64,000 bases of DNA from a virus, in IMG/VR virus record IMGVR_UViG_3300005533_000009, positions 1-64,000 of that record; one strand, 5' to 3'. Below the pieces are notes generated by a model, which saw only the letters and a list, made by a program, of their open reading frames with translations, had not been told where the DNA came from and did no database searches. This document shows, one piece after another, positions 1-64,000 of the stretch (positions are counted from its first letter, which is position 1; every line of letters starts with the position of its first letter). Position numbers and translations under genes: made by a program.

Positions 1-50
1 AAAAAAAAAATACCCCGACTATCCTTTCGGATGGCCGGGGTTTTCTTTGT
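1..50 (-). terminator. Intrinsic terminator, possibly bidirectional
   Basis: Minus strand reads CCCCGGCCATCC-GAAA-GGATAGTCGGGG then TA and T10, just after the stop of ORF 51-371; the plus side also has a T-rich tail. Confidence 0.85.
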
Positions 51-371
51 TTATGTAAGTTCAATGAACTTCAATTCAAATTTGATAGGTTTAACTTCTT
101 CAACTTGAACAAGTTCCATTTCTTCGTCATAAACTACGTTGTCGAATTTCTCAACAAATTTCTTAGCTACAGCAGGAAGATTAGCAATGTAATACTTATC
201 TCCCTTAAATACTTCCGCAGTTTCGCTGTCAACCATAACATCGTCATATCCCTTAGCTCTTAAAGCTAAAGCGATGGGACAATGGGAACCATCTGAAGGT
301 TCTCCCTGCGTAATATACTTCTTTGTAACGTTAACCTTCACTACCTTCTTCTCTACTTTTTTCTTTGCCAT
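51..371 (-). CDS. Hypothetical phage protein, 106 aa
   Basis: ORF with SD (CAGGAG) and a downstream terminator; family not recognised. Confidence 0.75.
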   Translation of the reverse strand: MAKKKVEKKVVKVNVTKKYITQGEPSDGSHCPIALALRAKGYDDVMVDSETAEVFKGDKYYIANLPAVAKKFVEKFDNVVYDEEMELVQVEEVKPIKFELKFIELT

Positions 372-403
372 ACATTCTCCTGAGTCATATTTACTTCTAA
401 AAT

Positions 404-480
404 TGGTGGAACCGGGAGGCCACGATCCTCCACCTTGCAGATTAAAAGTCTGATACGCTGCCGATTACGCCACGATTCCC
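404..480 (-). tRNA. tRNA-Lys(UUU)
   Basis: Cloverleaf GGGAATC...GGTTCC-A-CCA; anticodon loop CT-TTT-AA; atypical T-loop ATCGTGG. Confidence 0.85.
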
Positions 481-864
481 CTTGCGTTCTAATCTATGTT
501 TAGTAACGCATTCTTTACACCATTTCCTAAATCCATCGGGGCGAGTTTTGTCTTTCCAAAAATTACTGTCAGCTTTTAGAACTAATTTACAACGACCACA
601 TAATTTTGTTCCATCTTCTTTTAGTAATAAGGAATTTTTCTGCCCTATTCTGTTTTTAGAAAAAGATATTATTTCTAAATTTCCTATTTCATAATGACCA
701 ATATCTTTGTATCTAGATACGGAAGGCTGCTCATTTGGGTTCTCTATTAGAAACTTTTCATATTTAGAAACTGCCCAATTTAACCATTCCTCCATTGTCA
801 TTTTCAATTTTACATCAGTATATGTAGGATTTTTACCGTTCTTATTTTCACATCTTTCTATCAT
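442..864 (-). CDS. HNH-like homing endonuclease between two tRNA-Lys genes; start uncertain, possibly about 909
   Basis: Y.GM..RC.N motif, SVSRYKDIGHYEIGNL beta-beta-alpha-like motif, C-terminal CxxC..CxxC; the upstream part of ORF 442-1020 runs through a tRNA. Confidence 0.7.
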   Translation of the reverse strand: MIERCENKNGKNPTYTDVKLKMTMEEWLNWAVSKYEKFLIENPNEQPSVSRYKDIGHYEIGNLEIISFSKNRIGQKNSLLLKEDGTKLCGRCKLVLKADSNFWKDKTRPDGFRKWCKECVTKHRLERKGNRGVIGSVSDF

Positions 865-926
865 GCCGCGATAAGCTGCTTTAGCCCTATACAAAGCTGT
901 TCTATGTATGGAAGGGCTTTTAAATT

Positions 927-1002
927 TGGTAGGAGCAGAAGGATTTGAACCTTCACCTTGCAAATTAAGAGTTTGATATGCTGCCATTAACACTATACTC
1001 CT
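927..1002 (-). tRNA. tRNA-Lys(CUU)
   Basis: AGGAGTA...TGCTCCT-A-CCA; loop CT-CTT-AA; GGTTCAAATCC T-arm. Confidence 0.92.
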
Positions 1003-1028
1003 GTTAGACGATAACTCCACATTAAAAT

Positions 1029-1106
1029 TGGTAGCGTTAACGGGACTCGAACCCGCATTTTTCTCCTTGAGAGGGAGATTTCCTATTCCAGTTAGAAGAC
1101 AACGCT
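1029..1106 (-). tRNA. tRNA-Glu(CUC)
   Basis: AGCGTTG...TAACGCT-A-CCA; TCTCC-CTCTCAA-GGAGA; GGTTCGAGTCC. Confidence 0.92.
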
Positions 1107-1107
1107 A

Positions 1108-1183
1108 TGGTAGCCACACTAGGACTCAAACCTAGATTCACCGCTTAGAAGGCGGGTGTCCTGTTCAATTGAACGATGCAGCC
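1108..1183 (-). tRNA. tRNA-Arg(UCU)
   Basis: GGCTGCA...TGTGGCT-A-CCA; loop CT-TCT-AA. Confidence 0.9.
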
Positions 1184-1186
1184 ATA

Positions 1187-1278
1187 TGGTTGAGGTGGCT
1201 GGTGACGATCCAGCTTGCGAACACCAATCTAGTGTCAGTTCCGGCTTATAAGGCCAGCGCCCTTCCGAAGGCACCTCA
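1187..1278 (-). tRNA. Non-canonical tRNA with UAU (Ile) anticodon, long variable arm and shrunken D-arm
   Basis: TGAGGTG/CACCTCA-A-CCA acceptor; CTGGC-CTTATAA-GCCGG; V-arm GACACTA-GAT-TGGTGTT; T-arm GCTGG-ATCGTCA-CCAGC. Confidence 0.75.
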
Positions 1279-1911
1279 ATTTGAAATTATATATCCGTCC
1301 TCGATAAACTTTTTCTTGTCTACTGGATTTGTTTCAAAAAAATTATTTCCAGTGTTTATAAAATACAATTCTGACCATTTTAACTCTTCATTTAATGCCT
1401 CTCTGTTGTATTGTATTCTCTTTAATACAGGAGACAATAAACACATTTCGTCGAATGAAAACATGTCAGATTTTAAACGATTACAGATTGCACAACAAAC
1501 CACACAGTTTTCTACTGAATACCCCAGACTATTATCTTTTCTGTCTAAATGATAAGCTCTGCTAGAACTTTTGGTAGTATACTTTAACCATGAAATTTTT
1601 TTACCACAATAAAAACATTCCTTTTGATGGGTAAACTGTAAAAAATCTTCATATGAAATAGAGCTATGTTTTTTTGACTTTTTTACCGTGCGTACAAACT
1701 GGTTGTACAGAGCTTCGTATGGCCTAATTTTTACAGTGTCTTCAAAACACTTTCTACACCCTTTGGATAATCCGTGGTTTAAAGAAACCTCACTCACTTC
1801 CTTTTCTAAACCACACTCACATCGGCAGAGCCATAAATTTGTCCCATATTTTTTATTCTTTGGAAACTCTATAACTAACCATTTACCAAACTTTTTACCA
1901 ATCACAAACAA
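1276..1911 (-). CDS. HNH homing endonuclease
   Basis: N-terminal GKKFGKW..WLCRCECG module; CFYCG...HLDRKDNSLGYSVENCVVCCAICN. Confidence 0.85.
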   Translation of the reverse strand: MFVIGKKFGKWLVIEFPKNKKYGTNLWLCRCECGLEKEVSEVSLNHGLSKGCRKCFEDTVKIRPYEALYNQFVRTVKKSKKHSSISYEDFLQFTHQKECFYCGKKISWLKYTTKSSSRAYHLDRKDNSLGYSVENCVVCCAICNRLKSDMFSFDEMCLLSPVLKRIQYNREALNEELKWSELYFINTGNNFFETNPVDKKKFIEDGYIISN

Positions 1912-2004
1912 TATCCTTCTCTATAAAAACGGTCTAAAATGTGCCCGATGGCGTTATTCAAAATAAGCCACGGCTCTCCTTGAACTTTTGTAGCCAGCTT
2001 ATAT

Positions 2005-2032
2005 AGTATATCAGCCGACTCTAACAAGTCAA
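2005..2032 (-). promoter_or_regulatory. Sigma70-type promoter for the HNH/tRNA unit
   Basis: TTGACT-16 bp-TATACT with a TG extended -10. Confidence 0.6.
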
Positions 2033-2448
2033 GCTTTTCTTTCTTTGCTCTTTTCTTCATAGTCATTCAATTCTATATTCACCAATTGATCAGCTAATTC
2101 ATTGCCGGGGATACCACTATGCCCCTTTATATGTGTTAAAGTGTGTTTACCTCTAATCAGTAAAGCCTGCGCTTCAGCGTGAAGAGGTTTCATGTTCTCG
2201 TGCTTTACTTTCCACTTGCCCATTACCTGATTGACTACTAAAGCACTGTCACAAAAAATTTCAGCGGGTACTTTCAGTTCACGTAACAAACCAATCAGTG
2301 CGCTGTATTCAGCCACGTTGTTCGTTTGTTCCCCAATGTACCATGAGCTATAGAGAGTTTTCTTCCCGTTCTCGTATATCACATAAGCACAGGCGGCAGG
2401 ACCGGGATTTCCTCTCGACCCTGCATCACAATAAGCAGTTATTGGCAC
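2029..2448 (-). CDS. rnhA: Ribonuclease HI
   Basis: YCDAGSRGNPGP, TNNVAEY, CDSALVV, HIKGHSG..GNELADQL motifs. Confidence 0.95.
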   Translation of the reverse strand: MPITAYCDAGSRGNPGPAACAYVIYENGKKTLYSSWYIGEQTNNVAEYSALIGLLRELKVPAEIFCDSALVVNQVMGKWKVKHENMKPLHAEAQALLIRGKHTLTHIKGHSGIPGNELADQLVNIELNDYEEKSKERKA

Positions 2449-2894
2449 TGTGCTAATCTCCTGTTAAGTATTTGATCTTTTTTGGTTGCCCATCTAACAT
2501 TTCCGGGTTCGTAGTGACCATTGTTGTCTATCCTATCCAAAGTTTTATTTTTTGGTCTTGGTCCTAGCTCTTTATAAAAATCTTCAAAAGATTTGAATAA
2601 AAATTTTATGCCTCTACCACCATAATTTTTATAACTAATGTGCTTTGGATTACTGCATCTTTGTTTCGCTCCAGAATATGACCACCATTCCGGCGTTCTA
2701 GACATTCCATGAGTAACTACATATGCATCTAAAACTTTTCTTACCGACTTACTTTTAAAACACCCACAACTTTTTGTGATACCAGATTTTACATTATCTT
2801 TTCTGGCTTTAAATATGCGACCACAATCACACCTACATTCTACTTTAGTTTTTCTTTTAGTAGATTTAATTTCTTTTAATATTGTTATCGCCAT
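2439..2894 (-). CDS. HNH homing endonuclease
   Basis: CRCDCG, SCGC, YGGRGI, TLDRIDNNGHYEPGNVRWAT. Confidence 0.9.
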   Translation of the reverse strand: MAITILKEIKSTKRKTKVECRCDCGRIFKARKDNVKSGITKSCGCFKSKSVRKVLDAYVVTHGMSRTPEWWSYSGAKQRCSNPKHISYKNYGGRGIKFLFKSFEDFYKELGPRPKNKTLDRIDNNGHYEPGNVRWATKKDQILNRRLAQCQ

Positions 2895-2900
2895 GTGTTA

Positions 2901-3323
2901 CTAGAATTTCTTCCCACCGGGAAGCAAGCGGTTTTCAATTTTATGATCTTCACGCTTAGCGTTATACGCCATCTTTTCTACGTAAGCTCCACCAAGGTCG
3001 TAACCCATAGCTGCGGCATAGTCGAAGATACGAATCACAGCATCAGCCAGTTCCACTTCTGCCATCTTACGATGGGGAAGCTTATCGTCCATTAATTCTT
3101 TGCGCTCACCTTCCATAGCTTCAGCAATCTCTGAAACCATGAGCATGAGTTTTGTTCCCTTAAGTTCAAAATTGGATTTATCTAGTGGTTCTCCAGTGTT
3201 GATATTCTTCCACCATTTTTCATTTGCCTTATGAACTTCTCTAGCCATCTCATTAATTTGATCACGTCGATTGGTGTAAAACTCAACCATATCGTTGTAT
3301 TCTTTTTCTGTTAACTGAATCAC
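2901..3323 (-). CDS. MazG-like/all-alpha NTP pyrophosphohydrolase
   Basis: SEIAEAMEG...EVELADAVIRIFD (ExxE...ExxD) and KMAYNAKR. Confidence 0.8.
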   Translation of the reverse strand: MIQLTEKEYNDMVEFYTNRRDQINEMAREVHKANEKWWKNINTGEPLDKSNFELKGTKLMLMVSEIAEAMEGERKELMDDKLPHRKMAEVELADAVIRIFDYAAAMGYDLGGAYVEKMAYNAKREDHKIENRLLPGGKKF

Positions 3324-4288
3324 TGAGTCCTATACTCCTTTAAGCTTTCATTTAGAATTCGTCTAACTTTTATGAACGTTGCACACTTGGGGAAGTCTTT
3401 AAGCTTCGTTGCACCGATATAGGCACCACAGCTTCTAAGGCCACCTTCAATTGTTTGTAAGGTTCCGTTAAGTCCTCCTCTTTTGGGAAGAACCAACTCA
3501 AAACCCTCAGAAGCCCGATAATCTTTGAGCCCACCAGAATTTGAAATATTTGCTCTCTCTGAGGATTCTCCGTAAAATTCGGAACCGTTTTCATCGTGTC
3601 CAGCAAGCATTCCTCCAAGCATTACAAAATCAGCACCAGCGCAAAATGCCTTAGCTACATCCCCCGGAGTAGTACAACCACCGTCAGACATAATATGCCC
3701 ACCCAAACCATGAGCAGCATCGGCACATTCAACAACTGCGGAGAACTGCGGGAAACCAACACCAGCCACACTACGAGTAGCACAAGCAGAACCGCTACCA
3801 ATACCAACTTTAACAATGTCTGCTCCTGATAGAATCAACTCTTGAGTCATCTCAGGGGTTACAACATTACCAGCGATAATTATAGAAAACTTTGCTTCTT
3901 CTCTAGTGCGCTTTACAAGATCAGCAAACCTTTCCATATAACCATTCGCCACATCTAAACAAATAATTCTTGGGAACAAAGATTCTCTAAAAGTGCTTAA
4001 GCCTTCCATGCCAAACGTGTTGATATAGTTTCTATTGACTGAAACTAAACTGAGATTTTTAGGCATACAAGCCAGCATACCTCTTTGATGCATAGTAGAG
4101 GCAGTTTCCCAGTTTGTAACACTGGACATGTTCGATGAAACTATGGGAATTCCACTCCAAGTTCCATAAGCATGTTTGAAATGGAATTCCCTTGTGATAT
4201 CTACTTCTTTTCTACTCGTTAGACTAGAACGATGTGGCACAAGCAACACATCCGAAAAATCTAACTTCTCTGAGTCAATTATTCTCAT
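3320..4288 (-). CDS. guaC: GMP reductase
   Basis: [50 protein letters not shown]; no CBS domains. Confidence 0.9.
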
Positions 4289-4865
4289 TTTTACTAATCA
4301 GTTGGCACCAAGTTATAAATTCTTCTTGATCCAAGTCTCTTTTTATATAGTTTACTGTTTTATGAACCCACTGAATATTGTTTAATATGTACCCCTTCGT
4401 AGAATCAATTCTATCTAAAGAAGCTGTAATTTTTGAATAATCAGGGTTGCACTTTTTCAAGTCACTAGAAAGCTGTATATCTACTCCAGACAAAGCACAT
4501 TTTCCATTTTGTTTAACAAATAGTTCCCACGCTTGTTCTATAGTGATATCAAATTCTATGTTTCTTTTCTGTGCTCCTTGACGTATGGCATACCAATAAG
4601 TTTTGGTAATATCTCCTACACCAAAATGAGCACGCTTAGCAAATACGGGATTTGGGTGATTTTTTAATGTCTCTTTAGCAGAACATGATTTACAAGAAGT
4701 ACTTCTACCAGTATCAACCCAGTCCGCTCTGCGAAAACCTATATACCCACACGAACATTGCACTTCATATTTTCTTCTCTTATCCTTGTACACTTCTTTA
4801 ATTATTTTCCATTTATTAGCTACCACAAGGCCCACCTTTACCTGAGATGTCACAGATATCCCCAC
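4275..4865 (-). CDS. HNH homing endonuclease overlapping the 3' end of the RNR gene
   Basis: QNGKCALSG, ASLDRIDSTKGYILNNIQWVHKTVN. Confidence 0.85.
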   Translation of the reverse strand: MGISVTSQVKVGLVVANKWKIIKEVYKDKRRKYEVQCSCGYIGFRRADWVDTGRSTSCKSCSAKETLKNHPNPVFAKRAHFGVGDITKTYWYAIRQGAQKRNIEFDITIEQAWELFVKQNGKCALSGVDIQLSSDLKKCNPDYSKITASLDRIDSTKGYILNNIQWVHKTVNYIKRDLDQEEFITWCQLISKNENN

Positions 4866-6471
4866 TCTCTATAAAAACTTCTCCAACATGTTTTGAGGCG
4901 GTTTTATAAGAAACAGTGTTTAATGGTTGTCCTGCTCTAGCTCCATCTGGATATGTTGTGATCCCTCTTAGTTTTGGCAAATATTTTATCAATATTTTTC
5001 CAAAATCTTGTACCGTATTTTTGTTGTTTAACTCACTGCCCCATGACGGTAAATTTAAAGTGGATGATATAGCATGGTCAACGTATTGTTGTACGTGTGC
5101 TTGAAAAGAGAGTCTACGCTCTGGATCAGCAGCCAGTGAGTATGCATCTTCTAATTGATCTGGGTTTAATCCATTGTCAACAAGATTTTTAGCTACAGGA
5201 TCAAGAACATACTGATAATGCCAAGTGTCCCCTTTAAGATATCTACGTTTATATGCAGAACAAAAAATAGGTTCAATACCAGAAGAAGTCTCTGCTACTA
5301 TCGAAATACTTCCTGTAGGTGCAATAGCTCTTGTTGCAACTGGTCTTGATAGTTCCCACTCGTCAGCATAAGCATTGGCATATTTTCCAGTAGTTTTATA
5401 AATTCCTAAATACTTGTCTAGTTCTTCATCTACTCCGTATCGTTTTCCACGAGACATCAAGAACTCGTGTATGCCCATTAATCCAAGCCCGAGACGACGA
5501 TTCTTAGTTCTAACTTGATCTACTTTCGGATAAGGCACATCGCTATAAACAGTGCCAGCCAAAAGGAAGGCAGTAGAACACTCAACCAACGCTCCCATCT
5601 CTTCAACAGAGCCCACACGCGCAAGGTTGATACTACCCAAATTACAGATATCGCTATCGTCAGCGGAAGTAATCTCAGTACAAGCATTTCTTAAAGTTTC
5701 CTTTGAATTCTTCCCAAGGTCTATGCTAAATCCGGGTTCACCTGTTTTAAGCATTCTTTCCACAGTAGCCCAGTACACATTTTGTGCCAAACTATTCTTG
5801 GGATGCTTGTCATTATGATATGCCGCAAAGAATTCATCATCTAAAAGAACACTTATGTTGGTCATATCCAGAGTAGCAGGGAAGCTAAAATCTTTTAACT
5901 TTAAATCTCTAACTTCTGGTATCCAGTTTTTTACTGTAATAAATTTAAAAATATCGGGATGCGACCAATTTAATCCTGCCCATATTGCTGAGCGTCCTTG
6001 TCCACCACGCATTACACCTCTACCGGATTCATTTACCATCTGCATTAGATATACAGGTCCAGTAGCATAATTTCCTGTACGTCTAACTAGTTTTCCTTCA
6101 CCACGTACCAAAGAGTAGTCTACTCCAATACCTGCTCCTGTCATAAGAGCATTAGTGGCTTTGGACATTAAATCCGCCCAGCCCTCTCTACTATCTTCGG
6201 CTCTTAATAACAAACAGTTTTGAGTTTGGTGATACGGCTTACCAACATTATGCAGGTACCTACCACCGGGAATAAACTTTCTCTCAATAATAAATTGCTC
6301 TACTTGATCAATAAGGGACTTTTTAGCATGGACCGATTTTAGAACTGCTCGTTGTCGTTTTGCTATCTCTTCCCAAGTTTCTTTTCTACCATCGCCAAGA
6401 TCATGACTATACTTCTGCTCCATCACTGTCTTTGAGAACGGCGACATTTTAGTAAAGTCTTTATAATTCAT
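4816..6471 (-). CDS. nrdJ: Class II (adenosylcobalamin-dependent) ribonucleotide reductase
   Basis: FIPGGR, QNC, TGEPG, NACTEI finger loop, CNLGSINL, IAPTGSIS, C-terminal Cys pair; no nrdB in window. Confidence 0.85.
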   Translation of the reverse strand: MNYKDFTKMSPFSKTVMEQKYSHDLGDGRKETWEEIAKRQRAVLKSVHAKKSLIDQVEQFIIERKFIPGGRYLHNVGKPYHQTQNCLLLRAEDSREGWADLMSKATNALMTGAGIGVDYSLVRGEGKLVRRTGNYATGPVYLMQMVNESGRGVMRGGQGRSAIWAGLNWSHPDIFKFITVKNWIPEVRDLKLKDFSFPATLDMTNISVLLDDEFFAAYHNDKHPKNSLAQNVYWATVERMLKTGEPGFSIDLGKNSKETLRNACTEITSADDSDICNLGSINLARVGSVEEMGALVECSTAFLLAGTVYSDVPYPKVDQVRTKNRRLGLGLMGIHEFLMSRGKRYGVDEELDKYLGIYKTTGKYANAYADEWELSRPVATRAIAPTGSISIVAETSSGIEPIFCSAYKRRYLKGDTWHYQYVLDPVAKNLVDNGLNPDQLEDAYSLAADPERRLSFQAHVQQYVDHAISSTLNLPSWGSELNNKNTVQDFGKILIKYLPKLRGITTYPDGARAGQPLNTVSYKTASKHVGEVFIESGDICDISGKGGPCGS

Positions 6472-6982
6472 TTACTGTAGCCTTTCGTAAGTAATTTATT
6501 GCTTTAAGTAAGAGCAGTTCTTTATCTTTGAACTGTCCCAAACCAAGGTTACAGTTGTGACATAATATACCTCTAAATTTTTTTGTTACATGGTCATGAT
6601 CAAAATGCCAGCCTTTTCCGGTGGTTTTATCAGAATCACAAATTCTGCATTTTTTTATTGCATATTGTTTTACAATCTTTGGTATATCATTTACATCAAT
6701 GCCTAGACGAGATACTGTAATTTTAATTCTACAAGTACTACAGAGTTTATTTCCATCTTCCGGCTTGTTGTCACACTCTAAACAAATTCCTTGTTCTGCT
6801 CTTTTTCTATCTCTTTCAACAGAATATTCTGGGTTTTCTTTTCTCCAATTTTTTAAATACTCTGAATTTTTATGTGGAAATTTTTTCCTTTGTTTTTGGC
6901 TGTTTTTTCTATTCCACTCATTTTTGCATTCTTTGCATGATCTAGTAGGAAATTTTCCATGCTTACAAATTTTTGCTCTCAT
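6461..6982 (-). CDS. Endonuclease VII-like HNH endonuclease
   Basis: CRIC...DHDH..KKFRGILCHNCNLGLGQFKD. Confidence 0.85.
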   Translation of the reverse strand: MRAKICKHGKFPTRSCKECKNEWNRKNSQKQRKKFPHKNSEYLKNWRKENPEYSVERDRKRAEQGICLECDNKPEDGNKLCSTCRIKITVSRLGIDVNDIPKIVKQYAIKKCRICDSDKTTGKGWHFDHDHVTKKFRGILCHNCNLGLGQFKDKELLLLKAINYLRKATVNEL

Positions 6983-7133
6983 CTACCCTACTATCTCCAT
7001 CATCTCGGACATTTAATTCTCTTTCAATATAAAATCTGTGTTTGGCTGGGCACTCATATAAAACCAAAGAGTCCCGCTCACTCTTGATGTAAGACTGAGC
7101 GGGACAAAAAGGACATTGCAAATAGGTCGGCAT
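6963..7133 (-). CDS. Small zinc-ribbon protein
   Basis: SD AAGGA before ATG 7133; CPFC...CPAKH. Confidence 0.6.
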   Translation of the reverse strand: MPTYLQCPFCPAQSYIKSERDSLVLYECPAKHRFYIERELNVRDDGDSRVDESKNL

Positions 7134-7134
7134 G

Positions 7135-9615
7135 TTATTCCTTAACCCAACGATTCGATACATGACCATCGAATTCCATTACCACTTTATGCATTACTTC
7201 GGCAGCAGCGCGTTTAAACGCTTCTCCTACCATTTGCTTAACCGCTTCTCCATTTCGCTTTGGGCACTGGATGATCAATTCATCATGCACCATGCTCAAT
7301 AGCTTTGCTTGTAGAGAAGGAAGAGTATGCCACAAATAAGGACGACCTTCTTTATCAATCCCTGCACCCATAGCACGCTTAATGATACTAGCGTTCGTGC
7401 CTTGAATACGATGGTTCTTTCCACGTCTTGCGATAGAACCCATCAAGGCTTTTATTCCCCAGAAAATCTCTTGCTGATTTGGGGCTCTGTGAGTGAGGTT
7501 GAATTCTTCTTCTTTTGTCGGCTTTCTTAAATTAACAGCTTTGAATTCTTCAATGTTTAATTCTTGTTCTTCTTCAGGCAAAGCTAGCTTTTCTGGATGC
7601 TCTTCCATGATCCAGCGAGAAGCCACTTCGGGAGTAGGAGTAGGAAATGCTCTTCTACGTCCGTACATATCTCTTGCTTCTTTATCAGCTTTTGCTTGTT
7701 CTCCTGAACGCTCCAAGAAATTCCACACATCAGGAAATGCTGCTCTGTGCTGTGACATTAATTCTTTAGCTGCATTGACAGTGATATTCAATTCGTCGGC
7801 CAAAGCATCAGGCCCACCACCGTAACACAACAAGAAGTTAATAGCCTTCGTGTTCTCTCTCAGCTTCTTATGTTCTTTACAAGAACACTTCAACCTCATA
7901 GGTTGACCGTCAGCACCTAACTTGAAATATTTACAACCTTCCTCAGTTCCCGCTTTCCACTTTTCTCTTTCAAGAATTTCAGTAGAAACTGAGTGAACGT
8001 CCCAGCCTTTATTAAAGGCCATGATCCAAGTTTTAGCGTCGGCTAGGTCAGCGATAATACGAAGTTCAGCACCAGACATGTCCACCGTGACAATACAAAA
8101 CTCTTCCCCTGTAATAGGGTCTGGTGGATCACATATAAAACAATCTCTTACTTCTTTTTCTCTTGGAAGATTCTGCCCATTTGGTTTGGATGAAGAACTT
8201 CGTCCAGTTTCTGCCTCTAGTTGGTTAAATACACAGTGCAGTCTTCCATCGCCGGGATGTCTCCAGCCTTCTTCTTTGCAAGGCTTGGTAACCCAGCGGT
8301 TGATCCATGACATTCCGTAGGTAGAAGTGCTTTTCTTGCCCTTCTTGTATTTACGTAATGTCTGAATAACTTCTTTATCGTTGTAGTGCAGCAATTCTTC
8401 ATCAGAAGTGCTCTTCAACGCTTTCATGCCGGGAAGTTTTTGAAGTGCTTCTAAAAGCTGTGTAGAGGAATCATAATTGATGTATGCCTCGCCTTCACAC
8501 TTCTCGACATTTCTGGCCCACTTTGTTTTTAGTTTGTTCTTCTCACTAAAATTGGAACGGGCTTCTGCTTTCTTGATGCGTCTAAACAACTCAAGATTTT
8601 TTAGTACTTTCTTTAGTTCTGATTTTTTCTCTTTGTCTTTTTCAGCGCGTACTAAAGCGGCCTGAGCTTTTTCTTCTGGAGTTGCTTCTTCAAACTGAGT
8701 CTTCCAGATCATCTCCAAACGGTGAAGTTCTTCTTCATCCACTTGGGAATTTTTATGACCCACAATTGGTAAGAACGCTTGATCCAAAAGCTTTATTTCT
8801 TCAATTCTTTTCTCTTCTAACGCTTTAATTCTCTCAACCCATTTTGTATCGTCAAGGTTTTGTCCATTGAGATGCATGTCTACGTAACTACCGATTGCAT
8901 CATTTTCAATTTGGGTTGTTACTAACAACTGTTCTTTTACCAGACGCTTCATCTGTGCGTCTCGCATAGGAATTGGCAGCCTGCTATCTAGAGCCGCATA
9001 TGCAATCTGTTTGTCTGTCAAACGGTTGACAAGATCAAAACCACGCTGCTCGTCTTTATCAACAATCAAACCAAAGTAGCGTTTTACAATCGCTACCATG
9101 GAGAACTCACTGTATTGTTTTAAAGAGATTGTTCCGGCTTGAATAACACGCTCGGCAAGATCGGTACTGTACAAGTGCCAAATACGCAGGCCGAAGTTCC
9201 AACGCATCACTTCATATTCGAAGGAAAGGTTCTGCCCTACTTTTAAGAATTCATTATTGCAGAGGATGGGCTCAATAATTTCTAGAAGCTCTTTGTAATG
9301 CTCCCCGTTGTTTACTCCGTAGTTCCCCTGCGTGTCTATCAACAAATCTGTGTCCCAATCAAGTAGACCCAGAATATCAACTACGAACTGTTCGAACTTG
9401 TCACCAAACTGCATGGTGCGAACGCGACGGTTCCAAAAGTCCACAGTCCAATTTGTTTCCGTATCAAATCCGACAAATAGACTTTTATTTTTTCGCTTGC
9501 GTTCAAAGAAGTCTTTCAAAAGGTACAGATCACTCTTCTTGTCGATGAAGGTGATCTTCATTGGTGGTTGAAGCTCTTCCATCACCAATGGTTTAAAGCT
9601 AGAGTTATCTGACAT
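7135..9615 (-). CDS. polA: Family A DNA polymerase with 3'-5' exonuclease domain
   Basis: ExoI FDTET, ExoIII YAALD, TGRSSSSKPNGQNLP, motif A DMSGAELR, motif B RENTKAINF..YG, motif C VHDEL. Confidence 0.95.
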   Translation of the reverse strand: MSDNSSFKPLVMEELQPPMKITFIDKKSDLYLLKDFFERKRKNKSLFVGFDTETNWTVDFWNRRVRTMQFGDKFEQFVVDILGLLDWDTDLLIDTQGNYGVNNGEHYKELLEIIEPILCNNEFLKVGQNLSFEYEVMRWNFGLRIWHLYSTDLAERVIQAGTISLKQYSEFSMVAIVKRYFGLIVDKDEQRGFDLVNRLTDKQIAYAALDSRLPIPMRDAQMKRLVKEQLLVTTQIENDAIGSYVDMHLNGQNLDDTKWVERIKALEEKRIEEIKLLDQAFLPIVGHKNSQVDEEELHRLEMIWKTQFEEATPEEKAQAALVRAEKDKEKKSELKKVLKNLELFRRIKKAEARSNFSEKNKLKTKWARNVEKCEGEAYINYDSSTQLLEALQKLPGMKALKSTSDEELLHYNDKEVIQTLRKYKKGKKSTSTYGMSWINRWVTKPCKEEGWRHPGDGRLHCVFNQLEAETGRSSSSKPNGQNLPREKEVRDCFICDPPDPITGEEFCIVTVDMSGAELRIIADLADAKTWIMAFNKGWDVHSVSTEILEREKWKAGTEEGCKYFKLGADGQPMRLKCSCKEHKKLRENTKAINFLLCYGGGPDALADELNITVNAAKELMSQHRAAFPDVWNFLERSGEQAKADKEARDMYGRRRAFPTPTPEVASRWIMEEHPEKLALPEEEQELNIEEFKAVNLRKPTKEEEFNLTHRAPNQQEIFWGIKALMGSIARRGKNHRIQGTNASIIKRAMGAGIDKEGRPYLWHTLPSLQAKLLSMVHDELIIQCPKRNGEAVKQMVGEAFKRAAAEVMHKVVMEFDGHVSNRWVKE

Positions 9616-9644
9616 CTTTCCTTTCTGAGTCTAAAGGGCTACAA

Positions 9645-9908
9645 TCAGTATACACCAGTTGCAAACCTGTGATTGAAGAACTCCGTATTCCTGCCCTCTG
9701 ACTGTATGCCCTCATTGCGAGAGGAGTATTCTAGAGCAGCATTTAATTTGGAGAGAGCTTCTTTATACTGACTCATGTTCTCTATATACTCTTTAGAATC
9801 AACATGATACTTACTCTTTGTCTCTATTATCTTTGACTCTATCTCTATTATTCTATTCCTAAGTCTCTGTCTTTTCTTAGATATAGAGGGACTAGTCTTC
9901 TTCATCAA
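9645..9908 (-). CDS. Hypothetical basic protein
   Basis: ORF with SD AAGGTAGG downstream of the leftward promoter. Confidence 0.5.
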   Translation of the reverse strand: MMKKTSPSISKKRQRLRNRIIEIESKIIETKSKYHVDSKEYIENMSQYKEALSKLNAALEYSSRNEGIQSEGRNTEFFNHRFATGVY

Positions 9909-9922
9909 TACCTACCTTATAC

Positions 9923-10018
9923 TAAGTTGTTTATTATCAACACTTTATACTAATTACCACTCCTAAACCACTGAGCACCTAGTACTTATCTACTATACTA
10001 CTGATAATAAACAACTTA
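9923..10018. repeat. Perfect 17-bp inverted repeat with an IHF-consensus site; origin/terminus candidate
   Basis: TAAGTTGTTTATTATCA (9923-9939) / TGATAATAAACAACTTA (10002-10018); TATCAACACTTTA at 9935-9947 fits WATCAANNNNTTR. Confidence 0.7.
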
Positions 10019-10066
10019 AATACTATAGTATCTAATACATATGTGCCGGGGGAGAATCTATTTTCA

Positions 10067-10095
10067 ATAGTAGCATGTGATTTTGCAATTGTCAA
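10067..10095 (-). promoter_or_regulatory. Leftward sigma70 promoter for the replication module
   Basis: TTGACA-17 bp-TACTAT with TG extension. Confidence 0.8.
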
Positions 10096-10321
10096 CTTTT
10101 TAACTATTTTCTTTATTTTCATACAGATACAAAGAATATATGAAAAACAGTAATTGAAAATCATTTTCAAGATGGTGCAAGTCTTTTATTTTCATAAATA
10201 TATAAGGACGATTTTTTAGAATTTATTTTGAGTGTGATTTTTCATGTTATTTTAATTTGTTTAAAACTGATCTGCCCCAGACTCTGGGGCACATAGTTAA
10301 AATTTATTTTCATTCACCCCC

Positions 10322-10349
10322 TTGACAAATGGATTTCCGGGTTTATTAT
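10322..10349 (+). promoter_or_regulatory. Rightward sigma70 promoter, probably giving a leaderless mRNA
   Basis: TTGACA-16 bp-TATTAT; ATG 7 nt downstream with no SD. Confidence 0.7.
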
Positions 10350-10355
10350 TAAAGT

Positions 10356-10997
10356 ATGGAGAAGAACCAATTTACTCCCGAGGAATACAAAGCCCGTAGA
10401 CAAGAGATAAAAGAGCTTATTGAAAGCGGTGCTTCTCTCTCGGATATAGCAAGAAAATTTTCAATTTCACGAGAACGTGTACGACAATTGAATCATTCAC
10501 TAGGATTGCCCACCAAAAGAAGTTTGGTTGCTCAATATAAAGAAAAAGCTTTAGCTTTAATAAAAAGCAAAGAACTTCATGATACAGAAGTAGCTGATAT
10601 GACAGGATTATCCCCCACTACTGTAGGGTATATAAGAAAAAGAGACTTGGGTATTGACTCTATTGTAATTCGTAAAACTTTAAAACGACAATATCCAGCA
10701 GAGTTTAATGCGTATAGGATGGCTGAAAAAAGGTGTCAAGATAAGGACCACCCAAATTATAGTAGTTATGGTGGTAGAGGAATCCAGTTTAAATTTACAT
10801 CTTTTGGTGAATTTATGGCGGAATTGGGTCCAAAGCCTGCTGGAATAACACCTTCTGGAAGATCAGCATATAGCTTGAATCGCATTGATAACAATGGACA
10901 TTACGAAATAGGTAATGTGGAATGGACAACACAAGATGTACAATGTAGGAACAGAAGAAAACGGGTATTGACAAATTTAAAAAAATTACCCTATTGA
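10356..10997 (+). CDS. HTH (sigma region 4-like) plus HNH endonuclease fusion
   Basis: SLSDIARKFSISRERVRQL and a second HTH (EVADMTGLSPTTV); C-terminal YGGRGI..SLNRIDNNGHYEIGNVEWTT. Confidence 0.8.
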   Translation: MEKNQFTPEEYKARRQEIKELIESGASLSDIARKFSISRERVRQLNHSLGLPTKRSLVAQYKEKALALIKSKELHDTEVADMTGLSPTTVGYIRKRDLGIDSIVIRKTLKRQYPAEFNAYRMAEKRCQDKDHPNYSSYGGRGIQFKFTSFGEFMAELGPKPAGITPSGRSAYSLNRIDNNGHYEIGNVEWTTQDVQCRNRRKRVLTNLKKLPY

Positions 10998-11021
10998 TTT
11001 TCTCTATGAGTATGGTAATAT
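10994..11021 (+). promoter_or_regulatory. Putative promoter for the tRNA cluster
   Basis: TTGATT-16 bp-TAATAT with TG extension. Confidence 0.5.
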
Positions 11022-11270
11022 TGAATCAGCCCTAAATAGGGCTTGCATTGTTCGACATTCATGGGGGACGTGCCTATTAACTCCTTTCTCGCGCATATCG
11101 TCCCCCATTTCGATTTTTGTTGTATTCTTTCTGCGGCTGTGGCATCCTGTATGTGTAAGTCCAACCCGAGATACGACATTTAAACCTGTGGTCCCCTCTG
11201 CAACATTTGACAGAGGGGCAAGGTTTGTGCCAAAATGACATATAGTTTTGAATTTGCGTCTGTGGATGGA

Positions 11271-11753
11271 ATGAGACTAAAATATACTAAAGAAATTTTA
11301 GAGCCTGTAGTTAAAGAAAGTTTGTCTATGGCTCAGGTACTTAGAAAATTAGGAAAGAGACAATCTGGTGGGAATCACTTTCATGTGAAGAAGGTGATCG
11401 AAAAACTTGGAATTGATACGTCTCATTTTACAGGCAAATTATGGAATAAAGGAAAGACGCTTCCTTGTGTTAATCCAGAAGATATTCTGGTTTTGAGAAG
11501 CTATGATGATCCTAGAACACATGGTAAATCCTTAGAAAAAGCGTTAATATCTATTGGAAGAAAATACCAATGTGTTGACTGTGGCTTAGGAAATACATAT
11601 AACGACAAACCTATTAAGTTACAAGTAGATCATGAGAACGGTAAGTTTTGGGATAACAGAGAAGAAAATTTAAATTTTAGATGTCCAAATTGCCATTCTC
11701 AAACGAATAATTTTAGTGGTAGAAGTAGTAATAGTGCGCTTATGGTGGAATAA
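11271..11753 (+). CDS. HNH endonuclease ending inside tRNA-Leu
   Basis: CVDCG, LQVDHENG..DNREENLNFRCPNCHSQT; alternative start at 11235. Confidence 0.85.
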   Translation: MRLKYTKEILEPVVKESLSMAQVLRKLGKRQSGGNHFHVKKVIEKLGIDTSHFTGKLWNKGKTLPCVNPEDILVLRSYDDPRTHGKSLEKALISIGRKYQCVDCGLGNTYNDKPIKLQVDHENGKFWDNREENLNFRCPNCHSQTNNFSGRSSNSALMVE

Positions 11754-11821
11754 GCAGACACGTAAGGTTTAGACCCTTATGGTGAATAACCGTGGGAGTG
11801 CAAGTCTCTCTAGGCGCACCA
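11736..11821 (+). tRNA. tRNA-Leu(UAG)
   Basis: GCGCTTA/TAGGCGC-A-CCA; TAAGG-TTTAGAC-CCTTA; long V-arm. Confidence 0.9.
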
Positions 11822-11828
11822 AATTTTT

Positions 11829-11902
11829 GGATGTGTAGTTCAGTGGCAGAACACAATCTTGGTAAGATTGCAACGAAGGTTCGATTCCTTCCTAATCCTC
11901 CA
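11829..11902 (+). tRNA. tRNA-Thr(GGU)
   Basis: CAATC-TTGGTAA-GATTG; TTCGATT T-loop; two acceptor mismatches. Confidence 0.85.
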
Positions 11903-11903
11903 T

Positions 11904-11978
11904 GCGCTCGTGGCTCAATGGCACAGCAGCGGTTTTGTAAACCGCCATTTCTCAGTTCGACTCTGAGCGTGCGCTCCA
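11904..11978 (+). tRNA. tRNA-Thr(UGU)
   Basis: GCGGT-TTTGTAA-ACCGC; TTCGACT; CCA. Confidence 0.9.
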
Positions 11979-12025
11979 AATTGTAACAAAACCCCCTTTT
12001 GTGAGGGGTTTTGATGAAATAAAAT

Positions 12026-12100
12026 GCGCTTGTAATTTAATGGCGAGAATACCTCTTTCGTAAAGAGGCTGTGAAGGTCCGAATCCTTCCTTGCGCTCCA
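12026..12100 (+). tRNA. tRNA-Thr(CGU)
   Basis: CCTCT-TTCGTAA-AGAGG; CCA. Confidence 0.88.
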
Positions 12101-12177
12101 GTTTTGGGTGGGTGTAGACTATAAAGCCCTTCAAAATAGTGGTGCTTTCGTCTAACCACAGCCCAATAAATTTTTAT

Positions 12178-12253
12178 ACTCTGGTAGATTAGCGGCTAAA
12201 TCATCTGCCCTACAAGCAGACTACCGTAGGTTCGAGTCCTACCCGGAGTACCA
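12178..12253 (+). tRNA. tRNA-Val(UAC) with C33
   Basis: ACTCTGG/CCGGAGT-A-CCA; TCTGC-CCTACAA-GCAGA; GGTTCGAGTCC. Confidence 0.85.
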
Positions 12254-12259
12254 ATTTAT

Positions 12260-12380
12260 CCTAAGTCCTCATACGTACACAATAAGTTTAATATTGACTT
12301 ATTGTGATTAGTAAATTAGACTGTGCTAATGAGGCTGCTAAGATCAGAGGTAATGCTCCCGAATACTTAGGGTCTAACCA
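12260..12380 (+). ncRNA. Unidentified structured RNA within the tRNA cluster
   Basis: Nested stems CCTAAGT/ACTTAGG, CCTCAT/ATGAGG, CACAATAAGTT/GACTTATTGTG; loop TTAGAC complementary to 3' GTCTAA; ends in CCA. Confidence 0.45.
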
Positions 12381-12409
12381 ATTAAGTGCGTGAATAATCC
12401 GCATAGACT

Positions 12410-12489
12410 GTGACGATGGCAACTATGAGAATGTTGCGGCAGACTGTGAACCTGTCCTCTTGTCGGAGCATCCCCGACTCGTCACCCCA
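12410..12489 (+). tRNA. tRNA-His(GUG), atypical
   Basis: GTGACGA/TCGTCAC-C-CCA; loop CT-GTG-AA; T-loop AGCATCC; no encoded G-1. Confidence 0.75.
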
Positions 12490-12493
12490 TTAT

Positions 12494-12570
12494 GTACGTT
12501 TGGCGAAGTGGCTAAACGCGAACGGCTGCAACCCGTTTAAGCGTAGGTTCGAATCCTACAACGTACTCCA
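12494..12570 (+). tRNA. tRNA-Cys(GCA)
   Basis: GTACGTT/AACGTAC-T-CCA; AACGG-CTGCAAC-CCGTT. Confidence 0.92.
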
Positions 12571-12577
12571 TTTTTAC

Positions 12578-12635
12578 TGGCGGTTCGTTTAACAGAAACG
12601 TTTGAGGACGAGTTCAATTCTCGTACTTCGCTCCA
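12578..12635 (+). pseudogene. Truncated or chimeric tRNA remnant
   Basis: tRNA-like 5' start TGGCGGTTCGTTTAA joined to T-arm ACGAG-TTCAATT-CTCGT and ACTTCGC-T-CCA; no anticodon arm. Confidence 0.55.
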
Positions 12636-12637
12636 AA

Positions 12638-12713
12638 GCGAGGCTGGTGTTCAACAGCAGCATGTGAGTCTTCCAAACTCAGGGAAAGGGTGCAAGTCCC
12701 TTGCTTCGCTCCA
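12638..12713 (+). tRNA. tRNA-Gly(UCC)
   Basis: GCGAGGC/GCTTCGC-T-CCA; TGAGT-CTTCCAA-ACTCA. Confidence 0.9.
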
Positions 12714-12716
12714 AAT

Positions 12717-12792
12717 AGGTCATTGGTCTAACGGCTATGATATCCGCCTCCAAAGCGGTAAGGTGTGGGTTCGAATCCTGCATGACCTGCCA
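12717..12792 (+). tRNA. tRNA-Trp(CCA)
   Basis: AGGTCAT/ATGACCT-G-CCA; loop CT-CCA-AA. Confidence 0.92.
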
Positions 12793-12878
12793 AAGTTTCT
12801 CCAAACTTAAAATGGAGTGGTCGAAAAGTGTTCTTAACCGGGCTACTACTATTTATACTCTGAGAAAGAGAAGTAGTA

Positions 12879-13220
12879 ATGCCTTTAGCAACAAAAGAAT
12901 TACAGTCTGAGTATCAAAAGAAACATTATCGTTGGAATAAAGAAAGATATTTACAACGTAATATTGATAGAAGAAATAAATACAGACAAATAATACAAGA
13001 AGCCAAAGAAAATAAACCTTGCACTGATTGTGGAGTTTGTTACCACCCAGTAGCCATGGACTTTCACCATGTATTTCCAGCAGAGAAATCTTTTGAAATT
13101 TCTGATGCATGTAGAATAGCTTCTTCAGAAAAAGTTTTGAAGAATGAGATAGCAAAATGCATAATTTTATGTTCTAATTGCCATCGCATTCGAGAATTTA
13201 ATCTGTGTGTAGGATCGTAA
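12879..13220 (+). CDS. Small HNH endonuclease ending inside tRNA-Pro
   Basis: PCTDCG...MDFHH...EIAKCIILCSNCHR. Confidence 0.85.
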   Translation: MPLATKELQSEYQKKHYRWNKERYLQRNIDRRNKYRQIIQEAKENKPCTDCGVCYHPVAMDFHHVFPAEKSFEISDACRIASSEKVLKNEIAKCIILCSNCHRIREFNLCVGS

Positions 13221-13291
13221 ATAGCAGCGAGCCTCCCTTGGAAGGAGGTGTCAGTATGACCTTGGAGGTGCAAGTCCTCCCACGCAGACCA
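13203..13291 (+). tRNA. tRNA-Pro(UGG) with an abnormal long variable arm
   Basis: CTGTGTG/CACGCAG-A-CCA (C1:G72, A73); CCTCC-CTTGGAA-GGAGG; V-arm GTCA-GTA-TGAC; GGAGG-TGCAAGT-CCTCC. Confidence 0.75.
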
Positions 13292-13384
13292 TTTTGATTG
13301 TACAGTAGGACCATCTAAGCTATCATCCTACCAACGGTGCTGAAGTGCGCTTGAGAGTGATGGATAATGCACTGCGAATTTAAA

Positions 13385-13462
13385 GGTCTTTTAGGGGAGT
13401 CTGGAGTCCCCGGCTCTCTGTCTAAGAGCAGATCATGGGTTCAAATCCCATACGGTTCGCCA
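13385..13462 (+). tRNA. tRNA-Asp(GUC) with a poorly paired acceptor stem
   Basis: GCTCT-CTGTCTA-AGAGC; GGTTCAAATCC; G-CCA. Confidence 0.75.
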
Positions 13463-13469
13463 ATTTTAT

Positions 13470-13544
13470 TGCTGATTAGTTCAGTGGCAGAACGCCGCGC
13501 TCATAACGCGAATGTCGAAGGTTCGATTCCCTCATCAGCGACCA
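13470..13544 (+). tRNA. tRNA-Met/Ile2(CAU)
   Basis: TGCTGAT/ATCAGCG-A-CCA; loop CT-CAT-AA. Confidence 0.88.
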
Positions 13545-13547
13545 TAT

Positions 13548-13619
13548 TGCGGGGTAGTGTAGTAGAGCATCAAAGCCTCATAAGCTCTGGGACCAGTGCA
13601 ACTCTGGCGACCGCAACCA
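13548..13619 (+). tRNA. tRNA-Met(CAU), initiator-like but degenerate
   Basis: TGCGGGG start; loop CT-CAT-AA; ...CCGCA-A-CCA; mismatched stems. Confidence 0.65.
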
Positions 13620-13705
13620 TATTAACCCCACTAAAAACGTCCATGCCGAAAAATACGGGCGTTGACTCAGATACTTCGGCAATCCCTCTTCCCCAGAGGT
13701 CACCG

Positions 13706-14716
13706 ATGCAAAGAATACTATTTATCACTAAGAAAGGGCAGAAGTATTCTGAGGAATATGGGTATACTCACTGCTCAAGCGGATTAAAAAATTCAGCAAG
13801 GTTCGTAGTAGATATGCTACGAGCTAACGGCGTTGATGCAAAGTTAGTAGATGTTATTGACAATAATGATATTGACAGGGAAGTATTTAAGTTTAAACCT
13901 GATATAGTGATAATTGAAGCTCTTTGGGTAATTCCAGAAAAATTTAGCATTTTAAAAAAACTTCATCCCAAGGTTAAATGGGTAGTAAGAATACATAGCG
14001 AGGTTCCTTTTCTAGCTACTGAAGGTATTGCTATAAAATGGATTATAGAGTATTTAAGAAAGAACGTATTTGTTGCTTTTAATTCCCTTCGTGCTCAGTT
14101 TGAGTTTATGGAATTAACCAAGTCAGATAAAATCATTTATCTGCCTAACTTTTTTCCAACACACGATGTTAAAAAAAATAAAAAGCGCACATCTGACCAT
14201 ATTTTGAATGTGGGATGCTTTGGCGCAATTAGACCAATGAAAAATCAGCTTATGCAAGCCTTGGCAGCTATCCGATATGCCGAATTGCATGATAAATTTT
14301 TGGTATTTCACATAAATGCTTCTCGTGTAGAACAAAACGGTGAACCTGTGCTAGAAAATATTAGGGCACTATTTAAATACACTCCTAACACTTTTTTGGT
14401 AGAACATTCATGGTTAAATCAAAAGAATTTTCATGATTTACTACAAACCATGGATTTGAACATGTGTGTATCGTTAAGTGAAACGTTTTGTATTGTAGCA
14501 GCCGAATCGGTTGCACTGAATGTTCCTTTAGTATGCTCAGAAGAAGTTCATTGGGCTAACAAGATATCGAAGGCCGATCCTACTAGTATGAACAGCATAG
14601 TAAACCGAATAGAAGCTGTGTTGAATAATAAGATGTATGCAAACTTTATCAACAAGTACAACTTGAATAAATACGATAAGAAAAGTATTAATACATGGTT
14701 ACAGTTTGTAAAGTAA
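13706..14716 (+). CDS. Glycosyltransferase, GT-B/GT4-like
   Basis: FGAIRPMKNQ and SETFCIVAAESVALNVPLV motifs; SD AGAGGT before ATG 13706. Confidence 0.75.
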   Translation: MQRILFITKKGQKYSEEYGYTHCSSGLKNSARFVVDMLRANGVDAKLVDVIDNNDIDREVFKFKPDIVIIEALWVIPEKFSILKKLHPKVKWVVRIHSEVPFLATEGIAIKWIIEYLRKNVFVAFNSLRAQFEFMELTKSDKIIYLPNFFPTHDVKKNKKRTSDHILNVGCFGAIRPMKNQLMQALAAIRYAELHDKFLVFHINASRVEQNGEPVLENIRALFKYTPNTFLVEHSWLNQKNFHDLLQTMDLNMCVSLSETFCIVAAESVALNVPLVCSEEVHWANKISKADPTSMNSIVNRIEAVLNNKMYANFINKYNLNKYDKKSINTWLQFVK

Positions 14717-14727
14717 AATTTTAATGT

Positions 14728-14802
14728 GGGCGATTAGTTTATTCAGGAAAACTCTCGGTTTGCACCCGAGGGAGGGCGGAGCGTAGCCGCCATTGTCCAC
14801 CA
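14728..14802 (+). tRNA. tRNA-Ala(UGC)
   Basis: GGGCGAT/ATTGTCC-A-CCA with G3:U70; CTCGG-TTTGCAC-CCGAG; T-loop AGCGTAG. Confidence 0.85.
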
Positions 14803-14823
14803 AAATTTGTTGATTGGAAAACC

Positions 14824-14860
14824 GCCTCAGGGAGACTAAAAATCTCCTTGGGGCTTTTTT
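14824..14860 (+). terminator. Intrinsic terminator after the tRNA cluster
   Basis: GCCTCAGGGAGA-CTAAAAA-TCTCCTTGGGGC-TTTTTT. Confidence 0.8.
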
Positions 14861-14922
14861 ATTGCTTGACTCAGACCCACCTTGCTCGAAAGTCTATGAC
14901 GGTGAGCTTGGAGAGTCCATGC

Positions 14923-15267
14923 GTGAAATCGGATTATAAATTAAAAAAGCTGTATAGAGAACTTAACGAAAAATACTTTGATAATTCCCTACCAGATTTA
15001 CAAGTAGCCTTCTTTTCTCCAGAACATTTCAAACAAAAGAAATGGGGTGGAAAAATGACTGTGGCTGCAACAGAATTTCACGATAACAAGCCAGCAATAG
15101 TAGCTCTAAAAAAGCAAAAAGAAAATTGTTATACCGATATAAAACTGTCTTTATTACATGAGATGATCCATGTTAAGACGGGCATTATAAATTGCGAAAA
15201 AAGCAAAAAGTTTAAGAAAGAGATTCGTAGGCTTGCCGCAGAGGGAGCTTTCGACGACGTACTATAA
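14923..15267 (+). CDS. SprT-like zinc metalloprotease-family protein
   Basis: LY.ELN.KYFD.SLP and LLHEMIH (HExxH); start uncertain. Confidence 0.7.
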   Translation: MKSDYKLKKLYRELNEKYFDNSLPDLQVAFFSPEHFKQKKWGGKMTVAATEFHDNKPAIVALKKQKENCYTDIKLSLLHEMIHVKTGIINCEKSKKFKKEIRRLAAEGAFDDVL

Positions 15268-15285
15268 GACTCAGGAGACTAAAAT

Positions 15286-15627
15286 ATGTCAGTTGTTGAA
15301 GAAGTAAAAGCAGAAGTGGAAAAAGTTGTAGAAGAAGTTAAGAAAGTTGAAGATCGTGTTCGAATTGATCTTGAAGATGGTGAAAAGTTTGTTGTTACTA
15401 AACTAGAAAATGACTTCTTGAAGGCACAAGTAGAACTACAACAAATTGAAGCTCGTGCAAAGCACTTGAGAGAAGTGGCTCAGAACGTTTCCAAGGCTTA
15501 CACTACAAAGCTAGAAGAATTGGCAAAGAAATATGAAATCAGCTTGAAAGAATTCTTCTACAATGCCGTAGAAACTGCTTTTATGAAGAATCAGACCCCA
15601 CCTCCACAACCTCCAGCACAGGGATAA
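15286..15627 (+). CDS. Hypothetical coiled-coil protein
   Basis: ORF with strong SD. Confidence 0.7.
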   Translation: MSVVEEVKAEVEKVVEEVKKVEDRVRIDLEDGEKFVVTKLENDFLKAQVELQQIEARAKHLREVAQNVSKAYTTKLEELAKKYEISLKEFFYNAVETAFMKNQTPPPQPPAQG

Positions 15628-15630
15628 GCA

Positions 15631-16149
15631 ATGGAAGAAGACGTAAAGACGGAAGCGACTCCTCCTACGCCCACAGCTATCGTCATACGTAACAGAGATG
15701 GAAAGATTAGAACTGGGCTTAGAGACGAAGCGGGAAAATTTGTTAGAACCAAACCAAGATCAGTGCCAGATAGTAGAGAAATCAAAAAAGTAGGCAGAAA
15801 ATTCCTGATGGAGTATGAAGCCGATGAATCTGGTAAGATCACAAAGCGTTCTAAGACAAGACTCAGAAAGATAGTAGACACTGCTTATAAGCACGCCACG
15901 TATGATGGTGAAGATGCCAAGATGGTAGGTGCAGCTAAGCAGTGGGCGGATTGGTTAATGCTCTACTTTGTTGGAAAACCCGGCCCTATGGATGAAGACA
16001 GAGAAGAAAAGGGGCAGGGCATACAATTTGTTATTGGTATGATGCCAGAATTACCTAACAAAGAAGTTATTGACGAGCATGTTCCACCTTCAAAACCTAC
16101 TTTTGCTAAAGTAGTTTCAGTGGAGACTAATCCAGTAAATAAGGAATGA
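15631..16149 (+). CDS. Putative terminase small subunit
   Basis: Immediately upstream of terL; RDEAGKF motif; positional inference. Confidence 0.5.
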   Translation: MEEDVKTEATPPTPTAIVIRNRDGKIRTGLRDEAGKFVRTKPRSVPDSREIKKVGRKFLMEYEADESGKITKRSKTRLRKIVDTAYKHATYDGEDAKMVGAAKQWADWLMLYFVGKPGPMDEDREEKGQGIQFVIGMMPELPNKEVIDEHVPPSKPTFAKVVSVETNPVNKE

Positions 16150-16150
16150 A

Positions 16151-17848
16151 ATGCCTAGAAAAACAGCAACTAAAGAACCTAAAAAGGACATATCTCCTTA
16201 TATTTCTGCTGATGGCACGCTGGATATTAGTAAAAAGTTTAAACACCAAGCTAAACAGATGGAACTATGGAGATTGAAGGTCCGAGATGGAATTCAATAC
16301 ATAGTTCCGGCTGCTCCTCAGTGCCTTGCCGTGGGCGGTATCCGTTCTGGTAAGACAAGCGGCTGGATGATGTTTCTTGTCATGAATTACTGCATGGCTT
16401 GGGAAAAATGTGATATTTTAATTCTTCGACGTACATTTAAAGAATTGGAATCAGGCGCAATTGCCGATTTTAAAGCTTTTGTACCAGAAGAACTTTATAG
16501 TTATGATTCTACTAAACACGTTGCTACATTAGTTAATGGTTCGCGTGTTGTTTTTGGTCATTGCCAGAACAACAAAGAAAGAGATATTGAACAGTATCTT
16601 GGACAAGCTTACCCCGGCATATTAGTAGACGAATGTGGTCAGTTTTCTCCCGATGCGTGGATGATGTTACGTTCTCGTAACACCGTTAATGCATCCTGTG
16701 TTCCTAATAAACATGGGCACATGCCATTACCCTGTATGGTTGGTTGTACCAACCCTCTTGGTCCTTTTTACGAATACTACAACACGGTATTCGTGCAAAA
16801 AGAACCATGGCAAAAGCCAGAAGATGCCAAGAAGGATGATAACGGCTACTGGTGGACATTTGAAACAGGAGATTGGCGCTTAATATATGATCCTAATGAA
16901 TGGGCTTATAATAGAACTACCGTATTAGATAATCCTAAGTTATTAGAGCGTGATCCCGGCATCATTGCTCGTCTTAATACTTTCCCTAAAGCCAAGAGAG
17001 ATAAAATGCTACTTGGTCTTGATGGGCCAGTAGAGGGACAGTATTTTGATGTGTGGTCAGAAGATTACCACGTAATCAATCTGAGAGAAGACCCCGAAGC
17101 TATTATATGGCAACCATGGCAACCCGTATGGGCCAGCCAAGACTGGGGTATGGGACACGCTAACGCTGCTTATTTATTTACAAGAGCAGATGTTAAGACT
17201 CTGAATGGTGAGTATAGAACTAAAGTAGTATGCTTTAAAGAAATAGTTACTACAGGCGGAAAAGCTCATAGAGAGTGGGCTAACTTGCTAGCTAAAAGTT
17301 GTAAGTTGCCATTTTCTACTCCTGAGTATCCTACAGGCTATCCAGTAAAATTAAAAGCTATTTACTTCTCTCACGAAAAGTTTAATAGACAGATGGATGG
17401 TTTTGGACATACTCCAGCCGATGAGTATTCTCGTTCACTTAGAGAAGTTGGATTACCTCCAGTTACTAGAGGCACGCAAGATCGTATCGGATCAGCCTCA
17501 TTGATGTATAACTTACTAAAGAACGGTGAGTTAGTAATCCTTGATACTTGCAAAGATATTATAACTGCAATTCCTACATTAATGCGTGATCCTGATTTGA
17601 TGGATGACGTTTTGAAGACCAGTGCTAAAGGCGACGACTGTTATGACGGTTTTAGGCTAGGTCTTTATGGAATGCTAGCGTCTAAACGACAACCAAGAGA
17701 AGAATTATTGATGGCACACGCTGAAACTCTTGATCCTCTGGCTAAACATTTTTATTTAATGAAATTAGCAGCGGAACAAGCAAACAGAAGTACAGTGTTC
17801 ACTCAGACAAAAGAGCCAGTGTGGGTAAGCAAGTTAAATAATAGTTAG
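16151..17848 (+). CDS. terL: Terminase large subunit
   Basis: Walker A GGIRSGKT, Walker B ILVDE, CTNP coupling motif, nuclease DWG and DDCYD. Confidence 0.92.
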   Translation: MPRKTATKEPKKDISPYISADGTLDISKKFKHQAKQMELWRLKVRDGIQYIVPAAPQCLAVGGIRSGKTSGWMMFLVMNYCMAWEKCDILILRRTFKELESGAIADFKAFVPEELYSYDSTKHVATLVNGSRVVFGHCQNNKERDIEQYLGQAYPGILVDECGQFSPDAWMMLRSRNTVNASCVPNKHGHMPLPCMVGCTNPLGPFYEYYNTVFVQKEPWQKPEDAKKDDNGYWWTFETGDWRLIYDPNEWAYNRTTVLDNPKLLERDPGIIARLNTFPKAKRDKMLLGLDGPVEGQYFDVWSEDYHVINLREDPEAIIWQPWQPVWASQDWGMGHANAAYLFTRADVKTLNGEYRTKVVCFKEIVTTGGKAHREWANLLAKSCKLPFSTPEYPTGYPVKLKAIYFSHEKFNRQMDGFGHTPADEYSRSLREVGLPPVTRGTQDRIGSASLMYNLLKNGELVILDTCKDIITAIPTLMRDPDLMDDVLKTSAKGDDCYDGFRLGLYGMLASKRQPREELLMAHAETLDPLAKHFYLMKLAAEQANRSTVFTQTKEPVWVSKLNNS

Positions 17849-17860
17849 TAGTATGATTTT

Positions 17861-17944
17861 ATCAAAAGCCTAATTAACTTTTGATTGTTACACGGTGGGG
17901 AGTGCCGACACACTCCTCACTAACTTTTGTCGGAAAGAAAAATG
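17861..17944 (+). promoter_or_regulatory. Kissing-loop SD-sequestering element 1
   Basis: GTGGGGAGTG-CCGACA-CACTCCTCAC; CTTT-TGTCGG-AAAG; the two loops are complementary. Confidence 0.7.
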
Positions 17945-18451
17945 AATAAATTTTATTGTTATTTTTGGCTACGTGAAGATGGTACCCCTTATTATGTGGG
18001 AAAGGGCACAAGACATCGAGCATACACAAAGTATTTTCATTGCTCTGATGTACCTAAAGACAAATCTAGAATTATAATACAATATTATAATTCGGAAGAA
18101 GAGGCTTTAGAAGCAGAGGTATTCTTTATAGAATACTTTGGAAGATTAGATTTAAATACGGGTATATTACGAAATTTGACCAATGGAGGTGATAACCCTC
18201 CACGCTATAAAGGCAAGAATAAAAAAGCGCAATGTCATCCCGATAGAAAACATAAAGCCTTAGGATTATGCCAACTCTGCTATAAAGACAAGTGGAGAAG
18301 AACAGCAGGAATACCTAAGAGAGAATTAAAAACACACTGCATTCATGGTCATCCTTTAGATGATCAAAATACATACATATTAAATGGCGTAAGACGTTGT
18401 AAAAGATGTATGCATAGATACTATATCAACCGTAAGATGCGTGAGCAATAG
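17942..18451 (+). CDS. GIY-YIG homing endonuclease
   Basis: FYCYFWLREDGTPYYVGKG, LRNLTNGG; C-terminal THCIHGH..RRCKRC. Confidence 0.85.
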   Translation: MNKFYCYFWLREDGTPYYVGKGTRHRAYTKYFHCSDVPKDKSRIIIQYYNSEEEALEAEVFFIEYFGRLDLNTGILRNLTNGGDNPPRYKGKNKKAQCHPDRKHKALGLCQLCYKDKWRRTAGIPKRELKTHCIHGHPLDDQNTYILNGVRRCKRCMHRYYINRKMREQ

Positions 18452-18464
18452 GACTCAGAAAAAG

Positions 18465-18932
18465 ATGGGTAGACCAAAAGGTTTGAGAAAAAACAAAGAA
18501 ACAGGCGAATGGTATATGAAAAATACCACTAAGAAGAAAGCCAAAAATAAAAAGGTTGAAAAATCAAACCTTTTGGACTCATTTTCAGAAAAGCTTATAG
18601 ATAGACTAGAAACAGACCTCGTAATGCTGCGCCAAGATTATGAAAGACGCTTGCAAGATAAGGACGTAGTTATAGCCAATCTAAGAGAAGAAAAGCAACA
18701 GCTAATATCTAAAGTTGCTCTCTATGAATTAACCATTTTACCCCGCGCATCCGTACAGGGTGCCGAGGTGGTAGCGTATCAGAAGCCTACAAAGCCTACC
18801 TTTTCAGCTAAAGATTTTCTATCCAATCCTCCTATCATGACTAGATGGCAGCAATTGAATCAACAGCATGAAGAGCAGATGAAAGCAGAAGATGAAGCGG
18901 AAAAGGCTGCTAAACAAGATTCTCAAGGATAA
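18465..18932 (+). CDS. Hypothetical protein
   Basis: ORF in the head operon; start uncertain. Confidence 0.65.
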   Translation: MGRPKGLRKNKETGEWYMKNTTKKKAKNKKVEKSNLLDSFSEKLIDRLETDLVMLRQDYERRLQDKDVVIANLREEKQQLISKVALYELTILPRASVQGAEVVAYQKPTKPTFSAKDFLSNPPIMTRWQQLNQQHEEQMKAEDEAEKAAKQDSQG

Positions 18933-18935
18933 ATT

Positions 18936-19409
18936 ATGGCATTTCAAACAGCAGACAAGCAGAAAACATTTGGTTCACGTTTTCGTCAGAAAAAGTATGA
19001 TCAGCACCACCCAGCCGAAGAAGAAGGTTCAATGAAGAAAATGGCTCCTGACCATGAAAAGCAGGAGTCTCCAGAATTTGAAGCGGGTGAACAAGAAGGT
19101 CAAGTTGAAGGTTCCGATGAGATGAATCAAAATGAGGCACCTCAGTCAGTAGTAGGAGCCCATGGTAAAGCAACCAGCGTTCATGTAGCCCATGATCACG
19201 GTGCAAACCAACATCACGTAACCTCAACTCATGCCGATGGTCACGTACATAAGAGTTCACATGCATCATCTAAGGATGCTCATCAAGCCGCAGGTATGCT
19301 AGGTGGAGCAGAAGAAAACCCTGCTGAGCAAAATCCAGAAGACGCTATGCTAGGCGGCGAACCAGAAGGCCCAGAGTCTGATGGTTTTAGAATGCCTAGA
19401 TTGGCTTAA
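18936..19409 (+). CDS. Hypothetical His/acidic-rich protein
   Basis: ORF with SD AAGGA. Confidence 0.7.
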   Translation: MAFQTADKQKTFGSRFRQKKYDQHHPAEEEGSMKKMAPDHEKQESPEFEAGEQEGQVEGSDEMNQNEAPQSVVGAHGKATSVHVAHDHGANQHHVTSTHADGHVHKSSHASSKDAHQAAGMLGGAEENPAEQNPEDAMLGGEPEGPESDGFRMPRLA

Positions 19410-19576
19410 TGCCATTTGCATCGAAGGCGCAGCAAAGATATCTCCACGCTCATCCTGAAAAGGTAGGTGGAGAGTCTGCTCTTAAAGAATGGGATAGTGC
19501 CACCGATTTTTCCCATCTTCCAGAGAGAAAAGATAAAAAGTTTAGCTACGCCAAGAAAAAGAAAAAGGAAGAATAG
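19409..19576 (+). CDS. Small basic protein MPFASKAQQRYLHAHP..., 55 aa, not in the ORF track
   Basis: TAATG coupling with the upstream gene; fills the gap exactly. Confidence 0.7.
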   Translation: MPFASKAQQRYLHAHPEKVGGESALKEWDSATDFSHLPERKDKKFSYAKKKKKEE

Positions 19577-19783
19577 ATGGCTACTGGACTTGGACATAAG
19601 TGGGCACAAAAAGCAACAAAGAAGATGAAAGAAAAGGGAACGGAAGGTTCTCTTACTCGTGCTGCACATTCAGCAGGGTACGATTCTCCTTTAGAGTATG
19701 CTCACCATATTAAGTCTCATAAAGACGAATATTCCGGTAAGATGCGTAAAAAGGCGAATTTCGCCGCGAACATTAACGCTTAA
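19577..19783 (+). CDS. Small basic protein
   Basis: ORF with SD AAGGAAG. Confidence 0.7.
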   Translation: MATGLGHKWAQKATKKMKEKGTEGSLTRAAHSAGYDSPLEYAHHIKSHKDEYSGKMRKKANFAANINA

Positions 19784-19788
19784 AGTTT

Positions 19789-19862
19789 GCTGTCAGCCTA
19801 ATTAACTGATGGCGGGGAGTGCTTACACACTCCCCAAACTCTATGTAAGGAGAGTTGTAATG
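19789..19862 (+). promoter_or_regulatory. Kissing-loop SD-sequestering element 2
   Basis: GGGGAGTG-CTTACA-CACTCCCC; AACTCT-ATGTAAGG-AGAGTT. Confidence 0.75.
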
Positions 19863-20312
19863 GTTGTAGTAAAATGTAAGGGATGTGGTGTAAACATATA
19901 CACATATCCCAGTGTAAACAGAGTTTATTGTAGTCGTGAATGTAAATCCCTAAATATTAATTGGGGAGGTGGTAGACCCATTGACCCAACGGCCAAAATT
20001 CACGATCCTAACTATCATACTTTTAGGCATTGGAAATTATCTTATAAATTATCTGAGGAAGATATTCTTAGAAAAATCCAAGAACAAAACGGCGTGTGTC
20101 CTATATGTAAACTTCCATTGGTTTTATTTTTGGATGGCAAAGTACAGATTTATATAGACCATGATCATTCTTGTTGCCCTAAAAGTAAAACTTGTGGAAA
20201 ATGTGTTAGAGGCATAATACACATAGGATGCAATATAGGTTTAGGAGCTTTTAAAGACAATGCTACTATATGTAGAAACGCCGCAAAATACTTGGAAAAT
20301 TTTAATAAATAA
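19860..20312 (+). CDS. Endonuclease VII-like HNH endonuclease
   Basis: QNGVCPIC, IDHDHSCC..CGKCVRGIIH..CN.GLG.FKD. Confidence 0.85.
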   Translation: MVVVKCKGCGVNIYTYPSVNRVYCSRECKSLNINWGGGRPIDPTAKIHDPNYHTFRHWKLSYKLSEEDILRKIQEQNGVCPICKLPLVLFLDGKVQIYIDHDHSCCPKSKTCGKCVRGIIHIGCNIGLGAFKDNATICRNAAKYLENFNK

Positions 20313-20326
20313 TTTAAGGAAGGTAC

Positions 20327-22972
20327 ATGCCCGAAGAATTTAACACAGATGTGCCTTCCAATGCCACAGATGTTGCTTCTCCTATACAACCAGAAAAACC
20401 AGAAGACAGTCCTATTGGAGTTTATGCTTCATTTGACTATAGCCCTGAACCTTTCGCAGAGTTGTCAGAAGAAGCTAAGAATGCGTTGGTGCAGCTAGAT
20501 AACGTCGCTACAAAGACAGACGTGGCTGCACGCAGACTTGAAGTAGAACAGGCATGGGAAGCTATACATTTTGATCGTGGATACCAACACCTGTTCCGAG
20601 GGAAACAGGGAGGGTGGATATTACCGGGAAATAACACCGGATATGGTGCCCAACAACAGCTAGCGAATAATGGTATTTATGAAACTAACGTTTACGGACC
20701 AAAGGGTGACATTATTGTTGCAGCTTTGTCGCGTGAAGTACCTAAGATAGAATTTTTCCCTGATAACCCTAATTATGGCCCAGATATCATTGCTGCTGAA
20801 GAAGCAGACAATTTTAAAATGATATGGGCAAGAAACAATAATCTACATCAGTTATTGGTAGATGTTTCTAGAATTTTTTGGAATGAAGACCGTGTATTGC
20901 TGTGGACTCGATATGAGTTGAACGGTCAAAAGTACGGGTTTGAAGATGATGATGCAAACGCACCTACAGTGCCTCAGGATCATCTCACTCCTCCGTCTGC
21001 TACACCTACTGGACAAGAAGAACTTGACGAGATTTTAAATCAAACTGAATCATTAGTACAACCAGATATCAGTGTAGAAGAGAAGTTAGGGCAAGATGCA
21101 GATCAAGCATTAAAGCCTACTCCGGTAATTAACAAAAAACCGCTAGGACGAGAAGTAACGACTGCATACGGCAAGTTGGATCATAAAGTCCCTATTGCTG
21201 TAGATAATCTATGTGATATGCAGTTTGTTCAGATTTTTGAAGATATTGACTTTGTAATTGCAAGAGCAAGATACCCTTGGATTGCAGATAAGATTAAGCC
21301 ATCAGGTAAAAATCAATCTGAATCTGAATTAGATAGAATTGCGCGTGAAAACACTAGACAGGCTGTTTTAGGAGCCTATGTTACTGGTGATTCATTTGCG
21401 AGACATGTCACTGTTACTCATACTTGGTTCAGACCTTCTATGTTTAATGATGACAGCATTGAAGACCATGTAAGAGCAGAATTGTTGGAGAATTTCCCAA
21501 ATGGTTGCTTACTTGTTAAAGTAGGTTCTGAATATGCCTTTTCTAGAAACGAAAGCATGGACGACCATATAGCCATCGCTCATCCTTTCGCTGGCAAAGG
21601 CCAAAACAGAAGAGCCATGGGAACTGCTCTTATCTCTGTACAAAAGAGAATTAATGATTGGGTAGATTTGATGGATGATTTCTTCAAGCGTACAGTGCCT
21701 AAGAAATGGTATAACGCAGAAGCTTTCGATATGGAAGCTATGAAGAAGTCGCCTAATACGCCGGGAACCTCTGGGCCATTTATGGTTCAGCCGGGACTAA
21801 CATCTCGTGATCAATACATGTTTGTGGAAGAAACTCCACAACCACAAAATGCTCTTGGTGATTTTATTAAGTGGTTTATTACCTCTGTTTCAGAAGAAAT
21901 TTCTGGAGCACTTCCTTCTTTGTTTGGTGCTGCTACTGGTGAAGAAACTGTAGGAAATGCAGTTATTCAGCGTGATCAGGCTCTACAGAGAGTAGGGTGC
22001 CCTTGGAATGCGGTTCAGGATTTGTTTGCAGAAGCTGCTAGACAAGCGGTTAAATGCGCGGCTGAATGCCGTGACGGTAAGAGTTTTTCTCAGTTGGTAA
22101 CAACTGGCCCCGATGGGCAAAACAAAAACATTACTGTTAACACTGCCAACCTATCAAAAGGTAAGGTTCTGTGTTATGCCGAATCTAACCCTGCATTCCC
22201 TGAATCATGGCAGCAGAGAGAGCGCAAGCTTCTTGAAATGATAGATACAGCTATGCAACAGCCTGCACTAGCTCAATGGTTATTCTCAACAGAGAACCTA
22301 CCAGTATTGGCTGACGGTATCAGAATGAAAGACTTCAAGATACCGGGAGCAATTTCTGTTACTAAGCAGAAGAATGAATTTGAAATCCTTTTGCGTAGTG
22401 GACCTACAGATAACCCTCAAAAGTTAATGGCCCAGCAACAGATGGAACAAGCTCAACAAGGCTATCAGCAAGCACAACAAGCTGCGGCTGTGAGTGGTCA
22501 ACCACTACCTCAAGAAATGCAAGCTGCTCCACAAGTGATGCAGCAATTGCAACAGGCTATTGAAGCTCTACCTCCTCAGGTAAGCACAGTGCCTATTGCA
22601 CAAGATGAAAGTGAAAATCATGCGGTTGAAGCCGATGTATGCTTTAGCTGGATGAATAGTAATGAAGGTCAGAAGTTTAAATTTGGTACACCAGAACAGA
22701 AGGAAGCTTACGAAAACGTACACCTTCACTGGCAAGAGCATTTGGCTATGGCAAAGAAGATTGCCGCAGCTAACGCTAAACCAGAAACTAAACCACCTTC
22801 TGAAAGCATAAGCGCCCCAGTAGACAAGATGCCAACTAACGTGGCAATTCAATTGTTGAAGAAAATGAATGTAGATGCTACTCCAGAAGATTTTGCTGAG
22901 CATCAAAAACAACAATTAAATGATAAAATTGCTGCTAAAAGCATTCCTGATGCTATGAGAGATAACGGGTAA
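20327..22972 (+). CDS. Portal protein
   Basis: 881 aa between terL and scaffold/capsid; P22-like portal layout with a Gln-rich C-terminal helical region. Confidence 0.75.
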   Translation: MPEEFNTDVPSNATDVASPIQPEKPEDSPIGVYASFDYSPEPFAELSEEAKNALVQLDNVATKTDVAARRLEVEQAWEAIHFDRGYQHLFRGKQGGWILPGNNTGYGAQQQLANNGIYETNVYGPKGDIIVAALSREVPKIEFFPDNPNYGPDIIAAEEADNFKMIWARNNNLHQLLVDVSRIFWNEDRVLLWTRYELNGQKYGFEDDDANAPTVPQDHLTPPSATPTGQEELDEILNQTESLVQPDISVEEKLGQDADQALKPTPVINKKPLGREVTTAYGKLDHKVPIAVDNLCDMQFVQIFEDIDFVIARARYPWIADKIKPSGKNQSESELDRIARENTRQAVLGAYVTGDSFARHVTVTHTWFRPSMFNDDSIEDHVRAELLENFPNGCLLVKVGSEYAFSRNESMDDHIAIAHPFAGKGQNRRAMGTALISVQKRINDWVDLMDDFFKRTVPKKWYNAEAFDMEAMKKSPNTPGTSGPFMVQPGLTSRDQYMFVEETPQPQNALGDFIKWFITSVSEEISGALPSLFGAATGEETVGNAVIQRDQALQRVGCPWNAVQDLFAEAARQAVKCAAECRDGKSFSQLVTTGPDGQNKNITVNTANLSKGKVLCYAESNPAFPESWQQRERKLLEMIDTAMQQPALAQWLFSTENLPVLADGIRMKDFKIPGAISVTKQKNEFEILLRSGPTDNPQKLMAQQQMEQAQQGYQQAQQAAAVSGQPLPQEMQAAPQVMQQLQQAIEALPPQVSTVPIAQDESENHAVEADVCFSWMNSNEGQKFKFGTPEQKEAYENVHLHWQEHLAMAKKIAAANAKPETKPPSESISAPVDKMPTNVAIQLLKKMNVDATPEDFAEHQKQQLNDKIAAKSIPDAMRDNG

Positions 22973-22977
22973 AATAT

Positions 22978-23060
22978 TTCAAAGGGTTGCTCCTTTGAAC
23001 AGGGAAGAGGGTTGCCTAGAACAATCCTCTTTCCGACTTTTCTAGGAAGTTATATAAATG
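22978..23060 (+). promoter_or_regulatory. Kissing-loop SD-sequestering element 3
   Basis: GGAAGAGGGTTG-CCTAGAA-CAATCCTCTTTCC; GACTT-TTCTAGG-AAGTT. Confidence 0.75.
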
Positions 23061-23579
23061 GATAAAAGAATAAAAGCAAAGAGTTTAGTAGGAAAAATAT
23101 TTGGTAAACTAACGGTTGTATCTAGAGCACCAAATACTCCTAAAAGTCCACAGTGGAATTGTGTATGTACCTGTGGAAATAAAGTAGTTGTACCAACACA
23201 AAGATTGATAAAAGGTACGTCTAAGAGTTGTGGATGTTTGAGAGAAGTAGATAATGCAGCTTTTACATTACTCTTTCGTACTTATAAGTTAAATGCAAGA
23301 AAGAAAGACTTAGAATTTAAATTAACAGAAGAGCAATTTAGAAATATTACAAGCTCTAATTGTTATTATACAGGAAGAAAGCCCACAAAAACTCTAACAA
23401 CAGTTAGTGGAGATATTTACAAATATAATGGTATAGATCGTCTAGATAACACACAGGGATATGTTTTACATAATTGTGTCCCATGTTGTACAGAGATTAA
23501 CTATGCCAAACGCACTCTTCCTTTCAAGCAATTTATTGCTTTATGTGCAGAAGTTACAAAACAGCACAAGCAATTATAA
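23058..23579 (+). CDS. HNH homing endonuclease
   Basis: GKIFGKLTV..WNCVCTCG, SCGC, NGIDRLDNTQGY..NCVPCC..IN. Confidence 0.85.
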   Translation: MDKRIKAKSLVGKIFGKLTVVSRAPNTPKSPQWNCVCTCGNKVVVPTQRLIKGTSKSCGCLREVDNAAFTLLFRTYKLNARKKDLEFKLTEEQFRNITSSNCYYTGRKPTKTLTTVSGDIYKYNGIDRLDNTQGYVLHNCVPCCTEINYAKRTLPFKQFIALCAEVTKQHKQL

Positions 23580-23601
23580 AGACTCAAGGAGATTCCTTTA
23601 A

Positions 23602-25059
23602 ATGGCAGCAGATGTTTTAGATTTTGCTGGACTAGAAGATTCCGCTTCAAGCTCTACAACCGTAGACGCTAGCGTTGATACAACTTCTACTACGGATACA
23701 ACTAACGATTCAGACAATGTAGATTCTAGTGTAGATAGTACAGATACTACTGCAACCGACTCAGATAAAACTACTACGGAAGGTTCTCCTAAGGGAGAAA
23801 CTAAAGAAGCATCTTCTACAGAAACGGATGATGACTTACCGGGGAATGCTAAAACTCCCGCCGAAGTACGTAAGGCATTGAAAGCTTTCCGTGACGCTAA
23901 TCCAAAAGCAAACGCAGCTTTGGTAAAGCTTATCCATGGAAACTATGAGCGATGGGAAGCTGCTAAGCAGTACTTTCCAAGTGTTCAGGCCATGGAAGAA
24001 GCCAAAGCATTTATTGATTTGGTTGGTGGTCAAGAAGGTTATGATAAACTTCAGAATATTGTTAATAGTGTGACAGAAAGCGACCGTCTACTTTATGAAG
24101 GTGGTCAGAGTCATACTCAATTAATTAACAACATTTATGAAGACATGAAGAGTGAGGGTAAGACTGCTCAGTTTATTCAGCTAGCAAACCCTATTCTCGA
24201 TAAGATTAAAGAAGTAGACCCAAAAGGTTATGTTCAAGCATTAACTCCTCACCAAGTATCATTTTTGGAGCAGGCAAACCTTCCCGGTGTATTGAAGGAT
24301 TTGTCAGACGCTATTGCTAAAGGTGATGAAGGTTCAATTAAGACTGCAAAGGCTCTTGTTGAAGATATTCAGGCGTGGTTTGGTGATCTAAAGAATTCTG
24401 TTCAAAAACAGAAAAGCACCCAGTCTGATCCTGAAAGATTGAAGCTTCTAGAAGAACGTGCTCAATTTGCAAAAGAAAAAGAAGAATTTACTAGTAAGCA
24501 AACCAAACAGTTTCAAGAAGCTGTTGGTAAGGAAGTAGATACTACCAGTGCGAAGGCTCTTGGATCACACCTAGGCAACCTTCGTAAGACTCCTTATTTC
24601 AAGGCGTTTAAGACTGAAAATCTTCGTCCTCTTGCTAACACTATTCTTTACAACTTGAGACAAGAGTTGGAAAAAGACAATGCTTACAGAACTCAGATGA
24701 AAGCATTGTGGGGAGAAAAGACTCCTAACAAGGAAAAGATTTTAAACTACCACCGTACAAAAGTTGAAAGTATCGCAGAACGTATTGTTCGTGAAACAGC
24801 TAACTCTATGTACCCAGATCATGCGAAGGGTGGTAGTGCAGCGGGACGTATTGCTGCAAAGAATGATAAGCAAGAAGCTCAAGCAGTTGTAGATAAGGCA
24901 GCGGCTTCTGCTGGACAACCACAATATGTGCCTGTAAAGCCTAAGAATCTCAACAGACAAATGGACCCTAAGGGATATCTGGAAATTGCTGGAAAAGGAT
25001 ATATCCCCAACGGTCGAGGCGGCTGGAAATTTATCACTTGGCGGAAGCCGATGGTGTAA
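23602..25059 (+). CDS. Putative capsid scaffolding protein
   Basis: Acidic, disordered N-terminus plus helical body, between portal and capsid genes. Confidence 0.55.
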   Translation: MAADVLDFAGLEDSASSSTTVDASVDTTSTTDTTNDSDNVDSSVDSTDTTATDSDKTTTEGSPKGETKEASSTETDDDLPGNAKTPAEVRKALKAFRDANPKANAALVKLIHGNYERWEAAKQYFPSVQAMEEAKAFIDLVGGQEGYDKLQNIVNSVTESDRLLYEGGQSHTQLINNIYEDMKSEGKTAQFIQLANPILDKIKEVDPKGYVQALTPHQVSFLEQANLPGVLKDLSDAIAKGDEGSIKTAKALVEDIQAWFGDLKNSVQKQKSTQSDPERLKLLEERAQFAKEKEEFTSKQTKQFQEAVGKEVDTTSAKALGSHLGNLRKTPYFKAFKTENLRPLANTILYNLRQELEKDNAYRTQMKALWGEKTPNKEKILNYHRTKVESIAERIVRETANSMYPDHAKGGSAAGRIAAKNDKQEAQAVVDKAAASAGQPQYVPVKPKNLNRQMDPKGYLEIAGKGYIPNGRGGWKFITWRKPMV

Positions 25060-25064
25060 GATAT

Positions 25065-25147
25065 TTTCACTCTTAGCGGGGTGAAATTAAGTAATAGGGG
25101 GTTAGCCTCGAACTAGCCCCCTATGAAACTCTTTCGAGGAGAGTATG
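25065..25147 (+). promoter_or_regulatory. Kissing-loop SD-sequestering element 4
   Basis: ATAGGGGGTTAG-CCTCGAA-CTAGCCCCCTAT; ACTCT-TTCGAGG-AGAGT-ATG. Confidence 0.8.
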
Positions 25148-25651
25148 CCTTACAAAGACTCAAATAAAAATAGAGAATGTAGATTAGCTTGGCAGAAAAG
25201 AAATAGGACAAAGGTAAACGCTTATAAAAGAAAGCGTAGAGCCGAAAATTCTGAAGTTAGAGCCAAGGAATCAAGTTATACAATAGAATACCAACGTAAA
25301 AAGTATAAAGAGAATTCAGAGTTTAGACTTAAAGAGTCTTTTAGACACCATAAAAAGCGTCAAGATGAAAAGGTAGAAGCTCTAGTTCAATATGGTAAAA
25401 ATAAAAGCTTGCAGTGTTGCTGGGAAAACTGCAATGTAGACGATCCAGACATGCTGTCATTGGATCACGTCAATAATGATGGAGCAATAGATAGAGAAAT
25501 CAGAGGTACTGGAATTAATCTTTACAGAACACTAAAGAAAGAAGGTTATCCAGAAGGATTTCAAACTTTATGCTTCAATCACCAGATGAAGAAAGAAATG
25601 ACGCGACTCAGAAACAAATACAAAGATAGCATTAAGGAGAGAATTTTATGA
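25145..25651 (+). CDS. HNH-like endonuclease, paralog of 55137-55583
   Basis: LSLDHVNNDG...GYPEGFQTLCFNH. Confidence 0.8.
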   Translation: MPYKDSNKNRECRLAWQKRNRTKVNAYKRKRRAENSEVRAKESSYTIEYQRKKYKENSEFRLKESFRHHKKRQDEKVEALVQYGKNKSLQCCWENCNVDDPDMLSLDHVNNDGAIDREIRGTGINLYRTLKKEGYPEGFQTLCFNHQMKKEMTRLRNKYKDSIKERIL

Positions 25652-25845
25652 GTGATCCAGTAACAAATCGTGCAGGAAAGCCAGTTACCACTGGTGATCA
25701 AGTCACAGTAGTAGGAACCGTTGCTTCAGTACCAGGTAGCGGTCCCACTGGTTCTGTTGTAGTAACTCTTGCCACCACCGGAACTAACGTAACGGTTGAG
25801 GGACAAGATGTGTACAACACAACTAACAGCTTAGCTAACGGATAA
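25648..25845 (+). CDS. Small beta-rich protein, single-unit paralog of 63507-63863
   Basis: GKPVTTGDQVTVVGTV matches GKVVAVNDQVSVMGKV. Confidence 0.65.
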   Translation: MSDPVTNRAGKPVTTGDQVTVVGTVASVPGSGPTGSVVVTLATTGTNVTVEGQDVYNTTNSLANG

Positions 25846-26522
25846 TGAAACCTTTTATTTCCATAATAAGTTGTTTAGATTATGCTAGAAATGGAATTAA
25901 TCAAGCGGTACGAGACACTTTTCTTTCAAATATTTCTGATGTAGATTATAAATTTTTTTTAGGAGACGGTACTAAAGTACAGGAATCTGAAAAATTTAAA
26001 TTTTCTTGGGAAAAGAGAGGCAGTAGGTACACAGATAAACCTACTGATGTAGAATATATATCTTACACCCCCCAATTTGATGAGATTATTGTTCCAGTGC
26101 CGGATGATTATAAGCACATATCTTTTAAGACTAGAGAAAGTCATAGATGGGCCTTAAATCAAGGCTATGATTTTCTCTTTCAATCTTATAGTGATGTGTT
26201 AATAGACGTAGAACGTTTATTACAGTCTGGATATGAATCTATGAAGTATTGTGGAGGAGAAAATGGTGGGGGATATTGGTTAAATAGAGATTCACTTGAA
26301 ATAACTGCAAATTCAGAAGTTACATCGTGGAATGATGACGGTTGGGTAAGAGACATGTTGGGGAATCATGGTATTGATTTAGTGGTTGATCCCAGATATG
26401 GAGCTTTTCCAACGTTACCTAAACCAAATAACAATGTGATCACATCGCATTTATGTATTAGTCCAGAAGTATATACGGCTGATAAGATGTTGACTAGCTA
26501 TAAACAATCGAAGGAGATTTAA
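25845..26522 (+). CDS. Fringe/GT31-like glycosyltransferase
   Basis: R.TF, YKFFLG, VPDDY..IS.KT, WA..GYDF, GGGYWL pattern shared with island GTs. Confidence 0.6.
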   Translation: MKPFISIISCLDYARNGINQAVRDTFLSNISDVDYKFFLGDGTKVQESEKFKFSWEKRGSRYTDKPTDVEYISYTPQFDEIIVPVPDDYKHISFKTRESHRWALNQGYDFLFQSYSDVLIDVERLLQSGYESMKYCGGENGGGYWLNRDSLEITANSEVTSWNDDGWVRDMLGNHGIDLVVDPRYGAFPTLPKPNNNVITSHLCISPEVYTADKMLTSYKQSKEI

Positions 26523-26523
26523 A

Positions 26524-26844
26524 TTGAAAACTATCACAAAAAGTTTTTCTCATTCATTTGGAGCAGGGCAGTCTGGTACAAGCGTATCTTTAGCAAGTTT
26601 TAATCTACCTACAGGAAATTATATTATTTCTGTGTTTTCTACAGGTGGAGGAAGTGATGCAAGCATCAGTCTTGATCAAGCGTCTACTTATTACCAATAT
26701 TACCAAGGCAGTTTTCAACCATCAGTATTTGCTTTAGCAGAACCGGATAGTTCTGGAATTATAAGTTTTCATATCACAGCTTCTACTAACAATGCTAGCA
26801 CTACTACCGGAGTTATTGTTATAGAACACGTCGATAATGTGTAA
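26524..26844 (+). CDS. Hypothetical Ser/Thr-rich beta protein, possibly a virion decoration
   Basis: TTG start with SD AAGGAG. Confidence 0.6.
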   Translation: MKTITKSFSHSFGAGQSGTSVSLASFNLPTGNYIISVFSTGGGSDASISLDQASTYYQYYQGSFQPSVFALAEPDSSGIISFHITASTNNASTTTGVIVIEHVDNV

Positions 26845-26876
26845 AAAGTTTTATGGAGCTACTAAGTGTGGCTCCT

Positions 26877-26956
26877 TATGCTGTAAAATCTGGTTCAATA
26901 GTAGAACGCCCTACGGGGAGAATGAAGGGTGCAAGTCCTTTCAATTTTACAGTATA
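26877..26956 (+). ncRNA. tRNA-like element with no anticodon loop or CCA in the capsid leader
   Basis: Long stem TATGCTGTAAAAT/ATTTTACAGTATA; D-arm GTTC-AATAGTA-GAAC; mini-arm CCC-TACG-GGG; T-arm AAGGG-TGCAAGT-CCTTT. Confidence 0.6.
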
Positions 26957-27132
26957 AAGAACCATACTTTATAAGTTATAACCTATTCGAAGTACCTTGT
27001 GGTGGCGATAACACCTTAAATATGCTCAGGGAAAAGAGTAGAGGCAGTACATAGGTTCTCATTATGACTCACATGGCATTGGTGAAGTGACAGAAACTTC
27101 ATGGATGTACATTAATAATGGAAAAAAATTAA

Positions 27133-29467
27133 ATGGCTGCATTACTAGAAGCGGCTGTGGAAGCTGTCGAACTTGATGCGTTTGCAAAAGAGATTCCCGA
27201 CCTAGTTTTCCATGGCACTACTGCTTACACTCTTTTCAAGAATGAAGCAACTAAGATTCCTGTAAGCAACCAGTCTAACGCAGGCGGCGTTCAGCGTCCA
27301 TCATTCCGTGTTCCTTTCCGTGTACAAAGCGGTGCGGCAATTTCGCAGGGAACTGGTAACGCTGATTCAATGCTGCGTGGTTCTGGTTCACAGTGGGCAT
27401 CATTTGCGCTTGCCCCTGTATATTTGTTCAACGTGTGTGAAATCTCATGGTTGGCACAGGCATCAACTGACAGCAAGCAAAAGGGCTTGTTCGCTGTTAA
27501 TACTTTAGCAGCGGCTGCGTAGTAATACATGGCGTAGAAATAATCTTGCTATATCGGGGAAAACCTGTTATCCTAAAGATGGAAATAGACAATCCCGAGG
27601 GAAGATAGAATGACAAAGCAAAGTAAGTTTTCATACCTTGCAGGTTTCATGGATGGCGAAGGAACATTCGCTATCGTCAAAACCTTCTCGGTTCAAAGAA
27701 AACCGGATGGAAGTAAGAAGCGTTACGTGGTATATAAACTGAATATCTCAGTAAGTAATACCAACAAAGAAGTCATGGAATGGATAGCCTTGAATTTTGG
27801 AGGCAAGCCACTGCCGGGAAGCAATGAAGGTCGAAAGCCTCATTATAAAACTCGGTATGCATGGCACGTAACACACAGAGACAAACAAAAGAGTTTTATT
27901 CTTGGTTTGTTACCTTACCTAGTTGCGAAAAAGGAACAAGCAAAAATAGCACTACAATTCATTGAGACTTATTCGAATGAGATTGGGGTGCCGCTTGATT
28001 CTGCGGTGGTAGAGAAAAGAGACCAGTTGAGAAAGCAAATGCAAAAACTCAACGGTACACTACCTTCCGATTCTAAACCCGTAGAGACTACACGCAGGAC
28101 TCCAAAGTGTACAAAATGTAATCATCTAGTTTCAGAGCATACTTCCACAGGATGTAATGTAAAAGTATGTGATGCTGCTGGAGATTTAGATTTTTGTCCT
28201 TGTGGATGATGATATAGTCCGAACTGCATAGTGATATGCAGAGTGTGGCAGAAATGTCATACCTAGCTTTTAGCTAGTAACATATTTGTAAAGCACAAGA
28301 AATGAAGAATTCGCTAGACGCTGCTATGCAGGGTATTGAAGGTCTGATTAACTCAGACGGTTCTGGTGCAATTGACCAGATTCCTTCAACCGCAACTATC
28401 ACTCTAAGTGGTGGTTCACCCGCAGCACAGACTGCTAGCATTGTTGGTATGAACGTGGCAGTTGCATTTTCAGATCAGCAAGTAGTTAAGTTCTACAGCA
28501 CTGGTGGCGTACAGCGTACTGGTGGTGGTATCACTTCCGCAACGATTTCCTACGTTGACGGACCTAGCAACACTCTATATTTCAGCACTGCTCTGCCTTC
28601 AGACGTAGTGGTAACTGACTATGTAGTTGTTCAGGGTGCAACTTATGGAGCAGGTAACTCAATCCTTGGTATCAAGGCATGGGACGTTAACTCAAACACT
28701 GGTACTATTGCAGGTTTGAACCGTAACGCTTATCCCGGTCGTCTAAGCACTCCAACTATTAACCTAGCTGGTGCTGCATTGACTCCAAACATTGCCCAGA
28801 GAGCAGAAGTGCTCCTAGGTCGTGCATTGGGTCCAGACGCTGATAGCATCGAAAGTGGTATCTGGTACGGTCCTCCTGAGCAGGCAATGGCTCAGAGCAA
28901 TTTGTACTACAACGTACAAATCATCAATGCTCAAGAAGTAAAGGGCGACAAGACACTCGATATGTCTAAGAAGCACTTTGCTAATGAGTTTGGTGGCCGT
29001 AAGTATCACAAGAGTTGGACATTCTCACCAAACCGTATGGATTTGCTGGTAATGGACAACTGGTACATGGGCGAACTTTCACCTCTTGAGCTTTATGACT
29101 TCGGGGGCGGGAATGTAGTTGCTCCAGTGCCTGATATCGGTAACAGTACCTCAAGCGGGTCATACCTTACCTCACACATGTTGAACGTTACGTTAGGACA
29201 TGTATAAATTTCTTCTGATTGACTCGAACCCTGAAATGGCAACGAGGCGGAACCCAATAGGGACCGTGAGAGACTAAGCGAAGAAACGTCTAAATGACGA
29301 TGCAATAGTCCGATCACATGGGAATAAAACCATGTGAGTGCAACAGAAATGATTGCACCTCATACACTGAGTAACAACAATGCGCGTATAATTGCTGCTT
29401 CAATTTGGCAAACGCTGCTCCAAGAGCAGGTCTGTATATCCAGAATGCAGCAGTTCCGACCATCTGA
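27133..29467 (+). CDS. Major capsid protein; exons 27133-27497, 28289-29182, 29383-29467 (447 aa spliced)
   Basis: Splicing at U.G and omega-G sites restores one frame (...KGLFAV|KAQEMK... and ...SHMF|AYNCCFNL...PTI*); position after portal and scaffold. Confidence 0.8.
27498..28288 (+). mobile_element. Group I intron 1 in the capsid gene, carrying a LAGLIDADG ORF
   Basis: P1 TCGCTGT|TAA..TTAGCAGCGG with U.G; P10 TAAAG/CTTTA; core AGAGACTAC and GATATAGTCC; terminal G. Confidence 0.9.
27610..28209 (+). CDS. Intron-encoded single-motif LAGLIDADG endonuclease with a Cys/His C-terminal tail
   Basis: YLAGFMDGEG, NFGG, LLPYLVAKKEQA. Confidence 0.9.
   Translation: MTKQSKFSYLAGFMDGEGTFAIVKTFSVQRKPDGSKKRYVVYKLNISVSNTNKEVMEWIALNFGGKPLPGSNEGRKPHYKTRYAWHVTHRDKQKSFILGLLPYLVAKKEQAKIALQFIETYSNEIGVPLDSAVVEKRDQLRKQMQKLNGTLPSDSKPVETTRRTPKCTKCNHLVSEHTSTGCNVKVCDAAGDLDFCPCG
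29183..29382 (+). mobile_element. Group I intron 2, ORF-less, 200 nt
   Basis: P1 ACATGTT|..GACATGT with U.G; AGAGACTAA and GCAATAGTCCGA core; terminal G restores frame. Confidence 0.88.
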
Positions 29468-29502
29468 TTTTAAATAACTTAGATGTGTTTTTGATTGTGA
29501 AA

Positions 29503-29580
29503 CTTTGAGCCTCATGAACTCAAAGCGTGGAGGGGATAGCCTAATCTATCCCCTTCTCACTCTATTAGGAGAGAAAATTG
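29503..29580 (+). promoter_or_regulatory. Kissing-loop SD-sequestering element 5
   Basis: GGAGGGGATAG-CCTAAT-CTATCCCCTTC; CTCT-ATTAGG-AGAG. Confidence 0.75.
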
Positions 29581-30096
29581 GTACAAAAAAGAAGAAGTAC
29601 AAAACCTTATGAAGGCTACCCTTGGCATGAACAACATAAGGAAGAATTAAAAGAAAAAGCTCGTAAATATAGAGCGGAAAACCCAGAATACTTAAAGCGC
29701 AATGCTGAAAAAGCAAGACGTGATCGTTTAGAAAACCCAGAATTTTATCGTGCCAGAGAGTTTGCACGAGAAATGAAAAAATATGGTGTAACTGTAGAAT
29801 GGTACAGAGATAAACTTATTGCTCAAAATGGACTTTGTGCTATTTGTCAGCATTTAAGTCATCATCATGGTACTATTCAAAGATTACAGGTAGATCATAA
29901 TCATCAGTGTTGTGATGTTAAAACCAAAAGTTGTGGAGAATGCGTGCGCGGTCTTTTATGCGCCGATTGTAATATTAATCTTAGCTATTTGGAAAAAATT
30001 TTGAAAGACATATACGGTCTGTATGAAGCCCGATGGGACTCATGGACCTCTAAGGCATTAAAATATTTGACTCAGTACGAACTTACTGCCAACTAA
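29578..30096 (+). CDS. Endonuclease VII-like HNH endonuclease
   Basis: QNGLCAIC, LQVDHNHQCC..CGECVRGLLCADCN. Confidence 0.85.
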   Translation: MVQKRRSTKPYEGYPWHEQHKEELKEKARKYRAENPEYLKRNAEKARRDRLENPEFYRAREFAREMKKYGVTVEWYRDKLIAQNGLCAICQHLSHHHGTIQRLQVDHNHQCCDVKTKSCGECVRGLLCADCNINLSYLEKILKDIYGLYEARWDSWTSKALKYLTQYELTAN

Positions 30097-30171
30097 CCAC
30101 GGTAAAAAGTGTGGCAGGAACCCTCTAATTCTGGCTATTTCACCGTGAATTTTAGCCAGTTAGAGGAACAA

Positions 30172-30408
30172 ATGGAGACTCAGATGCAAAATAATCCAGC
30201 AGTAAATATCGGTAGTACATCCGATCCATGGGTATTTAATACCCCCCAGCCTTATACTTATTATTACAATACTTATGCCCAAGCGAGAACAATTGGACAA
30301 GAAATTGTAGATGCGTATAAGGCCGGAATTTTAGACCGAGACGAAGCAAGAAAAGCTTTCAAAAGAAATTATCCATACATATTAGTAGACGAGACTCAGG
30401 AGCAATAA
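30172..30408 (+). CDS. Hypothetical protein
   Basis: SD GAGGA before ATG 30172. Confidence 0.6.
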   Translation: METQMQNNPAVNIGSTSDPWVFNTPQPYTYYYNTYAQARTIGQEIVDAYKAGILDRDEARKAFKRNYPYILVDETQEQ

Positions 30409-31032
30409 ATGGGATTAGGTGGTGGAGATAAGCTGGCGAAGGGCGCTAGAAGTGCTCAATTCGCTGGCGGTCATGCTACTGTAGACGACGAGATTATTAT
30501 TAATCCGTCTATGGTTTCTCAGGAAAATCAAGAGGAACCGTCATTAACAGTAATTGACAAAAGACATAATTACCTTGATTCATTCAAGGAAGTTAAAGTA
30601 GCAGAAAACACAGTTGTAAAAGAATTTCCAGATAAAGAATACGAAATAGGTAGACCTATTCTGGATCGCCTACTTGTTATGAGAGTGTCTATTGATCCTG
30701 ATGAAGAACTGCTAGAAGATGGAAGCGTAAGAAATAAAAAGACAGGAATTATCACTTCATCGGCTTATAGACAACATACTAATACTGGTATTGTTTTGGC
30801 TACTGGAGGCTCAGTAGTTATGGGTGGAGTAAAGTTTCCTACTAGTGACTTTGTTAAACCCGGAGATAGAATTTTTTATGGAGACTACAACTCAGAGTTG
30901 TTTCCTATTGATGAAGAGCGAGTAAAACAACTTTGTAGAGCTATTAAAGTAAACTACGAAAAAGTTGAAAACGGCATTCGTCTAATCAGGGTACAAGATG
31001 TGCGTATGGTTGAGAGTCCAAAGGAAAACTGA
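30409..31032 (+). CDS. groES: GroES-like co-chaperonin
   Basis: RPILDRLLV...TGII...TGIVLATG...VKPGDRIFY...LIRVQDV. Confidence 0.75.
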   Translation: MGLGGGDKLAKGARSAQFAGGHATVDDEIIINPSMVSQENQEEPSLTVIDKRHNYLDSFKEVKVAENTVVKEFPDKEYEIGRPILDRLLVMRVSIDPDEELLEDGSVRNKKTGIITSSAYRQHTNTGIVLATGGSVVMGGVKFPTSDFVKPGDRIFYGDYNSELFPIDEERVKQLCRAIKVNYEKVENGIRLIRVQDVRMVESPKEN

Positions 31033-31331
31033 TGTCAGAAATCATTAGACCAGATGATGTCATACAGCAAGCTCTTTCCCCTGATTGGTGGTCACAACCT
31101 GTAAGCCGTAGAGCTTTCCAAGCGCAATTACAAGCTATAAGTCAACATTTAGCTGATTTATACACGGCTGCTGATACGGCTGCTATATTGATTAATTTCA
31201 TTATGGAAGAAAGACTTGCTAAGACAGAAGAAGAAAAAGCCGCTCTGCGTACCGAAGTGGATGAATATGTAAAGAAAAAGAAGGCTCAGATAGAAGCATT
31301 AAAGAAGGCTCAGAGCAATTCAAATGAGTAA
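31032..31331 (+). CDS. Hypothetical protein
   Basis: Translationally coupled ORF. Confidence 0.65.
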   Translation: MSEIIRPDDVIQQALSPDWWSQPVSRRAFQAQLQAISQHLADLYTAADTAAILINFIMEERLAKTEEEKAALRTEVDEYVKKKKAQIEALKKAQSNSNE

Positions 31332-32094
31332 TCGTAAAGATACTTACCAACTTTATCAATGTCCCCAAGAATTTCAAGATAGGCTAAATGAAGTTGGTGG
31401 TTTTAACCGCTACGACATGCCCAATTTTATAGTACGTTGGGGTCAAGGCGGTGAAGACGAGTGCTTATATCGCGCAGGGGGACATTGGCACCCGGAGAAT
31501 CAGCCCTCCTTTAAAGGTTATAGAGATTTACTTATTGGTCATGGTAGCCCTTGCTGGCTCCTGATGCAATGGGAAGACGCTGTAGTTTATGGAACCCCCG
31601 AAAGCTACTATGTAGGAAACTACGATGACGAAACAGGATTACAAACCCTAGGTGAGTATCCTTATCAAGGTAAATACAAAGTGCTTTACCATTTACAGTG
31701 GAGAGATATGAAGAATGGTAATATGAAAACAGAGCCTATGCCTCTGAATTCTTACCTGATTCAAACTATAGTTCCTATTATCATGATGGCAAAAGATATA
31801 TCTGATGCTAAAAAAATGGAAGCTATAAAGCAGCAAAAAGAACAAGAAGATAAAGCTGACCTTCAAATGATTGAAGACGTGATGAGAGACTCCTCTCTGT
31901 CGTTTAAAGGTCCAGTATCATATTCAAGACAAGGTTGCCGTACATCTATCATTGATAAAAAGGTAGAAGAAATGACTCATTACTGGAACAAAATGGTAAC
32001 CAATGCAAAACAACTAGGTCGAGGACTCAGTGCTCATACAGTAGACAGTGAGATTGGCCGACAACAGTGGATGACTCAAGGAGATAAAACTTAA
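31324..32094 (+). CDS. Hypothetical protein
   Basis: Translationally coupled ORF, 256 aa. Confidence 0.7.
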   Translation: MSNRKDTYQLYQCPQEFQDRLNEVGGFNRYDMPNFIVRWGQGGEDECLYRAGGHWHPENQPSFKGYRDLLIGHGSPCWLLMQWEDAVVYGTPESYYVGNYDDETGLQTLGEYPYQGKYKVLYHLQWRDMKNGNMKTEPMPLNSYLIQTIVPIIMMAKDISDAKKMEAIKQQKEQEDKADLQMIEDVMRDSSLSFKGPVSYSRQGCRTSIIDKKVEEMTHYWNKMVTNAKQLGRGLSAHTVDSEIGRQQWMTQGDKT

Positions 32095-33026
32095 TGGCTG
32101 ATGTTAACGCCGGAATTACAACTCGCCCAGATTTGACTAGGGCGAAAAACGAAGCATTTAATCTTGGTTATGAGTTTAATGCGTTCGATTATTTGCTAGG
32201 AAGAGCGCCAGAATACTATGTATACCTATATAATGTCTCAGAAGAAGTATACAAGGTTTCTAGACCTCCTATTGCAAAAGAAATTATTTTAGTTGGAAGA
32301 CCAAAGGGTAAGAAATTTCAAGTATGTGGTAGATTCCCACAGCCCATGGTTCTTCCTCGTACCAGCGTAGATCAGAGTGCTATGGGATTTGATACCTTAG
32401 ATGCCCGTCGTTTTGCTATGGACGTTATCAACTCAGAAAACCTGACTCTAAACCAAGATGCAGTTATTGACGCAAGAAATTCTTTTAGTGTTGGTCATGA
32501 TCTTGGTAAAAAGGGTGTATTCTGGAGTTTGAATGGTCCCGGCAACGTTGGTAAGCGTGGTCCTAATGGTGAAGAGCTATTAGCGGAACCCACCGAAAAA
32601 GAAATTAATCGTGCCTATGATCGTATGGAAGGTTATTATAAGTTCCTGATTGATCAAGCTGACACTGTACAAGCATCTGCTCCTGCTAAGCTCGGGGAAA
32701 TTCTATCCCCAGAGCATCACGCAGCATGTGAGTACTTTGGTGAAGAGCGTCAATGGCACGCTAAGAGAAGTCGTCCCGCAGATTGTCCTAATTGCGGTGC
32801 CCGTATTAAAGAGGGCATGGCTTACCATATTGATGCGTCCGGTGATCTATGTATCATTGATTGGGAACGCACTGTGAAATCAGGTAAGCGCACTCGTGCT
32901 CAGGCATTTGAAGCAACGGGTGATCCAAAGTTCGCTCCTAAGGAAGCTACAGTAGCAGTTGCAGAGGTGCCTCAGACACCCGCAGCCCCTAAGGTTGTAA
33001 GACCTACTGGTATTCCGTCAGAGTAA
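32094..33026 (+). CDS. Hypothetical protein with a CPNC knuckle
   Basis: Coupled ORF with SD AAGGAG. Confidence 0.7.
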   Translation: MADVNAGITTRPDLTRAKNEAFNLGYEFNAFDYLLGRAPEYYVYLYNVSEEVYKVSRPPIAKEIILVGRPKGKKFQVCGRFPQPMVLPRTSVDQSAMGFDTLDARRFAMDVINSENLTLNQDAVIDARNSFSVGHDLGKKGVFWSLNGPGNVGKRGPNGEELLAEPTEKEINRAYDRMEGYYKFLIDQADTVQASAPAKLGEILSPEHHAACEYFGEERQWHAKRSRPADCPNCGARIKEGMAYHIDASGDLCIIDWERTVKSGKRTRAQAFEATGDPKFAPKEATVAVAEVPQTPAAPKVVRPTGIPSE

Positions 33027-33110
33027 ACAAGCTTGGCATTTGAAAATCATAGCCAAGTAAGCGTTCTGAGTCCGTTGAACGGTTCTGATCGTAAGATGCC
33101 ATGTAACATT

Positions 33111-33166
33111 TGCGCCACTCTGCCGAGGTTGTAATTACTTCCGGTAGGGTGGCGCTTTTCTATTTT
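33111..33166 (+). terminator. Long hairpin terminator
   Basis: GCGCCACTCTGCCG...CGGTAGGGTGGCGC-TTTTCTATTTT. Confidence 0.7.
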
Positions 33167-33177
33167 ATGGAGAGCGC

Positions 33178-34041
33178 ATGAGCAGCCCGACAATTAATAT
33201 ACCATCGAATACAGGGGATACTTCCCTTCTGACCATTATGAATCTCGTGCGTGCTTATGTAAACGACTCTCAAGCTGGAGCCACAAGCACACCGGGAGAA
33301 GGACAGGTATTTACTGATAATCCTGCTATTTCACCTTTTACACAACCATTTCTTAATGCATCCATCAGAGAGTTATACAGAGAGTTAAGAAACGTTGGAC
33401 AGCCTACTTTACTTAAAGACAACGTGATCGTATCTGGTCTTACTCCACTTAACAGCTTGGAGAATGGACTAGGTGGGCCTAACCCTGATGTGCAGACGTA
33501 TTTAAGTTTTAACGGGTACTTTGACGGTTTGACTTTAAATTCAAACCTTAAATTACCTGCCGATATGATTTACCCTGTAAGACTATGGGAAAGACAGACT
33601 GGTTCCAACGACATATTTGTACCCATGGAACAACCTCAGTTTGGTCTACCATCCTGCTATCAAGGTCCAAAGCTTTGTTACTGGGAATGGAGAAATGATA
33701 ATATCTGGTTTGTAGGTGCTACACAAACTAATGACGTTAGAATGCGTTACTGGTGTACACTTGCTACCTTCTTTAGTCAAACCTTGGATTTTGCTTCTAC
33801 TTACGTGCCTATCATTGATTGCACTGACGCAGTAGCTTTAAAGACCGCAGTAAAGTATGCGGTGATGTTGGGTAGTCCCGGTTTGAACGACCTTAAAGTG
33901 TTGGCTGCTGATGCTATGTTCCAATTGAAGAATGGAATCACTCGCAGACAACAAAGTATTGATTACGCTAGGCCTCCGTATGGAAGTTACAATGGTGGAG
34001 ATTCTTATACGAACGGCACCTATAATTTATTCTGGCAATAG
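33178..34041 (+). CDS. Putative head-tail adaptor (tail tubular A-like)
   Basis: Size, position and helical-beta-helical layout; inference. Confidence 0.5.
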   Translation: MSSPTINIPSNTGDTSLLTIMNLVRAYVNDSQAGATSTPGEGQVFTDNPAISPFTQPFLNASIRELYRELRNVGQPTLLKDNVIVSGLTPLNSLENGLGGPNPDVQTYLSFNGYFDGLTLNSNLKLPADMIYPVRLWERQTGSNDIFVPMEQPQFGLPSCYQGPKLCYWEWRNDNIWFVGATQTNDVRMRYWCTLATFFSQTLDFASTYVPIIDCTDAVALKTAVKYAVMLGSPGLNDLKVLAADAMFQLKNGITRRQQSIDYARPPYGSYNGGDSYTNGTYNLFWQ

Positions 34042-34047
34042 GAGTTA

Positions 34048-34782
34048 GTGATGGCAAACGTACCAACCTTTTTTAGAGATGACGGTTTTGTAAAAGGAAC
34101 ATTAGGACCAGCCGTACCGGGAGCGCAAGTTTTCGTAGTACAGCAGCCTGCAAATGTGCCTTCTAGCTTAACCGCAGCTAATCCTACTCCTACCCCACTC
34201 CAAAATATTTTTAGTGATCCAAACGGGTTAGTGCCTATAACCCAGCCTATTATAACTGATGGTTTTGGGCACTATGATTTTTATGTAACTCCCGGCACTT
34301 ATACAGTGTGTGTTTATCTTAATGGTCTATTGAGTCAATCTTACCCAGATCAAACAATCGGTTTGGGTGGAGGGTTAGTTGCTGGTAATGGAATTACTAT
34401 CAACGGTACTACCATCGCATTAAGCCCACGAGTTGCCGCTATTAACTACACCATAGACGGTGGAGGATCAACCCCCGGCACTGGTGTTAAGGGCCAGTTA
34501 AGTATACCTTTTGCCTGTACGATTACAGGCTGGGTGATCACATCTGATGTATCAGGATCAGCCGTTGTAGATGTGTTGCGTTCAACATACGCGGGTTTTC
34601 CTACCACTGCTTCTATAGCGGGTACCGATAAACCAACTCTGTCTTCAGCGCAAAAGAATGAGAACTTAACTTTAACACAGTGGACTACAGCTATTAATGC
34701 TGGGGATCAACTACAGTTTAATTTGAACTCAGTTGCTACGGTAACAAGAATCAACGTTACCTTAAATATAACGGTGCCATAA
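34048..34782 (+). CDS. Tail fibre/spike protein with an N-terminal virion-attachment domain
   Basis: PITQPIITDGFGHYDFY resembles tailspike head-binding domains; Thr/Gly-rich. Confidence 0.6.
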   Translation: MMANVPTFFRDDGFVKGTLGPAVPGAQVFVVQQPANVPSSLTAANPTPTPLQNIFSDPNGLVPITQPIITDGFGHYDFYVTPGTYTVCVYLNGLLSQSYPDQTIGLGGGLVAGNGITINGTTIALSPRVAAINYTIDGGGSTPGTGVKGQLSIPFACTITGWVITSDVSGSAVVDVLRSTYAGFPTTASIAGTDKPTLSSAQKNENLTLTQWTTAINAGDQLQFNLNSVATVTRINVTLNITVP

Positions 34783-35534
34783 TGAGCATTGCATTAGCAC
34801 AATCGTTTCTTGGTGGGAATGGAAACACTACAAATACTACACCATTTACATTAAATACTAGTGCAACATTTCCTAGTAATGTAGCAGCCGGAAGCCTTAT
34901 ATTAGTGCATGGAGCAGCGAACGTTACCGCATCTACTTTAGGTAACCGTGAAATTCCAACCATGCAACCAGCGGTGCCGGGAGCGGCACAGTCGGATTGG
35001 GTACAGACTGCACAAACAGCCATAAATATAGCATCTCCAATTTCTGCGAGAGGAAATTATTTATATTACTTACAAAACTGTCCCGCTATATCAGCAGGAA
35101 GTACAATATCTGTTCCATGGATTTTTGCTGGTTCTGGCGTAACTCACACCATAACTGCTGAATTTGCTGTGTACGTATTCACTGGTGTATTAACAGCCGG
35201 AAACAAATTTACTGTCCAAGAGACTAACCATAATAATACTGGTACAGCCAGCACACCAAGCACTGCTAATCTTGTAATAGCTAACACTGATTTATGTGTA
35301 TGTTCATTCGTTGGAGATTCGGGCAATCTTTCGGCTGGTACTGGTTATACTCCCGGCATTAATATGTCTGTGGCTACATTTGGATCGTTGCAGTATATTC
35401 TTAATCAAGCTTCAGGGTCTATTGCAACCGCATTTTCTGGTGGTACTGAAGCAAATTGGGCTGCATCTGCTGCTGCGTTTAAACCAGCACCTCCAGCAAA
35501 AGGATTTTCTTTCGGATCAATTTTAGGAGCTTAA
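34782..35534 (+). CDS. Putative virion structural/fibre protein
   Basis: Ala/Ser/Thr/Gly-rich beta protein in the tail module. Confidence 0.55.
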   Translation: MSIALAQSFLGGNGNTTNTTPFTLNTSATFPSNVAAGSLILVHGAANVTASTLGNREIPTMQPAVPGAAQSDWVQTAQTAINIASPISARGNYLYYLQNCPAISAGSTISVPWIFAGSGVTHTITAEFAVYVFTGVLTAGNKFTVQETNHNNTGTASTPSTANLVIANTDLCVCSFVGDSGNLSAGTGYTPGINMSVATFGSLQYILNQASGSIATAFSGGTEANWAASAAAFKPAPPAKGFSFGSILGA

Positions 35535-35538
35535 TCTT

Positions 35539-36706
35539 ATGGCTGTACCAACTTACTTTAGAATGGATGGATGGGTTAAGTCAGTAACTGGTGCAGCCGT
35601 ATCTGGAGCCCAGATATATGTGGCAACCCAGCCAGCAAACACTGCGTTCCTTCCCCCATCTCCGTTAGCCACCTATTTACAGTGATCCTAACGGTTTAGT
35701 TCCTATAACACAACCTATTCTTACGGATGGCTTTGGACATTATGATTTTTACGTACTTCCCGGCACATACACAGTTGTAGTAGGGTTGAATGGACAGGTA
35801 TCTCAAGTATACCCCGATCAAAGTATAGGACAAGCTGGAGGAGGCACTAGCGGTACGGTTACCAGCGTAGGTTTAGTTGATAGCTCAGGATTTTTGACTA
35901 TCACTGGATCACCAGTAACTTCAGCAGGTAATATAAGCATTGCATTTGCTACTGAGCCTGCTAATAAAGTGTTCTCTGGACCTTCCAGTGGGCCTGCTGC
36001 ATCTCCTACCTTCCGTTCATTAGTATTGGCAGACCTTCCTAGCATAGGATTTTCAAACCTTACAGGAAATATTTCTGTTAACCAGATGAACAGTGGTACT
36101 AGCGCATCTTCTTCAACTTTTTGGAGAGGTGACGGTACATGGGTAGCAGCCGGAACAGCTTTTTCGACATCTGGACAGGGTTGGTTCTTCCCTGATTTGG
36201 GAATTATAGGAGCAAACACTTCTTCTTCTGGACAATACACCCCAGCAAACAACGACAACGAAGTATTGGCATATCAGTTTGTATTGTTAGCTTCTTACAC
36301 AATTAGAAAAATATCGGCTATACCTAATAGTGCTGGTGGTAATGGAAATGCTAGCTGCGCTATATATTCATTTGATGGAAACACAAAGTTAATAGATGCT
36401 GGAGCAAATGCATTCCCCGGCACACCGGGAGGATCAGTAGTAACTGTAAGTATTACACCTGTTACACTTAGCCCCGGTGTTTATTGGTTAGGATGCAGTT
36501 CCACAAATCACTTGATGACATCTGCTATGGGATTTACTTTGTCATCTGGTTCTGCTGGTTATTTTTCTATTGTCAACGGAAGCCAAGTACGTACAGGTAA
36601 GGCTGCTAATAGCATGTCTGGTGGAGCTATGCCATCTACTCTTGGAGCAATTTCATCTATTTCTGATCCAGCCTCAGGGTTTGCAAGATTCTTGTTTGAA
36701 TGTTAA
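35539..36706 (+). pseudogene. Second tail fibre interrupted by a +1 frameshift at about 35671-35674
   Basis: MAVPTYFRMDGWVK... is paralogous to the 34048 gene; homology (IYSDPNGLVPITQP) continues in the +1 frame. Confidence 0.7.
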
Positions 36707-37395
36707 TGACACACAAAATTTTAATAGCAATAGTTACTTGTAACGGTAGAGAAGATTGGGTAGAAGTAATTAGAAATACATGGATGCCCTTGGTAAAAGG
36801 AGCCGATGTACGGTTCTTTAAAGGTACAGAAGATTTGCACACTACAGAAGATAACTTTAGTGTGCAACTTAACTGTAGAGACGATTATCAAGGGCTTCCA
36901 AATAAAGTTCAAGAAATTGTCAAATGGGCATTAAATCATGAATATGATTATATGCTTAAGTGTGACGATGACGTGGTTATAAACCCTTGTAAGATACTTC
37001 GCTCGGGGTTCGAACAATACGATTTTGTTGGACACGAATGTGCGCCTAATAATCAGACCCCATGGGGATTCAATTATTGGCTGTCAAAAAAGGCTATGAA
37101 AATAGTGGCCGATGATATTCTCCCCAGCGATAATAACGATGAAGCTTGGGTATCCAGAGCGATGAATCGTAATGGTATACTACTAAAACACGATGACCGC
37201 TACATGCTGCATTACGGCAGAAACTTAGGAATAATGCCAGAGCGTAGATCGCTCAGAAAGCCTGTAGAAATGCCTAAGTATGAATCAGAAATATTTTCTT
37301 GGTGTATGCATAATCACAATGTAGACAGAAAGATACTGATTCAAGAGTTTATTAGGGTGTATGAACGAGAGGTTAAGACTCAGTGCCAAAGATAA
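36706..37395 (+). CDS. Fringe/GT31-like glycosyltransferase
   Basis: IRNTW, DDYQGLPNKV, YDYMLKCDDD (DxD), GFNYWLS. Confidence 0.75.
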   Translation: MTHKILIAIVTCNGREDWVEVIRNTWMPLVKGADVRFFKGTEDLHTTEDNFSVQLNCRDDYQGLPNKVQEIVKWALNHEYDYMLKCDDDVVINPCKILRSGFEQYDFVGHECAPNNQTPWGFNYWLSKKAMKIVADDILPSDNNDEAWVSRAMNRNGILLKHDDRYMLHYGRNLGIMPERRSLRKPVEMPKYESEIFSWCMHNHNVDRKILIQEFIRVYEREVKTQCQR

Positions 37396-37922
37396 AAACA
37401 TTTTATACTTATATGTGGCTTAGAGAAGACGGAACTCCTTACTATGTAGGTAAAGGCAGTTATAAAAAGAGAGCCTTTGAAAGACACAAGGTTGGCAATA
37501 GAATACAATATGCTCCTCCAAAAGATCGTGTTCTTATTCAAGAATTTCCTACCGAACCTGATGCTTTTGAAGCAGAAAAGTTTTTGATTTTTTACTATGG
37601 TAGAAAAGATTTAGGGACAGGAATTCTTAGAAATCAAACAGATGGAGGAGAAGGAAATACAGGTACTTCTGAAGGACATAGAAAACAGGCAGAAGCTTTA
37701 AGGGGCAGAATATTTTCGGAAGAACATAGACGTAAGATAAGTGAATCCAAAAAAGGTAATAAAGCTCGTTTAGGTATAAGAAGGACGCATTGCAAAAGAG
37801 GTCATGAATTAGTTGAAAGTAATGTTTACTTGACTCCCAAAGGCAATAGAGAATGCAAAGTTTGTAAGTCTTTTATAGCTAAGGAATATTATAAAAGGAA
37901 AAAGACAAATGCAGCATCCTAA
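37383..37922 (+). CDS. GIY-YIG endonuclease with NUMOD3 and a THCKRGH domain
   Basis: FYTYMWLREDGTPYYVGKG, NQTDGGEG, SEEHRRKIS. Confidence 0.85.
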   Translation: MPKIKTFYTYMWLREDGTPYYVGKGSYKKRAFERHKVGNRIQYAPPKDRVLIQEFPTEPDAFEAEKFLIFYYGRKDLGTGILRNQTDGGEGNTGTSEGHRKQAEALRGRIFSEEHRRKISESKKGNKARLGIRRTHCKRGHELVESNVYLTPKGNRECKVCKSFIAKEYYKRKKTNAAS

Positions 37923-38868
37923 ATGTTATACATCTAGTGCCATAGGTGATGCACCTGATTTAAATAAAAATTTTATGAAAAGAGAAGAATCTGTAAGTAT
38001 ATATTGGGATGACGCCATTTTAAATCCCGAATATAACGATGATTCTTATTTTAAAGTTGTGCATCAGTGTGAGCCGCCAGAAACCTTAAACATAATAGAC
38101 AAGTTGATTGCTAATCACCGATTCTACGACCTTATAATGGCATGGGATGAACGAGTACTAAGAGAGTGCCCTAATGCTGTATTCCTTACTGAATCCGCAT
38201 GTAGTTGGCTACCTCGCAAATGGGACACAGTTGATCCATTCGGTGTGATGAATTGGGACGGTATAAAGCATAAAAATCCCGTAGAAATGAACTATGTACC
38301 TTGTGACGTGACCAAGAAAGAGTTTGCGGTTTCATTTCTTACCAGTTCTAAAAACTTTTTTCCCGGCCACAGACTTAGACAGGAAATCTATGAAGTATTG
38401 CCCGAATCTATTGGTGATCTTAGAGTATTTAAGCATCGCTCTCCTCCTATCATTCCTGATAAGAGGGCTGTTTTAGAACCATACATGTTCAGTATAGTAC
38501 CGGAGAATTCAAGACACAATGGATATTACTCAGAAAAAATCATTGATTGCTTCATCGCCAAAACCGTCCCTATCTACTGGGGAGCCCCAGATATCGGAGT
38601 ACATTTTGACGAAAATGGAATCATTACCTTCTCTACTACAGAAGGATTGCACAGGATACTATCCACGCTTACTAGAACATCATATGATTCATTACTATTG
38701 GCTATACAAAATAACTATGAACTTGCTTTAAAGGGCGTACACCAGTGGGACTTAATTGAGAACTACATAACTGCTGGGATTGAAAAGAAACGAACACAAG
38801 GTTCTGCGAGGGTTGAGTCTGTGCCTGCCGAAAAGAGCTTGATATACAGACCATTAAGAAAACAATGA
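37909..38868 (+). CDS. GT10 alpha-1,3-fucosyltransferase-like protein
   Basis: YMFSIVPENS..GYYSEKIIDCF...VPIYWG is the GT10 donor-binding motif. Confidence 0.8.
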   Translation: MQHPKCYTSSAIGDAPDLNKNFMKREESVSIYWDDAILNPEYNDDSYFKVVHQCEPPETLNIIDKLIANHRFYDLIMAWDERVLRECPNAVFLTESACSWLPRKWDTVDPFGVMNWDGIKHKNPVEMNYVPCDVTKKEFAVSFLTSSKNFFPGHRLRQEIYEVLPESIGDLRVFKHRSPPIIPDKRAVLEPYMFSIVPENSRHNGYYSEKIIDCFIAKTVPIYWGAPDIGVHFDENGIITFSTTEGLHRILSTLTRTSYDSLLLAIQNNYELALKGVHQWDLIENYITAGIEKKRTQGSARVESVPAEKSLIYRPLRKQ

Positions 38869-39611
38869 CTCCTAGAGACACTACTATTGTGGTACTCAGT
38901 AAATATCCTACAATACTAGAACAGTTTGTAAAATACAAAGACCTCTATGCTAAAGACACTCGCTGTGTGCTGGTAGTAGATGGTGGAAGCATATTAAAAG
39001 AACATATCCCCTATGATTGGCATGTAGTGTACGGCCCACAAAAGTTTAGCATGGCTGGAAACGCTACGATGGGCTGGATGAATGTGCCCTACACCAATGA
39101 CATATTGTATATGGGAGATGATGTACTGTTCCAGCAGCCTAACACAGTCGAAGAGCTAAGAAGGCTGGCATATTCTGATCCTAAGATAGGAATGCTTTCC
39201 CCAAGAATAATTGGAGGGGCAGACAATCCTTTACAAAAGCAAGAGTCTGATAAAGAACTAATTTACTCTAACCGATACCTCGCTTTAGTATGCACTTTCA
39301 TAAAGCGTGAAGTGGTCGATAAGGTAGGGTATCTGGACGATAAGACATTTGTTGGATACGGCTGGGAAGATTGTGATTACTCTAGAAGAGTAGTTAATGC
39401 TGGTTACAAACTGGCCGTAGCGCCCCAACTGTATGTTCAACATGGAGTGTTTAGAGTTCAAAACCCAGAGACGGGTGAGGGAGTTACGGGTAGGGGAACT
39501 GAAACCTTTATGCGTAATGAGAATTGGGAATACGATAAGATTCAGGAACAAACCGACGTTAATAAATGGGCTTACGAACATAAGTGGAAAGATACTAAGC
39601 AGGAGTTTTAA
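38865..39611 (+). CDS. GT2-family glycosyltransferase
   Basis: LVVDGG, YMGDDV, GYLD..F.GYGWEDCDY..R. Confidence 0.8.
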   Translation: MTPRDTTIVVLSKYPTILEQFVKYKDLYAKDTRCVLVVDGGSILKEHIPYDWHVVYGPQKFSMAGNATMGWMNVPYTNDILYMGDDVLFQQPNTVEELRRLAYSDPKIGMLSPRIIGGADNPLQKQESDKELIYSNRYLALVCTFIKREVVDKVGYLDDKTFVGYGWEDCDYSRRVVNAGYKLAVAPQLYVQHGVFRVQNPETGEGVTGRGTETFMRNENWEYDKIQEQTDVNKWAYEHKWKDTKQEF

Positions 39612-40270
39612 TGCGAGTGTTATCTGGTGTACTTATATTTGCAATACCTGATCTTACTAGAATTTGTTTAAGATCATTAATAAGTACACCAACGGATGTA
39701 CTTGTGGTAGATAATTGCGCTCCTCAGGATGTAAAAGAGGAAGCTTACAGATACGGAGATAGAATCAAAGTCATAACTATGGCAGAGAATACGTACTGTA
39801 ACGGTGGCTGGAATGAAATCATGCAGTACGGATTAGAGCATGACTATGATCTTATAGGTCTAGGCTCTTCAGATGTTGAACTTCATCCCGGTTGGTACAA
39901 TCTGGTAATCAACAGGGCTACAGAGCATCCAGACGAAATTATTCTTCCGCGAGTAGGAGAACCTGTAAGTAACGCCGATATAAACAACGTTACTATAGCC
40001 TCTTCTACTCCGGGGTTTTTCACTTTCCTACCAAAACAGGCAGTAGCACAGGTTTACCCTATACCAAGAGGCTTAAGACATTGGTTTGGGGATGAATACA
40101 TGTTTACCATACTAAGACAGATTGGATGGAAGACAGTTATTCTCAATGATTTTACAGCCTATCACCAATGGTCTTCTAATACAGCCCAGAACCCAGAGGC
40201 TTATAGAGTGATAGAGCAGGATAAACTAGAATGGCAACGACTCAGAAATCAGCACTTATTACAAAGATAG
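39611..40270 (+). CDS. GT2-family glycosyltransferase
   Basis: VLVVDN, N.Y.NGGWN, SSDV, WFGD. Confidence 0.75.
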   Translation: MRVLSGVLIFAIPDLTRICLRSLISTPTDVLVVDNCAPQDVKEEAYRYGDRIKVITMAENTYCNGGWNEIMQYGLEHDYDLIGLGSSDVELHPGWYNLVINRATEHPDEIILPRVGEPVSNADINNVTIASSTPGFFTFLPKQAVAQVYPIPRGLRHWFGDEYMFTILRQIGWKTVILNDFTAYHQWSSNTAQNPEAYRVIEQDKLEWQRLRNQHLLQR

Positions 40271-40782
40271 ATAAAAAACCGGAAATACGTCAATTTACCA
40301 CAGCAGAAGCAGCTTGGTTAGCAGCGGTTATTGATGGAGAAGGAAGCTTTGGATTGTATAACTACGGGAAAGAAGGACGTAGAGTGATGATCCAAATGGG
40401 GAATACTAATAAAAGTTTTGTAGAAGAAATGCGAAGAGTTATAGGATGTGGTTCTTCTATACGTAGGGTATCTTTTGGTAAAAGTCATATTGGAAGAAAA
40501 CCTATGTATCATTATGTGTTGAAAGGCTCAGCAAGATGTTATTGGGTTTTATTTCAAATTGTTAGTTTTTTGATAATAAAAAAAGAAAAAGCCAAATCTA
40601 TATTGAACGAGTTAGAAACAAAGCCATTTGGCCGATGGGCGAATGCAACGCCAGAAGCAAGGAAAAAACAATCTGACAGACTTAAATTGCAGTGGAAAAA
40701 TCCAGCTATTAGAGCAAGACGTATGGCTGGCATAAAAAAGTCCATTGCCAGAAAAAAGAAGGCTAAAAATGGCAGAGCGTAA
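40231..40782 (+). CDS. Free-standing LAGLIDADG endonuclease
   Basis: [26 protein letters not shown]; overlaps both neighbours; no intron core seen. Confidence 0.85.
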
Positions 40783-41749
40783 AGTCGCCCTCGTTTCTGG
40801 AATCTCGGGCCAAGACGGATCATATTTGGCCGAATTACTTTTAGATAAAGGATATTCTGTACATGGAATTCTCAGACGATCTAGTAGCTTCAATACTGGC
40901 AGAATCGACCATATATTCGACAGATTACACCTCGTTTATGGTGATCTTACCGACTCTGGATCAATTGCAGAGATTGTTTCCTCAATTCGACCAACAGAAA
41001 TATACAATCTTGGTGCCCAATCTCATGTGCGCGTCAGTTTTGATGCACCCAGATACACAGCCGATGTGGATGCGATTGGAACCCTTAATTTATTGCAGGC
41101 TGTAAAGGCACATTCGCCCGAATCTAGAGTGTATCAGGCAAGTTCTAGTGAACTGTTTGGTATGCCGCTGGAAGTACCCCAAAGAGAAACAACCCCCTTT
41201 TACCCTCGTAGTCCTTACGGAGTGGCGAAGTTATTTGGTTATTGGACCGCAGTAAATTACAGAGAAAGTTACGGTATATTTGCCAGCAATGGCATATTGT
41301 TCAACCATGAATCGCCACGAAGAGGGGAAACCTTCGTATCCCGCAAGATCACTAAAGCTGTTGCTCGAATCCACCACGGATATGAGCACAGATTGCTACT
41401 TGGCAACCTCGACGCAAAGAGGGATTGGGGATACGCTAAAGAATACGTTGAATGTATGTGGAAGATGTTACAACATGAGAAACCAGACGATTTCGTGGTG
41501 GCTACTGGAGAAACCCACACGGTTAGAGACTTTGTTACTGAAGCTTTCGAGTATGTTGGTTTGGATTGGAGTTCCTTTGTTGGGATTGATCCTAAATATT
41601 ATCGTCCTGCCGAAGTGGATATACTACAAGGTGATGCTAGCAAAGCAAGAAATGCATTTGGATGGGAACCAAGAGTAAAGTTTAAAGAACTTGTCCGTCT
41701 GATGGTAGATCACGATATAAGGGAAGAATATGGCAGGACTCAGAGATAA
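40769..41749 (+). CDS. gmd: GDP-mannose 4,6-dehydratase
   Basis: [52 protein letters not shown]. Confidence 0.97.
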
Positions 41750-42677
41750 AAAAGTGCTTGTTACAGGTGGTTCAGGATTTCTAGGATCACATGTAGTGGA
41801 AGAGCTTTATAAAGCAGAATGCGGAGAAGTAATTCGTTCCAGTAGTCATTACTGTGATTTAGTAAAACCTAAAGAAGTAGATTTGTACCTAGGATGGTTA
41901 AAGCCTGATGTAATCATACATCTTGCAGCTACTTGTGGTGGTATTGGAGCTAATCAAGCTGAACCCGGAAGATTCTTTTATGAGAATTTGATGATGGGCG
42001 TTAACTTGATGGAAACTTCACGCAAGCTGGGAATAAGTAAGTTTGTGCAGGTAGGAACGGTTTGCTCTTACCCTAAGTTTTGCCCTACACCTTTTAAAGA
42101 AGAGGACTTGTGGAATGGTTATCCCGAGGAAACGAATGCGCCCTACGGCATTGCGAAGAAAGCATTGCTTACCATGGCGCAAGCCTACCGTCAACAATAC
42201 GGATTCAACGCCATCTACCTCATTCCGGTTAACCTATATGGGCCAAGAGATAATTTCGACCCACAAACGTCTCACGTAATTCCGGCTATGATAAAGAAAT
42301 GTGTTGATGCACGTAACGAAGGAAGAAACACAGTAGAAGTTTGGGGTACTGGTAAAGCTAGCCGAGAATTTCTATATGTAAGAGATGCGGCGGTTGGTAT
42401 AGTAAAAGCTACAGTGCAGTATGATAGACCAGAGCCTGTTAATCTTGGCACAGGAGAAATGACTCCTCTGAGCAATCTTTATCATATAATTGCTTCATTA
42501 GTAGGTTTTAACGGAACGTTTAATTATGTGGGTGGTCCTGATGGTCAACCGCAAAGACAATTAGACACTTCAAAAGCTCTAAGAGAATTTGAGTTTGAAG
42601 CATTTACTCCTCTATGGAAGGGTTTGGACGAAACTATAAAGTGGTATGAAGATACTTATATCAATAAGCTCGTGTGA
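41730..42677 (+). CDS. fcl: GDP-L-fucose synthase
   Basis: [50 protein letters not shown]. Confidence 0.95.
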
Positions 42678-43278
42678 AATATTTGAAAAATCAGGACTAA
42701 ATGATCCTTTGCGAGAAACTTGGTTACCTGATGCAGTTAAACTGGGCATGGATTATAAGTTCTTTCATGGAGCAGGCTCTACAGAAAAAGAAGATGTAGT
42801 TGTTCTGCCAGTAGATGATTCTTTAGGTGGATTGACCGAGAAGGCCAAAGCAAAGGCGAAATGGATGGTGGATAATGGCTATGATTATGCTTTTTCATGT
42901 TTCCCCGATACTTACGCTTGTGCTATTCGCCTCTATAATAGCGATTACGCTAAGTATGACTACTACGGTCGCATACATCAGCACGTTGGCGGTCCTCCGT
43001 ATTGCCAAGGCGGTCCCGGTTATTTTCTCAGTCGTAAAGCGTGCGAAAGAATTTATCAAAATCCGACTAGCTACTTAAATGATGACTGTTGGATTGGTGA
43101 CGTTTTAAATGTACCAGATATAAAAAGAGGACACTCAGACGACTTCACATATGTCGGTCCCGGCCCTCTAGTTGGGAACACTTCTATTACAAATCATCTT
43201 TCTACTCAGCCGGGAGGATTTACTCCCGAGGGGATGAGGGCAGAGCACCAAAGATGGCTAGGATCGTATGATTATTGA
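42646..43278 (+). CDS. Fringe/GT31-like glycosyltransferase
   Basis: LRETW, YKFF.G, GYDYAF..DTY, GGPGYFLS, DDCWIG. Confidence 0.65.
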   Translation: MKILISISSCEIFEKSGLNDPLRETWLPDAVKLGMDYKFFHGAGSTEKEDVVVLPVDDSLGGLTEKAKAKAKWMVDNGYDYAFSCFPDTYACAIRLYNSDYAKYDYYGRIHQHVGGPPYCQGGPGYFLSRKACERIYQNPTSYLNDDCWIGDVLNVPDIKRGHSDDFTYVGPGPLVGNTSITNHLSTQPGGFTPEGMRAEHQRWLGSYDY

Positions 43279-43813
43279 TGCTTTTTACACATATTTGTGG
43301 CTGAGAGAAGATGGTACTCCTTACTACGTAGGAAAAGGTAAGGGAAATAGGGCATACTGGCGCAGACCTTCAGAAAAACTACAGCCTCCCACCAAAGACC
43401 GTATCATTGTGCAGGAATGGCCTTCCGAAGAAGACGCATTTGCTGCCGAAAAGTTTTTGATTGAGTACTATGGAAGAAAAGACCAGAAACTAGGGTTATT
43501 GGTAAATTTCACTGACGGTGGAGACGGAGCTTCCGGTGCAGTTCGCACAGAAGAATTTAAAAAGAAATTAAGAGAAGCCAACGTAGGAAAACAGATACCT
43601 GAAGAAGCAAAAGAGAAAATGCGTCAGGCCAAGATTGGTATTAAACACACCGAAACTTGGAAAGAAAACCACCGTAAGATGATGATGGGTAGAAAACACT
43701 CTTCAGAGACTAGAAAAAAGATGTCCCAATGGCAAATTGGCAAAAAGCTTAGCGAAGAAACTAAGCAGAAAATAAGAGAGGCTGCATTACGCAGATTTAA
43801 TAATGGTAATTGA
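43268..43813 (+). CDS. GIY-YIG endonuclease with NUMOD3 repeats
   Basis: FYTYLWLREDGTPYYVGKG; HSSETRKKMS; SEETKQKI. Confidence 0.88.
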   Translation: MIIDAFYTYLWLREDGTPYYVGKGKGNRAYWRRPSEKLQPPTKDRIIVQEWPSEEDAFAAEKFLIEYYGRKDQKLGLLVNFTDGGDGASGAVRTEEFKKKLREANVGKQIPEEAKEKMRQAKIGIKHTETWKENHRKMMMGRKHSSETRKKMSQWQIGKKLSEETKQKIREAALRRFNNGN

Positions 43814-44708
43814 TGCCTTTCCTTTTTGTGACGAACTTGATATGTTAGAGCTTCGTTTGGGGCAGATGGATGAAGTTGTAGATCATTTTGTAATGATTGA
43901 AGTAGAACGAACCTATAAAGGTGATCCTAAGCCCCTTTATTACACTCAGAATAAAGAACGATTTGCTAAATGGAACCATAAGATTCATTGCATCACCCCT
44001 TATTTAGGAATGGCAGGGTCTTGGGAATTCGAGGTTATACAACGAAATGCACTCTTGGACACAATCAAAGCCCTTACCCCAGCCCTCGGGGACACCATTA
44101 CGTTTTCAGATTGCGATGAGATACCCAACCCAGACGTGGTTAGAGTTCATACACCCATATTGGGTCTTAGAAACCTCAGACAGTATACATACTGGTATAA
44201 CTATAACCGACTCTTCAACTATGGCGGCAGGGCTTGGTCAAGAGCTAGAATAGGCACTATAAAGGAAATGTATGAACGAGGGCCAATGCACTTCAGGGGT
44301 GGTCCGCAAGATGACTTGGACCCAAACTTCCCTTCAATTGATAATGGAGGATGGCATGGTACGTACTTTGGTTCTTCCATTGAGCGAATCAGAAGAAAAG
44401 TACATTCGTTCTCTCATGACGACCTTGTACCCTTCATTGACTCAAGAACAGACAAACAGATAGCAGAGGATATTCACAATGGGATTTGTATTTATCATTT
44501 GCAGGGAGTTCCACAAGCTGAAGTGGTGGATACAAATGATCCTGTTCGTGTTCCTCCGTATTTTAGACAGAATCTATCTCGTTTCGAGCTATTCACAGAT
44601 AATTTTTTTGTTAATAAGTATCGTCATTTATTTGATAATCCAGAAACAGGAAAAATCACTTCAGTTACAGAACCAGTAAAACCAAGACACTTTAGACCAT
44701 TAGGATAA
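43803..44708 (+). CDS. GT17 (GnT-III-like) glycosyltransferase
   Basis: DAFPF.DELDMLELRL, VDHFV.IE..T..G.PKPL, E..QRN, SDCDEIP, GGWH, FSH. Confidence 0.85.
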   Translation: MVIDAFPFCDELDMLELRLGQMDEVVDHFVMIEVERTYKGDPKPLYYTQNKERFAKWNHKIHCITPYLGMAGSWEFEVIQRNALLDTIKALTPALGDTITFSDCDEIPNPDVVRVHTPILGLRNLRQYTYWYNYNRLFNYGGRAWSRARIGTIKEMYERGPMHFRGGPQDDLDPNFPSIDNGGWHGTYFGSSIERIRRKVHSFSHDDLVPFIDSRTDKQIAEDIHNGICIYHLQGVPQAEVVDTNDPVRVPPYFRQNLSRFELFTDNFFVNKYRHLFDNPETGKITSVTEPVKPRHFRPLG

Positions 44709-44716
44709 CGACTCAG

Positions 44717-46039
44717 ATGTATGATGCTCAGAGAATCAATTTAATAAACTCCTTATCGGAAGACCTTTCGCCTTACGTTCCGTTTACCAAAGAATTTATA
44801 CCGGGACAAACCCAAGTATTGTACTCTGGGCCTTATTGGAATCAAAAAGAATTCCAGATGGCTATGCAAGCCCTGTTGATGGGTAAATGGATAACCTCTG
44901 GAGAATATGTAGCTCGATTCCAAAACGTATTTGCTCAGTATTTTGGAGTTAAATACGCTCACATGGTTAATTCAGGAAGTTCTGCTAACCTCGTAATGAT
45001 TGCAGCCCTGAAGAAGCATTTCAACTGGCAAGATGGAGATGAGGTCATTGTTTCTCCGGTAGGGTTCCCTACAACGATTGCTCCTTTGATGCAGCATGGG
45101 CTGAAGCCTGTATTTGCTGATATCGAGTTAAACACTCTCAACTTCAACTTAGATCAAGTAGAAGCCAAGATAACACCCAAAACAAAAGCCATTATAGTCT
45201 CCCCTGTATTGGGTAATCCGCCCGATATGGATAGACTAAAGAGTATGGCAGAATACCATGGCATAAAGCTAATTGGAGATAATTGTGACAGTATCGGAAC
45301 CAGATGGAATACACAGCATATTAACAAATACTATTTTTGCTGGTCATCATCTTTCTATCCCGCCCACCACATATCAACTGGAGAAGGTGGAATGGTCTGC
45401 TGTGACGATAAAAGGTTCATTGATGAAGTCAGAAGTATTTCATGGTGGGGACGTGATTGCTACTGCGTGGGTGCCGCTAACCTGTTATCCTGTGGAACCT
45501 GCGGAAAACGATTTGATAAATGGCTAGAGAATGAAGACGCTGTTATCGACCATAAGTACGTATTTACCAACGTTGGTTATAATTTAAAGCCTCTGGATTT
45601 GCAGGGGGCCATCGGTCTAGCTCAGATGGAAAAAATGCCAGATATTGAGCGTAGACGTAGAGAGTATAAGACTAAGATTTCACAATTTTTTGCTGCTGAT
45701 TTACCTGTTTCTACTTATGTTCGCATGGTAGAGACGTTACCACAAGCCGATCCTTGCTGGTTTGGTGTGCCTATATATTGCCACGAACAAGTAAGAAAAG
45801 AACGCTTTGTTGCTTTCCTAGAGGAAAACAAGATTCAGACCAGAAGTTATTTTGCTGGAAACATCTTAAAGCATCCGGCGTATAAACATCTAGACGACGC
45901 TGCTAAATATCCCAATGCGAATTTGGCGCTTACCAACGTGCTATTCATTGGGTGTGCTCCCCACTATACTCCAGAAATCATCAAGTATATCGGAGAGAAA
46001 GTTAAGATGTGGGCAGAGTTGGAGGCTAAACGTGGATGA
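44717..46039 (+). CDS. rfbH: RfbH/DdhC-type NDP-4-keto-6-deoxyhexose 3-dehydrase (DegT family)
   Basis: VNSGSSANL, FYPAHHISTGEGG (His in place of the Schiff-base Lys), WGRDCYC..CGTCGKRF Fe-S motif, DHKY. Confidence 0.85.
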   Translation: MYDAQRINLINSLSEDLSPYVPFTKEFIPGQTQVLYSGPYWNQKEFQMAMQALLMGKWITSGEYVARFQNVFAQYFGVKYAHMVNSGSSANLVMIAALKKHFNWQDGDEVIVSPVGFPTTIAPLMQHGLKPVFADIELNTLNFNLDQVEAKITPKTKAIIVSPVLGNPPDMDRLKSMAEYHGIKLIGDNCDSIGTRWNTQHINKYYFCWSSSFYPAHHISTGEGGMVCCDDKRFIDEVRSISWWGRDCYCVGAANLLSCGTCGKRFDKWLENEDAVIDHKYVFTNVGYNLKPLDLQGAIGLAQMEKMPDIERRRREYKTKISQFFAADLPVSTYVRMVETLPQADPCWFGVPIYCHEQVRKERFVAFLEENKIQTRSYFAGNILKHPAYKHLDDAAKYPNANLALTNVLFIGCAPHYTPEIIKYIGEKVKMWAELEAKRG

Positions 46040-46896
46040 CAAATCTAACAGTACTTGGTGGAAGAGGGTTTGTAGGTAGTACATATGTAAAAAAGTACTA
46101 TGATCAAGCCGTTGGAAACATAGTAAGTATAAACGAACGAAATGATTTGAACGTGTACAGCAAGGACGTGTTGTATTTCATTAGCACTGTTCATAACTAC
46201 AACGTTTTTGATAATCCAACATTAGACATAGAAACAAACCTTATAATACTTGTAAAAGTGCTGGAGAACTGGAGAAAGCACCCAGATTCAAAAGATGGTG
46301 TGTTTAACTTTATAAGTTCATGGTTTGTATATGGTAAGCAAGAACATCCCCATGGAGTGAAAGAGGACGCAATTTGCGACCCCAAAGGTTTTTACTCTAT
46401 AACCAAGCGTTGTGCTGAACAACTCCTAATATCTTACTGCTCTACTCACAATCTTAAGTACAGAATATTGAGATTAGGTAATGTGATTGGTGAGGGAGAC
46501 AAAAAAGTTTCGGCTAGAAAGAACGCTCTTCAATACATGGTTAATCATATATTAGAAGGTAAGCCTGTCGAAGTGTATGGAGACGGTCACTTTCATCGAG
46601 ACTTTATACACGTAGAAGACTGCGTAACCGCGATAGATTTAGTGATAAATAAAGGGAATGTAAACAGTATTTATAACATAGGAAATGGCAAGATGTGGGA
46701 TTTTATTACCATACTTTCCTACGTTAAAATCATGTCAAATTCTGGCAGTAAGATAGAGCACGTAGAACCAAAAGAATTTCATAAGGCTGTACAGATACCA
46801 AGCTTTTACATGGATGTGTCTAAGCTAAAAGCACTAGGTTTTGAACCAAAGTACAAGTATGCCAAACTGTACGCCACTTTACTCAGAGAGGATTAG
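46036..46896 (+). CDS. NAD-dependent sugar epimerase/dehydratase
   Basis: GGRGFVG, YSITK (YxxxK), RDFIHVED. Confidence 0.85.
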   Translation: MTNLTVLGGRGFVGSTYVKKYYDQAVGNIVSINERNDLNVYSKDVLYFISTVHNYNVFDNPTLDIETNLIILVKVLENWRKHPDSKDGVFNFISSWFVYGKQEHPHGVKEDAICDPKGFYSITKRCAEQLLISYCSTHNLKYRILRLGNVIGEGDKKVSARKNALQYMVNHILEGKPVEVYGDGHFHRDFIHVEDCVTAIDLVINKGNVNSIYNIGNGKMWDFITILSYVKIMSNSGSKIEHVEPKEFHKAVQIPSFYMDVSKLKALGFEPKYKYAKLYATLLRED

Positions 46897-46898
46897 CG

Positions 46899-47636
46899 TT
46901 GCGTACTTTGATAGCAGTAGTGTCTGCTCGTCATCGCAGTGAATGGAGAAAAGCTATAAGAGAAACTTGGTTGCCATTAGTACCGATAACCAAGGCTGAA
47001 GTTAAGTTCTTTGTAGGCTCTGGGGATTCTCCCATAGAACCTGATGTTGTAGAACTTGATTGTGATGATTCTTACCAAGGGCTTCCAGAGAAGATACGGG
47101 AGATAACCCGATGGGCGCTTAAGAATCAGTTTGACTATATGCTCAAATGTGATGATGACGTTATATTAAGGCCGGAAGGCATTCTTTACAGTGGTTACGA
47201 AAACCACCTTTACTCAGGCAAGACTAACAGATATCCCACCACAGAACAGCCCTTTCCTGTAACCGTGGGATTCAACTATTGGCTACACAAAGATGCCATG
47301 AAGTTAGTGTCTGAGCATGAATTACCTCCCGAGTTAGGGCCGGGAGTGAAAGACAACGATGATGAGAAGTGGGTAGCAGGAATAATGCACGACCATGGCA
47401 TTAAGCTACATCACGACCATCGTTATGAGATTTATGGTGGGGAATTACCTGAAAAGGAACCCACTATATTGTACCGTCCTTTACGTCCACCGAAAGTCAA
47501 TTCTGAACAAAATCGGGAAGCGTTTAGCTGGACAATTTTTTTGGAAGCAAACAGCGGTAATGGAATACCTTTAGATATAAAGATAAAAGAATTCTACAAG
47601 GTGTTTAATAAACTTTATAATAATCCCCAAGCTTAG
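46899..47636 (+). CDS. Fringe/GT31-like glycosyltransferase, paralog of 36706
   Basis: IRETW, DDSYQGLPEK, FDYMLKCDDD, GFNYWL. Confidence 0.75.
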   Translation: MRTLIAVVSARHRSEWRKAIRETWLPLVPITKAEVKFFVGSGDSPIEPDVVELDCDDSYQGLPEKIREITRWALKNQFDYMLKCDDDVILRPEGILYSGYENHLYSGKTNRYPTTEQPFPVTVGFNYWLHKDAMKLVSEHELPPELGPGVKDNDDEKWVAGIMHDHGIKLHHDHRYEIYGGELPEKEPTILYRPLRPPKVNSEQNREAFSWTIFLEANSGNGIPLDIKIKEFYKVFNKLYNNPQA

Positions 47637-47704
47637 CGGCTTGGTGTTAGGGAGAGGTAGTGCTGACACATTATCTCTCCCGCCTTTGTCAGAAGGAACA
47701 TATG
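47627..47704 (+). promoter_or_regulatory. Kissing-loop SD-sequestering element 6
   Basis: GGGAGAGGTAGTG-CTGACA-CATTATCTCTCCC; CCTT-TGTCAG-AAGG. Confidence 0.8.
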
Positions 47705-48178
47705 AATCAAAATTACAATAAAACCCATTGTATTAGAAAGCATGAATTTACTGAAGAGAATACTTACGTATTTCCCAACGGTAAGCGTGCATGTAAAACT
47801 TGTAGGTTACTGTGGTATAAAAAGCACAGAGACGGTAACAAGGAAAAGCGTGCTATAAGCAAAAAGAAATGGGATAATAACAATAAAACCCACACAAGAG
47901 AGTATCAACGAACAATAGAAAGAAAAAGAGTAGGTTGGACTAAAGAACTGTGGGATAGCACATTAAAAGAACAGAAAAGACGATGTGCTATTTGTAAACA
48001 ATATCTAGAGTTGGAAGGTAAGGGTAAGAGAAGCGCAACAGCGGATCATATCCATGTCAATCCTCCGATTCCTAGAGGTATTTTGTGTAGCCATTGTAAT
48101 ATGGGGTTGGGACTGTTTAAAGACAATCCCGCCATTTTAATAGAGGCAGCAAAATACGTCGAAAGACACAAACCGTAA
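47702..48178 (+). CDS. Endonuclease VII-like HNH endonuclease with an N-terminal THCIRKH domain
   Basis: CAIC, ADHIH..PRGILCSHCNMGLGLFKD. Confidence 0.85.
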   Translation: MNQNYNKTHCIRKHEFTEENTYVFPNGKRACKTCRLLWYKKHRDGNKEKRAISKKKWDNNNKTHTREYQRTIERKRVGWTKELWDSTLKEQKRRCAICKQYLELEGKGKRSATADHIHVNPPIPRGILCSHCNMGLGLFKDNPAILIEAAKYVERHKP

Positions 48179-48227
48179 TTTAATTTACAGTATCCGGGGC
48201 AACATCTAGCCGGGGAAAGGAAAAACA

Positions 48228-48626
48228 ATGGCTTCAAATTTACCTTCAGTTACGTTTGCTGATTTATTTCCAACAGGCGTATCCATGGACTCTAAGACCA
48301 TTACCATGTGGCAACAGCTACAAATTGGTGCTGGAGTTTATGCAGTAGGTGGAATTCCTGCTGGAGTACAGAATTTGGCTGGACTTAAGACAATTGATTT
48401 CAGCACCTTCCTACAATCAACTGTAGTTAGCGAACTGACTGTACCTGCAACTGGAAGTACATATATTTATCGTTATGTACCTTCCACTGATAAATTGCAG
48501 ATTTTCCAGCAAACACTGTCAAATGGATCACAAACAGCATTTACGGAACTAACCGCATCTGCCGTGATTCCATCCGGTGTTCTGAACGACACAATAGTCG
48601 GTGAGTTTATCTTCAACAGATTGTAA
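48228..48626 (+). CDS. Hypothetical virion protein
   Basis: SD AAGGA; beta-rich; tail module. Confidence 0.6.
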   Translation: MASNLPSVTFADLFPTGVSMDSKTITMWQQLQIGAGVYAVGGIPAGVQNLAGLKTIDFSTFLQSTVVSELTVPATGSTYIYRYVPSTDKLQIFQQTLSNGSQTAFTELTASAVIPSGVLNDTIVGEFIFNRL

Positions 48627-48643
48627 GTTATAGAAAACAAAGA

Positions 48644-48723
48644 ACTTAGGAGTAATTACCCTGAGTAGAGTTGGGCGGTACTCATAATGCCGCCCTTCTC
48701 GCCTTTATGAGAGGAATTTTATG
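48644..48723 (+). promoter_or_regulatory. Kissing-loop SD-sequestering element 7
   Basis: GGGCGGTA-CTCATAA-TGCCGCCC; CCT-TTATGAG-AGG. Confidence 0.75.
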
Positions 48724-49206
48724 GGAAGAACAAGACAAACACATTGCAAGAGAGGGCATGAATTTACGGAAGAGAATACTTATGTAGCTCCTCCTAATAA
48801 ACAGCATCCCTATGGATTAAAGCAATGTAGAATATGTCGTACATTAAGAAATCAGAAACGAAGAGAAGACCCTGTTGAGCGTGCTAAGATTAATGCTCGT
48901 AGCATTCAGTGGGCTTTAGATAATCCTGAAATAGTAAGAAAGCGCAGTAGAGAACATACGTGGAAAGAATCAGGTTGGTTACCTGAGATGATTGAAGACA
49001 AGTTAAAAGAGCAAGATAATAAATGCGCTATCTGTCTTAAGAAGTTTACTGAAGAAGATGGTCCTCATGCCGACCATGCTCATACTACACCTCCTAAACC
49101 AAGAGGTTTATTATGTGGAAAATGCAATAGAGGTATAGGCATGTTTAACGACAACCCTTTGCTTTTGCAATGGGCATCTCAATACATCTTGAAATACTCA
49201 AGCTAG
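48721..49206 (+). CDS. Endonuclease VII-like HNH endonuclease with an N-terminal THCKRGH domain
   Basis: CAIC, ADHAH..PRGLLCGKCNRGIGMFND. Confidence 0.85.
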   Translation: MGRTRQTHCKRGHEFTEENTYVAPPNKQHPYGLKQCRICRTLRNQKRREDPVERAKINARSIQWALDNPEIVRKRSREHTWKESGWLPEMIEDKLKEQDNKCAICLKKFTEEDGPHADHAHTTPPKPRGLLCGKCNRGIGMFNDNPLLLQWASQYILKYSS

Positions 49207-49257
49207 AAGGTTTCGTCACCGAAGTCGTGACCTTCTTTATAAATATAGGAGGTTACT

Positions 49258-52200
49258 TTGGGCCACAACTTACAACAACTAGGTACTGCCGCTCTAGATA
49301 TGATGGGCGGAATGATTACCTTAGCTAAACCAGAAGATTTGCCAGAAGGTGCATCTCCCCGTTGTCAAGACGTAGATTTTGACATCGGTTCAGTTCACAC
49401 ACGTCCCGGCTTGCTGTCTGTTTATACTTACGCTACAACTTTTAACATTACTTCTGTAGTAATCACCTATGGTACGGCCACTGTTACTTATACAAATTCA
49501 GCCGGAACTCAACCTGTAGTAAACGAGCAGTTGCTCCTACAGGGATTTACAGGTGCATTGATTTTTTTGAACGGCCAAACAGTTGTAGTAGAATCAGTAA
49601 CCGCAACGTCATTTACATTTGCAATTACTAGTCAAGATGTTTCTTTAACTGTAGTATCGGGTGCAACCGCTATCTCACTGACTGGTCAGTTTGCTGGTCC
49701 TAACGTACCAACTTTAGCAACAGATATTTCCGGTGGGTCTGCTCCTTGGGTATCTCCTAATAGCATTCTGGGAAATACAAGCTATGCATCATCAGCTACA
49801 GGCAGTACCGTAACGGCTCCCGGCGTTCCCGGTGCAGCCGCTAACGTAGATTCGGTTAGACCTTGGACAAGCCCTTCTAACGTGTTTTCTACCTCTTTAT
49901 TTGCCACAGTGTCATTATCCGCTGGGCAAACGTCTACAGCCATCCTAGCCAACGGAGTAGGGTATGCAATACCTTCTAATGCCTCCGTAAAGGGCATTTC
50001 CTTGGCTTTTAAGGCATCAACGACAGGGGTAGCTGGTTCTGGCTCGATTAATATTCAATTAGCCCAGAACGGCTCTCCTATAGGCACTGCGATCAACGTA
50101 CCAATAAGCAACACTCCTAATACCTATACCCAAGGGTCTTCAGCTTATCAATGGGGTACAAATTTAACCCCGGATATAGTTAATGGCACTGCTTTTGGTA
50201 TTTTATTGGATGCTCAGCAGGGTACCGGATCAGGGGCGTTCTCAGTAAATAGCTTAACTGTTACTGTGTATTATACCACTGCATCATCATCTGATGCATT
50301 GCAGGCACAACAATTTGTATTCGTAATCCCTTCAACCTCTGGTATTTCAGGTTTTGGAGTAAGCTTTCAAGCATATTCAACGACAAATACCTCAGTTACT
50401 GTTCAGATGTTAAAGGGTGGATTGCCCGTAGGTACTGCAAAGACGCAAGTTTTAACTACAGTCCCTACCATCTATTCTCTTGGTGCTTCCAACGATTTAT
50501 GGGGTAATACATGGCTATTCTCAGACGTAAACTCTAATCAGTTTGGTATACAAATCACAGCTTCAGGCACAGGTACAACGTTTATAAATGACGTTGACAT
50601 GCTAGTTTATATTACTCCTGCTCTAGTGAATTTTAATTGGATTAAAACCTACGAGCAAGATGATGGTGATATAAACACATTGGCCTTAGATGCTTCAGGA
50701 ATTATTTGGATAGAAGATGTAATCAACAATGAAGGTGCGTTGTCAGTAGCTTTAACAGGCATTCTACCTAATTCATATGCAAAAAGCAGTACGATGTTTG
50801 ATAGAGAGTATATTTGCTTTTCTAATGAATTTATAGGAAGTGATAGACCTAGAGTGTTTGATGGTACTAGTTTCTTACCACTATCAATGTATGCTCCCGG
50901 TGGTCAGTTAAGTGTTCAAGCTTCATCATCTGGAACTACTTCTAACCTTAACTTAACATCCTATGCTGTAACTGGTGGAGTAGCCACTTTCCAGTACACA
51001 GGTACTGAACCTGTAGCTGGTACGGTATATGTTCTAACCAACATTATACCTTCCGCAGCAGGAAGTACTACAGACACATTAATTAATAATAAGCCTTTCA
51101 TCATTTTGAGTAGTGGGTTATCTCCTACTCAATTTGAAATTTCTGTACCAAGTCATGCTAATTTAGGCTCAACTCCTTTGGTAAGCACTGCGACCGCAGT
51201 ACTTGCTCAGAATTTTTCTATTAGCAGCATTATACAGTCCTACAGATTCGTATCCCCTCCACCACCGCCAACTAACGCTGGAAGTGGAAGCTACGGTACT
51301 CCGGGTACAGCAGAAGGGCCAAATCCTAAAGGTAAATGGCAGCAGTTGTTACAGAGCGCAGGACCGGGAAGTTCTCAGCCGGGAAGCGTTGTAACAGTGT
51401 ATTATGCCAATGCATCCGTTGGTGGAGTTGGTATTCCCGGCGATGATAACCTAGTTGAACAATTTAATCAAGGAATTCCTACATACGTCTATATCACTGG
51501 TACAGGCACCTATAATGGTACTTGGCAGGTAACTAGCGTAGGTATTGGCATTCCTCCCGGTGGTGCTGGCGAAAGATACTTCTTTACATTCAACTTCACT
51601 AGCTCTACACACTTTGTTACAAATTCAACGACTGGCATGACTTATCAAAGATCATTGGCAGTTGTGAATACAACCACAGGTATTGCTGATCTACAAGCTG
51701 GATCACAAGTAACCATCACAGGGGAAACTCCTGCTGGATGGAATGCTACTTGGACAGTGGTACAGCCATTGAATAGCGGTAGTTTGAACATTACTAACGC
51801 TGCTGTAAGTGGTGACGGAAGCACTATTACATTCCAGTATAACGTGGCAACTGGTGTAGCACCTAAGGCAAGCGAAATTGTAAAGGTAACTAACGTACTT
51901 GTAAACTCTGGAACAGAACTAAATGGCACTTATGTCATTCAGACATCCACGAATACAAGTCCCGGTAGTTTTACAGTTATTGCTCCTGCTGGTGCAACGG
52001 CTGGTGAGAGTGTAACACAAACAAACGCTCAAGCCGTTGTATACGGTACACAGTTTTTGATTGATCCCGGCTCAACAACAGTGGGAACTACTACCAATCC
52101 TATTTATGGCAGTGGAACTACTGGTACTCTTAACGTTATCGGTGCAACTCCTAGTGGGGGCACACAGATATCAGCAGGTACTAGACAGGCTGTTTGCTTC

Positions 52201-54333
52201 TTTATAACTGATACCGGATATAACACCGCTCCTAATGTACCAGTAACTTTTGACGTAGCTTCGGGAAGTAACTCGATTGTAGTTAGCAATCTTCCTATAG
52301 GACCGCCTAACGTAATTGCCAGAGGTATCGCCATTACAGAGGCAGGGCAAAACGGTGTTCCGGGTGCTAATTTTTATGTAATTGAAAACGATGTAACTTC
52401 TACGATTGGTAATTCGGTGGTTACATTGGCAACATCCACAATTGTACGAGACAACACTACTCAAAGCGCAACCTTCTCATTCACTGATGCTGTTCTTCTT
52501 GAATCGAGAGAGATTGACATACAGGGTGACAACTTATTCAACTTGATTGAACTGGGAAGTTCAGCATGGTGTGTACCATATAAGAGCAGAATGTTCTACG
52601 GTATGCAATTGAATAAAGTACAGGGGTTCACAGCTATGGCATTTGATAGCTACGTAACTCCCGGTCAACCTGCTGGTTGGAGTTCTCCCGGCATTGGTGG
52701 AACCCTAGTAACAAGTACTGTTACAGGTTTTGCTTATTCTATTAGTAACACTACAGGATCAACCATAGCTACGGCTGGATTAATTCAGCAGGGGGCTTAT
52801 CAAGACTATTACGGAGTGCCGATTATAGAGCAGAATACTCTGTATTCAGTGCGAGTAGCGGCTAGAGCACCATCAGGAAGTGCGATTGGGACTCTAGTTA
52901 TAGACTTGTTTGATGGCTCAACGGTGTATGGTTCGTTCACTGTACCATTTTCACAAATGTCAACAATTACGCAGGTATTCTCTGGTAGCTTGTTGACCAA
53001 TCCATTTACTAGTGCGGTTAACCAAGGGGGTGCTCAAAGCACTTCTGGGTCTGTGCCAACAACCCTTGTTCTAAGAGTATATGCACAGAATCTGGGTAAC
53101 GGAGCAAACGTAGAAATAGATAGAGTGGAAGTTTATCCGACCGAAACTCCATTTATTGAAGCTCAGGTTTATGGTTCTTATATTAACCTGCCCGAGTCTA
53201 TAGACGCAAGTTCTAACGGAGGTATCATTGATACTTCGACCGAAAACAAGCAGCCTGTAACTGGGGCGTTTGTTATGCATGATCTGTTGTTCTTACTCAA
53301 GACTAAGAGCATGTATTCAGTGGAAGACAATGTAAACTCTGAACCCGGAGGTTGGGGATTAAAAGAAGTAAGTAATAGAGTGGGTTCTATTGGAATTCAC
53401 GCTTATGATGTTGGTGAAGAGTGGGCGGTTATGGCTTGCCGAGAAGGTATCTTCGGATTCAATGGTGGACAACCACAAAAGATGATGCAAGAAATCTGGC
53501 AAGTTTGGGAAGCTATTAATTGGGATGCTGGACATACTATCGTGTTAAGAAATGATATTATTAACAAGCGTATTCTATGTGCTATCCCTCTACCTACCGG
53601 AACCAACCCAACTACAGGTGTTAAAACTAAGTCAGTAGCTTGGTTACCTAATGCTACATATAATCCTACACCAACCACACCAAACGTTATGCTGTGCTTA
53701 AACTATCAAGGTCTAGGCACATTCGAAGAGTTGGTAAGTGGAGCAGAAATGCACACTACCATGTTTGGTACGCTGGCTGCTGTAGATATGCGTAGAAAAT
53801 GGACAATTTGGCAAATTCCATCACCTTATATGGACTTTGTAACAAGAAAGAATGGAATCGACGCACCGTTGTTTATTTGCAATGGTATTGATTCTTCTAA
53901 GGTTTATGAGCTAAGTACAGATCAACTCAGTGACGATGGAGTTGCAATCAATAGCTCATACACAACATACGGGTTCGTTAATGCTGAAAAAGCAGCTACA
54001 GTACCTATATTTGGATATCATACAAAGAGATACACTATTTTGCAGATTCTGGCTAGTGGAGCAGGAACGGCTCAATTGCGTATTCTTCCAAATACGTTGG
54101 ATGCTCGTTATCCATACACTGTACCTGTTGGTATCACACTAACTAGCCCAGAGCAAGATGATTTCTTTAGACCTATTAACGTAAAAGGAAACCGTGTATT
54201 CGTAGAGACATCTACTAATGCGGTCGGCGCTTGGTTTAGCCAAAGCAAAATAATGTTAACTGGTAAAGCAGATCATTGGTCAAGTCTCAACCCTACGGGT
54301 GGTGGGAACATTGGCATTACATCGTCTTCATAA
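49258..54333 (+). CDS. Large tail protein (nozzle/tubular B-like) with multiple inserted Ser/Thr-rich beta domains
   Basis: 1691 aa; N-terminal GM...SP.CQDVDF..GS..TRPG and propeller-like C-terminus typical of podoviral nozzle proteins; inference. Confidence 0.6.
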   Translation: MGHNLQQLGTAALDMMGGMITLAKPEDLPEGASPRCQDVDFDIGSVHTRPGLLSVYTYATTFNITSVVITYGTATVTYTNSAGTQPVVNEQLLLQGFTGALIFLNGQTVVVESVTATSFTFAITSQDVSLTVVSGATAISLTGQFAGPNVPTLATDISGGSAPWVSPNSILGNTSYASSATGSTVTAPGVPGAAANVDSVRPWTSPSNVFSTSLFATVSLSAGQTSTAILANGVGYAIPSNASVKGISLAFKASTTGVAGSGSINIQLAQNGSPIGTAINVPISNTPNTYTQGSSAYQWGTNLTPDIVNGTAFGILLDAQQGTGSGAFSVNSLTVTVYYTTASSSDALQAQQFVFVIPSTSGISGFGVSFQAYSTTNTSVTVQMLKGGLPVGTAKTQVLTTVPTIYSLGASNDLWGNTWLFSDVNSNQFGIQITASGTGTTFINDVDMLVYITPALVNFNWIKTYEQDDGDINTLALDASGIIWIEDVINNEGALSVALTGILPNSYAKSSTMFDREYICFSNEFIGSDRPRVFDGTSFLPLSMYAPGGQLSVQASSSGTTSNLNLTSYAVTGGVATFQYTGTEPVAGTVYVLTNIIPSAAGSTTDTLINNKPFIILSSGLSPTQFEISVPSHANLGSTPLVSTATAVLAQNFSISSIIQSYRFVSPPPPPTNAGSGSYGTPGTAEGPNPKGKWQQLLQSAGPGSSQPGSVVTVYYANASVGGVGIPGDDNLVEQFNQGIPTYVYITGTGTYNGTWQVTSVGIGIPPGGAGERYFFTFNFTSSTHFVTNSTTGMTYQRSLAVVNTTTGIADLQAGSQVTITGETPAGWNATWTVVQPLNSGSLNITNAAVSGDGSTITFQYNVATGVAPKASEIVKVTNVLVNSGTELNGTYVIQTSTNTSPGSFTVIAPAGATAGESVTQTNAQAVVYGTQFLIDPGSTTVGTTTNPIYGSGTTGTLNVIGATPSGGTQISAGTRQAVCFFITDTGYNTAPNVPVTFDVASGSNSIVVSNLPIGPPNVIARGIAITEAGQNGVPGANFYVIENDVTSTIGNSVVTLATSTIVRDNTTQSATFSFTDAVLLESREIDIQGDNLFNLIELGSSAWCVPYKSRMFYGMQLNKVQGFTAMAFDSYVTPGQPAGWSSPGIGGTLVTSTVTGFAYSISNTTGSTIATAGLIQQGAYQDYYGVPIIEQNTLYSVRVAARAPSGSAIGTLVIDLFDGSTVYGSFTVPFSQMSTITQVFSGSLLTNPFTSAVNQGGAQSTSGSVPTTLVLRVYAQNLGNGANVEIDRVEVYPTETPFIEAQVYGSYINLPESIDASSNGGIIDTSTENKQPVTGAFVMHDLLFLLKTKSMYSVEDNVNSEPGGWGLKEVSNRVGSIGIHAYDVGEEWAVMACREGIFGFNGGQPQKMMQEIWQVWEAINWDAGHTIVLRNDIINKRILCAIPLPTGTNPTTGVKTKSVAWLPNATYNPTPTTPNVMLCLNYQGLGTFEELVSGAEMHTTMFGTLAAVDMRRKWTIWQIPSPYMDFVTRKNGIDAPLFICNGIDSSKVYELSTDQLSDDGVAINSSYTTYGFVNAEKAATVPIFGYHTKRYTILQILASGAGTAQLRILPNTLDARYPYTVPVGITLTSPEQDDFFRPINVKGNRVFVETSTNAVGAWFSQSKIMLTGKADHWSSLNPTGGGNIGITSSS

Positions 54334-54339
54334 ACCCCA

Positions 54340-54375
54340 AAGGAAGGGAGCCTAAAAAGCTCCCTTTCTATTTTA
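54340..54375 (+). terminator. Hairpin terminator with a CCTAAAAA loop
   Basis: GGAAGGGAG-CCTAAAAAG-CTCCCTTTC-TATTTT. Confidence 0.6.
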
Positions 54376-54384
54376 GGAGAGTAT

Positions 54385-55023
54385 ATGGCTCAGCAGCACA
54401 CAAATTTTGAAGCAGGTTCAGAACTTACATACCTATCTCAAAAAGACGCTTATTTAGGAAAGTTCTTGCGTAGATTAGTAGACGCTATGAATACATCGGC
54501 TCAAAATGCGGGAGTTTCGGCTGTTGGTAAGTTTCCTACCCCTCCTCCAGTAGATACAATAGATGTACAAGGAACTTTCAGTTCCAACTCGAACACAATT
54601 ACAACACCTTCAGAAATACTGCACTGGACGTTGACTCATAATCAGCAGATTCACAAGGGTATAAAATATTTTACTGAAGTAGATACTGATCCAAGTTTCA
54701 GTAACCCTCATGTTATAGATCATGGGACTTCAAGATCAGGATTTTTAACACTGCCTACCATGGATAATGATGGTGCAACACAGAATTATTACATGAGAAG
54801 TTATGCACAATATCCCGGCAGTGATCCTTCAGAAAAGACAATTTTAGGTGGTACTAACAATCCTACTGCCATCGTTATGACAGGTACAAGCAAAACTTCC
54901 CTGTTAACTTCTAAGGGCAGCGGTACTGCAAAAGCAGATGGTCAGCAAGGTGGTCAAGGTTTAGGTAAAGTTCTTACTCGTCCTGCAACGGGGCCGAAAA
55001 GATCGGTGGTACAGCATTCATGA
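54385..55023 (+). CDS. Hypothetical virion protein
   Basis: SD AGGAG; follows the nozzle gene. Confidence 0.65.
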   Translation: MAQQHTNFEAGSELTYLSQKDAYLGKFLRRLVDAMNTSAQNAGVSAVGKFPTPPPVDTIDVQGTFSSNSNTITTPSEILHWTLTHNQQIHKGIKYFTEVDTDPSFSNPHVIDHGTSRSGFLTLPTMDNDGATQNYYMRSYAQYPGSDPSEKTILGGTNNPTAIVMTGTSKTSLLTSKGSGTAKADGQQGGQGLGKVLTRPATGPKRSVVQHS

Positions 55024-55055
55024 GTGCGTTAGTGCGAGACTATAACCACAAATAT

Positions 55056-55139
55056 TCTAAGGCTTAGCGGCTTTAGATTAGAGGGGGAGGAATGCCATCT
55101 ACATTCCTCTTTCTCGCCTTTAGATGGAAGGAAAATATG
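55056..55139 (+). promoter_or_regulatory. Kissing-loop SD-sequestering element 8
   Basis: GAGGGGGAGGAATG-CCATCTA-CATTCCTCTTTCTC; CCTT-TAGATGG-AAGG. Confidence 0.8.
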
Positions 55140-55583
55140 AATAAAACAGAGTACATGAAAAAATGGCGCAAAGAGAATCCAGATTATTTTAAAAATCTTA
55201 TGAGACGATGGAGAAAAAAGCATCCCATCAAAAATCGTAGAATTTGGAAAAAATCTGCGAAAAAGCATAGAAAAAAGCGCCTAATAGCTGCTAAAGAGCG
55301 TAGAAAATTAATAAAACATAAAGTATTAAAACATTACGGCAAACATGGAAAATTAATGTGTAAGTGGAGAGGGTGTTGTATTTCAGATATTGATATGCTT
55401 TCTATAGATCATATAAATGACGATGGAGCAAAACATAGAAAGTCTAAATACAAAAGAAGAGATTGGGGCGGTATAAATTTATATGAGACTCTCGTTAAGA
55501 AAGATTTTCCAGAAGGTTATCAAACTTTATGTATGAATCATCAGTTCAAAAAGCAAGCACTAAAAAATCTCAAGGAACAATAA
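55137..55583 (+). CDS. HNH-like endonuclease, paralog of 25145
   Basis: MLSIDHINDDG...FPEGYQTLCMNH. Confidence 0.8.
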   Translation: MNKTEYMKKWRKENPDYFKNLMRRWRKKHPIKNRRIWKKSAKKHRKKRLIAAKERRKLIKHKVLKHYGKHGKLMCKWRGCCISDIDMLSIDHINDDGAKHRKSKYKRRDWGGINLYETLVKKDFPEGYQTLCMNHQFKKQALKNLKEQ

Positions 55584-55984
55584 TTAGAGATTACGTTCAT
55601 GAAACTGATTTTGAAGCAGTAAAGAAAATCCATGATAGCACTGAGATAGACTATCAAATGCCCGACCTATCCTCTAAACTTTGGTTGGTTACAAAAGTAT
55701 TAGAAGTTGATGGAATAGTAAGAACTGCGTTAGGTACTTATATACAAGTAGAATTATACTTGTGGATGGACAAATCAGATTGGGCCAGCCCTGAAGAAAA
55801 GCACCTAGCAATTAAGTTGATTGAAGAAGAAACATTAAACGAAGCGTGGCTTAGAGGGGTAGATCAAGCCGTATTGTGGTTACCTCCCGGTATGGAACGC
55901 TTTGGAAAAAGATTAGAAACAGATTTTGGATTTACACCAGATAGGGATGGGTGGAAGTCGTACTCAAGACCCACAAAAATATGA
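55580..55984 (+). CDS. Possible GNAT-fold internal virion-associated protein; ATA start?
   Basis: IRDY..DF..V..IH N-terminus and R....FGF C-terminus; SD AAGGA precedes ATA 55580. Confidence 0.45.
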   Translation: MIRDYVHETDFEAVKKIHDSTEIDYQMPDLSSKLWLVTKVLEVDGIVRTALGTYIQVELYLWMDKSDWASPEEKHLAIKLIEEETLNEAWLRGVDQAVLWLPPGMERFGKRLETDFGFTPDRDGWKSYSRPTKI

Positions 55985-55995
55985 GAGGGAACGAA

Positions 55996-56640
55996 ATGAA
56001 AGTAATTACTAAAGCAGTATTTCAAATGACCGAGAACATTGGCGAATATGTTCCCTTATATGAGGAAAGCTATTCTTACAAGGGAGAAGTAGCTCTATGT
56101 GATCGTGCCGCCCAATCTGCGGCTAAGCAAGCTGCTCGAACAGCCAGCGGGGTTGCTGGACAGGATGAGTCTTTGGCTCAATCACAAGAAGCCCAGTTGG
56201 ACCCCTTCTTTAGACGTGAGATGGGAGCAGAGCATTACTTTGATCCCAATCAAGTAAACGAAATGCTAACTGCTTCACAAGCTGGTACCGGGGCTGCTCA
56301 AGGGGCTGAACAAGCTGCTTTGAATAGAAATGCGGCTTCTACCAACAATGCCACTGCTCTAACGAAGAATTTAGATGAAATAGCCAGAGATAGAATGAAA
56401 GCTAATGCTGGCGCGGCTGAAGGTATTGCTGCACAAGATGTTCTTGGAGCAAAGCAGCTTAATCAGGCTGGAGCACAAGGCGAAGCTGGTCTGTTTCAAA
56501 CTGATACCGATGCGGCTCTTAAGGCAATGGGTATCAATACTAACGACATTAATACCCAGCTTGAAGCTGGCAAGAGTGGTTGGTTGCAGAACACTTTGAA
56601 TACTGTAAAAACTCTAAGTGGTATGGGAAGACCTAGTTAA
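55996..56640 (+). CDS. Putative internal virion/ejection protein
   Basis: Ala/Gln/Gly-rich helical protein after the tail genes. Confidence 0.55.
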   Translation: MKVITKAVFQMTENIGEYVPLYEESYSYKGEVALCDRAAQSAAKQAARTASGVAGQDESLAQSQEAQLDPFFRREMGAEHYFDPNQVNEMLTASQAGTGAAQGAEQAALNRNAASTNNATALTKNLDEIARDRMKANAGAAEGIAAQDVLGAKQLNQAGAQGEAGLFQTDTDAALKAMGINTNDINTQLEAGKSGWLQNTLNTVKTLSGMGRPS

Positions 56641-56651
56641 TTGGAGGAAGA

Positions 56652-59456
56652 ATGCTTTTAAGAAATAAGATGAAGAGATTACCTGTGTATGATCAGGGTG
56701 GTCCTGTTGATCCACAGTATGATTCTCCTCCTGACCCTAATGCAATAGGACAGTATGCTGATCCATCGGCTGCGAATGCAGTAGCTTCTGCACCTCCAGA
56801 TCAACAGCCTGAATTGTCTACATGGGGTAACATACAGAATGGTTTAGGTCAAGCTCAGAATATGATGGGTAGAGTGCTAGGTAAATCACAATCAGGAGAG
56901 ATTCCTGAAGCTCAAACTCGCATGTATCCTGTAGAAGGTCTTAGTGCAAAAGTATTTGATGATGGTGGGGTAGTTCAAAAGGATAAAAATACAGACGAAA
57001 ATTCTATGGGTAATGCTCAATGGTTAGCATACCGTATGAATCCGCTATATCCAGATAGACATCTTGAACCCTTTTTACCACCTGATCCAGAAATGCATAC
57101 TGCGCCTACTGCCGCGCACGCCCAAGATGTAGCGTCACAGTATGGAGATATGGGAACGGTAGCAAGTACTGTAGGTCAGCGACCAAGAACCCAAAAAATG
57201 AACAGAGATACTGTCCCTATATACGATGACGGTGGGCCTATAAAGAACGATCCTAATGATGGACATCATCAATTAGCCATAGTAGAAGACGGAGAAAGAG
57301 TATTAACTCCTGAACAAAATCAGCAATATGAGCAAGAACACGCTGCTGTATTTCCTACTATAGGGGCTGAGAAGCACTTAACACAAACTAATCCTCCAAC
57401 TGAAGTACAAAATTCAGATGAGCCTCTTCCTGCCGATGTACCAAGAGGTGCTAGAATGAATATTAATCCTTATGCTGAAGGTACAGCCAAAGGAACAGTT
57501 GGTACAGCACCTGATGCTAAAGTAGAGCCTCCTCAAATGAGAACGATGAGTAATACATCCGTTCCACAAAATAAGATGGCTCCTGTAGAGGGCGCTATGG
57601 CTGGTGAAGGTCAACCCGGAGGGGCACCTCCCGGTGGAGAAGGTGGTGGTGGAGCGGGAGAATCAACTCTTAACCCACTACATACAGCTTCTTCAAGCAA
57701 TCCACTTCCACATGAAAGAGAATGGCTGGAAGGTGAACGCTCACGCTTGAAGCAAAAGATGATGGACGCTGCTGAAGGTGTACATAACGGCGGTAAGTTT
57801 GATCACGTTGCTTACGGTGAAGCTAAAATGGCTTTGGCCGATTTGAACAGAATGCACCCATGGGGACAGCCTGAAAATCATCCCGGTATACTGGGAAAGA
57901 TTGGTCATGGTTTAGGCGTAGCTGGTAACATCGCGGCTGATGCTTTGGTTCCCGGTGTTGCACCGTTTATTCCCGGTTCTCGTGCCAACCTAGAACGTCA
58001 AGCTGCTCAAGGAGCAGAGGAAGTAGGTATGGGACAAGAAGCCGCTAAGGGTCAAGCTGAGATTCAATTGAAGCAAGCTCAAGCGAGAGCTTATGGTTTG
58101 CCTAAGTTGGTTCCCGGTCCAGATAGCAGTAGATTGGACCCTGAAACAGGCACTAGACAGAAGCAGTATAAGTATCCTGATGGTAGACTTGTTTGGGTTA
58201 CTGAGGGTGAACTTCCTCCTCTAGAAGAAGAGGCATTTCCTCAGGGAGTTTCACAAGAAGCTCCTCCAGTAAGAACAAATGAACCTAATCCAGTGGTTAA
58301 TGGTCAGGTTTCACAAACTCCTACTACTCAAGCACCACCTCAAGAACAGGTACTACCACAGCAAGGATTACCACAGCAACCACAAAAACCTGCGGCTCCT
58401 CCTGTAGCACCTAAACCTGCTGCTCCTGTTAAAACACCTAGATATGTTTATGGCAGTGGTAAACCTGAAACTACTACTCCTTCTCCTGAAGACATAGCGA
58501 TTACAAAATCTGCTATTCAGGATGCTCCGTTTTTACCTGCTCAAGTTAAGGATGATTTCTTAAAGGTATTAGACAACAATCCTTCTCAAGCTACTCTAAA
58601 CAGACTGCATGAACATATTAACAAATTAGAAAGTGAAAGCAGAGCCAAAAGCCAAGAGGATTTCCAGCACGAGATGGAAAAAACTCGTATGGAAATAGCT
58701 AAGATGATGGCTGATGCACATTTGTTAGAGATGCAACAGAAAGCTGCTTTAACTCAACAAACTGCTCGTACTACCGCAGACCAAGCTCGTCTCCAAGACT
58801 ATTCTCAGCAAGAATATGATACATACATGAGAAATTGGCAACGTAGCACGACTCCGGGGCAATATGCTAAAGATGTGGCCTTGATTACAGATCAAGTTAA
58901 CGCTGAAAAATCTAATCCCGGCCATTTATTTTCATATATAGCACCACTACTTTCAACTACCCCTGCGGGGGCAGCTACAGTAGTGGGAGCGGAAGCTTTG
59001 GCTGGTGCTTTAGCTGGGCCTGTTAGCGGGGCTCTGGATACTCTTAAGAAGAGAGGTCTTTCAGACCAAGCGTATCGTGCAATGCAAGCTTATTACAACG
59101 CATTGCCGGGACGTATGGCATATGAAATGAGTTCAGCAGGTGTTAAAGCTGGAGCTATGCGTTCTCAGCTATTGATATCTAAGGTACTAAATACGGTTCC
59201 ACCTCCAAATACACCTCCTGCACAATGGAGCAATGCATTTGGACAGTATTACAAACCTATGCATACTTTTATTGAACGTATGGTTAGTGGTATGCCTGTA
59301 GGAAAAGACTATACCCCTCAGACAAGAGAGGATGTATATGGCCCTCCTTCAGAAGGGCATTATAACCACATTGCTAGAAATAAAACTACTAAAGAGCCTG
59401 CATATTCATACGACGGTAAAACATGGTATGATGCAAAAGGTAATAAATTACAGTAA
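56652..59456 (+). CDS. Large internal virion/ejection protein
   Basis: 934 aa, Pro/Gln/Gly-rich, repeated (Y/F)DxGG motifs. Confidence 0.55.
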   Translation: MLLRNKMKRLPVYDQGGPVDPQYDSPPDPNAIGQYADPSAANAVASAPPDQQPELSTWGNIQNGLGQAQNMMGRVLGKSQSGEIPEAQTRMYPVEGLSAKVFDDGGVVQKDKNTDENSMGNAQWLAYRMNPLYPDRHLEPFLPPDPEMHTAPTAAHAQDVASQYGDMGTVASTVGQRPRTQKMNRDTVPIYDDGGPIKNDPNDGHHQLAIVEDGERVLTPEQNQQYEQEHAAVFPTIGAEKHLTQTNPPTEVQNSDEPLPADVPRGARMNINPYAEGTAKGTVGTAPDAKVEPPQMRTMSNTSVPQNKMAPVEGAMAGEGQPGGAPPGGEGGGGAGESTLNPLHTASSSNPLPHEREWLEGERSRLKQKMMDAAEGVHNGGKFDHVAYGEAKMALADLNRMHPWGQPENHPGILGKIGHGLGVAGNIAADALVPGVAPFIPGSRANLERQAAQGAEEVGMGQEAAKGQAEIQLKQAQARAYGLPKLVPGPDSSRLDPETGTRQKQYKYPDGRLVWVTEGELPPLEEEAFPQGVSQEAPPVRTNEPNPVVNGQVSQTPTTQAPPQEQVLPQQGLPQQPQKPAAPPVAPKPAAPVKTPRYVYGSGKPETTTPSPEDIAITKSAIQDAPFLPAQVKDDFLKVLDNNPSQATLNRLHEHINKLESESRAKSQEDFQHEMEKTRMEIAKMMADAHLLEMQQKAALTQQTARTTADQARLQDYSQQEYDTYMRNWQRSTTPGQYAKDVALITDQVNAEKSNPGHLFSYIAPLLSTTPAGAATVVGAEALAGALAGPVSGALDTLKKRGLSDQAYRAMQAYYNALPGRMAYEMSSAGVKAGAMRSQLLISKVLNTVPPPNTPPAQWSNAFGQYYKPMHTFIERMVSGMPVGKDYTPQTREDVYGPPSEGHYNHIARNKTTKEPAYSYDGKTWYDAKGNKLQ

Positions 59457-59468
59457 GGAGAACATAGG

Positions 59469-62400
59469 ATGGCTGATGATCAGCAAATAAGATTGCCTCA
59501 AGGATACGAAGATGCTGTTCCTTTTGATCAACAATCTCAGCAAGAAGCACAACGTTCTCAGGAACAACATCAAAAAGAGGTAGAAATGGGACAAACCCCA
59601 TTGTCTTTACCTCAAGGATATGAAGATGCTGTTCCAGCAGAGGGTGCTAATGCATATACATCTCAAAGCCATCCTAATATCTCTGGGGAGGCAGGAGTTG
59701 CAGCAGATACATATGTACAACCTGCTATGCATGAAATGCGTGCGGCTGAAAAGCCTTCTACCATGCAACGTTTTTGGCAAGCGGCGAAACACCCTATTGA
59801 TTATTTAGGGGATGTTGAATCCGATGTACAAGAGGGTGGAGGACGCACTATAGTAGGACGTACTTTAGGAGCTATGCAAGGAAGAGGAGATAAAGGATAC
59901 GATGTAGGACAAAGATTTGATCCTTCTATCGAAAGCTTTATGGCCGCTCCTATACAAGGACCACCAAAGTTAGCTCGTGGAGCTATGAGAATGTACAAAG
60001 CGGATACTCCTAAAGAGGCTGCTAGTGCATTTACAGAAACAGCTACTGGAGCATTACAAACGCTTCCATTAGTAGCCCCAGAAGCTATCGCTGCTGAAAC
60101 ACTTATTCCTAGAGCAATAGCAGGAGAAGCAGCAGGAAGAGCTACATCTGGAGCTTTGAATAAATTAGGTGTGGCTCCCGAATATTCAGAAGCTGCTGGA
60201 ACTGCTACTGGACTAGCTGCGGCTGGTGGGCCTGAACTGAAAGAGAGATTTACCGGAACAGGGCATGACCCAGCCTTTGCACATTTACAGAAGGATTTAG
60301 ATATCAAGCTTGCCGCTGCTAATGAAGCTGCTCAGAAAATGAAAGCTTATGAAGCTGGCGCAGAGCAAGGTGTTCCTATTCCTGACAAAGTAGTAAAAGA
60401 TTTTCAAAAAGCACGTTATGAAGCGGAATTGGCACAAAGACACCATGACGCTTATCTACAACGTGCTCACGAGCAACAGAGAGCCGCTAGACAGCAGTTT
60501 AGAGAGAATGTAGCATCTAAGACTCAAAGTGCTTTACATAAAGTGACAGGTACTGAACCAGCACCGATTAATCAGCCTATTAATTTAGAGCCTGAGATTA
60601 TTAATCCCGATGGTTCTGTGGCTACACCTCCTGCACAAGAGCCTCAAGCTCCATTGGCATTGCCTGCTGCTCCTGAAGCTACTGGTCCTGCGAATGTTAA
60701 AACTCCGGGGCAAGTACCACCAGAAGTAACTAGACCTGAACTGGTACAGAATAGACAGCAAGGTTTCGAAAACTTGCCACAGCCTAACACTATGCGTAGT
60801 GGACCTGTCCCATTGGCTAACGAACAAGGTGTAATGGGGCGTAGAATGGGACTTCCGGCAAAGCCTGAAGAGCCTATCGCTCCAGTACAAGCTGAACCAC
60901 CTTCTCCTACAGATGTTAGAGCCTTAAGAACTAAAATGGTTCCGGCTAAGGAGATGGCTGGATTTTATGCTCAACCTAAGGAAGCTGGTGCGGAAGTGCC
61001 TGCTATACCTAGACGTGAAGCAAGCACTGGATCACAAGTTGATCGTATTGCTGATCTAACTCGTCAAGGTCTGGGCGGTCAAGAACTGAAGCCTAACGTT
61101 CCTCTAAAAGAACAGACAGAACAAAAGCTATCGTCTCGCCCTGATAAGGCTGCTCTTCAAAAAGCTGGTGCTAGCGAAGAAGCGATGAACAAAATCCTAG
61201 CCATTAAGAATCCTGAACTATCTTACCTAGCTATGCAGTTGGGTGAAGATATGGGTACTAACGTGGTAGGACGTTCTAAGGGTGGAGTAGCGGCTGGTAC
61301 ACACGTTCCTAGAGAACAGATACTAGAAAAGCTATTGCAGAAGCACTCTCCTGATGATCTTGCTCATATGATTGATGAGGGCAAACACTTACCTCCTGTA
61401 GGTGGTGGTTCTCAGGCCGCTACTGAGGAGTCAGATCAGTATGCTGGTACGGCTCTATCTAAGGAAGCTGTAGGAAAAGAGAACGACTGGTACAAGATGG
61501 CTAAGGAAGAACTTGGTCCTGATGCTGGAGTTTCTCAAGTATTACAGCGTGCTCAAGAAATTAAAGAACAAGCTGCTAAACTTCCTCCCGTAAGTGGTGG
61601 ATCACAAGCGGCTGATGTAGAAGAAAAGATAGACCCAGCCACTGAAAGACGTGCTGCTAAGAAACAGTTAGCTGAGCACAATGAAGAAGGTGGCTCAACC
61701 TTTGATCGTTTTGGCAAAAGCCTAAAGGGAACGGATGGTTATGCCGTAGGTGTATACCCAGAAAGAACTCAGAAGATCGAAGGTAGAAACCTATCAGAAA
61801 AAGACATACGTGATTTCAAGAGTAAGAACTCTGATGTTCTTTCTCAACCAGATCACGCCGTTGGAACTTGGACCGACGAAGATGGTACTCATTGGCTTGA
61901 TATAACTAAAGTTATACCAGAACGTGAAGATGCTATTAAAGCCGGAAAAGAAGCTAATCAAAACTCTATTTATAATTTACAAAGTGGAGAATTAATTAAA
62001 ACTGGTGGTACAGGAAGTGCTTTCCATCCTTTAGCACAAGAACATCTTCCAACGGTAAGTGGTAGTTCTCCAGAAACAGAAGAATTGGTAGGACCAATTA
62101 CAAAAAAGTTGATTGAAAGATATGGGACTACTAAAGAACCTTTGGGTTCTGCTCAATTTATTACTGCTGATGGTAAACGAGTGCCTGTACAAGATCATGA
62201 CAGAGCAGTAGCATCAGTTTTAAATAAAAAGAAAATTGATCCTAATGATAGGGTAGACTATATCAACAACGAACAGGCTGTTAGAGTACGTTTTCGTTCA
62301 GGGCCACAAGGTAAAGAAGTAGTATTTTCTGTTCCTAAAAATGTAAGTCCAGAACAAATAAATCAGATGGAAAACACTGTAGCGGCACTAGGTAAATTTG

Positions 62401-62546
62401 GTAATATGCATATGGAGCAAGCTGATGCCAAAGGTAATTATGTTACTAAGGTAAATGCTACTCCAGAGATGGTTGAAAAATCTATAAAGGAAGTGAACAA
62501 ACCCTCTCAACCTTGGTCCCCTATGGTACGAGCTTTTCATCAGTAA
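59469..62546 (+). CDS. Large multidomain internal virion (polyvalent-like) protein
   Basis: 1025 aa; LPQGYEDAVP twice; LPPVxGGSQAA linkers. Confidence 0.55.
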   Translation: MADDQQIRLPQGYEDAVPFDQQSQQEAQRSQEQHQKEVEMGQTPLSLPQGYEDAVPAEGANAYTSQSHPNISGEAGVAADTYVQPAMHEMRAAEKPSTMQRFWQAAKHPIDYLGDVESDVQEGGGRTIVGRTLGAMQGRGDKGYDVGQRFDPSIESFMAAPIQGPPKLARGAMRMYKADTPKEAASAFTETATGALQTLPLVAPEAIAAETLIPRAIAGEAAGRATSGALNKLGVAPEYSEAAGTATGLAAAGGPELKERFTGTGHDPAFAHLQKDLDIKLAAANEAAQKMKAYEAGAEQGVPIPDKVVKDFQKARYEAELAQRHHDAYLQRAHEQQRAARQQFRENVASKTQSALHKVTGTEPAPINQPINLEPEIINPDGSVATPPAQEPQAPLALPAAPEATGPANVKTPGQVPPEVTRPELVQNRQQGFENLPQPNTMRSGPVPLANEQGVMGRRMGLPAKPEEPIAPVQAEPPSPTDVRALRTKMVPAKEMAGFYAQPKEAGAEVPAIPRREASTGSQVDRIADLTRQGLGGQELKPNVPLKEQTEQKLSSRPDKAALQKAGASEEAMNKILAIKNPELSYLAMQLGEDMGTNVVGRSKGGVAAGTHVPREQILEKLLQKHSPDDLAHMIDEGKHLPPVGGGSQAATEESDQYAGTALSKEAVGKENDWYKMAKEELGPDAGVSQVLQRAQEIKEQAAKLPPVSGGSQAADVEEKIDPATERRAAKKQLAEHNEEGGSTFDRFGKSLKGTDGYAVGVYPERTQKIEGRNLSEKDIRDFKSKNSDVLSQPDHAVGTWTDEDGTHWLDITKVIPEREDAIKAGKEANQNSIYNLQSGELIKTGGTGSAFHPLAQEHLPTVSGSSPETEELVGPITKKLIERYGTTKEPLGSAQFITADGKRVPVQDHDRAVASVLNKKKIDPNDRVDYINNEQAVRVRFRSGPQGKEVVFSVPKNVSPEQINQMENTVAALGKFGNMHMEQADAKGNYVTKVNATPEMVEKSIKEVNKPSQPWSPMVRAFHQ

Positions 62547-62556
62547 TAAAAAATTT

Positions 62557-62585
62557 GTGGGGGAGCCTAAAAACTCCCCTACATA
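62557..62585 (+). promoter_or_regulatory. Hairpin with a CCTAAAAA loop
   Basis: GTGGGGGAG-CCTAAAAA-CTCCCCTAC. Confidence 0.5.
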
Positions 62586-62595
62586 AGGAATTTCT

Positions 62596-63507
62596 ATGGT
62601 AAATAAAAAGATACCAGAATTAGCACAAGAAAGTCATGTGATGAAAGATGCACATGAGGTCGAAAAAGTAAAAGAAGACTGGAAACTCGTTACCATAGAT
62701 GGCACTCATATGTCTGGGTTTGTTAACAATGGTGAGAACCAGATGCCTAGACAGTGCCATAACTGTATTTGGTACAAAGATGATAAGTGTCACCATCCAG
62801 TTGTAATGGTAGACGAAGAAGTGCCGGGAGATTATGGTAAACCTAAATCAGTGGCCGATGATTCATGCTGCGGGTTTTTCCGTTCTCCAAAAAGAGATTT
62901 ATTGTATATCCTACGCCATGGGGAAGACGAATATGACGACCTTATTGGCGGTTGGGAAGATGCCGATATAGACGAAGCGGGTATAAAGGATGCTAAGGAA
63001 GCTGCTGCATTCCTGAAGAATAAAGGAATACGCCATATCTACTGCTCAGATATGAAGCGTTGCATGGAGACTTCCAAAATAGTTGCTAAAGAGCTTAATT
63101 TAGACCCCTATTGCATTGTGACCGATGTGCGCCTGCGTACTTGGAACAAAGGCATCTATAATGGACAAGAGAAGACTGAGCAGAACAAAGAAGATTTACA
63201 GTACTACAGAGAGAATCCACATAAGATCATCCCAAACGGTGAAAGCCACTATCAATTCGAAGATAGAAGTGATGAAGCCATGGCTTATTATATACACAAA
63301 GCCAGAAGCTGCGGGATTATCTTGATTGTTACACACAACTCATTAGTAAAGCAAGCACAGAGATTTGTGAAAGAATCTAGAACAGGCAAAGAGGTAAACA
63401 GTGCTAATGGTCCTATGGATTCTGTTATGCCGGGAGGAATTTTGAAGTTACATTCTGACTGGGATAAGCTTGCGTTTGATATAGTTCTAAAAGAGGGTAA
63501 GAAATAA
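62596..63507 (+). CDS. Histidine phosphatase superfamily protein with an N-terminal Cys-rich domain
   Basis: YILRHGE, YCSDMKRC.ET, GES, IVTH; N-terminal CHNC..C..CC. Confidence 0.8.
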   Translation: MVNKKIPELAQESHVMKDAHEVEKVKEDWKLVTIDGTHMSGFVNNGENQMPRQCHNCIWYKDDKCHHPVVMVDEEVPGDYGKPKSVADDSCCGFFRSPKRDLLYILRHGEDEYDDLIGGWEDADIDEAGIKDAKEAAAFLKNKGIRHIYCSDMKRCMETSKIVAKELNLDPYCIVTDVRLRTWNKGIYNGQEKTEQNKEDLQYYRENPHKIIPNGESHYQFEDRSDEAMAYYIHKARSCGIILIVTHNSLVKQAQRFVKESRTGKEVNSANGPMDSVMPGGILKLHSDWDKLAFDIVLKEGKK

Positions 63508-63863
63508 TGGCTACAGGAATTAGCTTTGATGGAAAGGTTGTTGCAGTCAATGATCAGGTATCTGTGATGGGTAAAGTTGCTTCTCACTCAGGTACAGGTT
63601 CTACTGCTTCTTTAACCGTAACTACTCTATTTGGTGATTCTATCACCGTACCTGCTAACAATGCTTACGCTCCTCAAACTGATGGAGCTTTAATCAGCAT
63701 TGATGGCAAAGGGTTTTCTGACACAGATAAGGTCACCGTTCCGGGGGTAGTAACAGCCGTAGGTTCCGGTACAGGCCAAAATGCCCAGTTAACCGTAAAA
63801 TTACAAGGTGGCACATCTGTCACTGTAACTGCTGGTGCTTGCAGAAGCACTAGCCAATCATAA
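63507..63863 (+). CDS. Small beta protein with two tandem repeats
   Basis: S(F/I)DGK..D.V.V.G.V...G(T/S)G..A.LTV occurs twice. Confidence 0.65.
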   Translation: MATGISFDGKVVAVNDQVSVMGKVASHSGTGSTASLTVTTLFGDSITVPANNAYAPQTDGALISIDGKGFSDTDKVTVPGVVTAVGSGTGQNAQLTVKLQGGTSVTVTAGACRSTSQS

Positions 63864-63874
63864 TCGCAATTATC

Positions 63875-64000
63875 GTGAAGAAGCACAAAAACGTAAAAGA
63901 ATACCTTAAGCAGTATTATATTGATCATCCAGAAAAATTCAATAACAAAAAAACCAAGGAAAGAATTGCTCTCTGGAAAAAGAATAATAAAGCTAGGGTA
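63875..64000 (+). CDS. Partial ORF, probably another endonuclease N-terminus
   Basis: Open to the window end; KEYLKQYY..HPEK basic helix resembles the N-termini of other HNH ORFs here. Confidence 0.35.
   Translation, partial: MKKHKNVKEYLKQYYIDHPEKFNNKKTKERIALWKKNNKARV

Follow-up and report, generated by a model that had tools for sequence, protein, structure and literature searches.

Few selfish genes are as common in phages as those of homing endonucleases. Their control inside essential operons is, to our knowledge, understood for only a few T-even cases. Structures that sequester the ribosome-binding site (RBS) regulate the T-even homing endonucleases I-TevI, I-TevII, I-TevIII, segB and Aeh1 mobE (PMC2988022). 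These are simple, gene-specific hairpins in which the Shine-Dalgarno (SD) sequence of the endonuclease gene is paired, limiting its translation on long polycistronic transcripts, and a late promoter lies inside them, so that late transcripts escape (PMC2988022).

We analyzed a 64-kb stretch (the window) of the genome of an uncultured phage (81,268 bp, i.e., ~81 kb), in which eight nuclease genes are each preceded by a structured RNA leader. As in the T-even structures, the SD of the homing-endonuclease gene is paired, and for the leaders a limitation of translation is predicted. The leader is a widespread, covarying RNA family outside Rfam that moves with several unrelated nuclease families. 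A full-text search of the literature yielded no description of it. In Rfam 15 only tRNAs reached the gathering threshold, and nothing overlapped any leader at E values up to 5, in agreement with the first-pass annotation of this DNA, which had recognized no described RNA family.

Results

Eight Leaders with Complementary Loops

The first-pass annotation had placed one architecture, i.e., hairpins P0, P1 and P2, ahead of eight gene starts, and a scanner, minimum-free-energy folds and a covariance model (R1) all returned it at those positions (Table 1). R1 describes P0, P1 and P2 only and holds no information on pairing between L1 (the P1 loop) and L2 (the P2 loop). With filters off, it matched the eight leaders and no others in the window, and the same eight only over the whole genome. 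The folds contained the P0, P1 and P2 hairpins in 8/8 leaders, with z-scores of -3.0 to -4.0; P1 was G+C-rich, at -13 to -20 kcal/mol. L1 and L2 were exact complements in all eight, just as annotated, and the loop duplexes of leaders 2 and 5 were weak (-4.0 and -4.1 kcal/mol by nearest-neighbor estimate). These loop pairs, or keys, had been described as all different. That holds for the eight in the window but not generally, since the genome of a relative, L022, carries CTCCAA twice and CCTATCA twice. A candidate ninth leader at 7067-7103 (+) was rejected: it lies ~110 nt upstream of a minus-strand nuclease gene (6982-6461), its elements are in the wrong order, and it is away from the SD.

Table 1. 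Leaders, nuclease genes and remnant ORF in the window (P2 strands flank L2; R1 scores in bits)
Feature	Coordinates	Strand	P0	P1	P2	L1	L2	R1	Product or remarks
Leader 1	17861-17941	+	17861-17885 (loop CCUAAUUAA)	17894-17921, 11 bp	CUUU/AAAG	CCGACA 17905-17910	TGTCGG 17928-17933	38.9	
Leader 2	19784-19859	+	19789-19813 (loop CCUAAUUAA)	19814-19835, 8 bp	ACUCU/AGAGU	CTTACA 19822-19827	TGTAAG 19844-19849	20.3	weakest copy
Leader 3	22977-23057	+	22978-22999 (UUGC loop)	23002-23034, 13 bp	ACUU/AAGU	CCTAGAA 23015-23021	TTCTAGG 23040-23046	54.9	
Leader 4	25064-25144	+	25065-25086 (CUUAGCGG type)	25094-25124, 12 bp	ACUCU/AGAGU	CCTCGAA 25106-25112	TTCGAGG 25133-25139	36.1	
Leader 5	29502-29577	+	29503-29525 (UCAUGA in loop)	29529-29556, 11 bp	CUCU/AGAG	CCTAAT 29540-29545	ATTAGG 29564-29569	31.9	
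Leader 6	47624-47701	+	47627-47644 (CUUAGCGG type)	47650-47681, 13 bp	CCUU/AAGG	CTGACA 47663-47668	TGTCAG 47687-47692	55.3	
Leader 7	48643-48720	+	48644-48666 (GUAAUUAC in loop)	48673-48695, 8 bp + outer GAG/CUC	CCU/AGG	CTCATAA 48681-48687	TTATGAG 48705-48711	47.6	
Leader 8	55055-55136	+	55056-55077 (CUUAGCGG type)	55081-55115, 14 bp	CCUU/AAGG	CCATCTA 55095-55101	TAGATGG 55121-55127	59.7	
Nuclease gene 1	17942-18451	+							GIY-YIG-like N-terminus (FYCYFWL..PYYVGKG) + zinc-finger tail; phrog_314 'homing endonuclease', phrog_15526
Nuclease gene 2	19860-20312	+							Endonuclease VII-type (HNH-like); PF02945, E 7.7e-13
Nuclease gene 3	23058-23579	+							HNH / EndoVII-like; phrog_374, phrog_1035
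Nuclease gene 4	25145-25651	+							no Pfam/PHROG match; HNH-like motif SLDHVNNDG...QTLCFNHQ
Nuclease gene 5	29578-30096	+							TTG start; Endonuclease VII-type; PF02945, E 3.5e-11
Nuclease gene 6	47702-48178	+							Endonuclease VII-type; PF02945, E 8.3e-14
Nuclease gene 7	48721-49206	+							Endonuclease VII-type; PF02945, E 1.3e-14
Nuclease gene 8	55137-55583	+							no family match; HNH-like motif SIDHINDDG...QTLCMNHQ
Remnant ORF	55020-55067	+							15 codons (MSALVRDYNHKYSKA*); from gene split by cassette 8; ends at TAG in P0 loop

The Leader Covaries across a Family of Phage Sequences

Related nuclease loci were retrieved with an alignment of GIY-YIG-like nucleases as the query; a single EndoVII nuclease used in the same way gave no match, nor did megablast of the 16-26 kb region against GenBank phages, where even the relatives of the terminase are only ~24% identical. 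In related IMG/VR phage contigs R1 found 95 further distinct leader copies, for a total of 103, which share kinship and so do not count as independent events. A perfect Watson-Crick match of 6-7 nt between L1 and L2 was present in 96/103, with at least 45 different keys; of the remainder, one has a G-U pair and the other six are incomplete through truncation or decay. For mismatched L1/L2 partners, used as a control, complementarity mostly reached 3-4 nt. The match was perfect in 61/64 distinct R1 hits near terminase homologues, and among copies picked by a 14-mer of P0 alone it was found in 34 of the 38 new distinct hits. The same 14-mer run against bacterial and archaeal genomes gave almost entirely chance matches, with one genuine leader, which lies on a contig of 1.3 kb assigned to a Terracidiphilus bin and gives only a weak hint of a host.

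In a gap-free alignment of 16 sequences the loop-loop helix was 100% paired, six of its seven pairs changed on both sides, and 0/500 shuffles attained the observed values. Covariation extended to P0, P1a, P1b and P2, the last having at least 3 bp in 78/89 copies versus 36% for mismatched partners; the only near-invariant bases were the G-C closing pair, CC/GG and the SD. RNAalifold on a MAFFT alignment recovered P1b alone, because loops of unequal length had been misaligned, and the structure was then assigned by hand. A chance origin is excluded, since a hairpin-loop complement lies beside the start for only 2.6% of the control ATGs from related loci. P0 and P1 contain many G-U pairs, and the fold is therefore that of the sense-strand RNA. 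The proposed RNA is thus real and strongly covarying.

The Leader Is Not Tied to One Nuclease Family

The products of the eight genes had been assigned to GIY-YIG, EndoVII-like and two HNH subtypes, which is borne out only in part. Pfam places four of them (19860, 29578, 47702 and 48721) in Endonuclease_7, the product of 17942 is GIY-YIG-like and can be aligned with the MFYTYLWLR family, and that of 23058 matches HNH/EndoVII PHROGs. The other two, 25145 and 55137, match no family, and their HNH-like motif (...DH.N.DG...QTLC.NHQ) was recognized by eye only; BLAST links the former to other leader-associated nucleases.

Every intact leader copy, in the window and in related contigs, stands 5′ of a homing-endonuclease-type ORF. 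Among 56 distinct downstream proteins the family matches were to nuclease types: Endonuclease_7 (23), phrog_314, which is GIY-YIG-like (13), HNH (8), HNH_5 (7) and HNH_3 (4), counted per family, so that one protein may score in several. A given key and P1 occur before nucleases of different families, and a single family is found behind many keys, i.e., the leader is modular, as had been suggested. Nuclease genes 37383, 40231 and 43268 overlap the upstream ORF and, as the annotation stated, lack a leader in the R1 search. Besides the eight genes with a leader, the genome has about ten nuclease-like genes that lack it, which counts against reading the leader as a lock.

Leader and Nuclease Gene Form a Mobile Cassette

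At the junction between terminase and the next gene, the insert is missing from more than 40 relatives, which have just 21-93 nt there, often TAGGAGGACTCAGATG. Nine others have 546-771 nt there, with leader plus nuclease, the leader coming first and starting 2-10 nt past the terminase stop codon; the RNA is thus the 5′ end of a mobile cassette. Presence/absence polymorphism at this conserved junction, together with the nuclease-family ORFs, marks it as a free-standing homing-endonuclease cassette. Cassette 8 has split a gene, leaving the remnant ORF of Table 1, and a (V/I)RDY motif reappears past nuclease gene 8, where the homologous part of the downstream ORF begins. L015 is distinguished from L016 solely by a 490-bp deletion, which begins within L1 and reaches nuclease codon ~150, and a decay scar is also present in L017. 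The suggestion that the leader belongs to a mobile cassette is borne out by the terminase junction, the split gene and the L015/L016 deletion: leader and nuclease travel as one. The 'late operon' setting proposed with it was not supported, most flanking genes having no family match.

The SD Lies in Two Covarying Helices, in a Crowded Geometry

In all copies the SD extends from the 3′ end of L2 into the 3′ strand of P2. The SD 5-mer, which is GGAGG in 51 copies, overlaps L2 by 1-5 nt in each of the 76 parsed copies, and the spacing between L1 and L2 hardly varies (17-19 nt). The claim that the leader buries the SD therefore holds, by base pairing in two covarying helices, in 76/76. The claim of a literal three-hairpin kissing complex fared otherwise. 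P1 is 8-14 bp and P2 3-5 bp, their bases are linked by 0-3 nt, and only 5-9 nt separate the P1 3′ end from L2. Linkers this short leave, on geometric grounds, no room for a complete P1, P2 and the loop pairing together in one molecule, and the 0-3 nt P1-P2 junction makes the kissing complex in cis appear sterically implausible. The loop pairing would instead take the form of either an H-type pseudoknot replacing P2, states that alternate, or an intermolecular contact.

The first 34 nt close at least two reading frames in 44/62 leaders, versus 28% of shuffles. No conserved promoter-like element was found inside the leader, by a scan that phage-specific promoter types could escape, and promoter-like sites in the 16-31 kb region showed no excess over shuffles. 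P0-less copies have a sigma70-like promoter (TTGACA-17/18-TAGAAT/TACAAT) upstream of the entire P1, so that even transcripts from the gene's own promoter would carry the putative lock.

Discussion

The leader is the 5′ part of a mobile cassette, and we consider it likely, from sequence and predicted structure, that it acts in cis as a 'double lock' on the SD that throttles translation of the nuclease. The cassette, i.e., a leader of ~80 nt and a free-standing homing-endonuclease gene of ~450-520 nt, integrates right behind, or just within, genes that are tightly packed on the same strand. In the mRNA, two short helices, both covarying, would pair the entire SD (usually GGAGG): the first 1-5 nt of the SD form the 3′ end of L2 and would bind the loop of the strong P1 hairpin, and the remainder is the 3′ strand of P2. 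Initiation would be throttled even on abundant read-through or own-promoter transcripts, and the leader most likely keeps nuclease output low. The stop-codon-rich 5′ module (P0 plus linker, 0-12 nt past the upstream stop) probably shields the cassette, as an insulator, from ribosomes arriving from upstream. A simple single-state lock would be an incomplete description, because P2 and the loop pairing both covary yet exclude each other.

That same exclusion, of two SD-masking states (pseudoknot and P2) that both covary, is what one would expect of a conditional switch, in which a trans factor (a phage protein, a helicase, a small RNA 'master key' or temperature), or ribosomes terminating at P0, would open the lock and time nuclease synthesis. 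The upstream stop is close enough that terminating ribosomes must melt the P0 5′ strand, and in the T-even systems a late promoter sets the timing (PMC2988022). Nevertheless, we think a switch unlikely: no candidate trans factor was found, the alternative GGG:CCU pairing of some relatives is not conserved, and the promoter results (no element inside the leader, that of P0-less copies upstream of P1, no excess at 16-31 kb) argue against it. Ribosome sensing via P0 was rejected as the main model, because masking the P0 5′ strand in RNAfold freed the SD inconsistently, with P1 and P2 persisting in most window copies. An antiparallel, two-helix dimer of two copies of the same message, with L1 paired to L2′ and L2 to L1′, aided by self-complementary P0 loops and hiding both RBSs, would accommodate P1, P2 and the loop pairing together, as the cis arrangement seems sterically unable to do, and would bring the bases of P1 and P2 within each molecule next to each other. 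One class of P0 loop carries varying 6-nt palindromes (TAATTA, TGATCA, TTATAA, TCATGA, ATTAAT), resembling retroviral dimerization loops, and the palindrome is broken (CTAAGTA) in both decayed L035 copies. However, the commonest P0 loops (CUUAGCGG and GGUUGCUC types) are not self-complementary, P0-less copies retain L1 and L2, and the palindromes all contain stop codons, which is another reason for their presence; we regard the dimer as quite unlikely. We know of no phage precedent for translational control by mRNA dimerization. If the dimer did exist, such control would be borne on mobile DNA, and the variable key would be each cassette's own address in a self-addressed RNA-RNA docking module.

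It is very unlikely that the leader serves RNA processing or catalysis, as a self-cleaving ribozyme, nuclease entry site or 5′/3′ stabilizer separating the nuclease message from the operon transcript. P0, right after the upstream stop, could protect a 3′ end, and a hairpin loop that pairs along its full length with a strand lying inside a second helix is a pistol-like topology, but no Rfam family, pistol included, matches at E values up to 5, a P3 hairpin and a conserved unpaired core are both absent, and SD placement is accounted for by translation, not by cleavage. An intrinsic terminator or attenuator that halts read-through ahead of the nuclease gene could draw on the strong, G+C-rich P1, and two of the eight window copies were flagged as terminator-like owing to a CUUUU tail. 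In most copies, though, P1 is followed by CGACCU or similar rather than by an immediate U run, terminator-like sites (16, versus 10.7 +/- 3.4 in shuffles) are in no clear excess, essential-looking same-strand genes lie downstream of each cassette, and L1:L2 covariation is left unexplained, which makes termination extremely improbable. We give equally little credence to a DNA-level signal, i.e., inverted repeats acting as a recombination, homing or protein-binding site: the leader does mark the 5′ border of the cassette, and a common sequence could aid exchange between sites, yet at least 45 strictly complementary keys and G-U pairs on one strand point to selection on RNA pairing.

Read as a cis lock, the family suggests a portable 'safety catch' that would let nuclease cassettes settle among tightly coupled genes. 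It offers a clean annotation marker for such cassettes in metagenomic phages and, in its loop/RBS pairs, of which at least 45 are orthogonal, a natural library of candidate tunable translational locks, and it poses a well-defined structural question: pseudoknot versus alternating states versus dimer.

Comparison with Known Systems

In the pistol ribozyme (RF02679), which is often phage-associated, a whole 6-nt hairpin loop pairs with a strand inside a downstream helix. The leader gives no match to RF02679 at E values up to 5 and has no P3, i.e., no third hairpin between L2 and the P2 3′ strand, no conserved linker and no G-U cleavage site, and its enclosed strand is an RBS. In SD-masking H-type pseudoknots (the preQ1-I, SAM-II and SAM-V riboswitches and the T4 gene 32 leader) a hairpin loop likewise pairs with a downstream sequence containing the SD. 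The leaders differ from these in having no Rfam match, no conserved core resembling a ligand pocket, a freely varying pairing sequence (at least 45 keys) and a tie to mobile nuclease cassettes. Kissing loops such as ColE1 RNA I/RNA II, TAR-TAR* and the HIV-1 DIS also use 6-7-nt loops complementary over their full length, and some leader P0 loops, with 6-nt palindromes in 8-9-nt loops, are similar to the DIS; these complexes are intermolecular, whereas the leader loops lie on one mRNA, only 17-19 nt apart.

With the T-even structures the leaders share an SD-pairing structure but not a promoter within it; where leaders have promoters, these are upstream of the entire putative lock. T4-like homologues of the GIY-YIG-like nuclease do follow the classical design, with TATAAATA contained in a long-range stem. 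Unlike these gene-specific hairpins, the leaders make up a single family, conserved and modular, with at least 103 distinct copies, which combines hairpin-loop-to-RBS pairing with a second helix and a putative 5′ insulator hairpin.

Structure of the Eight Leaders and Predicted Sequestration of the Ribosome-Binding Site

The eight gene starts and the eight L1/L2 pairs listed in the first-pass annotation proved exact when checked on the window sequence. Each leader, an RNA of ~80 nt preceding a nuclease gene, folded into the hairpins P0, P1 and P2 (RNAfold); relative to dinucleotide shuffles, the z-scores ranged from -3.0 to -4.0. In these eight copies P1 comprises 8-14 bp (-13 to -20 kcal/mol) and P2 3-5 bp on both sides of its loop, L2, and the duplex of L2 with the P1 loop, L1, has nearest-neighbour energies of -4.0 to -9.0 kcal/mol. 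L1 and L2 were separated by an almost invariant 17-19 nt, with 0-3 nt between the bases of P1 and P2 and 5-9 nt from the 3' end of P1 to L2.

In each of the 76 copies that were parsed, the best SD 5-mer shared 1-5 nt with the 3' end of L2. It read GGAGG in 51 copies, and in 54 it started 2 nt short of where L2 ends; the remainder of the SD is formed by the 3' strand of P2. In one class of key (the L1/L2 pair of a copy), CTCCAA/TTGGAG, L1 is itself an anti-SD.

Features of the window and of related loci (L numbers)
Feature	Position	Remark
tRNA genes (n=15), two clusters	404-1183 (-) and 11736-14802 (+)	
Nuclease-like ORFs between tRNA clusters	11235-11753 and 12879-13220	no leader
Hairpin AGAGU-CCCGCUC-ACUCU	7067-7103 (+)	upstream of minus-strand Endonuclease_7 gene 6982-6461
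Genes behind leaders, cassettes 1-8 (starts)	17942, 19860, 23058, 25145, 29578, 47702, 48721, 55137	
ORFs flanking probable group I intron	27133-27522 and 28302-29207	
Probable group I intron	region 27610-28241	core 27986-28241
HNH gene, phrog_5046	27610-28209	within probable group I intron
Aminotransferase (phrog_3139) and nucleotide-sugar epimerase (phrog_540) genes	44717-46896	same-strand array, adjoining cassette 6
Remnant of gene interrupted by cassette 8	55020-55067	ATG at 55020
Overlap of nuclease gene 8 and downstream ORF	region 55529-55620	55 nt
Cassettes with 490-bp deletion	L015 (2584-2759), L017 (3476-3651)	
Intact counterpart	L016 (4445-5110)	
Two leader copies with P0 and P1, without L2, P2 and nuclease ORF	L035:7501-7570 and 7913-7981 (also L067, L069)	P0 loop palindrome broken (CTAAGTA)
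Leader on Terracidiphilus-binned contig	L184:27-106	
T-even-type conserved leader	~100 nt before position 1201	L292, L316, L329, L349 and many others

Covariation of the Two Loops

A covariance model of the leader (R1), a step proposed in the first-pass annotation, was built from 48 copies on P0, P1a, P1b and P2 only, and is therefore blind to L1:L2 covariation. It returned exactly the eight copies, both in the window (filters off) and in the whole genome. Across the window and a comparison set of 72 IMG/VR loci encoding terminase homologues (60-68% identity), R1 gave 91 matches, of which 64 were distinct. In 61 of these 64 the P1 loop showed perfect Watson-Crick pairing of 6-7 nt with the sequence ahead of the start codon; the pairing of one other contained a single G-U, and two copies lacked the entire 3' half. 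When loops were compared with the downstream stretch of another copy, the longest match was mostly 3-4 nt, reaching at least 6 nt in 73 of 3,914 cases. A second set, picked by a 14-base P0 pattern alone, contributed 38 new distinct matches, 34 of them with perfect L1:L2 pairing and the remainder decayed or cut by a contig end. Unrelated bacterial DNA picked up by the same 14-mer, 572 kb in all, yielded one R1 match, so that the model is specific.

In a gap-free alignment of 16 copies, 100% of the cells of the loop-loop helix were paired, with no G-U, although the copies are related to each other and cell counts exceed the number of independent events. Both sides changed in 6 of the 7 pairs, pairing fell to ~50% when the partner was slid by 1-3 columns, and none of 500 shuffles reached the observed loop-loop measures. 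There were at least 45 distinct keys, every new one requiring two matched changes. The covariation of L1 and L2 originally claimed from the window alone is thus borne out. The eight window keys all differ, as stated there, but uniqueness within a genome is not general, as the related locus L022 has two pairs of identical keys. Covariation was also found in P0, P1a, P1b and P2, and a P2 of 3 bp or more was present in 78 of 89 copies, compared with 36% for mismatched partners. G-U pairs occur often in P0 and in P1, so the structure belongs to the sense-strand RNA.

Models for the Action of the Leader

The best-supported reading of these sequence patterns, ahead of the alternatives, is a translational throttle acting in cis, in which two covarying helices would bury the SD. 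The geometry limits how this could be achieved. A coaxial P1-kiss-P2 complex cannot close in cis, given the short linker between the P1 and P2 bases and the short path from P1 to L2. An H-type pseudoknot of P1 and L1:L2 is feasible given fraying of the base of P1, and excludes P2. Since P2 and L1:L2 both covary, the RNA would either alternate between two SD-masking states or form a reciprocal dimer in trans.

Copies without P0 had sigma70-like promoters upstream of an entire P1, so that P1, L1, L2 and P2 constitute the core and P0 accompanies insertion behind an upstream ORF. Within the first 34 nt (P0 plus a linker, often GGGCTAG), at least two reading frames were closed in 44 of 62 leaders, versus 28% of shuffles. 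The stop triplets clustered at two fixed spots, the P0 loop (44/62) and the P0-P1 linker (51/62). One type of P0 loop is tetraloop-like (CUUAGCGG, GGUUGCUC); the other, of 8-9 nt, contains a 6-nt palindrome (TAATTA, TGATCA, TTATAA, TCATGA, ATTAAT), each of these including a stop codon. We infer an insulating role for P0 and the linker, directed at incoming ribosomes.

Mobility of the Leader with Its Nuclease Gene

In more than 40 relatives just 21-93 nt separated the terminase from the next gene, the terminase stop codon often overlapping the next SD (TAGGAGGACTCAGATG). In nine others the junction was 546-771 nt, with the leader first, 2-10 nt past the stop; in general, 0-12 nt lay between the upstream stop and the leader. 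The leader is therefore part of a mobile cassette. In L015 and L017, whose flanks are both 100% identical to those of L016, 490 bp were deleted from inside L1 to about codon 150 of the nuclease, P0 and the 5' strand of P1 being retained; this is the decay scar of a cassette. In the window, cassette 8 lies within the 5' end of a gene: a 15-codon remnant, MSALVRDYNHKYSKA, ends at the TAG of the P0 loop, and the ORF past the nuclease gene, whose 3' end it overlaps, reads ...TIIRDYVHETDF..., where (V/I)RDY recurs.

Among 56 distinct downstream proteins the family matches were nuclease types, namely Endonuclease_7 (23), HNH (8), HNH_5 (7), HNH_3 (4) and a GIY-YIG-like "homing endonuclease" PHROG (13), several families per protein being possible; shuffled modules link these proteins. 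Four of the window's eight nucleases matched Endonuclease_7 and two a nuclease PHROG; those starting at 25145 and 55137 matched no family and have an HNH-like motif in common. An identical leader with an identical key preceded differing nuclease families, and a single family occurred behind many keys, in agreement with the earlier view that the RNA is not tied to one protein family.

Genome Setting

The virus record is a single contig of 81,268 bp, of which the window covers the initial 64 kb; no close relative of the window was found among GenBank phages. Closely packed + strand genes run from ~16 kb on, headed by the gene of a large terminase (a weak match to Pfam Terminase_6N; ~24% identical to Arthrobacter phage terminases). 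Because most other genes of this array match no family, a late or structural operon is plausible at most. About 10 further nuclease-like genes in the 81-kb genome have no leader, and none precedes the HNH gene of the probable group I intron, a candidate scoring 37.3 bits against Rfam RF00028 (E 1.5e-7; gathering score 50), with a core containing the conserved AGACUA and GAUAUAGUC. The only leader from the bacterial/archaeal genome collection came from a contig of 1,259 bp that binning had assigned to an uncultured Terracidiphilus (Acidobacteriota); this either hints weakly at the host or reflects an artefact of binning.

Comparison with Known Systems

No Rfam 15 family matched the leader, in line with the first-pass annotation, which had not recognised a described RNA family in it, and no description of it turned up in searches of full-text literature. 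The 7067-7103 hairpin, whose 7-nt loop is the exact complement of a GAGCGGG 17 nt off, is not a copy of the family, its order and distance being wrong.

By its sequence, the leader would belong to the class of RBS-sequestering leaders of phage homing-endonuclease genes. Unlike the T-even paradigm (PMC2988022), in which a promoter lies inside the structure, it lacks an internal promoter and constitutes a single portable family. In a set selected by the GIY-YIG-like protein, loop-to-RBS pairing was present in 12 of 71 distinct upstream regions, compared with 2.6% of control ATGs. The T4-like homologues of this nuclease instead have a long-range stem of 10-12 bp, within which lie a small hairpin and a TATAAATA box resembling a late promoter, i.e., the classical T-even design, unlike the loop-to-RBS leader.
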